From Octopus vulgaris (taxonomy: Eukaryota), in NCBI GenBank assembly GCA_951406725.2, contig OX597838.1, forward strand, positions 12,896,001 through 12,960,000: a stretch of 64,000 bases of DNA, in the 5' to 3' direction. The position numbers were made by a program, and so were the translations under genes. The notes under the pieces were generated by a model that saw only the letters and a list, made by a program, of their open reading frames with translations, was not told the DNA's origin and ran no database searches. Below are positions 1 to 64,000 of the stretch, piece by piece (the stretch's first letter is position 1; the number at the start of each line of letters is the position of its first letter).

Positions 1-428
1 GAAAGGTAGCAACATGTGGCTATGTGATGAAGTTGAAAGGAAATACCCTAACACTGCCATTTCAGCAAAGGATTCATTTCTCCACCTCTTATTTTGTTGG
101 GTGTGACTTTAATACTGTTGACAAGCTTAAGTAAGTCAGGTGACATGTAGTAGGACTGAACCTGTAATCACATGATTACAAAGCAAACTTTTAAATCCCA
201 CAGCCATGGCTACTGTCTCCATTGTGTTACATTTCACCTTGAACACCATATAATGCCTGTGGCAAGATATAAAGCACCAACCTGTTAGATGGAAGTTTAT
301 CATTACCTTTTCTATATAAACTGTTTGTATGACATTTGACCCTTTCCTCTACTTTGTATTGCTTTGTTTTGTGTGTGTGTGTGATATGTTTCAATGTTTT
401 TGTTTTTTTTTTTCTGACTATTTTCAAG

Positions 429-564
429 TCCCCTTCCGTTGCCTTCACCGAAGAATACCAAGTCGACTTACTGACTGCAACTCATGAAGCCCTTGACAAA
501 CGTATTGGGACATACCTGGCTGGAGAAATGGTCTGGAATTTTGCTGACTTTCAAACAGCTCAAG
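429..564 (+). CDS. GUSB: beta-glucuronidase (GH2), penultimate coding exon; gene starts upstream of the window
   Basis: AG acceptor at 427-428 after a T-rich tract; GT donor at 565 (caag|gtaaca). Translates [45 protein letters not shown], matching the GUSB FTEEYQ...GE(L/M)(I/V)WNFADF motif. The phase-1 end joins the next exon in frame. Confidence 0.95.
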
Positions 565-930
565 GTAACATAATAATAATAATAATAATAATAAAAACAA
601 ACATAACTTTCGGGGTTTTTTTTTTTCGGCATTCACTAGTACAACACTAAATATAAAACCAAATATATGGCACACTAAGCATAACAACAATACGAACTTC
701 CCACCTGTTGCCTCTTGAGGTCTCTGGGTGAGACTGGGAGCCAACTTGTACAAATATAAATCAAAAGTCAAGCATACAATAATAATAATAATAATAATAG
801 TAGTAGTAGTAGTAGTAGTTATAATAATAATAATTTTCAGTCTAGGTAAAAGTTACTTGTTATAACCCAATGTTAGGAATTTTTCTTTTCATACAATTTA
901 ATCTGTTGTGTGTATATGAAATAATAATAA

Positions 931-1090
931 CCCTTTCTATTATCGGCACAAAACCTGTAATTTTGTGGGAAGGGGCTTGTTAATTACATTGACCCCAGTT
1001 CTCAACTGGTACTTATTTCATTGACCACAAAAGACATATGAAATGCCACTAAGCATTTTGCCCAGTGCAGTAAAGATTCTGCCAGCTCAC
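931..1090 (-). mobile_element. old SINE family B copy (tRNA/CORE-type)
   Basis: Diverged reverse match to 8971-9202 (ctgccagctc head, gaccccagt..tggtacttattt core). Confidence 0.6.
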
Positions 1091-1099
1091 TGCACTGAC

Positions 1100-1100
<1 letters not shown>

Positions 1101-1141
<41 letters not shown>

Positions 1142-1533
1142 GTTTAGCGTCCGCTTTCCATGCTAGCATGGGTTGGACGGTTCAACTGGGGTCTGGGAAG
1201 CCAGAAGGCTGCACCAGGCTCCAGTCTGATCTGGCAATGTTTCTACGGCTGGATGCCCTTCCAAACGCCAACCACTTGTGAGTGTAGTGGGTGCTTTTTA
1301 CGTGCCACCGGCACAGGTGCCAGACGAAGCTGGCAAACGGCCACGATCGGATGGTGCTTTTTACGTGCCACCAGCATGAGGCCAGTCGGGGTGGCGCTGG
1401 CAACGGCCACGTTCGGATGGTTCTCTTACGTTCCACCGGCACTGGTATCACAGCTGCAATTTCCATTGATGTTGATCGATGTCGATTCTCACTTGCCTCA
1501 ACAGGTCTTCACAAGTAGAGTTTTGTGTCCCCG
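1101..1533 (-). mobile_element. family C: RTE-like LINE 3' end / derived SINE with (GAT)n tail
   Basis: (CAT)n then cgtttagcgtccgctttccatgctagcatggg...ggatgcccttcc..gccaaccac. Recurs at 4290, 28540, 39230, 47467, 50707, 54860 and 63296. Confidence 0.8.
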
Positions 1534-1749
1534 CAATTAAATTAGATAAATAGATAGATAGATATGTTTCTTTATTGGCCACACAGGGCTGAACACAGAG
1601 GGGACAAAATACAAAGTAGAGCTTTTCTTTTTGGGAAGAAGAAAAAAAAAGGGTGGGGGGTAAGAGAAGGGGTATCCACCTTCCTATTCAACATTCTTTC
1701 CTTTATTTAATTTTTTTTTTCCTTCACCATTGTATTGGAATGGGTTTAA

Positions 1750-1954
1750 CCCTTTCATTACCATATTTATTTTGAGATGCTCTGTGTTTCTTTCAATTAT
1801 TTTAAATATAACAAAGAATTTAGTAAAATAACTTAGTTACCATTAAGCTAATGTTAGGAACATAAATTGCAACTAAGGTTTGGTGGAAGATTTTAATTCA
1901 AAACTTAAGAAAACAAGACATTTGTACTACAGAGCCAGGTTGGTAACGAAAGGG
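1750..1954. mobile_element. piggyBac-like MITE in last GUSB intron
   Basis: TIRs ccctttcattacca / tggtaacgaaaggg, flanked by TTAA at 1746-1749 and 1955-1958. Confidence 0.8.
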
Positions 1955-2174
1955 TTAAGGATTGACCTCTTAAAAAAAAAAAACAGGTGTCTTTTTGCTT
2001 TCATTCTAACTCATTTTTCTCTCTTTTTCTTTTTTTTTTCACTTTCCTTTTTCCTCCTTTCTTTCTTTTTCTCCTCTGAGATATTTATTTAGCATACACC
2101 CCTTCCAAACATTCATGTATGATGAGCTTCTTTCAAACAAGTGTTTTACCTTTATTTATTGCCTCATATTTCAG

Positions 2175-2338
2175 GTGTAAAACGTGTGGCTGGGAACAAG
2201 AAGGGTCTTTTTACAAGACAACGGGAACCCAAATTTGCAGCCTTCCTTATTCGTAATCGGTACTTGGCACTTCAGAACAAAACTTCGGACACCGGCAGAA
2301 ATTGTATGAAAGATATTTTAAAGGATGTGAGATTGTAA
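2175..2338 (+). CDS. GUSB: beta-glucuronidase, last coding exon
   Basis: Acceptor tttcag|gt at 2173-2174. Gives (G)[29 protein letters not shown]...DVRL*, with the GNKKG(I/L)FTRQRxPK motif including the N-x-K glucuronide-binding motif. TAA at 2336-2338. Confidence 0.95.
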
Positions 2339-2413
2339 TTTGTTAGACATTTCTAAAAGATACTCTTTTAATTATATACATCATTTTTTTTAATTAAAAA
2401 AAAATTTTCTTAA

Positions 2414-2795
2414 TTTTTACTTGTTTCAGTCATTTTGACTGTGGCCATTCTGGGGCATCACTTTAAAGAATTTTAATTGGACGAATTGACCCTAGTACTT
2501 TCTTTTTTAAGCCTGGTACTTATTACATCAGTTTTTTTTTTGCTGAACTGCTAAGTTACAGGGACATAAGCACACCAACACTGGTTGTCAAGTGGTAGTG
2601 GAGGACAAACAGAAACATGGACACACACACACACACATATGATGGACTTCTTTCAGTTTCTATCTACCAAATACATTTGCATGGCTTTGGTTAGCCCAAT
2701 ACTATGATAGAAAATACTTGCCCAAGGTGCCACACACAAACCAGAGCCATGAGGTTGGGAAGCAAGCTTCTTGCCACACTGCCATGCCTGTGCCT
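2414..2795 (-). mobile_element. SINE family A, older copy just 3' of the GUSB stop
   Basis: Diverged reverse-complement match to 2981-3351 across head, microsatellite spacer and tail. Confidence 0.8.
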
Positions 2796-2980
2796 TTAGC
2801 CATGATGGAATTTTATAAAATCATATTTACTGATTAATTAATCCATTATTTAATATGTTGACCAATCAGTAGCTGGGATTTGATTAAGAAATGTGTCCTG
2901 CTCACAGAAATAGTTTGGAAGTTGAAATATTTCAGCTATGAATATCCTCATAAATGATTCTTTTAAAATTATTATTAATA

Positions 2981-3351
2981 TAGGCGCAGGAGTGGCTGTG
3001 TGGTAAGTAGCTTGTTTACTAACCACATGGTTCCGGGTTCAGTCCCACTGCATGGCACCTTGGGCAAGTGTCTTCTACTATAGCCTCGGGCCGACCAAAG
3101 CCTTGTGTGTGGATTTGGTAGATGGAAACTGAAAGAAGCCTGTCGTATATATGTGTGTGTGTTTGTCCCCCTAGCATTGTTTGACAACTGATGCTGGTGT
3201 GTTTATGTCCCCGTTACTTAGCGGTTCGGCAAAAGAGACCGATAGAATAAGTACTGGGCTTACAAAAGAATAAGTCCCAAGGTCGTGTTGCTCGATTAAA
3301 GGTGGTGCTCCAGCATGGCCGCAGTCAAATGACTGAAAAGAGTAAAGAGTA
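2981..3351 (+). mobile_element. SINE family A (tRNA-derived, internal (TA/TG)n, (GAGTAAAA)n tail)
   Basis: A-box tggctgtgtgg and B-box ggttcagtcc; tail ggtgctccagcatggccgcagtcaaatgactgaaa; more than 15 copies in the window. Confidence 0.9.
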
Positions 3352-3844
3352 TAGCACTAATTTGCATAAATTTATGATTGACATATCTTTATAAATTCAC
3401 ATAACTAAATATTCTTACATCTAACAACAAAAAACAAAAAAAAACACTATGATTAAAGGTTTCCATTCATTTAAAGACAAATATTTTTGAATGAGAGATT
3501 TACATCACAGAACTAGTAATGGTTTCCTCTGGGTTCTTATCAAAAAGGTCAAATTACATGTAAGACACTTTCAAACAAATCATATCTATATTTCTTTATG
3601 AATGGAAAACTCATTACCATTCTCTATTTTCTTTTGATAAAGAGATTTTAACCCCAAAATATCAAAATATAAGGTTGAATGTAAAACTCATTTTATTTTC
3701 CCTCTGCTTCTATCCTTTTTTGTTTTCCCCCCCAATTTGCATTGTACAAACTTTGAAAACAATTTTGACAACTTTATCACACAGTACTTCATTCCAACTA
3801 TGCTACTGTAATAATTGAAGGGCATTTCTAAAAAAAATTATGTA

Positions 3845-4224
3845 AGGCGCAGGCGTGGCTGTGTGGTAAGTAGCTTGTTTACCAACCACATGGTTCCGGG
3901 TTCAGTCCCACTGCGTGGTACCTTGGGCAAGTGTCTTCTACTATAGCCTTGGGACGACCAAAGCCTTGTGAGTGGATTTGGTAGACGGAAACTGAAAGAA
4001 GCCTGTCATATATATATGTGTGTGTGTGTGTTTGTCCCCCTAGCATTGCTTGACAACCGATGCTGGTGTGTTTATGTCCCCGTTACTTAGCGGTTCGGCA
4101 AAAGAGACCGATAGAATAAGTACTGGGCTTACAAAAGAATATGTCCCGGGGTCGAGTTGCTCAATTAAAGGCGGTGCTCCAGCATGGCCGCAGTCAAATG
4201 ACTGAAAAGAGTAAAAGAGTAAAG
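3845..4224 (+). mobile_element. SINE family A
   Basis: Near-identical to 2981-3351. Confidence 0.9.
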
Positions 4225-4289
4225 TTATGTAAAATAGTTTGACTGACTGAATTAAAAAGCTCCACTTCAGCTGAGATAAATAGTTTCAT

Positions 4290-4524
4290 AAGCACCATCC
4301 GTTCGTGGCCGTTGTGCCAGCTCTGTCTGGCACCTGTGCAGGTGGCACGTAAAAAACACCCACTACACTCGCGGAGTGGTTGGCGTTAGGAAGGGCATCC
4401 AGCCGTAGAAACACTGCCAAATCTGACTGGGCCTGATGAAGCCTTCCAGCTTCACAGACCCCAGTTAAACCGTCCAACCCATGCTAGCATGGAAAACGGA
4501 CGCTAAATGATGATGATGATGATG
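4290..4524 (+). mobile_element. family C RTE-tail element
   Basis: Reverse complement of 1101-1350, ends in (GAT)n. Confidence 0.8.
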
Positions 4525-5576
4525 TGCCTTATCTAACAATACAAGACAATTCTTAGAGTAAAATTTGATCTCACAACCATATAGTCAGAAGTTCTCTATC
4601 TCTTATCACTTTCATTACTATATCTCTACTGAAATATATTGCTTTCATTTCAATGAATTTTGAAAATAACAAAAATAATGAAGAATTAGATAAAATAATT
4701 TTGTCATTATTATAAGTTAGTATTTGGAACATAAATTAGCATGAAATTTTTATGGACATTTTTTTTTTTAAATAAGTTCCTTTTCAAACAGGAATTTAAT
4801 ATCATAGAAACCAGGGGTAGTATATCAAAAGGGTTCATTTCAGAACTTCTTGAATTAAATTTAGCTCATTTAATGCTAACTTGCCTAAAACTGTCTCTAA
4901 TAAAGTGTCAAAATTTAATCTCAAGTCTTGGGCTGAAATTTCATTTCTCTAAATTTATCACATGAAAGGTAACGTGAGATTTTAATATGTAAATATTTTA
5001 TCTTTTATTAGGGTAGTTATTTCATTAGGGCAGTGAATTGATAGAATTATTAGTCTTTTGTCCCTCTGGGGTTTATAAAATAAGTACCAGTCAAGTTCTC
5101 GGGGTCAATGTAATTGACTTAATCCCCTCTTTTTTTAAATTGCTGCCCTTGTGTCTACAGTATTGGCTTACCCCTTTCCCCCCACAAATGCTGGTTTTGT
5201 GCCTAAATTAGGAATTAAAGAAATTTATTTTGGTAAACCTCAAATGATTCCTGATTATTTTGGAAATCTCATCTCATCTCATTTCATCATTCTTTGCCCA
5301 CTTATTCTTGGGTGGGGTGGGTCATCATGGGGGCAGAGTCTTCAAGCATACCTTTCATCTGGTCCTGCCAAAAGCAGGATCCAGCTGCATTCCCAAGTGA
5401 GACTGGCTGAGCTCATAGATATTATTCCAACCATCTCGCTCGTAGTCTTCCCCTGAGTCTCCTCCTGGTTGGTTTTGCCCATAAAAGCTGTCCAGCAATT
5501 CTTACCACATATCCATAGTATCGAAGCTGTGATATCTCAATCTGGAAATTGAAGCAAAATGTATTCTTATTAGGAA

Positions 5577-5873
5577 CTAGCAGTATTGCCCGGCGTTGCT
5601 CGGGTTTGTAAGGGAAATAACTATATAAGCATTTTTAGAGAGTTACTTCCCTTATATAATAGCAAAAGTGCATTAAAAATGGGAAAAAATGATGGTAATT
5701 TTTTTTTTAAATCCTAGACTCATCGTAGACGCGTGCTAATACCCAGAAGGGCTCGATATGGATCACGACTATAAGATACCCGGTTTTGGTTAAACTGCAC
5801 CGCAAAATGTGGGAGTAGTTAGGAATCTAAATCGGAGTAGACAGACACACAACTTCACTTTTATATATAAAGA
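5577..5873 (-). mobile_element. non-autonomous Helitron
   Basis: Minus strand starts TCtttatatataaaag and ends acccgagcaacgccgggcaatactgCTAG (subterminal hairpin plus CTAG). Inserted between A5576 and T5874 with no TSD. Confidence 0.85.
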
Positions 5874-7004
5874 TATGGTCCCAGAAGGGTCAATATTACA
5901 CAACCCATTCCTTATTTCTAAAGCATTTAAAAGAAAAAATAAAAGCCCCAAAACAAATTAGTCAATGAGGAAGGCTCTGCATGGTCACCTGACATACTAG
6001 ATATAACAGTTAAGTCTACATCAAATGTTCAACATTTTCTGACTCATAGAGGGTCAGCTATTGAAGATAGTGTAGGCCTATATAGTCCTTAAGAGACTGG
6101 ATGGTCATGGCTTGAAAGCCATTGAGCTTAATCAAGGTTAAACTGTGAATAATGAACAGCAGTAGCAAAAGACTTGGATGGTCGTGGTTGGAATGCTCTT
6201 GAACATATATCTGCCCTGGTGCTAAACCACATTACAAAAAAAAAAAAAAACTCTATGCTATGAAGTCAGATAAGTTCCCTACATCATTCTCTCTTCCATA
6301 AATGGCTCTCTCTATATTTTTTTATATCAGAAATAAAGTTTTGTTAAAAAAAGAAAAAATTGTTTTTGTTATTTTTACTATTGCATGTGGCAAAACTATA
6401 AAAAAAGTATGGCTGTGCGGTTAAGCAGTTTGCTTTACAACTACATGGTCTCGGGTTCCGTTTGACTGCAAGGCACTTTGGACAGGAATCTTCTATAATA
6501 GCCTTCGGCTAAATGATACCTTATGAATGGAATTATTAGATGGAAACTGTAAGGAAGCTTGTAGGCATGGCTGTGTGGTGAAGAATCTCACTTTGCAACC
6601 ATGTGGTTTCGGGTTGAGTCTCAAGGCACAGCACCCTGTGCAAGTGTCTTCTACATAAGCCTCATGCTGATCAGTGTCTTGTGCGTGAATTTGGTAGATG
6701 GGTTAGCCCATTGTGTATTATGTGTGTTTGTATTTGTCCTTGCCAAATGAACAAAGCTTGATAACTGGTGCTGGTTTGTTTTTGTTCACATAAAGGCCAG
6801 GAGCTGCACCAGGTTCCAAATCTGTATTGGCCTGGTTTCTACAGCTGGATGCCCTTCCTAACACCAACTTTACAGATGCTTTTTATGTGGCACCACCACC
6901 AATATGTTTTACGTGGCACATCAATTTTAGGATACAATTCTGTTGTGGTGGGTGGGGGTTTTTGTGAGCACAGCAATGTGCCACATATCTTGGTCCTTTT
7001 TTAA

Positions 7005-7205
7005 CCCTTTAGTGTTCACATTATTCTGCCAAAATTAATCCTTTTTTATCCACATTGTTTTGAATTAATCATGCATTATCTTGTAGCTATGAGATTTTGA
7101 TGAGCAATATTGTAGGGTTGGTGTGAGAGACCAGATCTGGCCAGTTTGAACATAAAACAGGCAGAATGCTTTTGGCCGGATATGGCCGGTTTAAATGCTA
7201 AAGAG
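7005..7205. mobile_element. piggyBac-like MITE (family 2)
   Basis: TIRs ccctttagtgtt / aatgctaaagag; TTAA at 7001-7004 and 7206-7209. Second copy at 59702-59921; partial copy near 11884-11950. Confidence 0.8.
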
Positions 7206-7209
7206 TTAA

Positions 7210-7440
7210 GGCCCGATATTTTGAGATTGGCCTTCAGTACTTTGTCCCGTGTCTTCCTGGGTTTCCCTCTTCCACAACTTCCCTCCACTTTAAGTGATTG
7301 CCACTTCTACATGAAGCCGTCCTCATCCATCTGCATTACATAACCAAACCAGTGCAGTCTTCTCTCTTACACACTGCATCTGATCCCTCTTATGCCTAAT
7401 TTTTTTCTCAATACATTAATGCTCTGTTGCACATGCAGCA
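7210..7440 (-). mobile_element. RTE-clade LINE ORF C-terminal fragment
   Basis: Minus translation EGSCGRGKPRKTRDKVLK resembles the RTE G-x-R-x-RGRPRKTW motif; WFGYV motif upstream. Confidence 0.7.
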
Positions 7441-7925
7441 GAAAAAAATCACACAGGGTCCTTAATGCAAAGATAACCCTCCATAAGCAAATTTTGTCCT
7501 TGACACTTACCACCATATCCTAATTTTTTCTTTGAATATGCTTTGCCGAAATTGGGGTGCATCCAGGGCTGGAGTTATGTATGGACCAATATAAGCCATT
7601 GCTCCTTAGCCTGGGGATCCCTTTAACTTAGAAGTCTAAAGTTTAGACAGCAATCAAATGAATAATGAAATTTTTAAAAAAATATTGATCTTTTAAAATA
7701 ATTGAGTCCTCTTTTGATTTTTAGGACCTTTTTAGATTTAAAAGGGCCATTAAATTTAACTGAGTCTCTAAAACTTCTGAGGCCCTTTTTCAATTTTCAG
7801 GCTGGTACTTATTCTATTGGTCTCTTTTGCTAAACTGCTAAATTACAGGGACATAAACACACCAACACTGGTTGCCAAGCATTGGTGGCGGACAAACACA
7901 GATACTAACACACACACAACGATAT

Positions 7926-7957
<32 letters not shown>

Positions 7958-8034
7958 GTGTATATATATATATATTACTTTCGCAATTTTGCAGCCTAAA
8001 ATAGGACACAGCAGTACACACACACACATACGCA

Positions 8035-8073
<39 letters not shown>

Positions 8074-8970
8074 AGAGGCGAGCGGCTAATAATTTGTTCC
8101 AGTCATAAGCACGTGGCTATGTCTTTGGCTTGGCGCCAATTCTTGGTTCAAAGTGAACACGTGCTCTCACGAAATCTCAAGATTTTGTCTTTATCTCCTC
8201 CAATTACTTTTGAACCGATTCCATCTGTCTTTGCTGCTGTTGCCGTCAAACACAGTTGCAATAGGTCAGAGCCAATGAGAGGGCCTCTACATTGTCACTC
8301 AACCTATTAGAAATAGTAGCCAAATCGTCCTTAAATCGTATTCGTATCCTTCTTATAGAGAAGAGAAGTACAAAACCAGAGTCCGAAGAAACCAGTTGTT
8401 GTCGTTGTGATGGTGGTGGTGTGTGTCGGCAAAAGTTCTGGATAAGTTAGAATTCTCTTCTCTCTCTATACCCACGGCGTTCAGGTCTTATGCAAATTTA
8501 CGACCCCCACCTTTAAAACAGATACACACACAGACATAGACACAAAAGGAAGGGCACATTGCATAATGCAGTCGCTGATACACTATGCCTAAAACGAGAA
8601 GGAGAAAGAGAAAAAAAAACAAGTAAAACTGGGATGATCAAAGCTGGAAAATCTTTGATCGTAAAGTCTGCTCGACAGGACTGACATGATGGCGGGAGGC
8701 AGGGGTCTATACAAGAACGTATACCCTCTAAATTTATGAGTACCCAACCTTTTTCAAAATCTCGTCGCTCTCAGAAGTCTTTTTTTTTTTTAAATATCGT
8801 GTCGCAGCTGTTTGATAGAATGAAGGAGGAAGGGGAGATGTCAAAGGAAATGTTAAAAACATACATTATGTAGCATCAGACGACAGAGGGGATCCTCCAT
8901 ATAGTTACATGAAATGCTAGAAATAACAGTGCCCTCTCCTGAAGAATGAGCATCAACGGTTTCTGAAAAT

Positions 8971-9202
8971 GAGAGGCGAACTGGTAGAAACGTTAGCACG
9001 CCGGGCGAAATGCGAATCCGTATTTCGTCTGCCGTTACGTTCTGAGTTCAAATCCCGCCGAGGTCGACTTTGCCTTTCATGTTTTCGGGGTCGATAAATT
9101 AAGTACCAGTTACGCACTGGGGTCGATGTAATCGACTTAATACCTATGTCTGTCCTTGTTTGTCCCCTCTGTGTTTAGCCCCTTGTGGGTAATAAAGAAA
9201 TA
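8971..9202 (+). mobile_element. SINE family B (tRNA head, CORE-like centre), with TSD
   Basis: gagttcaaatccc B-box; gtcgactttgcctttcat..ggggtcgataaattaagtaccag core; 13-bp TSD ggtttctgaaaat at 8958-8970 and 9203-9215. Confidence 0.9.
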
Positions 9203-9767
9203 GGTTTCTGAAAATTAACCTTTCGACGGATTGGCGTTCTTCCGGGGTTGTTTTTTTTGTATTCCCAGCATAAACGCTTTGAAAATCCAATCCTATTAAG
9301 CTTCAGGCAGATTGTTCTCCGGATAGACTGTAGAGGGTGTGGTTTTTAGGCTGTAGCTTGTTGAATTTATCCAGTTTGGAGGTTATTGAACACTTGTGGA
9401 TAGAAAATTGTGTTGGCTGCAGTTCACTGCAGTAACAATTTCTGCGTCTCAGATTTTGAATTTTATTGGTTTCAAGAAGCTATCAATGAGAATTTATCGG
9501 TTTGGAGAAGATAACTGCTGGCGGAAAAACAAAAAACAGAACAGAAAAGACGTGGGGTGGTGATAAAACTCCATGGGGGTAAGACGTGTAAACTCTTAGT
9601 TTGTCCGCCCCTCTCGGCGCCCTCCTCTCCGGTAGGACAATAATAGTTAACCACGATAATAACAATATTGATTAGGGAAAAGTACAGCGTTTTTGGTTCT
9701 TATATTTCCTTTGTTGTTTCAACCAGCGATAAACAATTTTATTTCCCAATTCGTATATCATTTAGTT

Positions 9768-11470
<1,703 letters not shown>

Positions 11471-12621
11471 GTCAGGTCTCTTCAAACCGGAAGCAGCCTG
11501 GCCCTAGTGCTTGTCCTAGAGTCAGTCCTGTCGAAGACACTCGAAGTCTGGGATGGGTAAAGTGACATTAAACCAGAAGACGGACTGAATTTGCAACAAC
11601 CTTGTCCATCCCTTCTTCTCCCTTAAAACCCCGGTAAAATTACAGCAGTATGACCCTCCCCCACCCGCTTTCTTACCTCATAACCTTCTCAAAAATGAAT
11701 AAGCAGAACGAGGGGACATTTGGGATAGGAGTCGTTGAATAGGTCACAGGATGTGAGACGAAAGAACTTTGACAAAGTAACTAAAATGATAATAATAATA
11801 ATAATGAAGCTGAAGTGAAGATCAAATATACAGTGCGTGTGTTTAATTGGCAAAATATGACCGTCCCCAAGTATAACCATATTTTAACTCTTTAACATTT
11901 AGACCACCCATATCTGGCGAAAATATTCTCCCTGTTGTGTGTTCAAACCGGTCAAATGACTGAAACAAGTAAAAGAGTAAAAAGAGTAAAGAGTATTGTT
12001 TTACTCTTGTATTTAATCCATCCCATGGTCTCTTAGCGCTTAGATCCTCCAGTGCAGTCAATACAGCAGGCAACGAGCCTACTCCAATAGCTCGCTTTCT
12101 TCGTGACTCCACTCGGGCCAACTCTCAACGCTGTCGTGTCGTCATGGAACGTACAGTACCATCTCTACTTTAGTCTTCCACTCGTTCTATTTCCTCTTCC
12201 CAGCGTCTACATTCTTTCAACCACTTGAATTATCTAAAACTCTTAAAAAGATAAGCCTCTTATTGTCATTTCATTGGGCCGACACCGAAGAGGGTTGTTG
12301 ACATGACCAAAAAGGAAACTTCCACCTAACGTTTGAATTCTTGATACATTCTTCGATCCAGTTTTGTCATCTTCCGAAGTGAAGGATGATGGCATTTCTT
12401 TACAATGTCCGTTTGCCATTTCAGTCGCCGTCCGGTACAGAACAGCAACGTGGCCCTGCCGTTTATGAAAAAAAGAAGAAAAAAAATGCAAATATGTATT
12501 TCTTAGATTTAAAAATATTTCTTCACATACACACACTCTCCCCTTCCACACATACATTCATAAAAGTTAAAAATGGAGATTGAAGACAGGACATATATGT
12601 ATATATACATACCGGCATATA

Positions 12622-12780
12622 TAGTTAGTTAATCCAAACAAGAAAGCACAAAAAACACAACAACGCGAGGACGTGGAACAAATATAGTATTATTGGACGC
12701 TCAGGAAAGAAGGAGGGTTTAACGTTTCGAGCGGAGCTCTTCGTCGGAAACATAGGAGAAGGAAAGATCCAAGGGAAGAC
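12622..12780 (-). mobile_element. Penelope-LTR-like short element between (TA)n tracts with hammerhead-like motif
   Basis: Reverse complement of 44086-44275; motif at 12717-12751. Confidence 0.65.
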
Positions 12781-12791
12781 ATATATATATA

Positions 12792-13893
12792 TATCAGGTC
12801 ATCCCATAAGTCCAGTCCGAATTTTGAATAAAGAAAACAAGTGATCAAATGTTATATTCAATTGAAATTTAGTCATCAATGTACTTTTCCTGATTATCTA
12901 TGACTTCCTTCCATCAATTTACAAGCTTTTTAATCCCATCAATGTAAAACTCATTTGGTTTCAAAGCGAAGAAGTGTGAAATGTCAGTTTCGACATCCTC
13001 CTGACTTGCGAAAGTTATGTCCCCCAAATGATTTTGTAAGCTACGAAACAAATGGTAGTCTGAAGGAGCAAGGTCGGGAGAATAGGGTGGATGAGGAATT
13101 TTTTCCCAACCAAGCTCTTCGATCTTCTGTGATGTGATCTTTGCAGTGTGGGGTCGCGCATTGTCCTGATGAAACATCACTCCTTTTTGATTCACTAAAG
13201 CGGGTCTTTTCATCAAAGCTTGGTTCAAACGCTCTAATTGCTGACAGTAGACTTGAGCATTGATTGTTGCATTAGGTGGTAACAATTCAAAGTGAATTAT
13301 TCCTTTGCAATCCTACCAGAGAGAGAAGAACCTTTTCCCAATGAAGTTCCCTTCTCGGTTGTGGTTGAGCTTTTCCCCTTTTACCAAGCCACTGCTTACG
13401 ACGTTTAACATTTCGATAGAAGATCCATTTTTTGTCACCAGTCACAAGTCTATCCAAAAAAGTTGAAATGAATTTGCGAGAATAGAGAGAAGAGTAGATG
13501 TCAACTCGGGATTTGCGGTTGCTTTCAAACTTTTCATGAGGCACCCATTTTCCAAGTTTAGGAACCTTTCCAAGTTGTTGAAGATGACGACGAACAGTTG
13601 TATGGTTAGAATTAAGCTTTATTGCCAATTCTTCAACTGATAATGCAAGATTTTCTTCAAGTAATGCCTCAAGGAGCTTATCATCAAACTCAACTGGACG
13701 TCCTGTTCGATCTTCATCTTCAAGGCTGAAATCTCTACTTCTAAATTTTGCAAACCATCTTCTGCAAGTTCTTTCATTCAAGCATTCTTTACCATAAACT
13801 GAGTATATGTTTCGAGTCACTTCGGCTGCAGAGTTTCCTTTTTTTGTACCCATAAAGCATTATGTGCCTCAAATGCTGTTTGGATCCTTCCAT
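12792..13893 (-). pseudogene. decayed mariner (DD34D) transposon
   Basis: ATG at 13893 (MEGSKQHLRHIML), WVPH, TGD(K)KW, HQDNARPH and YSPDLAPSDYHLF motifs; frameshifts and an internal stop; original stop ~12869. One TIR-like end (tatcaggtcatcccataagt) at 12792; the other end is lost. Confidence 0.92.
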
Positions 13894-14409
13894 GTTAGAA
13901 AGGGTTTTGTATCAGGGGATCGATTCGCTCGACTAAAAAAATTCAAGGCGGTGCTCCAGCATGGCTGAAGTCTAATGACTGAAACTATATATAACTTTTT
14001 AAATCTTACTTGTTTCGGTTATCAGACTACGGCCATGCTGGGGCACCACCTTGAATTTTTTTGAGATCTTGCTCCTGCTTTTATTTTCCTTTATGCCCAC
14101 TTAAACATGGATGATCTGTTAGAACAAACTATACTGCAGTTATTACCATGGTAACTACCATAGTATAGTTTTGTCCCAACCAGGAAACTACGTTTAAGTC
14201 GCAAATAAATATTTTTCAACATTCTTACGTGTTTTTACTTGTTTCTAGACTTCTTGGTTTTGTATGTATCATAGCGTTGTTGTGCAAGTTGTGACGACAG
14301 GCATTAAATTTCAGCGCAGTCATTTTTGTTGACAGCCGTTGTCTTTAACTGACAGCATAAGATAATTTGCTATCTACAACTTGACAGTTACCATGTATGT
14401 GTGTGTGTG

Positions 14410-14476
<67 letters not shown>
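14410..14476. repeat. (AG)n microsatellite
   Basis: Directly visible. Confidence 0.95.
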
Positions 14477-14479
<3 letters not shown>

Positions 14480-14880
14480 CGAATAATTTTAAGCAGTGTT
14501 AAATAAATATCTTATTAGTAAGTTAAATGTGTTAACTTATTTCTGTTAATTGTTCCCTTCCCATCTTACTAACTTTCATTACTTTCGAGACAGTACTTCT
14601 TGCTACACCAAACATTTCGGCTGTTTTCGTTACGCTAGCGCCTGCCATACGAGCACCAACAATTTGACCTCTTTGAAAAGTCCGATAGATCTGTCATTTT
14701 AATGAAATTTAATAACCTTTTTTCTGATGATATCTGAAAAGAAACAGCAATTTTAGCAAAACATATTAAGCAACATCAATAATAGATTAAAAAAACCCAT
14801 AAAAATAAACAAAGCTTTTGACGGTTTTATTGATATTTCAAAATTATGATGCTAGGTGTTTCCATTATTATGTCCAATCC

Positions 14881-14919
<39 letters not shown>

Positions 14920-14921
<2 letters not shown>

Positions 14922-15122
14922 GCCATGTTGAATCGTTAGCTCCTGCACGCATTTTTTTTTCTCTCCTTGTTTCTTTTCTGTGTCCCTTTCTGTTGAAGAG
15001 CGTAGGCTCGAAACGTAAAAGACTTGTTTTATTTCTATTCCTGAGCGCCATACTAATACAATTGTTTGTTTGTACTCCACCTGCCTTCGTCTTTTGTTTA
15101 TTTTCGTAAACCTTCCCGTTAT
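14920..15122 (+). mobile_element. Penelope-LTR-like short element in (TA)n with hammerhead-like motif
   Basis: Flanked by (TA)n on both sides; same layout as 44086-44275; motif at 14986-15021. Confidence 0.6.
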
Positions 15123-16089
15123 ATATATATATATATATATACAATAAATTCAGGGTGAATACTTGATAAATGTAAGCACCTGTATATGCCAGCTAGTAGG
15201 TGATAGGGTATATGTATCAAAAGAAAAACAGGACGCATAGGATTTTGCGTACATATGTTTCGGGCTTATGCATTGATATAAGTTGTTCAATAAAGCCCGA
15301 AACATGTACCAAAATCCTTGCGTCCTGTTTTTCTACATATATACACACACTATTTTTCTCATGCTATCGAATAAACAATTGAATAGTAAAGTTGAGAGAG
15401 AGCAGTATAGTTTGTAGAAAGCTAATAAACAAGAATCACTGCCCCCTCTTGTTAAATACTAATTGAACTAAGACATCTTTCTTTGTAGTTATTTTTCTCT
15501 CTACTTTCGAAACAAATTTCAAACGTCCCGGGGTCGATTTGCTCGACTAGAGGCGGTGCTCCAGCAAGGCCGCAGTCAAATGACTGAAACAAGTAAAAGA
15601 GAAAAGTCTATTTATCACCCAAACACGTGAATATTGGATGCTGCCGCTGCTTTTCATAGTGAACGGTGTCGCAGTAAATTCCGTTCCAATTGAAATATTT
15701 GTCACACAGGCTTTATTCGGGCGCACGATCTCCTAGGAATATCATCCAAAAAAGAGAGAAAAAAAGCAAGAACATATTGAATAATGTAGTCCTCGCTTGA
15801 TACGTTCTCTCTCTGAGTAATAATAATAAAAGTAAACCTGTAGGTCGTGATTAGAATACTTTTGATCATAGATCTGCTTGATTAGAGCTAGCTTGTGGCT
15901 AAGCAAAAACTGCAACGATATTGCTACTTCCAACACTCCGATAAAGTTTAGCAATTCGCAATACGCATATATGTGCGTGTATATTAAAATTATATTGGGT
16001 ACTTACAAACACCCACACTTTCATACACACACACACACACAATATATATGAATGTATATATAAGTATACATTCGTATACATTCGATCCT

Positions 16090-16290
16090 TTTTCCAAGAA
16101 ATCTAATGCTCGTAGCTTAGTTTTTCCTTGGGGTTGGCCGGATCGGAGCAATCTCAAGATTAATCAGCCGAAATTGCAAGGATGATCCGGTTCTTGACTG
16201 AAGATTAGAGGCTTCGAATGACCCGTCCGTGCCTTTTGTATCGTCTATTTGAATGTTTTGCGTTCTTGTCCCATTTTGTATTTTTATATA
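16090..16290 (+). mobile_element. short (TA)n-associated dispersed element
   Basis: Reverse-complement homolog at 46350-46472 (gatgatc.ggttcttgactga.ga...ggcttcgaatg.cccgtcc). Confidence 0.6.
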
Positions 16291-16798
16291 TGTTTTGGAT
16301 CTTTTCTGTTTGATAAAGATCCTATATATTTTTTATACATATATATAAGTTACTGTGTTTAATGTAAAATTTTACAATTATTCATTAATTAAGCGTAATA
16401 AGTAAACGGTAGCTTCGTTTGAGGTGAAAGATAGCGGCAGAGTGGAAACAGTTGTAAATATATAGAGATAAAGGTAGGAAAGAGAGAGAGATAATAAATG
16501 TTGATAATGTGAAGGCTTGAAGGGGGAGGTTTTGTTGTGTCGCCGGTGTAACGTTGCTTTTAAAGAAACAAGGTAACTTTATATTTCAGTTCTCTTTATA
16601 CTGAAATTGTTACACCAACATAACTCACCAGCCCTTTGAAGGAGAAAAAAAAATAGGAACGACAAAATAAGAAAAGAAAAACCGCTACCCCAGTTTTTCT
16701 TTTCTGGAGCGCGCATCTGTTCAATTAACATGCTACATCCATTCATAAATGAATGTATATGCACACGTATTTTCCCACACTTTGTACCCAAGCATATA

Positions 16799-17180
16799 TA
16801 TTGACGCTAAATCTATACATTATAAATGTATACACACCTCCTTCTATATACAAGCATGCATGCTTATGCTGAACATATATATGTATGTAGACATATATAA
16901 ATACGTATATACACACGTTTTATTTTTACATCGTATTGACGCTAAATCTATACATTATAAATATATACACACCTACTTCTATATACAAGCATGCATGCTT
17001 ATGCTGAACATATATAAATACGTATATACACACGTTTTACTTTTACATTCGCATATATACTTACGTCGTAAATATAAATACACGAGTATTTCTGTATACG
17101 ACCATGCATGCTTATGCTAAATATATATATGTGTTTGGACATATATAAAAATATATATACTCACATGTATTCTTGTACAC
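16799..17180. repeat. ~135-bp tandem duplication (2 close copies plus 1 diverged)
   Basis: tattgacgctaaatctatacattataaat recurs at 16799 and 16934; gcatgcttatgct.aa occurs three times. Confidence 0.85.
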
Positions 17181-18039
17181 ACACACACATACATATGTCA
17201 CATATATGAATACGTACACGCACACTTGTTTCTACAAGCAACCACACACAGTCATGTTTAGCAAGCTTTGTCACTGGTAGTTAAGTGCTAGGTAATTTGT
17301 GGATGTTTTTTTGGCCGTATTTATTGGTTTACTTACAAGTGGAACATCAAGAAGAGTATATATACACACACACACAAATATATATGTATAATCTCACCTG
17401 GAGGAAAAAAATAATACAAGGAAAACTAATATAAGATACAGTTAATTAATCTATATAATTGAAAATAAATTAAAGAAAAAACAAACAACATAGAGAGAAA
17501 AGAAAAACGGACAACAATAACTCTAAATAACAATTGACGTTTGTTGTCATTGTGGAATCAATACAATTGTGAATTTCAAGCAGGGCTTTACGTATCCGGA
17601 GTTTGTACCATTTTGGGGGTGGTTAAAAAGACCAGCAGCAGGCTTTTAAAACGTTCGACAAACGTTCTCGTTCTTGCGGAACCATTCTTAATTATCATTA
17701 CTACCACCACCACCATCATCATCATCATTAACGTCACTACCACCACCACCAACATCATCATCATCACCATCATCAATATCATTATCAAACCTTTTGCCAG
17801 TCAGCTGCTTGCTCCCGCGTGCGTGTTTTTTTTTTCTAATCCCAACACGTTTGGGTTCCAATATTGATGCTGAATTACAAACAACGAGTCATGGAAGATT
17901 TAGGTAAATATAACGACCAGACTTCTTTTTTTTTTTTTAATAATTTTATTTCTAAGTCAATGAACATGTTTTTCTTAATGTTCCGCTAATGTGTGCCTCT
18001 ACAGACAAGATACTCCTCGGTCGAGCCAACGAGGGTAAC

Positions 18040-21000
18040 TTTATAATATCACCTCTCGACCTGCTAGAAATTGTTGCTAAATCTCTATCGAATTTTAAAC
18101 ATTTCTATTTATCTCCTACGTCAACTAATCAGTCGATATATAAATGACGGGTGGGTATACAATATAGTGGAGATTTATGTATTCAAATTTAAGAGATGAT
18201 TCACTCTGCTGTTACTCAGAGTTTCTCATTACATATGATCCAATCCTTCGTGCGACAAAATATGTGTGATTATGTGTACCTAATCCTCAACCGAAATTAA
18301 CTACACTACTCTAAATAATCATAGTTTATAGGAGGTAGTCCTTTAGGTACAACAAAACAACTGTGCCTGGTGGAATGATTTAAAAAAAATATATGTTGGT
18401 TTTTAAAATAACAATTATAATTTCTTTAATTTCATGCATTAATTTGTTGTCTTTCGAGTCTCGTCTCTCTTCTTTCTACCCCATAGAGATAAATGCATGG
18501 ATTAACGTGCTTGCTTTTACAGACACTGCTATTAACTAGGATTTTCTGTCGTGTCAACGAGTATACCTTTATATAGTCGCTCAAGCTACTAGAAACAACA
18601 ACCAAATCTACATAAAAACCCCCCCAAAAAACCCTCTACCATTTTTTAGAAGGTGGGACACATTAGATTTATACTGTCCTAATACAAATAGACTGAATGG
18701 TTACGGCTGGAATGTCTTTAATTCTAGGCCTGCTCAATCAGAAGCTGATTTGGAGGTTCTTACTACTAACTTAATATTAGTAATAGTATTTCTGTTTACA
18801 GCATATTTTCTTTTGTATTTTTTTTATTCGTCTTTTATTTTTCTTTATTATAACAAAGTTTTGTCTTCATAAAATACACTTTAGACTTTTTCTTTGGTTA
18901 GAATATCGACGTCAGACACACACACACACATATATAAATTTGTTTTTATTCATAATGCTCTGTGAAAGCACACTTATAGAAAACACACCTTTAAACACGC
19001 ACCTACCTATATCTAAGCCACTTTTTTTTTAACCACAGTATATCTATGTCAAGATTACAATAAGTCCATGTCATGATAAAAAAAAAAATTCTCAGGAGGG
19101 CAATTCACTCTCGTCGTTTCTACGATTTTGTTAGTGTTTTCACAGCAATGAAAAAGCCGGCGTGTTTGTCTTTTGAAGAAAAATATATTTGTGGTAGAAA
19201 TTTCTTTGACAATATCACATTTAGTCGAGAACAGAAAAGGAACATCTCTCACAAAAAAAAAAAACCAGTTAAATATATTAGTACATATTGGTAAATTTAC
19301 GTGCAAATTTAGAGATATAGATGTAGCTTTTTAGCCCTAAGTCAGAGCTAACTGTGCAGATCTATAATCAAAAGGGTTCCGACCATGACCACGTTTTGTC
19401 TTTTTGCATACCCAGGCTTGCCATCGTTTAATACATCCTACCCTTTTCTCAAATAGACCGAGGTCAGTCCTAGTCGAGCAGACTTATAAAAGGTGTGTTT
19501 CAACCACAACGATTTTATTATTTCTGGGGTTACACTTAGGACTATATTAATAATTGTGTCCTTTCCTTATTTAAAACGGTGGGGTGTGATTTGAAGGCAG
19601 TGCTACAGCATGGCCTAAACCCTGACAGCAAGTATATGCACACACACACAGATAAATGCAGCAAGATATAGGTTTAGCCACCCGTTTATAGACGTGTTTG
19701 TCACAAGTAGTTACACATGGATTATTTGTCTCGCTTTCGGGAGATAATACTGATTCCTCGAATTGTTGATATCTGGCTCATTCCATATATCTGTAGTTAT
19801 ATCTCCTCTATTAGCTATTTACCTAGATCTTTATCCACTATCTGGGTTCTCATCTATCTAGCAAAGCAATCATCTGTCTCTTTATTTATTTTATTTACAT
19901 ATTTATATATACATGTGTGAAAACCTGTGTGCATGCAGTAAATAATACCACATAAATAAATACATCACATGTATTTATGCAGTGTCTTGTTGACGGACTT
20001 CAAACTTTGCTAACGACTCTTTTTTCCAATAGTTGAGTTTTCTTAACCTTTTGTCGAATGCATGGTGGGTCTAAGGTCGGAAGAATAAGTTTAATTACGT
20101 CTCTCGTTTACTTTTTGATTTTTTAAACACAGTCTTAGGAAACAAGTAAGATATGAGAAAACAGTAACTGGAAATGAAGGCGCTTTTGCTGTAACGCAGT
20201 CGTTCGATCTGGTTGGAAATGGTAAAAATTCTCCCTCAAAATACACCCTCCTCTCTTTAAAAACGGGCGAACATTATTTAATGTAGTTCTATATAATATA
20301 AGATGGGGTGATCATTGTTTGACTGTTCTTTTTGGTTATGTCTGTGCTAGATCGGTATTGACCTAGAGTTGAATGAACATCAATAGCTAAAAATCAATCA
20401 GAACATGTTAAGACCCATATTCATAAATCGTCGTTTTGTTGTTTAGCCCCTAATCAGTCCTGGTCGACCAGAGATATTGTCAAATGAATTATCGTCGTGA
20501 CCACCTCGAATATTTTTCTATGTGCAGGGAACTTAGTACCACCACATACACTTTAAAGATGGTAATGTGTGATTTAAGGCAAATTTGGCTACTGTTTCTA
20601 GTAGTTCGAGCGACTACGTACGTAGATATCAAAATAAAGTAGTGCTCTAGCCTAGCCTTACTCTTCAATGCTAAAACAAACTATTTGTGTTGTTATTGTT
20701 TAGCCCAAAGCGGCAAGCTGCCCAAATCGTTAGCGCTTTGGACAAAATGCTTAGCGGTATTTCTTCTGGCTATTTACGTTCTGAGTTCAAATTTTACCTT
20801 TCATCCTTTCGGTGTTGTGTACTAGGGTTGATGTAATCAACTAACCGTTTCCCCCTAAAAGTAGCTGGTTTTGTGCCAAAATTTGCAACCATTGTTGTTC
20901 AGTTCAGCCCCAGGTCAACTTTCATCGGGAAACCTATGATCAATAGTTTTCCAACCATGGCCGTCCTGATTTTTTGTGAGGTATTAGGAAGGGCGAGGTT

Positions 21001-21650
21001 TTGGAATAGCTGTCAATCGAAGTTCCACACTTGATGGAGGAAGGAAAGAGGAAGCATTTCTGTTTTTTTGTTTCTCTTGTAAAATATTCCTGTATTTCAG
21101 ACAACGGAAATTACGATTTTGGAAAAAAAAAAAATTTCTTCCGAAAATTTTATTTTCGCTTTTTCTACATTTTTTGTCCCCATCCATTTCCATAACCTTT
21201 ACCCTTTTCCTAACAGCTCGTGCGACCACATAGAAGTCCCCTCGTTGGTTTACGGATCCACCGAGATGTTGTCGTTTTAGCCCTAGGTCTCTATTTTGAC
21301 GGAGCAAACCTTTGATGCAATGTATTTCAGTAGCGACCATCCCGCTCTTTTTCTGGTGGTGAAAGTATCTACAACAACGACATCTAATGTGCCCTTCTTT
21401 TTTGTCTGACAGCGTTTCCTGCAGCTGGGGCGAACACTTAGAGGTTTTTTCGTTGGCTCACCACCAACCGGTCTTGTTAATGTCAAAGTATTCCAGAGAG
21501 GACCATCCCGTCCTTCTTTTGGTGATTGTGTGATATCGACTACGTTATCTAATACGTCTATTCCTTTGTTTTTATAAAAATGCGCAATGAGATTTGAGAA
21601 AGGCTTGGTTGTTGTTTCTAGCATGTCGCTTGACCATGTAGAGGCTCTCT
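18040..21650. repeat. cluster of old family D repeats (ctagaaatagcagccaaatctccctcaaatcacacc...gacctggggctaaacaacaac)
   Basis: Diverged copies on both strands near 18050, 18570, 19330, 20190, 20435, 20895 and 21270; also at 5970, 8280, 15800, 31080, 36885 and 51340. Confidence 0.65.
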
Positions 21651-22103
21651 CTTTACTTGCTTGTCACCTATTTTGTTCCCAAAGGTTAACAATATTCTAT
21701 TTCTAAGATTGCCCTCCATGCCAATACATTTGATTGTTACTCATTTAAGAAGAACCCAGCACAAAGACGGTTTTTTTTAATTGAATGAAAGCGAAGGGGA
21801 GAGGGATTAGATATTCAGCATCGCAGACCATAATAATGAGGGCTTCAAATTTTGGCGCAAGACCAGCAGTTTCGGGGGAAGGGCTAAGCTAAGTAGATTA
21901 CATCGACCCCATCGCTCTACTGGTACTTATTTTATCGACCCCGAAAGGTTGAACGATAAAGTCGATTTCGGCGGAAATTGAACTCGGGACGTAAAGACGA
22001 CGAACGAAATGCCGCCAAGCATTTAATAATAATTTCAAATTTTGGTACAAGGCCATGAATTTCGGGGGAGTGGGTACGTCGATTACATCGAGTCCAGTGC
22101 TTA

Positions 22104-22525
22104 ACTCTTTTTACTCTCTTTTACTCTTTTACTTGTTTCAGTCATTTAACTGCGGCCATGCTGGAGCACCGCCTTTAGTCGAACAAATCAACCCCGGGAC
22201 TTATTCTTTGTAAGCCCAGTACTTATTCTATCGGTCTCTTTTGCCGAACCGCTAAGTGACGGGGACGTAAACACACCAGCATCGGTTGTCAAACAATGCT
22301 GGGGGGACAAACACAGACACACAAACACACATACATAAACATATATATATATACATATATACGACAGGCTTCTTTCAGTTTCCGTCTACCAAATCCACTC
22401 ACAAGGCATTGGTCGGCCCGGGGCTATAGCAGAAGACACTTGCCCATGTTGCCACGCAGTGGGACTGAACCCGGAACCATGTGGTTGGTTAGCAAGCTAC
22501 TTACCACACAGCCACTCTTGCGCCT
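22104..22525 (-). mobile_element. SINE family A nested among family B copies
   Basis: Full-length reverse match; family B sequence on both sides (21845-22100, 22530-22620). Confidence 0.9.
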
Positions 22526-23018
22526 GGCACGTTTTTTTTTTTATCGTCTGCGAAAGGATGAAAGGCAAAGTCGACATCGCTAGGCACTTTGATCGGCAAT
22601 GCTAACGATTCTGCCAGCTTGTCATTGCACCGGCCTCAATAAACTAAAACTACTGCACTTGTTTGTATTAAGTGTTTCGTCTTCCGATCGTTATTTTAAC
22701 TTGTGTGCGTGTCTGCGTGTGTTTTGTTTCAGTCTTTGGCAGAATTTCGGAGGAGGGAGTAAGTCGATTTACATTGATCAGTGGTACTTATTTTATCGAC
22801 CCTAACGCATTTGGACTCAGAACAATTAAGTTTTTTTCCAGAATATCCTATGTATAAATAAAAATCTTGTTTACATAGCTCTGAATTTCTGTGTGTGTGT
22901 ATGAGAGAGAGACAGAGAGAGATTGACATATATATATATATATATAAAGCATATTACTCTACCACTGGTATTTGAGTACTCTTTTTTCCACCTTGTTTCA
23001 CATTTATGTGTTTACTCC

Positions 23019-23064
<46 letters not shown>

Positions 23065-23739
23065 AGTAATTGAATGAATTATCTTATTAAGGATAATTCG
23101 AAAGATAACCGATACCTGGGTAGCAAATTCACATCAGAAAGAACACGGTTGAAGCTACGTCCCTAGGGCATAGACTACGTGTCTTCGTGCATAATGTACT
23201 CCTTATTCCTTCGGAATTAGGAATATGCAGCCTTCGAAACATATGTCGAGAATAAAGGATATTTGTTAACTAGTCGTTCAACTCCATTCTTTCATATACT
23301 TATAATTTAAAAATATATATATATATATATATATATTGACCGATAGATTAGACAGTATAGATTAAACATACATAAAGGGAAAGCATGTAACAGATGATCG
23401 AAACGGCTGTTTGAGGGTGAGCATTTTGTCCTGTAGAGACAGAGAGAGAAAGATCCTGATTCAACAAAACATGATGAATTATTCCGGATCTATTGTTGTT
23501 CAGAAATTATCATCATTGTTATTAATTATTCAGTTGTTATCAGGTTAACCAGTTAGTTGTTCTCATTGGTATCTCTATATGAGTATATGTTACCATTGTA
23601 TGTGTGGGTGCGCATGTGTACTTGATAAGAAGTGGTTTCGTAGGACTTGTTCCGTTGCATTCTTTGAATTCAACAGAACTAGACTTGTACAAGGCACTTA
23701 TCATTAAACATGTCCAAATAGCCTCTACTTGATATCATT

Positions 23740-23932
23740 CTTTTCTACACAAGGCCCGAAATTTTGAGGGAAGGGGGCCAGTCGATTAGATCGACCCCAG
23801 TACGCAACTGCTACTTAATTTATCGACTCCCAAAAGGATGGAAGGCAAAGTCGACCTCGGCGGAATTTGATCTTAATACGTAATGACAGACGAAATACTG
23901 GCGTGCTAACGTTTCTGTCAGCTCGCCGCCTT
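23740..23932 (-). mobile_element. SINE family B with TSD
   Basis: TSD tctacttgatat at 23724-23735 and 23933-23944. Confidence 0.85.
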
Positions 23933-24429
23933 TCTACTTGATATTATTGAGTACCTTTCTGCTTTCCTCTGGCTTTTTTTTATTATTTAAATCACCAACT
24001 ACAATTATGTGTGTGTATGTGTGTGACCATCTCTGCATCATACTAGATGTATATGCATTGTTGATAGGCGAGTTTCTGCAATATTTGTTTTGAGATAACA
24101 TCTGTGGACTTACTGTGTTAAAAGCACAATAAATATCAGAGGCATCTTTTTAACACAAGCCCATAATAGATGGTAACTCTGGACAAATATTGTTGTAACA
24201 GACGTTATCGATAGTGCATATACATTAAGTATGATACATGGACGGCTGTTTTTATTTAATAATGCTTCAGTTGCCTATACCGTGGACACACACGTACGTG
24301 TGTTATGTATATGTGTATAGATATGTGTGTGTGTGTGTGTATACATATTTATCAGAAGCAACAGAGTGACTCAAGGGACGAAAGTTTCGTGTGTTAGCAC
24401 TTATATATGATGAACTCTCTTACTGTAGG

Positions 24430-24630
24430 GAACAGATGAGGGTTCCGCAGTTTTTTTGTTGAACAACCTGCTCAGGTGTGATCGAATGTTTGTGATGTAC
24501 AGTAGCTCACACATATTCACCAAATTGACATTGCCTGTACACGTGCGTGCTACACGCCAGAGATGTCGAAGTGCTAGCAGAACAGCGTGAGATGAAGTGT
24601 ATTTTTGCTCAAGAACACAACACACCGGCT
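24430..24630 (-). mobile_element. old SINE relic related to 33652-33950
   Basis: Reverse strand shares the ttgagca..aa.acact head and the gagcaggttgttc...ggaaccctc tail with 33652-33950. Confidence 0.5.
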
Positions 24631-26729
24631 ACTCTGGTAATCATTTGCAATTGTAGGTACAACACCCTAACCATTAAGCCACGCACCCTCACATGCATGC
24701 ACGCTTATAAATCGCTTATATATCTTTTCTACTATAGGCACAAGGCCTGATTTTTTTTTGTGGGGACCTAGTCGATTATACATCGACGCTAGTGCTTAAC
24801 TCGTACTTATTTCATCGACCCCGAAAGGATGAAAGGCAAAGTCGACCTCGGCGGAATTTGAACTCAGATGGACGGAATACTGCTTAGCATTTTACCCGTC
24901 ATGTATATATAATCAATATTTGAGCATTTTTTATTACGAAGTTCACGTTTAGGTTTCTTTTGTGCCTTCACTACCACCATCACTGCAATCACCATCGCGT
25001 CCTAGTTTCCTATGGATTTCGCTGTCATGCCTTTCCATGTTAAACAGTCAATCTACAGAAAACCTTCCATAATGAATCTTCTTCATTTTCGTTACGTTGC
25101 TGTGTATGTAGTCTCGGTTACACAACTCCGAGTGAGCAGCAGATCGATGATCAAACGAAACCCAGCTTTGACTACTTTGACTATCACGTCATATGGATCT
25201 TTTTCTTTTTCTGTTTTTGATACGACGGTGTTTCGGCTACTGTTACTAAGCATGTTCAAGCGACTGTTTAGAACAAGAAATCAACAACTTTTTGTAATCG
25301 GCCCCTCCACCCGTTTTTCTTTTTCACATTTGCCAATGGTCTGCGCATTATATTGTATCTTACATATAAAAATATATCCTCCAGTGCCCCCAACCGCTCC
25401 TCCATTACTAAGTAATGCTTATGCAAGCAAATGTTAAACAAATCATGATACAAAATGCTATCAAAAAGTCATCAGCTGCTCAGTAAATCACAAATCCATT
25501 CTTTTAGGGGAAAAAAAATCCGAGTTCTTCAGAGAACACCATCGTGACCCATATATGGGGGAACTGTGTCCCACTTGTTGCCGGCTCCTGGAGGTTTCTT
25601 GGCTGGTTTGTCTGATATGAATTTCTAAACATAGAAGCACAAAGATACATTTTGGGAGATGGGGGTAGTAAGTGCGGAAAGGTGGTGGGTATAGCCGATT
25701 AAATTGCTCCCCACCCAATCATCATAATTTTTTCTCCTTTCACTTGCCACAAGGGTTAATACTGAAGACATCACAAAACAGAAATTAGTGGCGGATAATT
25801 TTTTTTTTTTTTTTACCACAATCTGAAGTGAAATTATATTTATAAATAATAATGATAATTATAATAATAATAATAATAGTCGTTATCGCATTGTTTTCTT
25901 TTCACCCACCATCGTTTCTTCTTCGTTCGACCTTATTCGATTTCTCAATCGATATTCGCAAAAATCTATCTACCCTTACATTTTCCACCTCCCTCTCCAC
26001 CCAGTCGCAGTGTATGTAGTTAATGCGGAACTATGGGAAAATCATATATACTACAAATATACGAAGTAGTATTGGTATTTGTAGTTATAGCGGTGGCGGC
26101 GATGGTGGTAGTGGTGGTGGTGATAGTAGTACCGATAATACAGAACCGACTGGTATACAACATAGTTCTCATGTGTTTTTGTTTTGTAGATTAATCTCTT
26201 CCCTGTGTGTATGTGTGTGTGTGTTTTAACTTGTTGCTGGTAGGGGTTAGAGCGATTAAGAAGGGGAATCGATTTTATTTTCCTTCTTTTGTTTGCCCCC
26301 CGCCCCCTCCTCTTTCACTCTTCGTTAACTGCATTTCGATTTGTTTCCATAGAAAGGAAATTGAGAGAAAATAGGAATGTGAGGTTACTTAAATGTTTTC
26401 GTTTATTTGAAACGAACCTCAGCATTTAGCTCACACACACACATGCATACACGCATACACACACGAGGGAGACTTTATATAATTGCTCTTTCAGTGTACC
26501 TGCTTAATTTAAGTAATACTCCTAAATACCCCTTCACATGAAACTTTACTGTCTCACCATTAGATAATACAACCCAGCATAAATGCAGTCTTAACTCTTA
26601 AGAGGCAGATGGTGACAGTTACGTTGACTAAGATCATAAAATGGTTTGCTCAATCAGAGCAAACTGGAAGTTTGACAAAAATGGGAATGCCAATCAGATA
26701 TCGTCTGTTTGGTAGCTCTACCACTATAG

Positions 26730-27015
26730 AAATCTCTCACTCATCTCCTGCTCTAATGTCTTTCAAAGTGTACAACAGATTTCTCAGAAATCACACCCTG
26801 TTGTGCTCATAGCATAGACAAATGACCTCAAAATCATACCCAAGTATGACAAATCTCCCTGAAATTACACCCTATTGTGTTCTTAGCACAGACAAATCTC
26901 AGAAATCAGACTCTATTGTATTCATAATACAAACAAATGACCCCCACAAAATTGTAGCCTGTTTTAAACAACAGGAACAAATCTCCCTCAAATCATCTCC
27001 TATTATGTTCATAGC
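26730..27015 (+). repeat. degenerate ~40-bp minisatellite, ~7 units
   Basis: Recurring aaatctccct(g/c)aaatcacaccctattgtgttcatagca. Confidence 0.8.
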
Positions 27016-27062
27016 ATGGTTAAATGGCTTAAAATCAAGATTGAGAAGGAGCCTCCACTATA

Positions 27063-27446
27063 AGGAGTGGCTGTGTGGTAAGTAGCTTGCTAACCAACCA
27101 CATGGTTCTGGGTTCAGTCCCACTGCGTGGCATCTTGGGCAAGTGTCTTCTGCTATAGCCCCGGGCCGACCAATGCCTTGTGAGTGGATTTGGTAGACAG
27201 AAACTGAAAGAAGCCTGTCGTATATATGTATATATATATATGTGTGTGTGTTTGTGTTTGTCCCCCTAGCATTGCTTGACAACCGATGCTGGTGTGTTTA
27301 CGTCCCCCGTAACTTAGCGGTTCGGCAAAAGAGACCGATAGAATAAGTACTGGGCTTACAAAGAATAAGTCCCGGGGTCGATTTGCTCGACTAAAGGCAG
27401 TGCTCCAGCATGGCCGGAGTCAAATGACTGAAACAAGTAAAAGAGT
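27063..27446 (+). mobile_element. SINE family A
   Basis: Full-length match. Confidence 0.9.
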
Positions 27447-27735
27447 ATATAATCAGAGGCGACTCCAGGTCATCAGTGTCACTCGGGCTCACCACAGATT
27501 TCACATTTGACTCATGCCTGCTCAAAGAATTTCACGTTTTTCCGCTTTATTTCTAGCCCCAAATGGCATATCTAGCACTGTCTTTCTCCATTTCTAAGTT
27601 AAGGGTAAAAATAAAGCAACCTTGCAAAACACACAAGCACACAGAATAACAGCAATCAAATAACAACAGCGGAGTGCACAACAAACATCAGTGATCCGAC
27701 TGTTGCCTGTACTCTGTCTTTTACACCTGCCAGGC

Positions 27736-28132
27736 TTACTCTTTTTACTCTTTTAGTTGTTTCAGTCATTTGACTCTGGCCATGCTGGAGCACCGCCTTT
27801 AGTCGAGCAGATCGACCCCAGGACTTATTCTTTGTAAGCCTAGTACTTATTCTATCGGTCTCTTTTACCGAACTGCTAAGTTATGGGTACGTAAACACAC
27901 CAGCATCGGTTGTCAAGCAATGCTAGGGGGACAAACACAGACACATAAACACACACATATTCATATATATAACGGGCTTCTTTCAGTTTCCGTCTCCGAA
28001 ATCCACTCACAAGGCTTTGGTTGGCCCAAGGCTATAGTAGAAGACACTTGCCCAAGGTGCCACGCAGTGGGACCGAGCCCAGAACCATGTGGTTGGTAAG
28101 CAAGCTACTTACCACACAGTCACTCCTACGCT
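27736..28132 (-). mobile_element. SINE family A
   Basis: Full-length reverse match. Confidence 0.9.
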
Positions 28133-28539
28133 TGTTCCGGTTAGCCCGAGTTACTGGATAATTTTTCCTTCCTTTAAGAATATTGTAGAATAGAAACTTG
28201 TCATAGATTAGAATTTAAATCTTAATCTCTGCAGTAATCTATTGTTTCAAGAAAACATTGAATTACTTTTAATTTTTACAATTATAGATGACAACTTGGG
28301 TTGTCACTTCTGTGCCCGAGTCAGGTGTGTGTAAAGAATGTCGAGAGAATGTCTGCTACGAATGATATTTTTTGACACAGAGCACTTCTAGGATGACCGC
28401 CAGATGCTGAACGAAAATAAATGAACTGTGACTAGGCTCAATAAAAAGGGCCCAAGTTGTAGGCTGAAATTACATACTTGAAGTCAGTGTTGGCAGAAAT
28501 TACTGTTTTGAAGCAAGTTCACATTGGTTTATGGGCAGA

Positions 28540-28826
28540 TATCATCATCATCATCATCGTTTAACGTCCGTTCTCCATGCTAGCATGGGATGGATGGTTC
28601 GACCGGGGATCTGGGAAGCCAGAAGGCTGCCCCAGGCTCCGGTCTTATCTGGCAATGTTTCTACAGCTGGATGCCCTTCCTAACGCCAACCACTCCGTGA
28701 GTGTAGTGGGTGCTTTTTACATGCCACCAGCACAGGTGCCAGGCGAGGCTGGCAACGGCCACGATCGGATTGGTGCATTTTACGTGCCACCTGCACGGAA
28801 GCCAGTCGAGGCTGCACTGGCTTCTG
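28540..28826 (-). mobile_element. family C RTE-tail element
   Basis: Matches 1101-1400. Confidence 0.8.
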
Positions 28827-29099
28827 CAAAAGACAACACCGCTTGTATGAAGGTGATGCTCATTTACAACCATCACATGATGTCAAGGCATGCGTACACA
28901 CAAACACATACATTGGGCAGACTGGACTGTGTTGCACCCTTGAGACAGGTGCTTCATGTTTGACTGGAGTATTTCTTTGTAAACTGCTTGGTTAAAACTT
29001 GATGGTTTCTGATACTCTTTGAAGTAACCACTTACATTTATACAGTTGAAGTAGATGATGATGATGATGCCCTGGATGATGCAGCTTTCTTCTTTTCAT

Positions 29100-29480
29100 C
29101 CCTTGTTTCAGTCATTGGACTGCAACCATGCTTGACCACTACCTTGAAGGGTTTAGTTGAACAAATTGACCTCAGTACTTACTTTTCTTTAAAGTTTGGT
29201 ACTTATATCAACCACTTTTTGTTGAACTGCTAAGTTATGGGGACATAAACAAACCAGCACTGGTTGTCAGCTGGTTGTGGGGGAGACAAACACCCACAGG
29301 CACACACATATATATCAATGGGCTTCTTTCAGTTACCATTTATCAAATTCACTCATAAGGATTTTGTCAGCCTGGAGCTATATTATAGTAAAAGACACTT
29401 GTCCAAGGTTCCATGCAGTGGGGCTGAACTCTGAATCATGTGGTTGGGAAGCAAACTTCTTGCCACACAGCTATGCCTGC
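29100..29480 (-). mobile_element. SINE family A, old copy
   Basis: Diverged reverse match over full length. Confidence 0.75.
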
Positions 29481-32400
29481 GAGGAATGTTTAATTATTAG
29501 AAATTTGCTTCCATCATTCAGACACACAAAATCCGTCACTGATAAGTTTTTAGTTTATCTCTTGGTTTGGAAGGAAGGGTTATGCTAATAATTCTTTATG
29601 TGACCTCTAAGACTGATGGGTTGGAGGGAGATATTCTGAAACCAAAGAGAACAGAATGGACTTTGTGGAAGACACCCAAGTGCCAATTTGTAGTGTTGTA
29701 AAGGATGTCGGTTCAAGTCCACCACTCATGGTAGGCCATGGTGGGACTTGAAACTAGAATGCTAAGAGCTGGAACAAATACAAGGTATTGTGTCCAACAT
29801 TGTCCACTGCCATATGCTTGATTCTTTGTTGACCCCCAAAGAATGAATGGCAAAATTGACTTTGGCGTGATTTGAACTCAGAATGCAAGAAGTTGGGATG
29901 AATGCTGTGAAGCATTTTGCCCGACGCTCTACCAACTCTCTCAGTTCACCAATTCTCCAAAACAGATGTGTCCCACTCTGAACTACTGGTCACATGTCTT
30001 GACTGGAACAGCTGTTGCACGCATGAACATTCTAAACCGTGTCTTTATCCTCTGAATCATGTACAACTAGTTGGGCAATTGATTTGTCAGAAACAACAGC
30101 CTAATTTATTTTAGCCTTCTCCATTTTGAGTTAAAATTTTGCTGTGGTCAACTTCGCTTTTTATCCCTCCTAGGTCGGTAAAAAAAAAGTACCTTTCAAA
30201 TATTAGGGAAGTTTCAATCGACTAATTCCCCACATTCTTCTAAAATTGTTGGTCCTGTGCCTAAATTAGAAACACCTTCCTCAAATTACATACGCAACAC
30301 TTTTGATAATGTAGTATTGTATATACAAAAAGAAAAAGAAAAAATAGAATGGACGACATGATCACGGTTGAAACGCTTTTCATCAAAGGTTTCTCTCCAG
30401 CTGATTATCAAACTTTCGTTCACTAATTTCTCATAACATGTAATACAATCCTTAATTCCGAAAACCGAAAGTCTATTTTCTCACCGAGGTCGTCTGCACG
30501 TCAAAGCTGGCGTTTGGCGCCAAATTATTCGTACGCTTGTGATTTTATTGTCTGTCTTCATTCCACTTCATTTACTAATTTATTACTATATAAATAAACT
30601 ATAATTTTATTTAAAGCCTGCATTCATCCCATTGAGTGTGATTATTTATAAACAAATTGTGCAAAACTTTTCCCAGGCTGTGTTTATGTACCTTTACTCG
30701 ATGTTTGGTTATGTAGGTGTCGTGTTTAATGTGTATTTTTAGATTATTCTAAGCTAACCAGTGATATTTCATTCATAATTATAAATTGGTAAAAACCTCC
30801 ACATAACCTAGTAGGCCGGGCCTATGAATACACTGTTATATTAACCCTTTGAGCTCAAAACCTGAAGTTCAACCGATGATCGAGACTAACACAAATCAGA
30901 ATTTTGCTTTCAAAGTTGGTGGTGGTTTGGGTCGACCAAAGTTATTCCTGGGAATTGTGTCTTATAATCAAGGATATACCCTATGAATATAATGTACTAC
31001 CATTTCCAAAATCCGAATCATGCCTGATCCCAAGAGATTACATACCTGTATGTTAGTGTTTTCTGTAAGCACACATTAAAAAACCATCCTCGAGTCACAC
31101 TCTATGTACCGTTTTAAAATAGGAAATGACTAGTTTAACAATGTTGTCATAGACGAACGTAAAAAGTTGGAGTGGTTACGGTTGGAATGTCTTTTGTTTG
31201 ATCTGGGTTGGGCTCAAGTTACAACAGTCTTGAGCTCACCATTCTGGGATATCTTGGAGTGCACACGTACAATACTGATTACACATCACATATATCTACT
31301 AGATATATTTGTAGATATATATATATATATATGATGGGCGTCAGTATGCATGTGTGCGCGCTCACCCTTGTTTTTTAGGGGTTTTTTTTACATTAAATTT
31401 CGATATAATCGTAATCTACACCACCTGAAAGATATCTATAGAAAATATTTTTTGAAAAATATCAATTTTTCTGAAAGTTATGAGGAAACAGTGGAGAGGG
31501 TCAATCTTGTGAAGGTATTTCATAAATAATAATTTCTAAAACCAACCCGAGCAACAGATATTGGGGTGGTGGTGGTGGTTATAGTCGTGTACTTGACTAG
31601 TATTTGCTTCATTGATCCATGAAGGACGATCGCTTAAATTGAACTTGAAACGTAAACACACGTAACTAGATGTTGCGAAGGCTTTTTTGTCCGACGCTTT
31701 ACCGCTACCACCAATTCACCTGATATAGACACAAAACCAGATATTTTAATTTCATTTGGAAGAGAAGCAATGAATCTGTCGATTATTGTATCCCAGTACA
31801 TAACTGTTTATTTGTTTCATTCATTGGACTGCAGCCATGCTGGGACATCGCCTTGAAGGGTTTTGTCGAGTAAATCGCCAGATCACCGTTTTGCCATGCG
31901 TGGATAATAAAATAAAGAACATAGAATTACACTCACACACACACTTGCATATAATTAGCTTATTCACCACTACTTCTCGTCGAAATCTTAGCGATCTCTT
32001 GCGCACATCTCGGATTCCAGGGAAATGCTGCTCTATTTTACCTACCCACAAGTCGACTTTGGGGATATTTTGAACTTACAACATAAAGGGAATTAAAACT
32101 GCAAACATTTTCTCCAATGCTCTAACGATTTTACTAGTCCACCGCAATAGAAGTCCCATAAATCTATTAAATAATTCTTTTTAATTTCGGCACAAGGCCA
32201 GTAGTTTTAGGGGAAGGCGTAAGTCGATTCGTCGACCCCCAGAACTTGACTGGTACTTCATTTCGTCAACCCTGAAATGATGAAAAGCAAAGTTGAACCT
32301 AGGCGGGATTTGAACTCAGAACATAAGGAGTCGGAGGAAATACAATTAAGCATTTTGTTCGATCCACCAACGATTCTACATGCTCGACACATTGAAATTT

Positions 32401-32699
32401 ATTGAACAATCCTTTCTACTATCGGCGCAAGGCTTGAAATTTTGTACAGGGGTACTAGTCAATTACATCGACTGGTACTTAATTTACCAACACTTCAAAG
32501 GATGAAAGGCAAATTTAACCTCAGCGGAATTTGAACCCAGAACAGACGAAATACTGTCCAGCGTGCAAAAAAAAAGTACCGATTATAACGACGTGGGTTC
32601 CATCTTATCCAATCAACGAAATAGCTTGTGGGTGAAATTACCCCCTATCCCAAAATAGTAATTTGGGGAAACCAAAAGTTGAAACCAATATTTTTTGAG

Positions 32700-32813
32700 T
32701 GTTAAAAGTCGCCAATAGTCGATTAGTTTAATTGGTTTTGTGGGTACTGGATAGGTGGGGGCTTATATGGCGCTTGTGTGACCCCTTTCTCAAATGGATT
32801 CAACCAGGTAAGT
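32700..32813 (+). promoter_or_regulatory. candidate promoter / first exon with strong splice donor
   Basis: CCAAT/ATTGG boxes, YY1-like atggcg, ATG at 32794 and consensus donor CAG|GTAAGT (GT at 32808). No downstream exon confirmed. Confidence 0.3.
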
Positions 32814-33228
32814 GTTTGCTAGTTTGTTAGATTGTCTGGGTGTGGTGAAGACACGGTCTAGAAATTTCGTACGCGTGCTTATATCTTTTTTTTTTCTTTT
32901 TTGTGGGGAAGGGTAATTCTCTCACCTCTTCTCTGTAACAGCTGTTCGTTCCGTCCTCGCTAAGTGAGCAAGCAACAGTACCTCTCGCGTGGAACGCACA
33001 TATGTCTCCTTGTGGAGAAAAATCTTCAACTTAGCTTTGGTACAGAAGTTTTCGGTTTACTGTTTTCTTTTGTTGCTTTTGTGAGGGGTGTTTTTTCTTC
33101 TTCTCCAAAACGAAAGTGTAGCTTTTACGATGCTATTTTGGTTAAGTTATAAACGTGAAAGGTCACCACAAATTTTATGTTATTTAATATGGCGAAGGTG
33201 CTGAGCTAGCAGAGTTTTTAGCACACCG

Positions 33229-33633
33229 GGATCTTTTCGGTTTGAACGGCAGTTTTTAAAAATAATTTCCACGTAACTAAACACTTTTAAACTTCGTATA
33301 CGGGTAGAATGTGTTTATAAAACATCTTTTTCTCTTGGCTTTATTGAGAAAATTCCATAAGTTTGTAAGATATTTTTTTTTTTTTTCTGCAATTTCAACC
33401 AATCAATAACGTCTATTGAGGTGAAAACATTCTGTGCCGTATGAATATGTCCCTCGTTTAAGAAACAGATTGGGTTTATTTACATTTCTGAAGAAAAAAA
33501 ACACCATTCCCCCCACCCCTAACTAACCCTAAAACAGATTGAAATGCAATAGATCGATACTAGGATCATAATTATGGGTGACAATTTCATATGACACCGC
33601 TAGAAAAAACTGCCGTTCAAACCGAAAAGATCC
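33229..33633. mobile_element. Merlin-like MITE (family 1)
   Basis: ~29-bp TIR ggatcttttcggtttgaacggcagttttt; 8-bp TSD gcacaccg (33221-33228, 33634-33641). Confidence 0.85.
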
Positions 33634-33651
33634 GCACACCGGAGTGTGAAA

Positions 33652-33950
33652 GCACGTGGCTTAGTGGTTAGTGTATTTGGCTCGTTAGGTCGTGTGTTCG
33701 GTTCCCAGCAGTACGTTGTATCTTTGAGTAAGACCCTTTATTTCTCGAAGCTCCAGTCGCTCAGCTGTCAAAATTGAGTTATCTGCATTTCAAAGAGTCA
33801 GCTTCGTCACATTCTGTATCACGCTAAATCTCCCTGAGATTAAGGGTACGTATACCTGTGGGGTGCTCAATCACTTGCACGTTAATTTCACGAGTAGGCT
33901 GTTTTGTTGATCGGATCAACTGGAACCCTCGTCGTCATAACCGACAGAGT
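33652..33950 (+). mobile_element. tRNA-derived SINE, distinct family E
   Basis: A-box tggcttagtgg and B-box-like gttcggttccc, followed by a central domain (cacttgcacgttaatttcacgag...tggaaccctcgtcgtc). A tail fragment also occurs near 32590. Confidence 0.7.
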
Positions 33951-33984
33951 TAATACATCGTATGCTCGAAATAAGGAGTAGAAG

Positions 33985-34370
33985 GACAGCCAACAATCCT
34001 TGATCTTACCACTCTTTCAAATACTTTAATGATGTGGAAGGTGAGTGAGATTGGGCGATAGTTGACTGCGAGGGATGTTTCCCTGTTTGAAAACCGGGAT
34101 GACAGACTGGGATAGGAGCTGTTTCGGTATATAACCTGAGGTTGGTCAGAGGGACTGCAAGTTGGTGTCTGCATTCCTTCAGGAGACTACCCGTGAATCT
34201 ATCAGGGCCTACAGCAGAATAGTATTTGACTTCATTTATTGCTGCTATGATGTCTGAAGCAGTGAAGGTTATGTCCGAGATTTTATGTTGGGAATCAACT
34301 TCGTTCGTTTCTCTCACGCCAATATCAGTGGGATCACTAAACACAGAGCAGTATTGTTTCTGCAGTAACA
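33985..34370 (-). mobile_element. CR1/L2-group LINE ORF2 fragment
   Basis: Minus frames give SAVGPDRF..LLKEC and AVNYRPISLTFHIIKVFERVVRSRI (start of the RT domain), frameshifted. Confidence 0.85.
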
Positions 34371-34728
34371 ATTCCTGGGACCACGCCTGATGCTTTTTTA
34401 AGAATAATGAAATTGTACTTTACAAAAGTACAGAGTAACCCACCAGATTACTCTATGACTAGTTTCATAGAGTAATCTGATGGGTTACTCTGTACTTTTG
34501 TAGAAAATAAGCATCAGGCGTGGTCCCAGGGATTTTTCGAAGAGAGGCCACAAGGTCAGACGGGAATACAATTCCAGAAGAAAAAGGCGTAATAGCATTA
34601 CTTAGAAGAGCGCACTTCTTTTCTTGAGGCGGACACGTGCCCCTCAGCTCCCCACCCCTTTGGGTGCGCCCCTGAGAATATTATTGACGGTGACGACGGT
34701 TTATCTAGCCGAAACTTCGTAGTACTCT

Positions 34729-35035
34729 CAGGAGTGGCTGTGTGGTAAGTAGCTTGCTTACCAACCACATGGTTCCGGGTTCAGTCCCACTGCGTGACAA
34801 CTCGGGCAAGTATAGTGTCTTCTACTATAGCCTTGGGCCTTGTGAGTGAATTTGGTAGACGGAAACTGAAAGAAGCCTATTACATGTGAGTGTGTGTGTG
34901 TGCGTGCGAGTATATGTTTGTGTGTCTGTATTTGCCCCTCCAGCATCGCTTGACAGCCGATGCTGGTGAGTTTACGTCCCCCGTAACTTAGCGGTTCGGC
35001 AAAAGAGTCCGATAGACTAAGTACTAGGCTTACAA
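34729..35035 (+). mobile_element. SINE family A, 3'-truncated
   Basis: Match ends after gcttacaa. Confidence 0.85.
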
Positions 35036-35696
35036 GGTTTGTTAGTGTTCACGAATTTATTGTGAGGAAGCAACAAAAATGCTTACGAGAAAAAGTGACA
35101 CACGCTGACACGTGTGTAATGATACTATAAACGTCTGTTTTGGCAGATTAATATTAATATATTCATTGTAGAAAGGGAGGGTTTGTAGTATTTGTCTATT
35201 GTGTGTTTGTGTGTGTGTGTGTGTATTACAACTTGTCCTGACAAATCTGGCTGAAGAAGAAAAAAATCCAGTCATACATGTTTTGGTCTGTTGTAAGTCA
35301 CGTTTTTGTAGTCGTTGATGATGTCTTGATGGTGACGGTAGTGTAGATTCAAGCCAACGTTATTTGAGTACACCGACGCATTCACACACCACGCTGGGGG
35401 TTCGACCTACTGACATATTCAGTATTTCGGATAAAACGTGTTCCGTTCTCTGTTTAGTTAATGAGAACGTTACATGCAGCCGCGTAACCCTCGGTCAGCT
35501 GTGCTTAATAAACTCTTTGCTTATCCAAAACATTTTCATAAATCTGTCCAAAACATCCGTGCTTGTTAGCCTTTGCTTTACACGTTCTGAGTAATATAAT
35601 AAGTCTTTCGTTTCATGAGTCACAAGTTACTCTGTTGGTTGGAAAAATTGAAAATGTGTATCATGTGTTGTGCATGGACGCCAGGGAATTATGTTC

Positions 35697-36129
35697 TATG
35701 TATCTCATGTGATACACAGGATAGACAAAGGGTTATTTGAAATATACGATTTAAAAAATTATATTGAGTACTAACTGAAATACATAAGGGTCTCTTAATT
35801 ATAACCCTTTACCTATCCAAAGCATTCTCATATGTATCTCATGTGATACACAGGATAGACAAAGGGTTATTTGGAATATACGATTTAAAAAATTATATTG
35901 AGTACTAACTGAAATACATAAGGGTCTCTTGGCGATCTTTCGTCTCTAGTAGAAATTTTTTTTTACATATGGGCTTGCGGGAACTTTTGAAGTAATATAC
36001 ATACATATACACATACACCGAGTAAAAAATTTCAGTTATCTCTTTCTTTCACACATTACTCTGTCTCTTCACACACACTAACAGAAGCACTTCACTTACA
36101 CAACATACTGTCTGTCTCCCACACCCCAT

Positions 36130-36167
<38 letters not shown>

Positions 36168-36385
36168 CATCAATGCTTCCCATGCACGGTAACTTCAAAA
36201 GAACTTCCCTCGTCATACAATCGCTTTCTCTTAGTCTCTTTCGCTCTCATTACTTCAAAAGTTCCCGCAAGCCCATATGTAAAAAAAAATAAAATTTTTT
36301 TACGGAAATCGACGGAAAGGTCTACTAGAGACGAAAGATTGCCGGTCTCTTAATTATAACCCTTTACTTATCCAAAGCATTCTCA
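35697..36385. repeat. 134-bp tandem duplication, second unit interrupted by a MITE
   Basis: Unit 1 is 35697-35830; unit 2 is 35831-35930 plus 36352-36385. Confidence 0.9.
35931..36343. mobile_element. Merlin-like MITE (family 2)
   Basis: TIR ggc(g/a)atctttcgtctctagtaga; 8-bp TSD ggtctctt (35923-35930, 36344-36351); ~40-bp subterminal inverted repeats. Confidence 0.88.
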
Positions 36386-37001
36386 TATTGTTAAGCCCTA
36401 AACGTCTATGCTTGTTTTCAGACTTAGCCCTTGTCCTGCACCTGACACGCTAGCGTTGCTTGAAGTGGGGGTGACAGTGAGTTGTCCGCCCCGGGAAGCA
36501 CTTTTAAAGTGGAGGCATTTTTAGATCTGCTGTAGGCAATGTTTTTGTGGGGTCCGGGGGTGGCACACACTCTAGCTACGCTGGTGACAGGAGAGGCAAA
36601 GGTTTAAACAAATACTATGCTTTAAAAAGCGTCCCGGTCGTAGCAAACTCCATTTTTATTCAGATAAAAACAGTAATAGCAATTTCGGGAGCCTCTACGT
36701 CAGTGATGGCAAATCTTTTTTATGAAGGCATTTAATAACTGAATGGAGGAGGAATGCAGTGTTAGTTGGGACTTAGCATGTTTCGAGCTTGTTAGGCCTC
36801 GTCAGCGAAGCAAAGTGTCAGTTGTACTTAATCGAACCTAGATTACATGGCGGCAGAAAATGATAGTGACATACAAGTCATCGAGGGAGCTTCTACGTGG
36901 TCACTTCACCTGTTAGAAATAGCAGGCAGATCTCCAAACAACACAAATCCCATCATCTTAACAGAAAGAAATAACACCTATCATATAGTCCTAGATACTT
37001 G

Positions 37002-37046
<45 letters not shown>

Positions 37047-37524
37047 CAAAATAAAACGATTCTTCCACTTCAAAATTCCTCTCTCCGGGGGTGGTCATGG
37101 CTGAAATGAATTTGATACATTTGCTCAATCGAGTTTGACCTGGTGTTAAACAACATAACACATCTACCCGATCAGGGCTGATCTGAGGCACTACAAAAAT
37201 CACAATAACAGCAAATTCGTTTGTTTCATCTGATATTTCCTCTCTCTCTCCTTTATTCCCACTCTTGTCTCTTATTTAATATTCATTGTGTCACGTTGAC
37301 AAACTATCTCACCCATTCTTACTCCATTGTACTCATATCTGGAGCTGTTTCTAAACAATCATATTTTTATTTGATTTAGAATAAGAACAACAAATGCCAA
37401 GAAATTTCTCGGTCTACGGCGGTTGTCTTCTGACACTTGGTCTTCATTTGCATATTAAAGCGGGCGCGGGCGTGTACACATACATACATATGTATATACA
37501 CACATACGTTTACATGTGTGTGTT

Positions 37525-37882
37525 TTAAAAATGGGGAAGGCCTGTTTATGGGATCACCCAGGGTTTCCGTCCGTAAAGGGTTTAGCTTTATGGCATATCG
37601 TCTGACCACAAAACCGTAGGCCAACATAAGGCGGCGAGCTGGCAGAATCGTTAGCACGCCGGGCGAAATGCGTAGCCGTATTTCGTCTGCCGCTACGTTC
37701 TGAGTTCAAATTCCGCTGAGGTAAATTAAATAAGTACCAGTTAGCACGGGTCGATATTGATTAATCCGTTTGTCTGTCCTTGTTACCCTGGGTAGTAAAG
37801 AAATAGATACGCCATAAAGCTAAACCTTTTATGGACGGAAACCCAGGGTAATCCTATAAACCGGCTTTCCCCCCGTTTTTAA
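37525..37882. mobile_element. MITE/foldback with ~75-bp TIRs containing a family B SINE
   Basis: 37527-37600 is the reverse complement of 37806-37880; SINE B at 37628-37805 lies inside. Confidence 0.8.
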
Positions 37883-38532
37883 TATATATACCGCTCTACA
37901 TCTTAGAGTGTGCTTCACTGGATCTATGTGTTCTGCAAGCGATATGTGTGTGTGTGTTTGTGTGTGTGTGTATGCATCTGAGTGCGCGCTCGCGAGCTGT
38001 TATTTCTTGCAGATTAACCAACTACGTAAGAGGCTGTCATTGAAGACGGTGACAGAATCCATTCAGTACTGCATCAATAAAGTATTTGGTTGATTTAATC
38101 CCACCACCAATATTGCAACCCGACCTCGTGTCACATTTATCATTCAATTGGTTTACATTCTTTCTTTTTTCTCTCTTCTTCCTTTCTCTTTCTTTCTTTT
38201 CCTTTTTTCCCTCCTCCTCCCCTTCCTCTTCCTCTCATCATCATCATCGACGTCGTCGTAAAAACTCGAATTGATGGCAATAACATTAAACAAGGATTGG
38301 TCCTAACTCGATCGTTCACCGTCAGCAGCAGCAGCAGTCGTAACCGGATCTGGTTTGGCTGGTTTCTTGTTCGTCGGCATCCATTACAATATCTTCACTG
38401 ATGAGAATTTTACGTGGATTGGTTGATATTTACTATCCTTGTGTATATCATTATAATGTATGTCACCAAAAAGTCGGTCCAAGGATCTTAGTCTTAATAT
38501 AATTGCGTTCACATCTAGAATGCTTTTATAAG

Positions 38533-38728
38533 ACTGTTTTACTGTTTTACTTGTTTCAGTCATTTGACTGCGGCCATGCTGGAGCACCGCCTTTAATCGA
38601 GCAAATCGACCCTGGGACTTATTCTTTGTAAGCCCAGCACTTATTCTATCGGTCTCTTTTGCCGAACCGCTAAGTGACGGGGACGTAAACACACCAGCAT
38701 TGGTTGTCAAGCAATGCTAGGGGGACAA

Positions 38729-38780
<52 letters not shown>

Positions 38781-38938
38781 GACGGGCTTCTTTCAGTTTC
38801 CGTCTACCAAATCCACTCACAAGGCTTTGGTCGGCCCGGGGCTATAGCAGAAGACACTTGCCCAAGATGCCACGCAGTGGGACTGAACCCGGAACAATGT
38901 GGTTGGGAAGCAAGCTTCTTACCACACAGCCACGCCTG
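38533..38938 (-). mobile_element. SINE family A
   Basis: Full-length reverse match. Confidence 0.9.
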
Positions 38939-39229
38939 TTATCCAAATATGTTATATTTTTATGTGGCTGTATATTGCATTCTAGTAATATTAAATAATG
39001 GTATAAATAGTAACTTTGATCCAAAGGATATAACTCAGTTTTGATTTATTAAAATTAATTTTTGTTTTATTTACTTGAAAATCCAAACTTATTTATTAAG
39101 CATTTCAGCTTATGTTTGCATTTAATTTTTCTTTCATCCTGAGCATTAAGCGATGTTGTTTTAGCCATAAAATCTCCATGAATTCGTGAGTACACAACAG
39201 ACAGAACTTATTCCCTATTCTATATGAAT

Positions 39230-39880
39230 TCATCATCTTCATCATCGTTTAACGTCCGTTTTCAATGCTAGCATGGGTTGGACGATTTGACTGAGATCTG
39301 GCGAACCAGATGGCTGCACCAGACTCCAATCTGATCTGGCAGAGTTTCTACAGCTGGATACCCTTCCTAACGCTAACCACTCCGAGAGAGTAGTGGGTGC
39401 TTTTTCGTGTCACCGGCACGAGGGCCAGTCAGGCTGTACTGGCAACAGTCACTCTCAAATGGTGCGTTTTATGTGCCACCTGCACAGGAGCCAGTCCAGC
39501 GGCACTGGCAATGAACCTCGCTCGAATGCTTTTTCATGTGCCACCAGCACAAGTGCCAGTAAGGCAACGCAGGTAATGATCACGCTCGAATGGTTTTTTT
39601 ACATGCCACTGGCGTGGAGGCCAGCTTGTTGCTCTGGCAACAATCTCACTTGTATGGTACTCTTAGTGTTCCACTAGCACGGATGCCAGTCATCGAATTT
39701 GATTTCGATTTCGCTTGCCTCAACAGGTCTTCGCAAGCAGAGTTTAGTGTCCAATAAAGGAAAGGTACGCATAAGTGGGCTGGTTACACATCTGGCATAG
39801 CTCACAAGGTTATGGTCTCATTTGAGCTTGCCGAGTCTTCTCATGCACAACATATTTCCAAAGGTCCCAGTCACTAGTCA
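39230..39880 (-). mobile_element. family C, longest copy (RTE-like 3' UTR with internal tandem sub-repeats)
   Basis: (CAT) tail, ~5 units of tgcttttt.cgtgccacc.gcac...ctggcaac, then additional unique LINE-like sequence. Confidence 0.8.
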
Positions 39881-40463
39881 TAACGGACAAATATCCCACT
39901 ACTACAATCACCATCACCACTCAAAATATTAATGAAATTTTCCCCCTCCATTCCCGTTATTAACAAAACGACAGAAGAGTTTTGTATCGGTGTAATTCTT
40001 CTTTCTTCACCATGGTGTTGGACAAGTTTAAAAGAATTAAAAAAAAAGAAAAAAACTTAATTTGTTTTCTTGATTAGATGGTCTGCTACTTTTGAATGGT
40101 CTCCTCTCTATGGAGGTATTGAAGCCAGATCAAAAGGTGTAGATTTAATGGCACCGGATATAATAATCCGCGGTGTTTCAATTAGCTTGGTGCCGATCTT
40201 AATTGTATGAGGAAAACTATGTGAATACTGTATGGAACTACATGAATATTGAATGTGTATGGACGCCATTTTGAACACTGAATAATCAAAATCAGATTAA
40301 AATATGATTGGTCATTGAGCTAATGTTTTCTTCTCACCGCATAAATATTATTAATTCATTAGATTTTTCCGTTTGTCTCTCTCTGATTGCACTGGCTACT
40401 CAAAGCAAGACGATAATATATGGATGACGAGAATGCCATAATTTTTGTGCTCTCTCTCTCTCT

Positions 40464-40495
<32 letters not shown>

Positions 40496-40672
40496 GATAA
40501 AATCTTTCTCTCTCTCCAATTGCGCCCACTACTAAATGAGATGGTAGAACGCTTGCTTAGCATGCAAGTGGTATAAGGATCATTATTCGGATTCTCCAGG
40601 TACATAGATTTTGTTTTTGTAGTACACGTGACCATTGTATGCAATAGACTCATTATTATTAGAAAATCCCTT

Positions 40673-41280
40673 AAGGTGGCGTGCTGACAGAATCGTAAAC
40701 ATACCGGGTAAAATGTTTAGTGACAGTTGTTCTAAGTTCAAATTCCGTCAAGGTCGACTTCGCTTCTCATCCTTTCGGGGGTCGATGAAATGAGTATTAG
40801 TGAAGTATTGGTGGGGAAGCGATGAAATCGACTTTATCCCTCCCCCAAAATTTCACGTCTTGTCCCTATAATAGAAAGGATTATTAGGAAATGCCTTAAG
40901 GCGGCGTGGTAGCAGAATCGTCAGCACACCAGACAAAATACTTTGCAGCTTTCTTTCTGGTTCTACAATCTGAGTTCAAATGCCACCGAGGTCGAGTTTG
41001 CTTTTTATCCTTTCAGATTCGATAAAGTACCAGTTGAGCACTTGCGAGGATTTAATCGACTTGTCCCTTCCCTTAAAAGTACTGACCTTGGGTCAAAAAT
41101 AGAATAATTAGAAAATTCCTTGCGGTATTTGTTATTTTACTGTGTATGCGTGTTCTTAGTTCACATCCAGCCGAGGTTGTTAATTTTGCCTTTCATCTTC
41201 CCCGGAGTCGATAAAAGAAAACGTACTTGTCGAATATGAAATCGATTTAATGAACAAACCTCTCCTCCCGAATTCCAGGC
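40673..41280 (+). mobile_element. three tandem diverged family B SINEs
   Basis: Repeated aagg(t/c)ggcgtg..cagaatcgt heads and gttcaaat.cc..c.aggtcga cores. Confidence 0.7.
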
Positions 41281-42288
41281 CTTATTACTAACACGAAATG
41301 TAATAGGAGTTGAGAGATGTCAGCCGTCTCAAACGACCAGTTGACATATGCAGAAATTGTTAGATTGTTAATACAGCTATAAGTGATGAAATTGGTGCGT
41401 GTAAGGGATTGTTAATGAAACTACGCCAGTGACGAAAATCGTGTGTGTACGTGTGTGATTTTGTCGGATTGAAGTCTTTAAGTTAATGTAACATTTCAAA
41501 TCCAGATTTAGGTTATGTTGTTAGTATAAATGACAGTGTGAATGCGCGATGTGATTTTACTATAGTCATTATTATTATTATTTTTCTTTTTCTGCTGCTG
41601 ACCTTTTGACGATATTTTTACTTCAAACTACTTTACTTTTTGTCTTTCTAAATTATAGTCTTTCACCAAAGCAATCTCTTCTGACCTTGTCTTGATAAAT
41701 CGACTTAAAACATGAGCAAGCATAGTTTAAAAAAAGTAAAAGGGAAATATTTGCAATAACAACATGTATATCCCAGTATCTTTCGTTTTATTGAAATAGT
41801 TCTTTACTCTTACGAATAAAGGTTAACTTTGTTGATTTGTTTTATGAATTTGGTCGGGGAATTATGTTCTTTTTTATGAGATGGCGGGGAAATTATTATT
41901 TTAATGAACGGACGAAATTCGTTCCTTCTCTTTTATTTTTTCTTTCTTCCCTGTGTTTTCGATTTTTCGTTTTTGTGTGTCTTGTCCTGTCTTCACTTAA
42001 ATTCCATTCACATCCTTGGATGCTGCACAGGAATATAAAATGGTTCCAGGCTTTCAATGGTCGTTTATTTTATCGACTCTGCAGAGATGAAAGGTAGAGT
42101 TCACCTCTGAGGGATTTGAACTCAGAACTAAAAGGGTCGTAATTAATACCGAGCGGCATTTTATTTTTGTTTGCTGCTCTAACGATTCGGAAAATCAAAG
42201 AAAATGCTTTTTCTTTTGATATTCCTGTGGCATATTAAAAATTCAAGTATTCTGCGTATCGGAACAGGGTCGGACTATCTTTCAACAT

Positions 42289-42507
42289 AAGGTGGCGAGC
42301 TGGCAGAATCGTTGTTAGCACGCCGGACAAAATGCATCTCAGTATTTCGTTCGTCTTTACGTTCTGAGTTCAAAATTTCGCCGAGGTCGTCTTTGTTTTT
42401 CACCTTTCGGGGTCGATAAAATAAGTACCAGCTGAGCACTGGGGTCGATGTAATGAGCTTACTCCCTTCCTCAAAATTGCTGGCCTTGTGCCAGAATTTA
42501 AAACCAT

Positions 42508-42508
<1 letters not shown>
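42289..42508 (+). mobile_element. SINE family B
   Basis: aaggtggcgagctggcagaatc head plus core. Confidence 0.85.
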
Positions 42509-42584
<76 letters not shown>

Positions 42585-42585
42585 A

Positions 42586-42632
42586 AAAACTGTCCGATGA
42601 ACGGCAACGGGAAACTCAGAGTAACAGGTTTT
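42586..42632 (+). ncRNA. type-I hammerhead ribozyme-like motif (U4C core)
   Basis: CUGU-CCGAUGA-aCG(gcaa)CGg-GAA-ACUC(a)GAGU-A-ACAG; AATAAA ~25 nt downstream. Confidence 0.55.
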
Positions 42633-42888
42633 GTTGAATTTTCTGCTGCTTTAAATAAAGCATATTACTCTACCACTGGTATTTGAGTACTCTTTTTTCC
42701 ACCTTGTTTCACATTTATGTGTTTACTCCGGTACATACATATATATATCACGGAAATGTACTTGCATAGCAAGTGACCTGATATGAGATCTTGTGATGGA
42801 ACAAAAACAATTGCAGCATGGAATGTGTTTATAAGCCATTTAAGAAACACAAAAACTGTTAGACTCACTTCAACATTTAAATTTAATT

Positions 42889-42935
42889 TTTCAAAATATT
42901 TTCGTTGCTTTGAAACTGCGACCTGTTCACTGACA
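42889..42935 (-). ncRNA. minimal hammerhead-like motif with G3-C8 core
   Basis: UGUCA-GUGAACA-g-GUCGC(9 nt)GCAAC-GAA-AAUAUU-U-UGAAA. Confidence 0.5.
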
Positions 42936-42956
42936 TAATTCTGTGCAGCCAAAATC

Positions 42957-43005
42957 TTGTCAGTGAACAGGTCACGGTCTCAAATCGAGGAAAATATTTT
43001 AGCAA
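42957..43005 (+). ncRNA. minimal hammerhead-like motif with G3-C8 core (inverted partner)
   Basis: UUGUCA-GUGAACA-g-GUCAC(9 nt)UCGAG-GAA-AAUAUU-U-UAGCAA; helices more decayed than in the partner. Confidence 0.4.
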
Positions 43006-43020
43006 ATTAAATTCAAATGA

Positions 43021-43389
43021 CTAGCACTATGACCCGGCAACGCCGGGTCATAGTGCTAGTGCGCATGCATATACAGCTGCGTGTGTGCGCATATATGCGC
43101 TGAGTACTGTCCAAATCTCTGACCAATCATATACAGCTAGCTGGTATTCAATTGGAGTATCAAGTTTCGGGCATTTTTGGGTTTTGGATAGAAAATTCAC
43201 AAAAAAGTCACTTCTATTAATTTTTTTAATGGCTTTGCAGGATGACTGGGGAAATGTAAAGATGTGCACGACCACCCTTGGATGGTTTTGAATGACCATA
43301 GAAAATTCGAGCCTTCTAACTGAAAAATTGTGGATTTGTATAAAGGATACACACACAGACAGGCATTTTGCTGTTTATATATATAGAGA
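43021..43389 (-). mobile_element. non-autonomous Helitron inserted in one arm of a foldback
   Basis: Minus strand starts TCtctatatatataaac and ends with a hairpin plus CTAG; lies between A43020 and T43390; no TSD. Confidence 0.85.
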
Positions 43390-43478
43390 TGAAGTGAATC
43401 TAACGGTTTTTTGTGTGTTTCTTAAATGGCTCATAAACACCTTCCACGCTGCAATTGTTTTTATATATATTTTTCTTT

Positions 43479-43516
<38 letters not shown>

Positions 43517-44016
43517 CACACATACGCATGTGCGCCTGTGTGTGTGTATTTTGTTTTTAACTGATGGACATGAAATAGATAATGGTATGAATAATAGCGT
43601 GGAAGTATTAGGTTAAAAACCCCCAATATTTACAGCTCATTATTCATTCTTTATCAAATTCGAATTCAGCCACTAAAAACGAATTATTTCATGTTTATAA
43701 TTTCTAATGATGTAGCCAGCCGCCACATACACAAGCGAACATATATTGTTCCTCGAATAGCGAAAGTAGAATAGAATAATGTTTTATTGAAACTGAGAAA
43801 ACTTTAGAAACTCTTACTCAAAGTTTCATGTAATCAATCATGTAATCAATCATCAGACACCCCTGAGTATTTTAAACAATATGATGCTTTATAAATGTTT
43901 ATTGACATTTATAAACTAATCATGAGATTGAAAATACTCAAGAGTGTCTGCTGATCATTTACATGAAACTTTGAGTAAACATTTCTGAAAGTTTTTGCAG
44001 CTTCGATAAAATACTA

Positions 44017-44065
<49 letters not shown>

Positions 44066-44085
44066 ACCGCGTGTGTACTGTTGGC

Positions 44086-44275
44086 GATTTTTTTTTTCCC
44101 TCCATCTTCCCTTCTTTGGATCTTTCCTTTTCTTATGTTCCTGACGAAGAGTTCCGCTCGAAACGTTAAACCCTCCTTCTCCCCTTCCTTCCTGAACGTC
44201 CAATAATACTATATTTGTTCCACGTCCTCGCGTTGTTGTATTTTCTCTTTGTGTTTTCATGTTTGGATTAACTAT
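44086..44275 (+). mobile_element. Penelope-LTR-like short element between microsatellites with hammerhead-like motif
   Basis: Motif 44137-44171 GUUC-CUGACGA-a-GAGU(ucc)GCUC-GAA-ACGU-U-AAAC; homolog at 12622-12780. Confidence 0.65.
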
Positions 44276-44664
44276 ATATATATACACACATATAATGAAA
44301 TGGTTGTTGGAGGGGACGAGAATTGGCTAATTATTCTTATGGAATTTACTGATGCTGATATTTTTCGCCCAGTAACCTTTCTGCTAATCCAATGGAGCAA
44401 TAAAGACTCTTAGTTGATAATTGTTTGCAATTTAGGTTGGAGAACTATGCTTTTTTTTCATTTTTTTCATTTTTTTTTAATTTGTGCTCCCTTCCTTCTT
44501 ATCTGTTGCTGTCAGTTTGTTTTTTTTAAAGATTGGGGTGGGGACAGGAGGAATGAAGTTAGGGAAATTATTATGCATATGTGTGTGTTTGAATGGGGTT
44601 TATGCGTGGATTATGTGTACACACACATATACATACACACACAAACGTGTGTGTGTTGCACAGC

Positions 44665-45090
44665 TGTAGGTATGTGGTAAGAGGTTTGCTTCCCAACCAC
44701 ATGCTTTCGGGTTCAGTCCCACTGTGTGGTACCTTAAGCAAATGTCTTCTGCTATTGTCTTGGACCAACCAAAGCCTTGTAAGTGGATTTCGTTGACGGA
44801 AACTGAAAGAAGCCTATTGTGTGTGTGTGTGTGTGTGTTTGTCCCCCACCACTGCTTGACGACTGGTGTTAATGTATTTTGTGTGTGGGCTTAGCCGTGT
44901 GGTTAGCCGTGTGGTTACTTTGTTAATCTGAACTCTCGTTAATGTATTTATGTCCTCGTAACTTAGTGGTTTGGAAAAAAGAGACTGAGAAAGAACCAAG
45001 CTTTAAAAAATAAGTACAGTGGTAATTTCGTTTGACTAAAGGTGGTATCCCAGCATGGCCACAGTCTAATGTCAGAAACATAAGATAAGA
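44665..45090 (+). mobile_element. SINE family A, old copy
   Basis: Diverged match with an internal duplication. Confidence 0.75.
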
Positions 45091-45168
45091 TATATTTGTG
45101 TATAAGTACGTATATGCGTGTAAATGTGTGTGTGTGTGTGTGAAGAGGTGGTAGAGCAAACAGGATAA

Positions 45169-45200
<32 letters not shown>

Positions 45201-45669
45201 GTAAATGTCGGTAAAGATGGAGAAAGGGTAAAGTTAGACGAACTACAGAATTCTCGACTCCACCTTTTTGTAATTTCCATATGACTCAATAAATAAAAGA
45301 CACACCAAAACATTGAGAAATTGGAAGCTTTGGTTCATTGTCATTACTATAACATTTTCGTTTTTTGGTGTTAACCAAACAACATCCTGTATAGTGTGGC
45401 GTGTACGTGTGTGTGTGTATGTGAATGTCTATGTATTTGTGTATATGTTGTTATATTCATGGATTTTTCGGTTGCTGTCACTGATTTGAAAATTTGATGC
45501 AACTTTCCATGCTGAATCTAAATTTGGGTTTCAGTTATTCCCAGAAAAATTTAGAAAAAAAATATTACAGAGGTGTGTAATGTGTGTAATGTATAAGTTA
45601 TATTTGTCTTTTGGTATTTGTATGCATATTTACATGTGTATTTGTGTAGGTGTGTGTATATATATATAT

Positions 45670-46200
45670 CATCATCCATCATTTTGAATCCGGGTTTTAA
45701 ATCATTTGGAATCCTGGCCACCCTTTAATAGGGGTGGCCAGATCTACCTCAATGCCATAGCAACCGCCCTCACACCATCTCACCCGGTTTCGGGCATACT
45801 CCCTTCTCAAGCAAACCCTCCCAATCTCCTCCTCCACCCCCCCTCCACATTTTCCTTGGTCTACCTTGCTTTTGCTGTCCATTTACCTCAAACTCTAGCA
45901 CCCTCTTCAGAACATGCCTCCTCAACACAACATCCCTCCTCAACACAAAATCCCTCCTCAACATAAACCCTTACCACCGCACTCCATTCGCCCTTGCCAG
46001 CCATTCCACTGATTCCTCCAGCCCCAGCATCCCCATCAAGTCCTCAGTCTTCCTCTTATCAAACAGACTCACGCCACACATTTCTCTCATCATTGCTCTC
46101 TCAGTCCTTCTCAAAATCGCCATCTCTCTCTCTCTCTCTCCCTCAAACACCATGTCTCACTCCCATACAGCATTGCAGCTCTTACACAACTCCTATAGAC
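45670..46200 (-). mobile_element. RTE-clade LINE 3' end
   Basis: Minus frames: LRRTERAMMREMCGVSLFDKRKTEDLMGMLGL...NGVRW*G and VLEFEVNGQQKQGRPRKMW; short (GAT) tail. Confidence 0.85.
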
Positions 46201-46295
46201 TTTTGCTTTCATCTTCTGTTGCTTCCTTTCTGTTTCTTATTGCCACGTTCTCCCTCTTTTTTTCTCTGTGCATAGAGCGGGTCACCTTAAGCTAG

Positions 46296-46354
<59 letters not shown>

Positions 46355-46946
46355 AACTGGGACAAGAACGTGAAACACCTAGGAGACGACACAAGAACCA
46401 CAGGACGGGACATTCGAAGCCCTCAGTCATCAGTCAAGAACCAGATCATCTTCGCAATTTCGGCTGATTAATCTATACACACACACGTGTGCACACATGT
46501 GTGCTTACATTTGGAGAAGAGGATCAATGACCACAGTCTATAAGATGTGATATAAATAGGAGACTCCATCCAATTTTTTTAAACTGATGAAAAACTTTCA
46601 CTGATTAGATTAAATTAATGACTCAACAAATTAGTTCCATAATGTGTGTGTTTTAAAGAGATAAAAATAAATAACCATTTTTGACTAAACAGCTACTTGG
46701 TTTCTTCCAATGAAATTTTTATAATTGAGTTCATTGGCAAAATCATTAGATCGTCAAACAAAATGCCTCGTGGTATTAAATTATGGCTTTTAATGTCCTG
46801 AGGTCAATTTTATTTTTCATCCTTCTGGAGTGAAACAGACAGAATACCAGTCAAGAACTGGGTTGATTTATATTATCATTATCACCATCCTCGTTGTCAT
46901 CGTTTTAATATTCAGTTTTCCATGTTCATGTGGGTCGAATGGAATA

Positions 46947-47177
46947 TATATTTCTTTACTACCCACAAGGGGCTAAACACAGAGGGGGCAAACAAGGTAA
47001 GACAAGCAGATTAAGTCGATTACATCGACCCCAGTGCGTAACTGGCACTTAATTTATCAACCCCCGAAAGGATGAAAGGCAAAATCGACCTCGGCGGAAT
47101 TTGAACTCAGAACGTAACGGCAGACGAAATACGGCTACGCATTTCGCTCGGCGTGCTAACGTTTCAGCCAGCTCGCT
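46947..47177 (-). mobile_element. SINE family B with TSD
   Basis: TSD gaatggaata at 46937-46946 and 47178-47187. Confidence 0.9.
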
Positions 47178-47466
47178 GAATGGAATACATTGAAGCAGAT
47201 TTTCTGTCTCCCCTTTTCAAGAATATAAAGTATGATTTGAGCAAGTGGTTTGGTTGCTATTTCTAGCAGGCTATGTGGGGCAAGCTGCAGCTTGTGGACT
47301 TTGTGAAATAGCATGCCAATGAAAAATTATGTCGAATTTTCTTAGTAGTACAACTTGCCTTACGATAAGCCATGTCTCATGTGACCTGCTTCTCATACAT
47401 ATGAAACTCTTTGGCCCGAGTAAAACACAAAGAATATTAGCAGGAATGTATCTGATATCCAATAGG

Positions 47467-47703
47467 TAGGCACGTAAAAAACACCATCCGATCGTGGCCA
47501 TTTGCCAGCCTCATGTGGCATGTAAAAAGCACCCACTACACTCACGGAGTGGTTGGCGTTTGGTAGGGCATCCAACCATAGAAACATTGCCAGATCAGAC
47601 TGGGCCTGGTGCAGCCATCTGGCCTCTCAGACCCCAGTTGAACCGTCCAACCCATACTAGCATGGAAAGCGGACGCTAAACGATGATGATGATGATGATG
47701 ATG
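47467..47703 (+). mobile_element. family C RTE-tail element
   Basis: Ends in (GAT)n. Confidence 0.8.
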
Positions 47704-48321
47704 AACCTTCTTACAGGACATTATCTTCTGGACACATGTTATTTACCAGAGACTGAACAGAAAATAACAAAAGGCAGTGATTATATATATGAGAGGAAAA
47801 CATGCACACACACACACAGACATATACTCACTCATATTAACTCACTCTCACACTCACATGATATTTTTGTCCTACAAAGTTTTAAAATAATTTTCCCCCT
47901 AACCCTGACCCTTATTTGCCTGTCTGTTGTCTTCGTTGCCTTTCAAACCCGGACACCCAATCTGCTTATGTAACTGTAGTTTCAAAAATTGATTGTTTTT
48001 GCTTTTGCCTTTTTTTTTAATGTGTGAATGGCATTTCAAAAATTATGTATCATCACCATTGCCACTACCACTGCCTTCACCGTCATCACAACTGTTAGTA
48101 TTCATCACCACTACTGCCTCTACCTTCAAGACCACTAGTATTATCACCACCACCACCACCACCACCACCACCATCATCAAGACCTAGTATCACCACCACC
48201 AACACTTCTATCATTATCAAGACCATTAGTACCTGTACTGACAGATCCCCCGCATTCATGTCTCAAACTTAGCTCTTCTTGAGGCCCACTATCCTGATAC
48301 CTCCATTCTTTGTCATCTATG

Positions 48322-48667
<346 letters not shown>

Positions 48668-48783
48668 CCTCTCTCCCATCCTCTATCTATCCCCTCTCTC
48701 TCCCATTCCTTGTTACTGAGAACAAATAGCATTTTGTTTGTTTTTTTGTCTATCACACAATCATACTTGACTTGCACAATCAG

Positions 48784-48814
<31 letters not shown>

Positions 48815-49227
48815 CCCCCTCTCTCTCTTTCTAGCTGATGCAATTAACCCTCTTGATATCACTCCACTTGAGATTGCCCCCTGGTTCTATGATAAAAACT
48901 TCCTGTTTTAAAGTGACCTGAGTTGAAAGTTTCCACCATAATTTCATGCTCTTATATCCCAAATATCAACTTAATAATGACAGTTACTTTGCTAAATTAT
49001 TGATTGTTTTCAAAATTAATTGAATCACGAGAATTGGATCCGAACAGAAATGCATTAACAAAACAGTTGAAATCCAGTCAACATGCTCATGGCCATTTTG
49101 TACACTGAATGTCAACTTTACACATCCAATGTTCCATACTTGCCTTATTTTTATCTGTTCTTTACAGACCAGTATTCAGTACCCTTGTCTCACTATAATG
49201 CAGCATCATATCTCTTAAATATTTTCA

Positions 49228-49394
49228 TAGGCGCAGGAGTGGCTGTGTGGTAATTAGCTTGTTTACCAACCACATGGTTCCGGGTTCAGTCCCACCGCGA
49301 GGCATCTTGGGCAAGTGTCTTCTACTATAGCCTCGGGCCGACCAAAGCCTTGTGAGTGGATTTGGTAGACGGAAACTGAAAGAAGCCTGTCGTA

Positions 49395-49449
<55 letters not shown>

Positions 49450-49658
49450 TTGTGTGTCTGTGTTTGTCCCCCTAGCATTGCTTGACAACCGATGCTGGTG
49501 TGTTTACGTCCCTGTCACTTAGCGGTTCGGCAAAAGAGACCGATAGAATAAGTACTGGGCTTACAAAGAATAAGTCCCGGGGTTGATTTGCTTGACTAAA
49601 GGCGGTGCTCCAGCATGGCCGCAGTCAAATGACTGAAACAAGTAAAAGAGTAAAAGAG
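49228..49658 (+). mobile_element. SINE family A
   Basis: Full-length match. Confidence 0.9.
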
Positions 49659-50896
49659 AGAGTAGAGTAGAAATCTTATGCAACATTTTTCCTGTGGAAA
49701 AAAGTTTGTGTGCATCATCATCATCATTTAACACTAATTGCATAATGAGTATTATCATCAAATACTTCATTACTTAAGGTAATTAATCTTTTGTGTATTC
49801 TTGTGTACACATTGAGAGATGATGAGAGTGTTTATAAACATTAATTTCATTTGAGTATTGGTTGCAAGACATTTGCAGAGGCACGTGTGCATACGTAGTT
49901 TAATGAAAATAGTGCTTTGCCTAATGCATCAGTTTTTACAAGTGCATGGCTATGTGGTTAAAAAGTTTTCTTCCCAACCACACCGCTTCAGGTTCAGTTC
50001 TACTGCATGAATTACTATGTTTCCATGGCATGAAACTGCTGGTAGATCTTCTCTAATAACAGTGTATATCGGTTTCAACTTTTGGCATGAGACCAGACGT
50101 TTGTGGGGAGGAGGTAAGTTGATTACCTTGACCCCAGTGCTTAACTGGTACTTGTTTTATTGACTTTGAAAAGATGAAAGGCAAAGTCGACCTCAGTGGA
50201 ATTTGAACTCAGAATGTAAAGACGGGTGAAATTCTGCTAAGCATTTTGCCCAGTGTGCTGACGATTCTACCAGCTCACCATCTCAAGTACTGTATATATT
50301 AAATGATATCTCTCATTGGATGGAGTACTTTTTAGTTGTTCTTACCTATAACAGAACAGTAAATTGCACACACACGCGTGCGAAAAAACTTGGCACCTTC
50401 TGTATTTTACCAGAATTGGTTTCTACAAGCCTATGAAACTTTAAGTTGTATGGAGCTGAGGGTTTTATTCTGGCCACACCCATCACTACCATTTTATCTT
50501 TTTCTCAGATACTCCCACCTACCCTCATATGACTGTAATGTAGCCATGTATCTACTCCATAGCAAGACACATATGCTTGTCCCTGGCATAAAAATCTCTT
50601 CTGCACCCTCTCAAACACTACTCTTTCTTCCTCAATTGGAAGGGTTTTCCCCGTTTCCCTTTTTATTTTTTCTTGTTCTCTCCTGTCTTGCAAGTTACTT
50701 AGCATCCTCACTGGTGCTAGTGGCATGAAAAATGTATGTCCTACACTCTGTAAAGTGGTTGGCATTAGGAAGGGCATCCAATTGGAGAAACCATGTCAAA
50801 AGTGACATGGAGCACTTTGATCTGATCAAACTGTCCAACCTATGCCAGCATGAAAAACATGTTAAATGATGATGGTGTGTGCATGCAAGCCCATTA

Positions 50897-51128
50897 CTTA
50901 TTTCTTTATTGCCCACAAGGGGCTAAACACAGAGGGGACAAACAAGGACAGACAAAGGGATTAAGTCGATTACATCGACCTCAGTGCGCAACTGGTTCTT
51001 AATTTATCAACCCCGAAAGGATGAAAGGCAAAGTCGACCTCGGCGGAATTTTAACTCAGATCGTAAAAGACAGACGAAATACCAAGCATTTCGCTCGGTG
51101 TGCTAACGTTTCTGCCAGCTTACCGCCT
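50897..51128 (-). mobile_element. SINE family B
   Basis: Reverse match to 8971-9202. Confidence 0.88.
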
Positions 51129-51524
51129 TCTTACTTACTACACCAAACACCACACATGTCACATCACACAATGCACACTAAGTCTGTTTCATGGAAACTG
51201 GATCGATAAATTGTGGAGATTCTTGTTACTTCGATTGATAAACCTGAGTGAACTTCTAAACAACAATCTGTACGTTGTTGTTGAAAGTGGATTTGCTGAA
51301 GTACTTTGAAGCTAAAGTACTTCAAGCTAACAAAGAATCCTTAGCTTGACATATTAAAAATAGTAGCCAAACCTTCCTCATATCAAATGTTATTGTGTTA
51401 AAAGTAAGGAGACAGTAAATAATGTAAACCCCAAAAATGAAAAGTTTTAAATGTCTTTGATCATATGTTTACTCAATCAGGGCTTACCTGGGGTTAAATA
51501 ACAGTAAAGTACATCTTGGTAAGG

Positions 51525-51737
51525 TACTCTTTTTACTCTTTTACTTCTTTCAGTCATTTGACTGCGGCCATGCTGGAGCACCGCCTTTAATCGAGCAACT
51601 CGACCCCGGGACTTATTCTTTGTAAGCCCAGTACTTATTCTATCGGTCTCTTTTTGCCGAACCGCTAAGTGATGGGAACATAAACACACCAGCATCGGTT
51701 GTCAAGCAATGCTAGGGGGACAAACACAGACACACAA

Positions 51738-51780
<43 letters not shown>

Positions 51781-51945
51781 CGACGGGCTTCTTTCAGTTT
51801 CCATCTACCAAATCCACTCACAAGGCTTTGGTCGGCCTGAGGCTATAGTAGAAGACACTTGCCCAAGGTGCCACGCAGTGAGACTGAACCCAGAACCATG
51901 TGGTTGGTAAACAAGCTACTTACCACACAGCCACTCCTGCACCTA
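51525..51945 (-). mobile_element. SINE family A
   Basis: Full-length reverse match. Confidence 0.9.
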
Positions 51946-52606
51946 AGGTAGGTTATTACAATTTAGAAGTAAGTGTTCCTAATTAGCATCTAGTCTGGGA
52001 CTGTGTATGTGTATCTAGGAGTAAGACAAGCGATGATGATCAGAGATCAACCTGATCGAAACATTGAGGAGATAGATATAAAAGTATTGTAGATGTATGC
52101 ACTTAAGATAAGGTTAATTAGTCTGGGAAATAATCAATTTTGTAAACAACAAACTCATCACAGACATTTAATGAGAAATGTAATCAGGTGCTTGAGGAGC
52201 TAGCAGCCAGTGTGGTGAAGTAGAACTTAAAAGTAAAATTGATGCGATTAATGGTTTAAAGTTGTGATTAAATTGTCCATAAAATTATAATCTTAATGAT
52301 TCATCATCTAGTCAATTAGACGTTTAATTACCTTGGGAACAATTTTGAAAAAAGGTGTTCATTCATCTGGACTTGTCATGCTTATTCTTTGTGTGGCACA
52401 AAGCCACACCCATACATGTGCATACATGCACACGACAGGCTTCCACACATTATCCATTTACCGAATTCGTGTACAAGCCCGGGGCTATTATAGAAGACAC
52501 TTTCCCAAGGTGCCATGCAGCAGGATTGAACCTGAAACCACATGGTTGCAAAAGATTTTCTTAATCACATGACCATATGTTCTTGTTTATTTAATGTTTG
52601 TTCAAT

Positions 52607-53017
52607 TACTCTTACTCTCTACTCTTTTACTTGTTTCAGTCATTTTGACTGTGGCCATGCTGGAGCACTGCCTTTAATCGAGCAACTCGACCCCGGGACT
52701 TATTCTTTGTAAGCCCAGTACTTATTCTATCGGTCTCTTTTTGCCGAACCGCTAAGTGACGGAGACATAAACACACCAGCATCGGTTGTCAAGCAATGCT
52801 AGGGGGACAAACGCAGACAAACACACACACACGCACATATATATATATATATACATATATACGACGGGCTTCTTTCAGTTTCCGTCTACCAAATCCACTC
52901 ACAAGGCTTTGGTCGGCCCGAGGCTGTAGTAGAAGACACTTGCCCAAGGTGCCACGCAGTGGGACTGAACCCGGAACCATGTGGTTGGTAAACAAGCTAC
53001 TTACCACACAGCCACTC
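52607..53017 (-). mobile_element. SINE family A
   Basis: Full-length reverse match. Confidence 0.9.
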
Positions 53018-53484
53018 GTTCATGTACATTAACATTTGTTCCTTTGTTTTGCGTTCCATCTCGGTTGTTTTGACTGGTTTTGAATAATGCCTAATATCCA
53101 AGACATAATTTATATCATGTGTGTTCTTTCTGTGAGCCTAATTTTTTCTTTATTAAAAAAAAAAAAATGACAAAAACAAAACTCCAACACTGAAACTACA
53201 TCAACATGTTTGTAAAAATTAAATAATTTTAGTTGATGTGTGTTAATTTATTTAATCGTATCAATGTCACTAGGAGCCATATAATTTGCTTGAGGGTGTT
53301 TGGTTTCAGGAAAGTCAAAAAGACATTTCAGTAAAAATTAACAGTTGAAATTTCTGTTTGTTCACTTGTAGTTTTTTGCCTCCTTTCAATACCAGCCTGT
53401 CTGAAACTGCTCCTGTTTTCTTCTTTTCTGTTTTTCCTTGACAGTCTACTCTTTCGTTAGCATATTTCTCTTGAAATATACCAC

Positions 53485-53726
53485 CTTTACTCTTTTACTT
53501 GTTTCAGTCATTTGACTGCGGCCATGCTGGAGCACCGCCTTTAGTCGAGCAAATCGACCCCAGGACTTATTCTTTGTAAGCCCAGTACTTATTCTATCGG
53601 TCTCTTTTGCCGAACCGCTAAGTGACGGGGACGTAAACACACCAGCATCAGTTGTCAAGCAATGCTAGGGGGACAAACACAGACACACAAACATATACAC
53701 ACACATACATATATATATATATATAT
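53485..53726 (-). mobile_element. SINE family A, 3' half only
   Basis: Match stops at the internal microsatellite. Confidence 0.88.
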
Positions 53727-54250
53727 GTAATCTTGGTGAGGTAATTTGGCTGCTATTTCTAACAGATGTGGCGACCACACAGTCTTGCTCATTGATTTGT
53801 TAATTTTTTAGGTTAATATATTGAGTGAAATATTCCATTTTGTTCTATTTTATGATGTAACAAAATGGGAGTGGAGGTGTATGTTTGCTCTAATCTTGTT
53901 TGAGACCATAACGTATACACCGGATTGTTTGGTTTTTCTAGGTGAAATCTTGTCTGTATAATTTTCAGGATATGTCGTGTAAGTAAATTTGTACAGCCTT
54001 GCAGCCTGTAACGAGTTTCATTTGCTTATTGCCTGAAACAAGTAATATTGCTCATTTAGCAATCTTTTCTTTGTATACTGCCAGGCCTACTCTGGCTGAT
54101 ATGCTTTTCCACTATTGTGTAGTAAAATGAAACTACATATATCTATTACTGTATTGCATGTATTTATCATTGCAAAGTACACATAAATCTATAAGTAATA
54201 GCAGGTAAGTATTGGGTTAAGAGACCCTTATGGATAAAATTAATTTTGAA

Positions 54251-54657
54251 TAGGCATAGGAGTGGCTGTGTGGTAAGTAGCTTGTTTACCAACCACATGG
54301 TTCTGGGTTCAGTCCCACTGCATGGCATCTTGGGCAAGTGTCTTCTACTATAGCCTCGGGCCGACCAAAGCCTTGTGAGTGGATTTGGTAGACGGAAAAC
54401 TGAAAGAAGCCTGTCGTATATATGTATATGTGTATGTGTGTATATGTTTGTGTGTCTGTATTTGTCTCTCCAACATCACTTGACAACCGATGCTGGTGTG
54501 TTTACGTCTCCGTAACTTAGCGGTTCGGCAAAAGAGACCGATAGAATAAGTACTAGGCTTACAAAGAATAAGTCCCGGGGTCGTTTTGCTCGACTAAAGG
54601 CGGTGCTCCAGCATGGCCGCAGTCAAATGACTGAAACGAGTAAAAGAGTAAAGAGTA
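54251..54657 (+). mobile_element. SINE family A
   Basis: Full-length match. Confidence 0.9.
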
Positions 54658-54859
54658 ATGCAATATTTACATGCTGTTATTTACAGCTCTATGTGTGCTT
54701 TGAGATCCACTATTCCAAAGAAGAATCATAGAATTATTTTATGTTCTCTTGAAAGTTTGTAAAATTGTTATTATGTCAACAATATATTATATATTGTCCT
54801 AGTCTAAAACCAAAGAAGCCTGATGTGTATATGTTTAAGTATATATATGTATAAGTACT

Positions 54860-55231
54860 GTGCAGGTGGAAAGTGAAGAAACACCATTTCGACCCTGTGC
54901 TTGAGGAGATCCATTGAGTCAAGTACACCAACATCAAAATCAATGGAAACTTCAGTTGTGATCCCTGTGCTGGTGGCACGTAAAAAGCACCCACTACACT
55001 CACGGAGTGGTTGGCGTTAGGAAGGGCATCCAGCTGTAGAAACACTGCCAGATCAGACTGGAGCCTGGTGCAGCCTTCTGGCTTCCCAGATCCCCGGTCG
55101 AACCATCCAACCCATGCTGTAGAAACTCTGCCAGATCAGATTGGAGTCTGGTTCGCCAGACGTCAGTCAAATCGTCCAACCCATGCTAGCATGGAAAGCG
55201 GATGTTAAACGATGATGATGATAATGATGAT
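54860..55231 (+). mobile_element. family C element with internal duplication
   Basis: gctgtagaaac..tgccagatcaga.tggag occurs twice; (GAT)n tail. Confidence 0.8.
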
Positions 55232-55544
55232 AAGTACGTATATGTGTGTGAGTGTGTGTATGTTTGTGTCTCCTTGTCTTGACATCACATGATAGTTGTA
55301 AATAAGTGTCACGGTCATACAAGCAGCGTCATTCATTTCCGAATATTCTGCAATGATATTTTTGGCTATAACGCAACATGACTTTATTTGGAAATAGGGG
55401 TGCTTGGCAACAGGGAGAGCATCAGGCTGTAGGAAATCTACCTGAATTGAAACTGTGGTATTGCACAAACAAGTTATGCAGGTTGTTCAGCAAAAACTGA
55501 ACACTCGTACATTATCTTTGACAGGAGATTCTGTCATCTCTCTC

Positions 55545-56050
55545 TACATATTCAAGCCTCTTCTCCTTATCTCCTCAAAGACATACATCATCTCGAAAGA
55601 GTTCAGAAGCTGGCTACCTGCATGGTTCTTGGTCTCAAGCATTTGTCTTATGAAGAAAGGCTGAAGACGCTCAACCTTTATTCTCTCGAAAAACGATGAC
55701 ACCGTGGTGATCTCATTCTCACTCACAACATCATAAGCGGAAAGTGTAACCTCTCGAAAGAGCTGTTCTTCACTCCTGCTCCAGTGCGTGGGCTGCGGGG
55801 TCACTCCGAAAAGCTCTATCTACGACAATTTCATCTCAATTAAAGGAGAGGGGCTTTCTCTGTCCGGGTTACGGATCTGTGGAACAATTTGCCGGACGAG
55901 ATAGTGAAGATGCCGACGGCCGCTCGGTTCAAAGTCTCTCTTGACCAGAAATGGCCTGAACTCTTTGCATGACCACCCTCCCTGTACATAACTCCATGTC
56001 CCCCTACATGGCCTTGCTTTTGCTTTTTGAGCCAAATTAAATTAAATAAA
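55545..56050 (+). mobile_element. CR1/L2-group LINE 3' end
   Basis: Translates LKTLNLYSLEKR..RGDLI...LRGHSEKL...FSVRVTDLWNNLP; followed by a short 3' UTR and an A-rich (aaatt)n tail. Confidence 0.88.
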
Positions 56051-56205
56051 AAATAAAAAAATAAAAATAAATTAAATATACATAAACACATGCACACCAT
56101 CGTCATCATCATTTGACATCCATTTTCCATGCTGGCATGGGTTGGACTGTTGGATAGGAGCTAGCCAGTTGAAGAGCTACTCAGGCTCCATGGCTGGTTT
56201 GGCAT

Positions 56206-56243
<38 letters not shown>

Positions 56244-56247
<4 letters not shown>

Positions 56248-56640
56248 TGTGGCTGTGTGGTAAGTAGCTTGCTAACCAACCACATGGTTCTGGGTTCAGT
56301 CCCACTGCGTGGCATCATGGGCAAGTGTCTTCTGCTATAGCCCCGGGCCAACCAATGCCTTGTGAGCGGATTTGGTAGACGGAAACTGAAAGAAGCCTGT
56401 CGTATATATGTATATATATATATGTATGTGTGTGTATTTGTGTGTCTGTGTTTGTCCCCCTAGCATAGCTTGAAAGCCGATGCTGGTGTGTTTATGTCCC
56501 CGTCACTTAGTGGTTCGGCAAAAGTGACCAATAGAATAAGTACTAGGCTTACAAAGAATAAGTTCCGGGGTCGAGTTGCTCGATTAAAGGCGGTGCTCCA
56601 GCATGGCCACAGTCAAATGACTGAAACGAGTAAAAGAGTA
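56244..56640 (+). mobile_element. SINE family A in (TA)n
   Basis: Near full-length match. Confidence 0.9.
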
Positions 56641-58499
56641 TATATATATATATGGTAGAGAGAGAAAGAAGGACAAAGAGGAAGCAATAAAAGATAAAAA
56701 GCAAAAAGCTAACGTGGGCTAGAACCAAGAAGTTATATTTCCTGTTTATACCATACTTAGATTTATCAATTCTGCTTCTGGTTTCTTTCATTTTAATACA
56801 GTAATTTATAATCTTATATGGTTTATGTCGTGCCAGTAGATCATTTTACCGTTATCCTATACGTGGGAACTTAATTTATTTCTCTGAACACTTTTCGAGA
56901 AGGCAGATTTTGAAAGAGAAAGAAAATCAAATAAACTTTAATTGCACGTTTAAGTTTGATTTCTACTTTTTACTTTACTACACATGTTGTACTAGATTAG
57001 AGTTTTGAGGGGCTTAAAGTCTTTAAAATTTAGTTACGTTTTTTTAATTAGAATAAATGTTTGACTAATTCTGGAAAATTAGAACCTAGAAGTTTAATGA
57101 AAATTAGTTTAAAAAAAAAAAATTCCAACCAAAATGAAAAAAGGTTTAATTTAAAAGTAATCTTTTTTATTCAAGCTAAGTAATAAATGGTTAGAGAAGA
57201 AAATCTAATTTAGGGCAAGAGAGAAAGAGATGAGGGTTATGGAGGGGTGAGAAGGAATAAGGAAAGTAATAGATATGTGGGCGAGATCTGTTTTTAAGGA
57301 CTATTTCTTCTTTGTTTACTCAACGTGGGGCCCATAAAGACATTTTGTATGTTCATCTTACCTTGTAGGAGAGAAATTTATTTTACATGAGAGATACCAT
57401 TAATTAGTGGCAGTGAAATTATATTGACAGCAATTAATCTTTTAATCTTGTTAAATATGGCTATCGTTAATGAAAACTTTGGAGGAAAATTGCAGATAAA
57501 CTGATGAGAAGAGATGGGGATAGAGAGAGGTTGGAGGGTAGATAGAAGAGGGGAAAAAGAAGAGGGTAGGTAGAGCAAGAGAGAAAAAGGTAGAAAGGAG
57601 TGGGGAGAGAGAGGTGGGGGGACAGCAAGAGCAAGACAGAAGGATGGAGATGGAGGAGAGAGAAATGGCAGATTAAGACTGGAAGTGATGTTGGGGTGGC
57701 CATGATAGTAATGGAGTTGGTGATGGTGCAGTTAGGTCTGTAATGCATCAACATAACCCTCTCTATATTTTTGGAACTAAAGTTGTCGTCCTCCTCTCAA
57801 GTGTAGAAATGTTAAAAGTTAGAAGACATCCACACCATATACCAAGGATTTAGGGGATCAGGTGTATTAAAATTGCCCCTTTCCTTGATTCTTTATTAAA
57901 ACTTATGACACCCTAATGGTAAGGTTATTTTTGCTCTGTATAATTCATGCAGTTCCCATTGATTATAATTCTCTTTTGAGTATTGACTCCTAACATGCTA
58001 TTAACCCCATCCCAGTTGTATATTATTAATTAAGTTTCCATTGATCTGTATCTATGATGCACTTGGTTTCTGGTTTGAGGTACAGGAGTGAATGTGGTAA
58101 GAACATGGTTCCTGGTTCAGTCCCACAATGTGGCACCTTGGACAACTCATTTTTGCCAGATGAGTGGACTGGAGCAATGTGAAATAAAATGTCTTGCTCA
58201 AGGACACAATGCACTGCTGTGAATTGAACTCATGACCTTCACAACTTGAATACACTAACCACAAAGCATGTGCCCCTTCGTGCTAAGAGGTTAAGCTGAA
58301 GATTATCATAAGTTTTACCTGAGAGGGCCTGCAAGGGTCATGGGCTGAGGCCCTTCCTTCAATGTCAGCAAGTAGAACATGCACACACAAAAAATACAAC
58401 CCATGTCACCTTTTTTTTCCTATTTGCAGAGAGTCCAAGACTGCATTAGAATGTTGTAGATGACAAATGAGGTTTTTGTGCTGTATTTGTTTCAATTCT

Positions 58500-59310
58500 T
58501 CAGATGAATGTCTTGAGTTAGAACTGCAATGCTGCGTGGGAGTGAAACATGAGGCTTGGATGTAGAGGATGTGAGACGGCTGGAGAGAAAATGGGATCTT
58601 TTCGGTTTGAACGGCAGTTTTTTCTAGCGGAGTCATATGAAATCGTCACCCATAATTATGACCCTAGTATCGATCTATTGCATCTCAATCTGTTTTAGGG
58701 TTAGGGTTAGGGTATCTTTTTTTCTTCAGAAATGTAAATAAACCCAATCTGTTTCTTAAACGAAGGACATATTCATACGGCACAGAATGTTTTCACCTCA
58801 ATAGACGTCATTGATTGGTTGAAATTGCAGAAATTGAAGAAAAAAACAACAAATATCTTACAACTTATAGAATTTTCTCAATAAAGCCAAGAGAAAAAGA
58901 TGTTTTATAAACACATTCTACCAGTATACAAAGTTTAAAAGTGCTTAGTTACTTGGAAATTATTTTAAAAAAAACTGCCGGTCAAACTGAAAAGATCCAG
59001 AAAATGAAGCAAGGATGTTCTGTTGGATGTGCAGTGCAAGTGTGTATGAGCGACTTAGTATAAAATGTGTCAAGAGACAAACTGGGTGTGAAGGGAATCA
59101 GAGGTAGTGTGCAAGAAAGAAGACTGAATTAGTATGAACATGTGATGTGAATGGATGAGGATAGCTGTATAAAAAAAAGTGCTGACCATGAAACATAGTT
59201 GGAGCTTGTGGAAAAGGGAGACCCAGGAAGATATAGGATGAAGTGGTGAAGGTTGACTGTAGAACCCTGAGCCTCATAGAGGAAATGACAAAGGGATGTC
59301 TGGTAATTTG
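58500..59310 (+). mobile_element. RTE LINE fragment split by a MITE
   Basis: AMLRGSET*GLDVEDVRRLER | EARMFCWMC...VQERRL...CGKGRPRK; contiguous once 58594-58998 and one TSD copy are removed. Confidence 0.8.
58594..58998. mobile_element. Merlin-like MITE (family 1), opposite orientation to 33229-33633
   Basis: Same TIR; 8-bp TSD agaaaatg (58586-58593, 58999-59006). Confidence 0.88.
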
Positions 59311-59400
59311 TGGTTCTTTAGAAGAACTGCTTATTGCTATTAAACTAACTTCTGGAAGCGCTATGCATGTGTGTGTGTGTGTGTATGTATGTATATATGC

Positions 59401-59449
<49 letters not shown>

Positions 59450-59701
59450 AATAAATTGGCACATCACCTAATCCTCTGCTTCATATCTCACCACCATCTC
59501 CCACTGCAGTTCTTCCCCTGATATCACTCTATTTCTTTTTTGCTACTTGAAACCATTTCACTTGTTAGTCATTCAGGATTTATTTTTAAGGCTGGCACTT
59601 ATTCCATCAGTGTCTTTTACTGAACTGCTAAGTTACAAGGATGTAAACAAACCAACGTCTGTTGTCAAACAATGGGGACGAGGTCACAAACATATACTTA
59701 A

Positions 59702-59921
59702 CCCTTTAGTGTTTAAACCGGCCATATCTGGCCCAGATATTCTACATGTTTTATATTCAAAATGGCAATATCTAGCCTCTCACACCTACCCGACAATGTC
59801 ATTCTAAATATAAACAATCACATCATTGAAACCTCAAAGCTATAAGATAATGCTTGATTAATTCAAAACAATTTGAGTGAAAAAGTATTACATTTAACAG
59901 AGTAATCTGAACACTAAAGAG
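59702..59921. mobile_element. piggyBac-like MITE (family 2) nested in an old SINE A (59555-60090)
   Basis: TTAA at 59698-59701 and 59922-59925; TIR ccctttagtgtt / aacactaaagag. Confidence 0.82.
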
Positions 59922-60408
59922 TTAAAGACACATACATATAGACACTCACACACGCACACATACATGATGGGCTTCCACACAGTTTCCATTTACCAAATTC
60001 ACTCACAAGGTATTGGTTGCCCAAGGTGTTGTGCAGTGGGACTGAACCTGACACCACATCGTTGCAAAGTTAGCTCATTAACCACACTGTCATACCTGAA
60101 GATATTTTTCTCTTTTTCTCAATACTTATGTCTTCATTACATTTCAATCTTTTGATTTCCGGTAGTCCTCATATTTTTGTTGTTCTTATTATTGCGCAGA
60201 AAGTTTAGAAGTATTTTTGTTGTTGTTATTTCTGTTATAGTTGTAGTTGTTGTTTTTGTTGCAAGGAGGAATTTTTTTCCTTCTTGCCAGCCATGGATGC
60301 TATCCAATAAAAAACACCAGAGTACTCAAAAATGCTGAGGCTGTATCATATTTATATCTTTGTTATCACATAGACATAGTTTAATAGATAGATTGAAATA
60401 TATATATA

Positions 60409-60439
<31 letters not shown>

Positions 60440-60829
60440 TTATTTACTCTTTTATCCTGATACAGGTTTCAGATGCTTGTTTGTCGTGTGGCCTTGCTGG
60501 AGCACCAAAGTGTAAAAATAAAATATTGCTTATCAGTGATAATAGTAGTCAACAAATTTATGTAACTTGATTATTAAAAGACTTATTTCCATCCAAGAGG
60601 AGGACAGAAGGATGAGAATAGGCAAAGGAGAAAGAGGGAGGGAACGTGAAAACAAGAGCAAGAAGGATGTCAAGGAAGTGAACAGTGAGGGTGGGGGGGT
60701 GGAGCTCACAGAAAATGCCTGTCTTGTGACACATGCTTGTGTGTGAATATATGTGCATATATGTGCATGTACATATGCACACATTTTTCTGTGTTTGTAT
60801 TGGCTGTGTGTGTGTGTATTTATGTATAT

Positions 60830-61910
60830 AGGGTGTGAGAGTTATTTGAGGATATATTTGGTAATTTAATAAAATGACTCTAATTTAGCAAAAAACTAAA
60901 TATATTGTAATAAAAATGTGCACGCGTGTTCTTGATAAGATTTTTCTTAGCAAGATTATTCTATGAATATGCCTTCAGCTTTAATGATTGCTTCAATGTA
61001 GACCCAGAATTACGGCCATATCACGTTGAAAGAACCGGTTCTCGTCCGATCACCGAAGTTAAGCAACATCGAGCCTAGTTAGTAATTAGATGGGTGACCG
61101 CTTGGGAAACCTAGGCGCTGTAAGCAAAAGCAGCGATGGTGCCCCAGCATGGCCGCGGCCTTCGGGCTAAAACATTTTAAGGATTTATATCTGCACTAAA
61201 TGGTAACATGATTGGTACTGGTGGCATGCGAAAAGCACCCAGTACATGCTGTGAAGTGGTTGGTGTTAGGAAGGGCATTCAGCCACAGAAACAATACGAA
61301 AGCAGACATTAGAGCACAATATGAGATCTAAATCATCTACATGCTCGAATCAAGAGGTCCTGGTTCATTTTGGACATTACTCTGACTATGGCAGCTTTCA
61401 AAGAATCTTTGGTGTTATGGGCACGTTTATTCTCTCTCTCAACAACGCTTCACATGTAATAGTCCAATGGATTGAGATCAAGGGAATTAGGAGACCAAGT
61501 GTTAGGGGTTATGTGATCGTAAAAATTTTCAGCCATCCATTCCTGTGTTACTAGAGCCATGTGTGATAGTGCATAGTCTTACTAAAACACATATGACCTT
61601 CCATTGCATGCACTGTCTATCCAGGGCTTAACAATTATTTCCAGGACCTCAATGTAGGTGGCAGAGTTAACTCTAAGGCCTTGTGGAAAGAAGGAGGCAT
61701 CACATGTCCTTCATTGCTGACAACCCCTAAAACCATGACAGTTGCAGGAAATTTTGTATGCATAACACTTGGAACTTCAGAAGGGTCTGCATGTAACCAT
61801 CTGTCATTTCTTCTGTTAACTTTTTGATCTTGGTCAAAATTTTTCTCTTTTGAGAAAAACCAAATCAAATCTTCTGCTGGATTTTTCAGTTTAAGAACCT
61901 TTTGGAGTAC
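60830..61910 (-). pseudogene. decayed Tc1/mariner-superfamily (maT/DD37D-like) transposase
   Basis: Minus frames: FS(K)EKNFDQDQKVNRRNDRW...TKFPATVMVLGVVSNEGHVMPP; WSPNSLDLNPLDYY; HNTKDSLKAAI...LIRACR; C-terminus IEAIIKAEGIFIE* at ~60957-60998. Confidence 0.8.
61010..61186 (+). mobile_element. 5S rRNA-derived element (5S pseudogene / candidate SINE3)
   Basis: 61010-61125 is a near-complete 5S sequence (tacggccatatcacgttgaaa..ccggttctcgtccgatcaccgaagttaagc...gatgggtgaccg...gctgtaagc). No oligo-T directly after it; followed by a SINE-A-type tail. Confidence 0.85.
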
Positions 61911-62024
61911 CCTGTTGTGTTGGTGGTCTTTTATGTGTAATGTCCAAAAGATGACCATAAATTCCACTATTACCCTTGGGACAACTAATTCACCTCTGGT
62001 CTGTTGGTGGATCTTTTCTTAAAT

Positions 62025-62128
62025 AGAAATATAGAAATATATATATAGTTAGAGATAGATATATAGATAGAGAATATAGAATATAGAAATATATATATAG
62101 TTAGAGATAGATATATAGATAGAGAGAG
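62025..62128. repeat. short tandem duplication in AT/AG-rich sequence
   Basis: atatagaaatatatatatagttagagatagatatatagatagaga occurs twice. Confidence 0.8.
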
Positions 62129-62893
62129 AGAGATACATCATCTATGTTACTCTTTCAGTATTTTTTTGTCTTTTACAACCTCTGGCTTCTGGTTTAGCTG
62201 ATTCCTTGTCTTGTACTATGGCACCATGTACCAGGGGTGAGGGTACTGGTTCTAGTTCTGTTCTCTTGTAGTTTGTTTCTGAGTCAATTTCTATACAGAT
62301 ACATCATCTTTCAACCAACCCAACTCTCCCTTGTGAATGGGGTGGAATGGGATGGATTCAGCCCAACCCAACACAACATGGCACTGCCCCACCTTCATCT
62401 TTACCCCCCCCCCCCCGCTCCATATCCCTTGCCTCCCTTCCTTTCTCTGCTCATCTCTTCACTCAACGCTTATATTCCACTGGGCTGTGTACTGTGTTCT
62501 ATGTAGAATGTAACTTGATGCCAAAAATGTTCCAGTTATAACTTTTCATGTTGTGATATGTTTCTGATAAAATATAATGCTAGAAGACTAAATTATATAT
62601 ATATATACATATATGAGTGTGTGAAAGATATCCTTCAGTTTAACCACTCCCCACCCCTTGCCCTCATTTGCCTCAAATCTCTCTTTCTCAATCTGTCTGC
62701 CTCTGTCTGTGTGTGTGTGTGTGTTATATCATTCACTGTTTCTTATATTCATATAAACTCTAGGAATATTCCTGGATTTCCAGATGCATTTTCAGTAATA
62801 CGATTAGAATTCCTTGTAAAATCTTGTCTGATAGCTGATACATGTAAAGAGGCTTCCTGGAGCCAACTATAAGGTTAATATCCTAATTGAATT

Positions 62894-62925
<32 letters not shown>

Positions 62926-63295
62926 TGTATGACTGGCTTCTTGACCACATGGTTCTGGGTTCAATCCCACTGTGTGGCACCTTGGGCAAGTGTCTGCTAC
63001 TATAACCTTGGGCTGGCCAAAACCTGTGGCTATAGTAGAAGACAGTTGGTTGATGGAAACTGAAAGAAACCTCTGTGTGTGTGTGTGTGTGTCTCAATAC
63101 CTATTTCTTTATTACCCACAAGGAAAAAAATAGAATAGGCAAAAATAGAATAGACAAAAGGAAAAAAATAGAATAGGCACCAGGCTTAAAAACAAAAGTA
63201 CTGGGGTTGATTCATTCAACTAAAAAGAATTCTTCAAGGCAGTGCCCTGGCATGGCTGCAGTCTAATGACTGAAACAAGCAAAAGATAAGATATA

Positions 63296-63594
63296 TAAAA
63301 AGCACCATCCGAACGTGGCCGATGCCAGCACCGCCTCGACTGGCTTCTGTGCTGGTGGCACATAAAAAGCACCAACCAATCGTGGCCGATGCCAGACCCC
63401 TCTGGCACCTGTGCAGGTGGCACGTAAAAAGCATCCACTACACTCGCGGAGTGGTTGGCGTTAGGAAGGGCATCCAGCTGTAGAAACACTGCCAGATCAG
63501 ACTGGAGCCTGGAGCAGCCCTGGCTCCCCAGACCCCGGTCGAACTGTCCAACCCGTGCTAGCGCGGAAAACGGACGTTAAACGATGATGATGAT
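63296..63594 (+). mobile_element. family C RTE-tail element
   Basis: Matches 4290-4524 with an extra sub-repeat. Confidence 0.8.
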
Positions 63595-64000
63595 ATATAT
63601 ATATATATATATATATAAACACACACACACACACGGAATGGGGTCTTGATATACAGCCATAAATGTATACATATGTATGCATGCATGTGTATACGTGCGG
63701 TTGTGTGTGTATTTTCCCTGTGTGTTGTTTCTGTCTATCCATGGCTCTGTTTTTAGCAAAAAAATATGAGAAATATTATTTTCTGTTTTTGAAATTGGAT
63801 CTTGATGCTCATAATAAGCTATTAGTAAAAGCATGTAAATATTGGATTGAAAAGTTGAATGCTGCCTGTGGGACTCAGACCCCATGTCTCCTGTATATCT
63901 AACAAGAATTCTGTCATTATAGCTAAGTAATTTTTCGAAATTCTCTCTCCATTTTAGAAAATCTAATATTACCAGTGAGAATTATATACTCTTTTTTACT

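Follow-up and report, generated by a model that had tools for sequence, protein, structure and literature searches.

Three hammerhead-bearing repeats in TA tracts

The window analysed here is a 64-kb stretch (64,000 nucleotides) of the Octopus vulgaris genome, in which we located three repeats (A, B and C), each with a minimal hammerhead motif. No open reading frame belonging to these elements was found in the 64-kb window. The features are as follows.

12623..12781 (-), element A: pLTR stub, a 3' end truncated on its 5' side, from the U4C lineage of Penelope-like elements (PLEs), between TA-rich tracts
12717..12751 (-), hammerhead of A (minimal type I) with U4C core; cut predicted after 12721 from hammerhead numbering
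14884..14919, (TA)18 tract on the 5' side of B, target sequence
14921..15119 (+), element B: 3' end truncated on its 5' side, from the A6U PLE lineage, with (TA)n before and after it
14986..15021 (+), hammerhead of B (minimal type I) with A6U core; cut predicted after 15017
44017..44048, (AT)16 tract upstream of C, target sequence
44062..44273 (+), element C: belongs to a short non-coding derivative (219-nt unit) of the A lineage, canonical core
44137..44171 (+), hammerhead of C (minimal type I) with canonical CUGACGA core; cut predicted after 44167

The cores start at 12747(-) in A, 14990(+) in B and 44141(+) in C. We found all three motifs where an earlier sequence-only reading had placed them and with the sequence it quoted, including an additional A that follows A9, ACGU at 15.1-16.1 and a letter other than G at position 17. 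The (TA)n preference it noted holds as well, with all three elements in or beside such tracts. It had also described three related elements of about 200 bp, but their lengths differ: ~160 bp for A, ~200 bp for B and ~212 bp for C. A and C are 85% identical across 179 nt, whereas the alignment of B to A covers the 34-nt motif only (E 0.13); therefore, the copies represent two lineages, not one. The diagnostic letters of A are those of the long-UTR copies L070-L098.

A relaxed minimal-hammerhead descriptor gave two matches in the window (A and B, while C fails through a helix I mismatch) and none in each of 30 Markov-1 resamples. Genome-wide, the pattern of stem II plus GAAAC had 42,487 exact matches, compared with 1 for a reversed-pattern control. 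Rfam returned no hammerhead at gathering score in the window, and none at E<=10 over 12500-15500.

Exact pattern matches in the genome numbered 21,705 for A6U versus 473 for A6, and 9,802 for U4C versus 5,535 for U4, the last being canonical motifs with a 3-nt loop. The totals are ~31,500 variant and ~6,000 canonical matches. Of 46 distinct EN-selected B-lineage loci, 38 had a 3' motif that could be read, and each of these carried U6; U4C and A6U were combined in a single copy among 30 pattern-selected loci. Both substitutions characterize whole lineages instead of reflecting decay, and the question whether they are fixed or sporadic, asked by the sequence-only reading, is answered by these counts in favor of fixation within lineages. 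Its statement that each copy has one deviation is correct as a description, but only the helix I mismatch of C is sporadic: it is private to that motif, which also has a U-G pair in helix II, and the family majority is GUUU. Within the window, A, B and C are ordinary dead stubs; they have no tandem partner motif and are predicted to be inert.

Coding parents and insertion ends

The upstream extension of longer B-lineage copies (L061-L066) reaches frames with RT and GIY-YIG motifs, and so does that of the long A-lineage copies L101, L104 and L107. The A- and B-lineage proteins are 57% identical over 439 aa. Pfam detected RVT_1 (E 3e-7) in one of the four broken B-lineage frames scanned and gave no match for two of them. 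RT and, at the C terminus, a GIY-YIG with CCHH lie in a single frame, as in EN+ PLEs, and both lineages have C-x4-C-x2-C upstream of GIY-YIG, which fits the RT-EN linker CX2-5CxxC. Judged from these predicted proteins, the parents of A and B are classed as putative Neptune-type PLEs, the linker being common to Neptune and Nematis. The B-lineage frames carry the motif at their 3' end, consistent with its location in PLE pLTRs; no full-length B-lineage copy with two repeats, and hence no 5' repeat, occurred among 20 fetched. The U4C lineage has a CA-rich 3' UTR of up to ~3 kb.

Elements of these lineages have fixed 3' ends ~94-106 nt past the predicted cut site and ragged 5' ends. The 3' ends run directly into TA in 72/79 B and 55/59 A/C cases, and a one-sided tail of 30-40 nt was found at none of these 79 and 59 ends.

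We further examined a young U4C family with intact frames of ~1,000 codons. Frames of 1008-1009 codons are uninterrupted in 8 of the 12 fetched stretches, full-length copies have the motif in both end repeats, and U4C is present at 47/48 loci. The protein gave RVT_1 (E 0.002) and GIY-YIG (E 0.015), both under the Pfam cut-off, and 470 homologues share an RVT_1/PF26215 make-up, with GIY-YIG in some. The 48 young loci show the partial tandems, fixed 3' end and variable 5' truncation of EN+ PLEs: 45 of the 48 mapped stop at one point, 94 nt past the cut site, and 24 extend past the upstream motif, through its cut site. None of the 48 has a 5' end between 20 nt upstream and 120 nt downstream of the cut site, and there is thus no genomic cleavage footprint among them. 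The paired repeats differ by 0.26 positions within an insertion and by 2.6 between insertions (19 insertions, 419 columns, permutation p<1e-4), and 4/9 private variants occur in both repeats of an insertion. Such near-identity fits one template copied more than once, although homogeneous masters outside the sample, gene conversion or polishing of the assembly could also produce it.

Constraint on the motif and competing explanations

Core conservation was assessed on a core-blind set, retrieved with a profile built solely from downstream sequence and comprising 46 elements in 24 clusters. In this set, conservation was 0.90 at the 11 core positions and 0.76 downstream (p 0.004). Every one of the four letters occurs at N7, only A, C or U and never G at N17, A9.1 is present in 23/24 clusters, and CG at 15.2/16.2 in 20/24. 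Among eight subfamily majorities, we counted 0.18 parsimony steps per core column versus 0.94 downstream (p 0.0006), with 3 steps each at N7 and N17, while C3, G5, G8, A9, G12-A15.1 and U16.1 were kept without change between lineages. As the lineages are few and related, this comparison covers only about eight subfamilies in two clades, and some loci were chosen by patterns fixing part of the motif. According to the sequence-only reading, a core no better conserved than its flanks would refute its proposal; between lineages the core is conserved, whereas within families core and flank decay at similar rates at non-CpG sites (1.5% vs 1.9% and 0.9% vs 1.15%).

The covarying helices it described are reduced to one compensatory change in helix I between two lineages (one parsimony step at each of two positions), and helix II is essentially invariant; thus, the evidence from covariation is thin. 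The direction from canonical to variant comes from an in-genome tree with a midpoint root only. For the runs of three organisms, all alternative N7 letters were listed and position 6 had no row in a table that also omits a known N17 variant; that A6U is common to these organisms is only a hint.

ViennaRNA favors a hairpin in which the core and ACGU are paired, in different registers in the two lineages. For the 6 copies modelled, the double-hammerhead fold was less favorable than the free co-fold by 11-23 kcal/mol, and helix I of the young family contains a U-U mismatch. Predicted probabilities were 0.55-1.0 for the helix II hairpin and 0-0.6 for helix I. By this modelling, a stable active fold is not expected. 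Contigs of runs X2 and X6, which as contigs cannot show RNA ends, cover the repeat-to-ORF junction without joints, and run X6 contains one template-switch-like loose end at 14990, away from the cut site. Two other readings, each based on a consensus sequence, were rejected: a splice acceptor at the pyrimidine tract, which has no supporting joint, and a Pol III B-box in the 3' arm of stem II. Both leave the free N7 and the non-G17 unexplained.

Taken together, the sequence comparisons suggest that the three repeats are probably 5'-truncated 3' ends of Neptune-type PLEs in TA microsatellites, whose hammerhead is slowed, protein-assisted and still selected in active lineages. A slowed, protein-assisted ribozyme is likely because two normally fixed core letters have changed lineage-wide, young intact elements included. 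We propose that the endonuclease of the element would nick (TA)n, and that its RT would begin at a constant internal position downstream of the motif and mostly detach after 150-250 nt, leaving stubs such as A, B and C. U4C and A6U, which hit the uridine turn, would lower the cutting rate, so that most RNA would stay whole for translation and copying. Occasional cutting, by two motifs paired via ACGU or held by an element protein, may release unit-length RNA, which would close to a circle or be re-primed. The PAc hammerhead cuts only with protein (PMC11167929), and a viroid U4C variant retains sufficient activity in vivo (PMC3088659). On the other hand, activity is low when the CUGA turn carries a single mutation (PMC9901934), and PAc hammerhead mutants insert normally in vitro (PMC11167929).

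A more speculative extension, to which we give limited weight, is that two PLE lineages of one host independently detuned the uridine turn while keeping all catalytic residues, because slow, protein-triggered cutting and re-joining would make circular RNA around which the RT travels more than once. In that case, the near-identity of paired repeats in young intact U4C insertions would be the genomic trace of the circle.

A minority possibility accepts the same PLE origin but assumes that the motif no longer cuts and is kept as a hairpin bound by the RT/EN protein to find its own RNA and start site, so that U4 and A6 are free to change. Consistent with this, the two independent uridine-turn substitutions occur in the most abundant and the youngest lineages, helix II is predicted to form more strongly than helix I, 5' ends at the cut site are absent among the 48 young loci, and PAc catalytic mutants still insert in vitro (PMC11167929). 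However, the constraint is the catalytic one: N7 varies freely, no subfamily has G at N17, and C3, G5, G8, A9, G12-A15.1 and U16.1 are unchanged; the register of the alternative hairpin differs between lineages; and U4C and A6U hardly ever occur together.

The sequence-only reading had favored solo-LTR or retrozyme-like mobile ribozymes; taken as a rival, this means non-coding units that spread as small circles, with each window copy damaged by one mutation. The family of C does resemble these: it is short and non-coding with a canonical core and a 219-nt unit, includes one tandem trimer, and has a hard 5' limit (34/35 canonical-core copies match the long parent over no more than 91 nt upstream of G8). 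Retrozymes have also been argued to be non-autonomous PLE derivatives (10.64898/2026.07.22.740005). Nevertheless, this origin is improbable and for A and B already largely refuted. A and B are the ends of elements that continue into protein-coding PLEs, not tandem repeats of a short non-coding unit, and U4C and A6U are lineage states. For C, a retrozyme array was rejected, as its tandem junctions gave 5 matches at just 4 loci against 5,535 canonical 3-nt-loop motifs. The motif itself is of the minimal type, with a 4-bp helix I and without loop 3, and not the canonical type I described for retrozymes (PMC7229834).

The least credible alternative, a motif that is neutral baggage conserved between lineages only through recent shared ancestry and pattern-based sampling, agrees with the like decay of core and flank within families and with the near-equal conservation of 35-column windows in the core-blind set (0.82 downstream, 0.84 motif), but not with core conservation that holds in a set found by a downstream-only profile and follows hammerhead rules position by position, nor with 5-6 times more change per flank column on the tree.

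Comparison with known systems

The minimal-hammerhead PLE architecture is already published, and its recognition here by the sequence-only reading, with helix III forming only in a dimer, was right. The minimal hammerheads in pLTRs of metazoan PLEs (Cervera and de la Pena 2014, PMC4209133) share with the octopus motifs the lack of loop 3, the palindromic 15.2-16.2, an extra base between 9 and 10.1, G10.1-C11.1, a short helix I, U-rich upstream sequence, and mostly single dispersed copies from truncated PLEs. Unlike them, the octopus motif has a helix II of only 4 bp. The examined rows of their Fig. S3 have CUGANGA or the U3-A8 variant and no U4C or A6U, whereas the octopus A lineage has U4C and the B lineage A6U, and only C combines such a core with GAAA. 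No cephalopod is named in the searched supplement file of that paper, and we found no published PLE hammerhead with U4C or A6U in the literature.

Compared with the Neptune and Nematis EN+ PLEs (Craig et al. 2021, PMC8557442), which share the linker, the octopus elements differ by the CA-rich 3' UTR (up to ~3 kb) of the U4C lineage and by their variant cores. PAc, a Poseidon-clade PLE of Anolis (Frangieh et al. 2024, PMC11167929), likewise has an AT-rich target and lacks observed RNA ends at the cut site, and its distance from cut site to RT start (85-92 nt) is close to the 94 nt of the young octopus 3' end. The PAc motif, however, extends over the start of the ORF, and its cleavage with protein was demonstrated, while the octopus motif is non-coding, U4C or A6U, and its cutting is only predicted. 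Animal non-LTR retrozymes (PMC7229834; 10.64898/2026.07.22.740005) are short, non-coding, hammerhead-bearing and PLE-derived, as is subfamily C; C differs in that its motif is minimal, it inserts as a monomer with tandems at just 4 loci, and it is known from DNA.

Among the natural core variants of Perreault et al. 2011 (PMC3088659), U4C occurs in a viroid and is active in vivo, and A6C in a phage has low but detectable activity. These are rare single cases, in contrast to ~10,000 U4C and ~22,000 A6U genomic copies in octopus. If A6U cuts, the natural hammerhead core is extended, and strict CUGANGA searches miss most copies in this genome (~31,500 versus ~6,000). The hammerhead is kept in PLEs across animals yet not needed for in vitro insertion (PMC11167929). 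In the octopus genome, canonical, U4C and A6U motifs (the last with all four N7 letters) form a natural allelic series on a common scaffold, and young intact U4C elements are present as well, so that the role of the hammerhead in PLE transposition is directly testable there.

The three motifs and the elements that carry them

The three hammerhead motifs that the sequence-only reading described in short (TA)n-embedded repeats were all found in the window, in the following elements:

12623-12781, minus strand, element A
14921-15119, plus strand, element B
44062-44273, plus strand, element C

The three-motif observation is real. A relaxed hammerhead descriptor gave two matches in the window versus none in each of 30 resampled windows, and a pattern of stem II plus GAAAC gave 42,487 matches in the 2.8-Gb genome (G000) against one for the reversed control. 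A and C share 85% identity over 179 nt, and B resembles them well over the hammerhead motif only.

In copies of both B and C, the 3' end is fixed, with (TA)n after it, and the 5' ends are ragged. Several B copies have far-upstream sequence in common; following it across a 3' UTR several hundred bases long, we reached frames that encode reverse transcriptase (RT) motifs, a C-x4-C-x2-C linker and a GIY-YIG domain (RVT_1 match of one frame, E 3e-7). For the A/C lineage, upstream sequence from one C-like copy was used as the query and returned 30 loci; 3 of 9 extended loci reached an RT plus GIY-YIG frame, and a fourth reached its last 54 residues. The best protein of this lineage is 57% identical to that of B. 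The frames, linker and end repeats match the features of Neptune/Nematis Penelope-like elements (PLEs) given in the accessible part of PMC8557442. Since both lineages are linked upstream to RT and GIY-YIG frames, A and B are shown to be 3' ends left by truncation of coding PLEs. Upstream of one B-lineage element lies a different type of GIY-YIG-like frame (L066:1-837; Pfam E 5e-4, below the cut-off).

Element C is a short non-autonomous derivative. The match to the long parent extends no more than 91 nt upstream of G8 in 34 of 35 distinct canonical-core copies; only this upper limit is informative, as the query that selected 30 of them itself extended 76 nt upstream. C is not a retrozyme array: its head-to-tail junction occurs five times, at four loci. 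The helix I mismatch is private to C, and U4C and A6U are not private.

Directly after the TA tail of B, a third family with hammerheads is represented at 15146-15340 by a head-to-head pair of stubs whose arms differ in end point. Relatives (L264, L235, L056 and L060) have a canonical CUGAAGA core, a long helix II insert and a longer palindrome. Between A and B, 12914-13859 on the minus strand holds two overlapping frames of a broken transposase, which we take from its motifs to be mariner-like. The window also contains a long GTA/GTG-rich tandem region with a 160-bp duplication (9769-11341), a hairpin from two inverted ends of a common short repeat (13945-14052), an (AC)171 tract (48323-48664) and a full-length plus-strand 5S rRNA match (61008-61126, 95.8 bits), either a gene or a 5S-derived repeat. 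Further, unrelated hammerhead-like motifs, in which the core is canonical and the stems differ, were seen at L191:2251 and in L152 (minus, about 2531, reversed strand). At five loci (L002, L011, L020, L024 and L063), copies of these families occupy one another's TA tails, in tail-to-tail or head-to-tail arrangement; an insertion thus seems to provide a further target in each case.

U4C and A6U as lineage states

Exact genome-wide counts gave 21,705 U6 versus 473 A6 with a 4-nt loop, and 9,802 C4 versus 5,535 U4 with a 3-nt loop; the controls gave 0. All 38 distinct B-lineage loci in which the motif could be read have U6 (46 distinct loci examined, selected by protein and not by motif). A search with the A/C-lineage endonuclease recovered a very young sister family, whose unit of about 6.2 kb carries the motif in both end repeats and whose frame of 1008-1009 codons is uninterrupted in 8 of 12 fetched stretches. 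C4 was found in 47 of 48 mapped young loci (52 examined, chosen for long open frames; 4 not mapped). U4C and A6U are thus lineage states, fixed within lineages.

At least three full 6.2-kb young U4C units form a head-to-tail array (L189-L191, G000:C10:97.80-97.83 Mb). One full-length young copy (L198) has canonical U4 in both repeats and an intact frame, making it a natural revertant.

In a midpoint-rooted tree of 75 of 159 termini, with positions 3-9 left out and bootstrap not settled, the A6U copies branch as a ladder-like series of subfamilies, along which N7 changes repeatedly. The A6 copies within this ladder match adjacent U6 copies at N7, which suggests reversion in single copies. Canonical cores occur on deeper branches as well (rows picked by a pattern fixing A6). 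Subfamily C is placed among U4C copies, and its U4 may therefore be a CpG reversion under this midpoint rooting.

Within families, the core decays like the flanks. At non-CpG sites, with subfamily-diagnostic columns dropped, changes affected 5/324 core cells versus 96/5061 flank cells in 36 C-family copies, and 3/320 versus 49/4274 in 32 B-family copies. Between lineages, which are few and related, the core is conserved. A profile restricted to downstream sequence recovered 46 elements (24 clusters), in which mean conservation is 0.90 for the 11 core positions and 0.76 downstream (p 0.004); all four letters occur at N7, and the letters at N17 are U (10), A (9) and C (5), never G. Across eight subfamily majorities, the core took 2 steps over 11 columns (U4 and A6), with 3 steps each at N7 and N17 and 0.94 per column downstream (p 0.0006). 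Counting against core selection are the small number of lineages and their relatedness, a downstream window conserved at 0.82 versus 0.84 for the whole motif window, helix I covariation that amounts to one event, and a helix II without covariation.

Ends, paired repeats and possible cleavage

One 3' end, 94 nt past the predicted cut site, is shared by 45 of 48 young loci; those of B and C lie 102 and 106 nt past it. In PAc, a Poseidon-clade PLE of Anolis, reverse transcription starts internally 85-92 nt after the cut site (PMC11167929, accessible part). The young 5' ends are scattered between about 2.3 kb before the upstream predicted cut site and 1.9 kb after it; 24 of 48 loci run through this site, and none of the 48 has its 5' end there (nearest -21 and +125).

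We compared the repeat pairs of 19 of 23 two-motif insertions, leaving out four with a short or unmapped 5' repeat. The repeats of one insertion differ by 0.26 letters in 419 columns versus 2.5-2.6 between insertions (permutation p<1e-4), and 4 of 9 insertion-private variants occur in both repeats; for a longer window, with 16 insertions, the figure is 9 of 21. This identity fits one template copied more than once by RT, either round a circle or by jumping back along that RNA, as suggested in the accessible part of PMC4209133. Such identity may also come from homogeneous masters outside the sample, from conversion or from polishing.

In predicted folds the active form is not favoured: helix II comes out stable and helix I weak, the monomer core pairs with ACGU, and the double hammerhead of six copies is 11-23 kcal/mol above the free co-fold. 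U4 and A6 are parts of the CUGA uridine turn. In the accessible parts of the papers, single mutants of this turn have low activity (PMC9901934), a viroid variant with U4C is still functional in vivo, slow cutting is described for a phage variant with A6C (PMC3088659), and the PAc motif cleaves only with protein and is dispensable for insertion in vitro (PMC11167929). On these grounds, the motif is probably a ribozyme that is slowed, acts with help from protein and is under selection in master lineages. The main rival, a non-cutting protein-binding hairpin, is less likely. Any cleavage, dimer or circle of these elements is one that we infer.

Comparison with known systems

In its architecture the hammerhead matches the one in the accessible text of PMC4209133, down to the extra A and the palindrome. 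In literature consisting mostly of non-subscription papers, with supplements partly covered, we found no report of U4C or A6U in PLE hammerheads; A6U in the accessible part of PMC11662667 is a twister position, not a hammerhead one. An octopus repeat annotation gives 31 recently active PLE families (PMC13282606), and the words hammerhead and ribozyme are absent from its accessible main text. This analysis adds the occurrence of U4C in elements that are both young and intact, the comparison of two lineages and the test of repeat identity.

Follow-up and report, generated by a model that had tools for sequence, protein, structure and literature searches.

In a window of 64,000 nucleotides of the Octopus vulgaris genome, we found two decayed hammerhead motifs on opposite strands, and sequence comparison indicates that the retroelement family from which they derive carries a true hammerhead homologue whose C3-G8 core pair has been swapped to G3-C8. 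[quoted passage not shown] The original prediction had placed two hammerhead-like motifs on opposite strands of a foldback, and both could be read there letter by letter. On the forward strand, the right-arm motif comprises TTGTCA (42957-62), GTGAACA (42963-69), G, GTCAC, a loop, TCGAG, GAA and AATATT (42993-98), followed by U17 at 42999 and TAGCAAA (43000-06). On the reverse strand, the left-arm motif comprises TATGTCA (42937-31), GTGAACA (42930-24), G, GTCGC, a loop, GCAAC, GAA and AATATT (42900-895), followed by U17 at 42894 and TGAAAAA. The inverted repeat segments pair 42874-42943 with 42950-43019 (81%) and 42803-42855 with 43410-43462 (92%). This agrees with the predicted arms (~42803-42935 and 42957-43462), although it had not been stated that the left arm continues to 42750 or that the right arm is split by an unrelated insert at ~43020-43389. 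The insert, which is putatively Helitron-like, has a 41-nt 5' hairpin and a TA-rich 3' end, and related copies lie in loci L133 and L351. Both arms end in the start of an ORF, with stop-free translation from ATGs at 42839 (left arm) and 43426 (right arm) that resembles the N-terminus of the family's protein and of its sister, family B; only the first ORF codons are present in the window copy.

Table 1 Features of the inverted insertion, in positions of the window
Feature	Position	Strand	Basis
Left arm: tailed pLTR end of a 5'-truncated PLE, comprising leader, hammerhead motif, 5' UTR and the initial 30 ORF codons	42750-42949	-	85% identity over 202 nt to young family unit L125:7040-7265
PLE tail, ~54 nt, left arm only	42750-42803	-	Comparison with young family unit; one tailed arm per inverted pair in family
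Decayed minimal type I hammerhead motif with G3-C8 core (G3 at 42930, C8 at 42925); cut predicted after U17 at 42894	42887-42937	-	Sequence
Head-to-head junction of two 5'-truncated copies, inside or just upstream of helix I	42936-42956	.	Sequence and inverted-repeat comparison; family 5' ends 20-22 nt upstream of G3
Right arm, first part	42950-43019	+	Inverted-repeat and family comparison
Decayed minimal type I hammerhead motif with G3-C8 core (G3 at 42963, C8 at 42968); cut predicted after U17 at 42999	42957-43006	+	Sequence
Unrelated ~370-nt repeat inside right arm; 5' hairpin 43020-43060	43020-43389	+	Sequence; 88% identical full copy in L133
Right arm, second part: remaining 5' UTR, ORF start (ATG 43426), tail-less 3' end	43390-43461	+	93% over 72 nt to family unit
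(TA)n-rich target flank; left counterpart 42738-42749	43462-43512	.	Sequence; most family 3' ends run into TA repeats

Since the two local motifs lie on opposite strands, they cannot meet in one transcript and form no cis dimer; the inverted arrangement results from integration and does not represent a dimeric ribozyme. Neither local copy (42887-42937 or 42957-43006) adopts the hammerhead fold in its minimum-energy model, in line with the earlier view that both are decayed. Elsewhere in the window, a second, unrelated imperfect inverted repeat of ~200 nt (43798-43994) is the source of weak miRNA-family Rfam matches, and positions 11730-11890 contain a pLTR end, likewise decayed, that belongs to a related family (E type) and has TTGAATA as its core string.

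The motif reconstructed by taking the better base from each arm proved to exist as such: it has 4,995 exact matches (2536 + 2459) in the 2.8-Gb genome, in which the window is part of contig C25, compared with 0 for the reversed control. A typical copy of this family, hereafter family A, reads TTTGTCA, GTGAACA, G, GTCGC, loop, GCGAC, GAA, AATATT, T, TGACAAA, so that the family copies restore the perfect helices I (TTTGTCA/TGACAAA) and II (GTCGC/GCGAC) that were anticipated for the consensus. The core positions U4, G5, A6, A9, G12, A13, A14, A15.1-U16.1 and H17 are all present, and the predicted cleavage-site triplet is UUU. To avoid selection on the core, we drew a core-blind sample with an anchor (6,381 matches) that lies 13 nt beyond the predicted cut on its downstream side, and analyzed the first 100 copies, all of which lie on contig C1. 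The whole motif is spanned by 68 of these; G3 is present in 67 and C8 likewise in 67, as expected if GUGAACA is kept genome-wide, and 11 of the 68 carry a G·U variant of helix I. In the contigs of four runs under three organism labels, no other letter exceeded 5% at G3 or C8. Mismatched cores in the family number 167 for G3·G8 versus 28 for C3·C8, and the 17 matches to A3-U8 or U3-A8 in the whole clade, 4 of which are A3-U8 in family A context, are compatible with decay. A lone family A copy (L391:2444-2495) combines a C3-G8 core with a helix II start like that of family C, and is either a chimera or a double mutation. As foreseen, searches based on CUGANGA overlook the motif, which differs from the literal consensus, and CUGANGA/UUGANAA descriptors miss at least ~5,000 motifs in this one genome.

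The predicted PLE origin and the link to an RT/GIY-YIG ORF were established from both directions. Copies extended upstream lead to a GIY-YIG ORF on the same strand as the motif (423 matches), and 29 of 30 loci chosen by the GIY-YIG protein alone carry the G3-C8 motif 927-1240 nt downstream. The autonomous partner has a single ORF with RT and C-terminal GIY-YIG; its longest frame (1025 aa) combines RT motifs with a CX3CX2C linker and a GIY-YIG match at E 1.8e-5, and RVT_1 matches weakly in four of five relatives. In 20 older loci (81-89% aa), the motif was found in the flank of 13 (8 GTGAACA, 3 GTGAAGA and 2 otherwise damaged), and 7 were without it. The tandem pLTR-ORF-pLTR arrangement is complete in family B; for family A, an upstream tandem pLTR joined to the ORF was not found among the loci examined. 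A GIY-YIG fragment upstream in L057 was ruled out as the partner of the motif, as it belongs to a different, Neptune-like element; the ORF of this element (L091:1927-4365, and upstream in L061 and L057) is a host of family A insertions.

The proteins of the clade (L125:2471-5545, reverse strand, and P0002-P0048) have a C-terminal GIY-YIG, yet their RT motifs A and B lie 126-130 aa apart in 23 of 24, ~70 aa above Penelope; by our count in Fig. S1 of Craig et al. 2021 (PMC8557442), the spacing is ~58 aa in Penelope and 81 aa in a Naiad. Canonical C-terminal EN+ PLEs are described in that paper as having no RT fingers insertion, a Nematis trait that the octopus clade does not share. The octopus clade is possibly an undescribed one. 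Pfam RVT_1 misses or barely detects the RT of this clade.

The history of the swap can be read from the relatives of family A. Family B, the sister family (57% aa), has C3-G8 at the homologous place. The C3-G8 pattern has 4,029 matches, mostly family B among the 100 matches listed, and also occurs in five smaller families or single copies; a descriptor demanding A9 and an unbulged helix I misses family B. In the young, abundant subfamily of family B (L221, L266-L295), core position 9 is C, older copies have A9, and position 17 varies between C and U. An older family, D (copies ~80% alike), has a GTGACCA core, with G3 in 20 and C8 in 27 of 30 rows. Family D differs from family A in having a G-C pair in helix I where A has U-A, and AAUU instead of AAUAUU in helix III, which is palindromic in both, as had been proposed for this helix. 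Over 20 rows, taken from 8 families, positions 3 and 8 are CG in 10, GC in 9 and other in 1, and the helix covariation that was suggested as a check is present, helices I, II and III each having two-sided changes. The covariation score was 0.275, compared with 0.146±0.018 for a shuffled control that ignores relatedness, which inflates the result, and with ≤0.078 when slid.

A tree of downstream sequence, in rows that include some flanking DNA, separates A and D from all C3-G8 families (support 100/99). When the majority letters of A and D are compared, 11/11 positions agree in the core and 10/10 in helix II, against 64/86 across the UTR and ORF start next to the motif (one comparison, Fisher p 0.006); positions after A15.1 inside the motif were read from the family alignments, the 2-nt helix III gap being misplaced by the aligner. 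N7 and loop II changed between A and D, as did the one pair of helix I (U-A in A, G-C in D) and the palindrome of helix III (AAUAUU in A, AAUU in D). Among 31 metagenome relatives, many of them without downstream DNA, the strict descriptor matched three (two C3-G8 and one U3-A8), and a looser look at nine added one C3-G8 and two U3-A8 candidates; one relative (L413) combines U3-A8 with C9. Since no G3-C8 was found by the strict descriptor in the 31 or the looser look at the nine, G3-C8 is likely the derived state. The swap is real, of single origin on the tree, and old, because C3-G8 stands at the same place in relatives and G3-C8 is kept in an older sister family with helix I covariation and a palindromic helix III.

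The ends of the copies bear on how they inserted. In the core-blind sample, the 5' end falls 20-22 nt upstream of G3 in 23 of 100 copies. An extra G precedes AGATG in 13 of 24 junctions beginning AG before ATGCAGC, where the element itself has C or T (p 1e-4 at 19% G), a count that may be inflated by microhomology with the other arm. A single copy in 100 begins exactly at the predicted cut, and its junction is explained by microhomology; 4 of 100 begin at the cut or ≤6 nt upstream of it, versus 9 in the preceding 26 positions, indicating that there is no pile-up at the cut. Judged by these ends, the genomic copies derive mostly from uncut RNA. The 3' ends of the family fall at two sites ~55 nt apart, and exactly one arm is tailed in 59 of 60 inverted pairs, about a dozen of which represent one re-amplified junction, and in 18 of 18 pairs of an unbiased sample. 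In 3 of the 60 pairs the arms have different loop II types, suggesting two template RNAs in one event. One inverted-pair junction recurs in 13 of 100 sampled copies (L026, L029, L030, L040, L140, L143, L173-L178, L193, L204-L213), with an identical flank where inspected, and hence represents a single insertion re-amplified as part of another unit. In family A, the sequence immediately preceding the common 5' end resembles a splice acceptor with a branch point; we favour a start site because truncated copies have no common upstream exon and family D has no pyrimidine tract there, an intron being the less likely reading.

In the Anolis PLE, the protein nicks and extends both target strands, and the tail is defined by the two internal sites where reverse transcription begins (Frangieh et al. 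2024, PMC11167929), a scheme that fits both the two 3' ends and the one-tailed pairs of the octopus family. In the octopus element, transcription would start ~22 nt upstream of G3, where copies begin, often with an extra G that may be a copied cap, and the motif would lie in the 5' UTR ~90 nt before the ATG. Reverse transcription of uncut templates would start internally at the two sites in the first ORF codons, giving tail-less and tailed ends, and run to the RNA 5' end; two cDNAs primed on both target strands would then join head to head, yielding a locus such as the present one. Cleavage, if any, would free a capped leader of ~58 nt, in a fraction of the RNA that is minor or late, with insertion independent of cutting. 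In a bolder reading, which we consider doubtful, the core is slowed and two template RNAs are joined within a single PLE particle by pairing of their palindromic helix III, so that both strands are primed at once from two internal sites, and the motif is the first natural G3-C8 hammerhead. If true, the two-RNA particle would explain why almost all inverted pairs have exactly one tailed arm and why in some the arms come from different subfamilies.

The Watson-Crick pair between positions 3 and 8 matters in the active hammerhead conformation. On sequence grounds we lean towards the swapped motif being still a slow ribozyme, which would cut only with the help of a partner RNA and the element's protein; this is favoured because the 3-8 pair was restored, the core was conserved after the swap, C3G/G8C gives partial rescue elsewhere, and both G3-C8 families (A and D) have U17 instead of C17. 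The original prediction held that a swap to G3-C8 retains activity, and lab mutants uphold this in part: the C3G/G8C double mutant partly restores cleavage of hammerheads in general (PMC8495972) and of the Anolis PLE ribozyme, where the protein is required for cleavage and the uncut RNA is the insertion substrate (PMC11167929). A G3-C8 variant with C17 is stated to be less active than one with G17 (PMC3884650, data not shown there). In predicted folds of young copies, helix I has pair probabilities of 0.70-0.99 and helix II of 1.0. The minimum-energy fold extends helix I by a G3·U17 wobble, and this extended fold is possibly an inactive trap. The AAUAUU helix III duplex is predicted at only -0.2 kcal/mol, and the exchange dimer (-27.2 kcal/mol) is barely better than two monomers (-26.6 kcal/mol).

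Alternatively, the fold may be kept for protein binding, or for RNA pairing through the palindromic helix III, in the element RNP, with G3-C8 tolerated and practically inactive; we regard this as possible, albeit rather unlikely. Such a role would suit the origin of copies from uncut RNA, the two template RNAs suggested by the pairs with differing loop II types, the expansion of family B with A9C, and the finding that ribozyme mutants of the Anolis PLE leave insertion in vitro unaffected (PMC11167929). It would also suit the G3·G8 subfamily: in 20 further G3·G8 loci, 19 of them on contig C16, one loop type is common to all (19 exactly) and the ends and flanks are mixed (35-44 flank letters inspected), indicating that a source predicted to be dead for cutting transposed. 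However, both changed bases again give a Watson-Crick 3-8 pair, all 11 core positions are identical in A and D, relatives elsewhere have C-G or U-A only, and the G3·G8 mismatch lineage is stuck at ~3% and is not the youngest subfamily. On C16, the G3·G8 subfamily and many older ORF-bearing copies are concentrated at ~1.3-11.5 Mb and 42-56 Mb (L442-L460).

A functionless relic, with two neutral substitutions that became fixed in a single source lineage and were passed on to its copies, seems improbable. The mismatch and A9C variants were able to amplify, and A and D are 74% identical outside the motif, so that the excess conservation found in the one comparison (p 0.006) is modest; on the other hand, two independent transversions would have had to restore the pair by chance, helix I underwent a compensatory change after the swap, and helix III took on a new length yet stayed palindromic while N7 and loop II were free to vary. 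Finally, it is hardly credible that the locus is a foldback or MITE DNA transposon, or that the hairpin resembles a hammerhead by chance: the long inverted repeat stands in TA flanks, a transcript across both arms is predicted to fold as a single hairpin (-62.7 kcal/mol), and Rfam gives no hammerhead match at the locus, only weak miRNA-type hairpin matches, but Rfam also misses the C3-G8 controls L221, L267 and L412, the arms are unequal (one tail in 59 of 60 pairs), the position of the 5' end varies, numerous copies stand alone or are RT-ORF-linked, and the linkage of the motif to the ORF refutes this reading, the re-amplified junction (13 of 100 copies) being a secondary event.

As for novelty, Lünse et al. 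2017 reportedly describe a large set of PLE hammerhead variants, which may bear on it. A natural G3-C8 hammerhead was not found in the literature searched in full text, where the pair is met only in laboratory variants. The accessible parts of PMC6765202, PMC6155905, PMC10085705 and bioRxiv 10.64898/2026.07.22.740005 contain nothing on a natural G3-C8. The metazoan PLE pLTR hammerheads (Cervera & de la Peña 2014, PMC4209133) resemble the octopus motif in being of type I, with an extra nucleotide separating position 9 from 10.1, G10.1-C11.1 and a short palindromic helix III, and in their pLTR location, mostly truncated copies and some opposite-strand pairs. Their cores are C3-G8 and U3-A8 (Cercyon), in contrast to the G3-C8 of the octopus family; supplementary file 2 of that paper contains no G3-C8, with none of its nine GUGA strings in the core column. 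The natural core variants of Perreault et al. 2011 (PMC3088659) likewise include 3-8 covariation, which in the accessible part of that report is U3-A8 only, and the hammerheads in File S2 of PMC8557442 all have C3-G8 cores, with no G3-C8.

Among known elements, the EN+ PLEs of Nematis/Neptune type (PMC8557442) are similar in having an RT followed by a CX3CX2C linker and C-terminal GIY-YIG, as well as an inverted 5'-truncated copy, a one-sided tail and (TA)n targets; compared by eye, the short CX2-5CxxC linker resembles the Nematis rows of Fig. S2 in that paper. The Poseidon element PAc of Anolis (PMC11167929) shares a hammerhead near the ORF start, two 3' ends defining a tail in the first ORF codons, AT-rich targets and insertion from uncut RNA. 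It differs in its tail of 30-40 nt and an ATG in stem II, compared with ~54-58 nt and an ATG ~90 nt after G3 in octopus, and by its CxxC linker the octopus element belongs to another clade. The double mutant C3G/G8C that was made in the laboratory for PAc is the natural core of the octopus family, where the swap is the wild type. Non-LTR retrozymes consist of head-to-tail tandem monomers from which circular RNA is made, unlike the inverted pair at the octopus locus.

If confirmed, the finding would widen the range of natural hammerhead cores by a pair so far found in print only as a partly rescued lab mutant. Moreover, one clade in one genome offers C3-G8, G3-C8, G3·G8 and A9C versions of the core with known ORFs and relative ages, which makes it a testable question whether a PLE hammerhead must cut, or only fold and pair.
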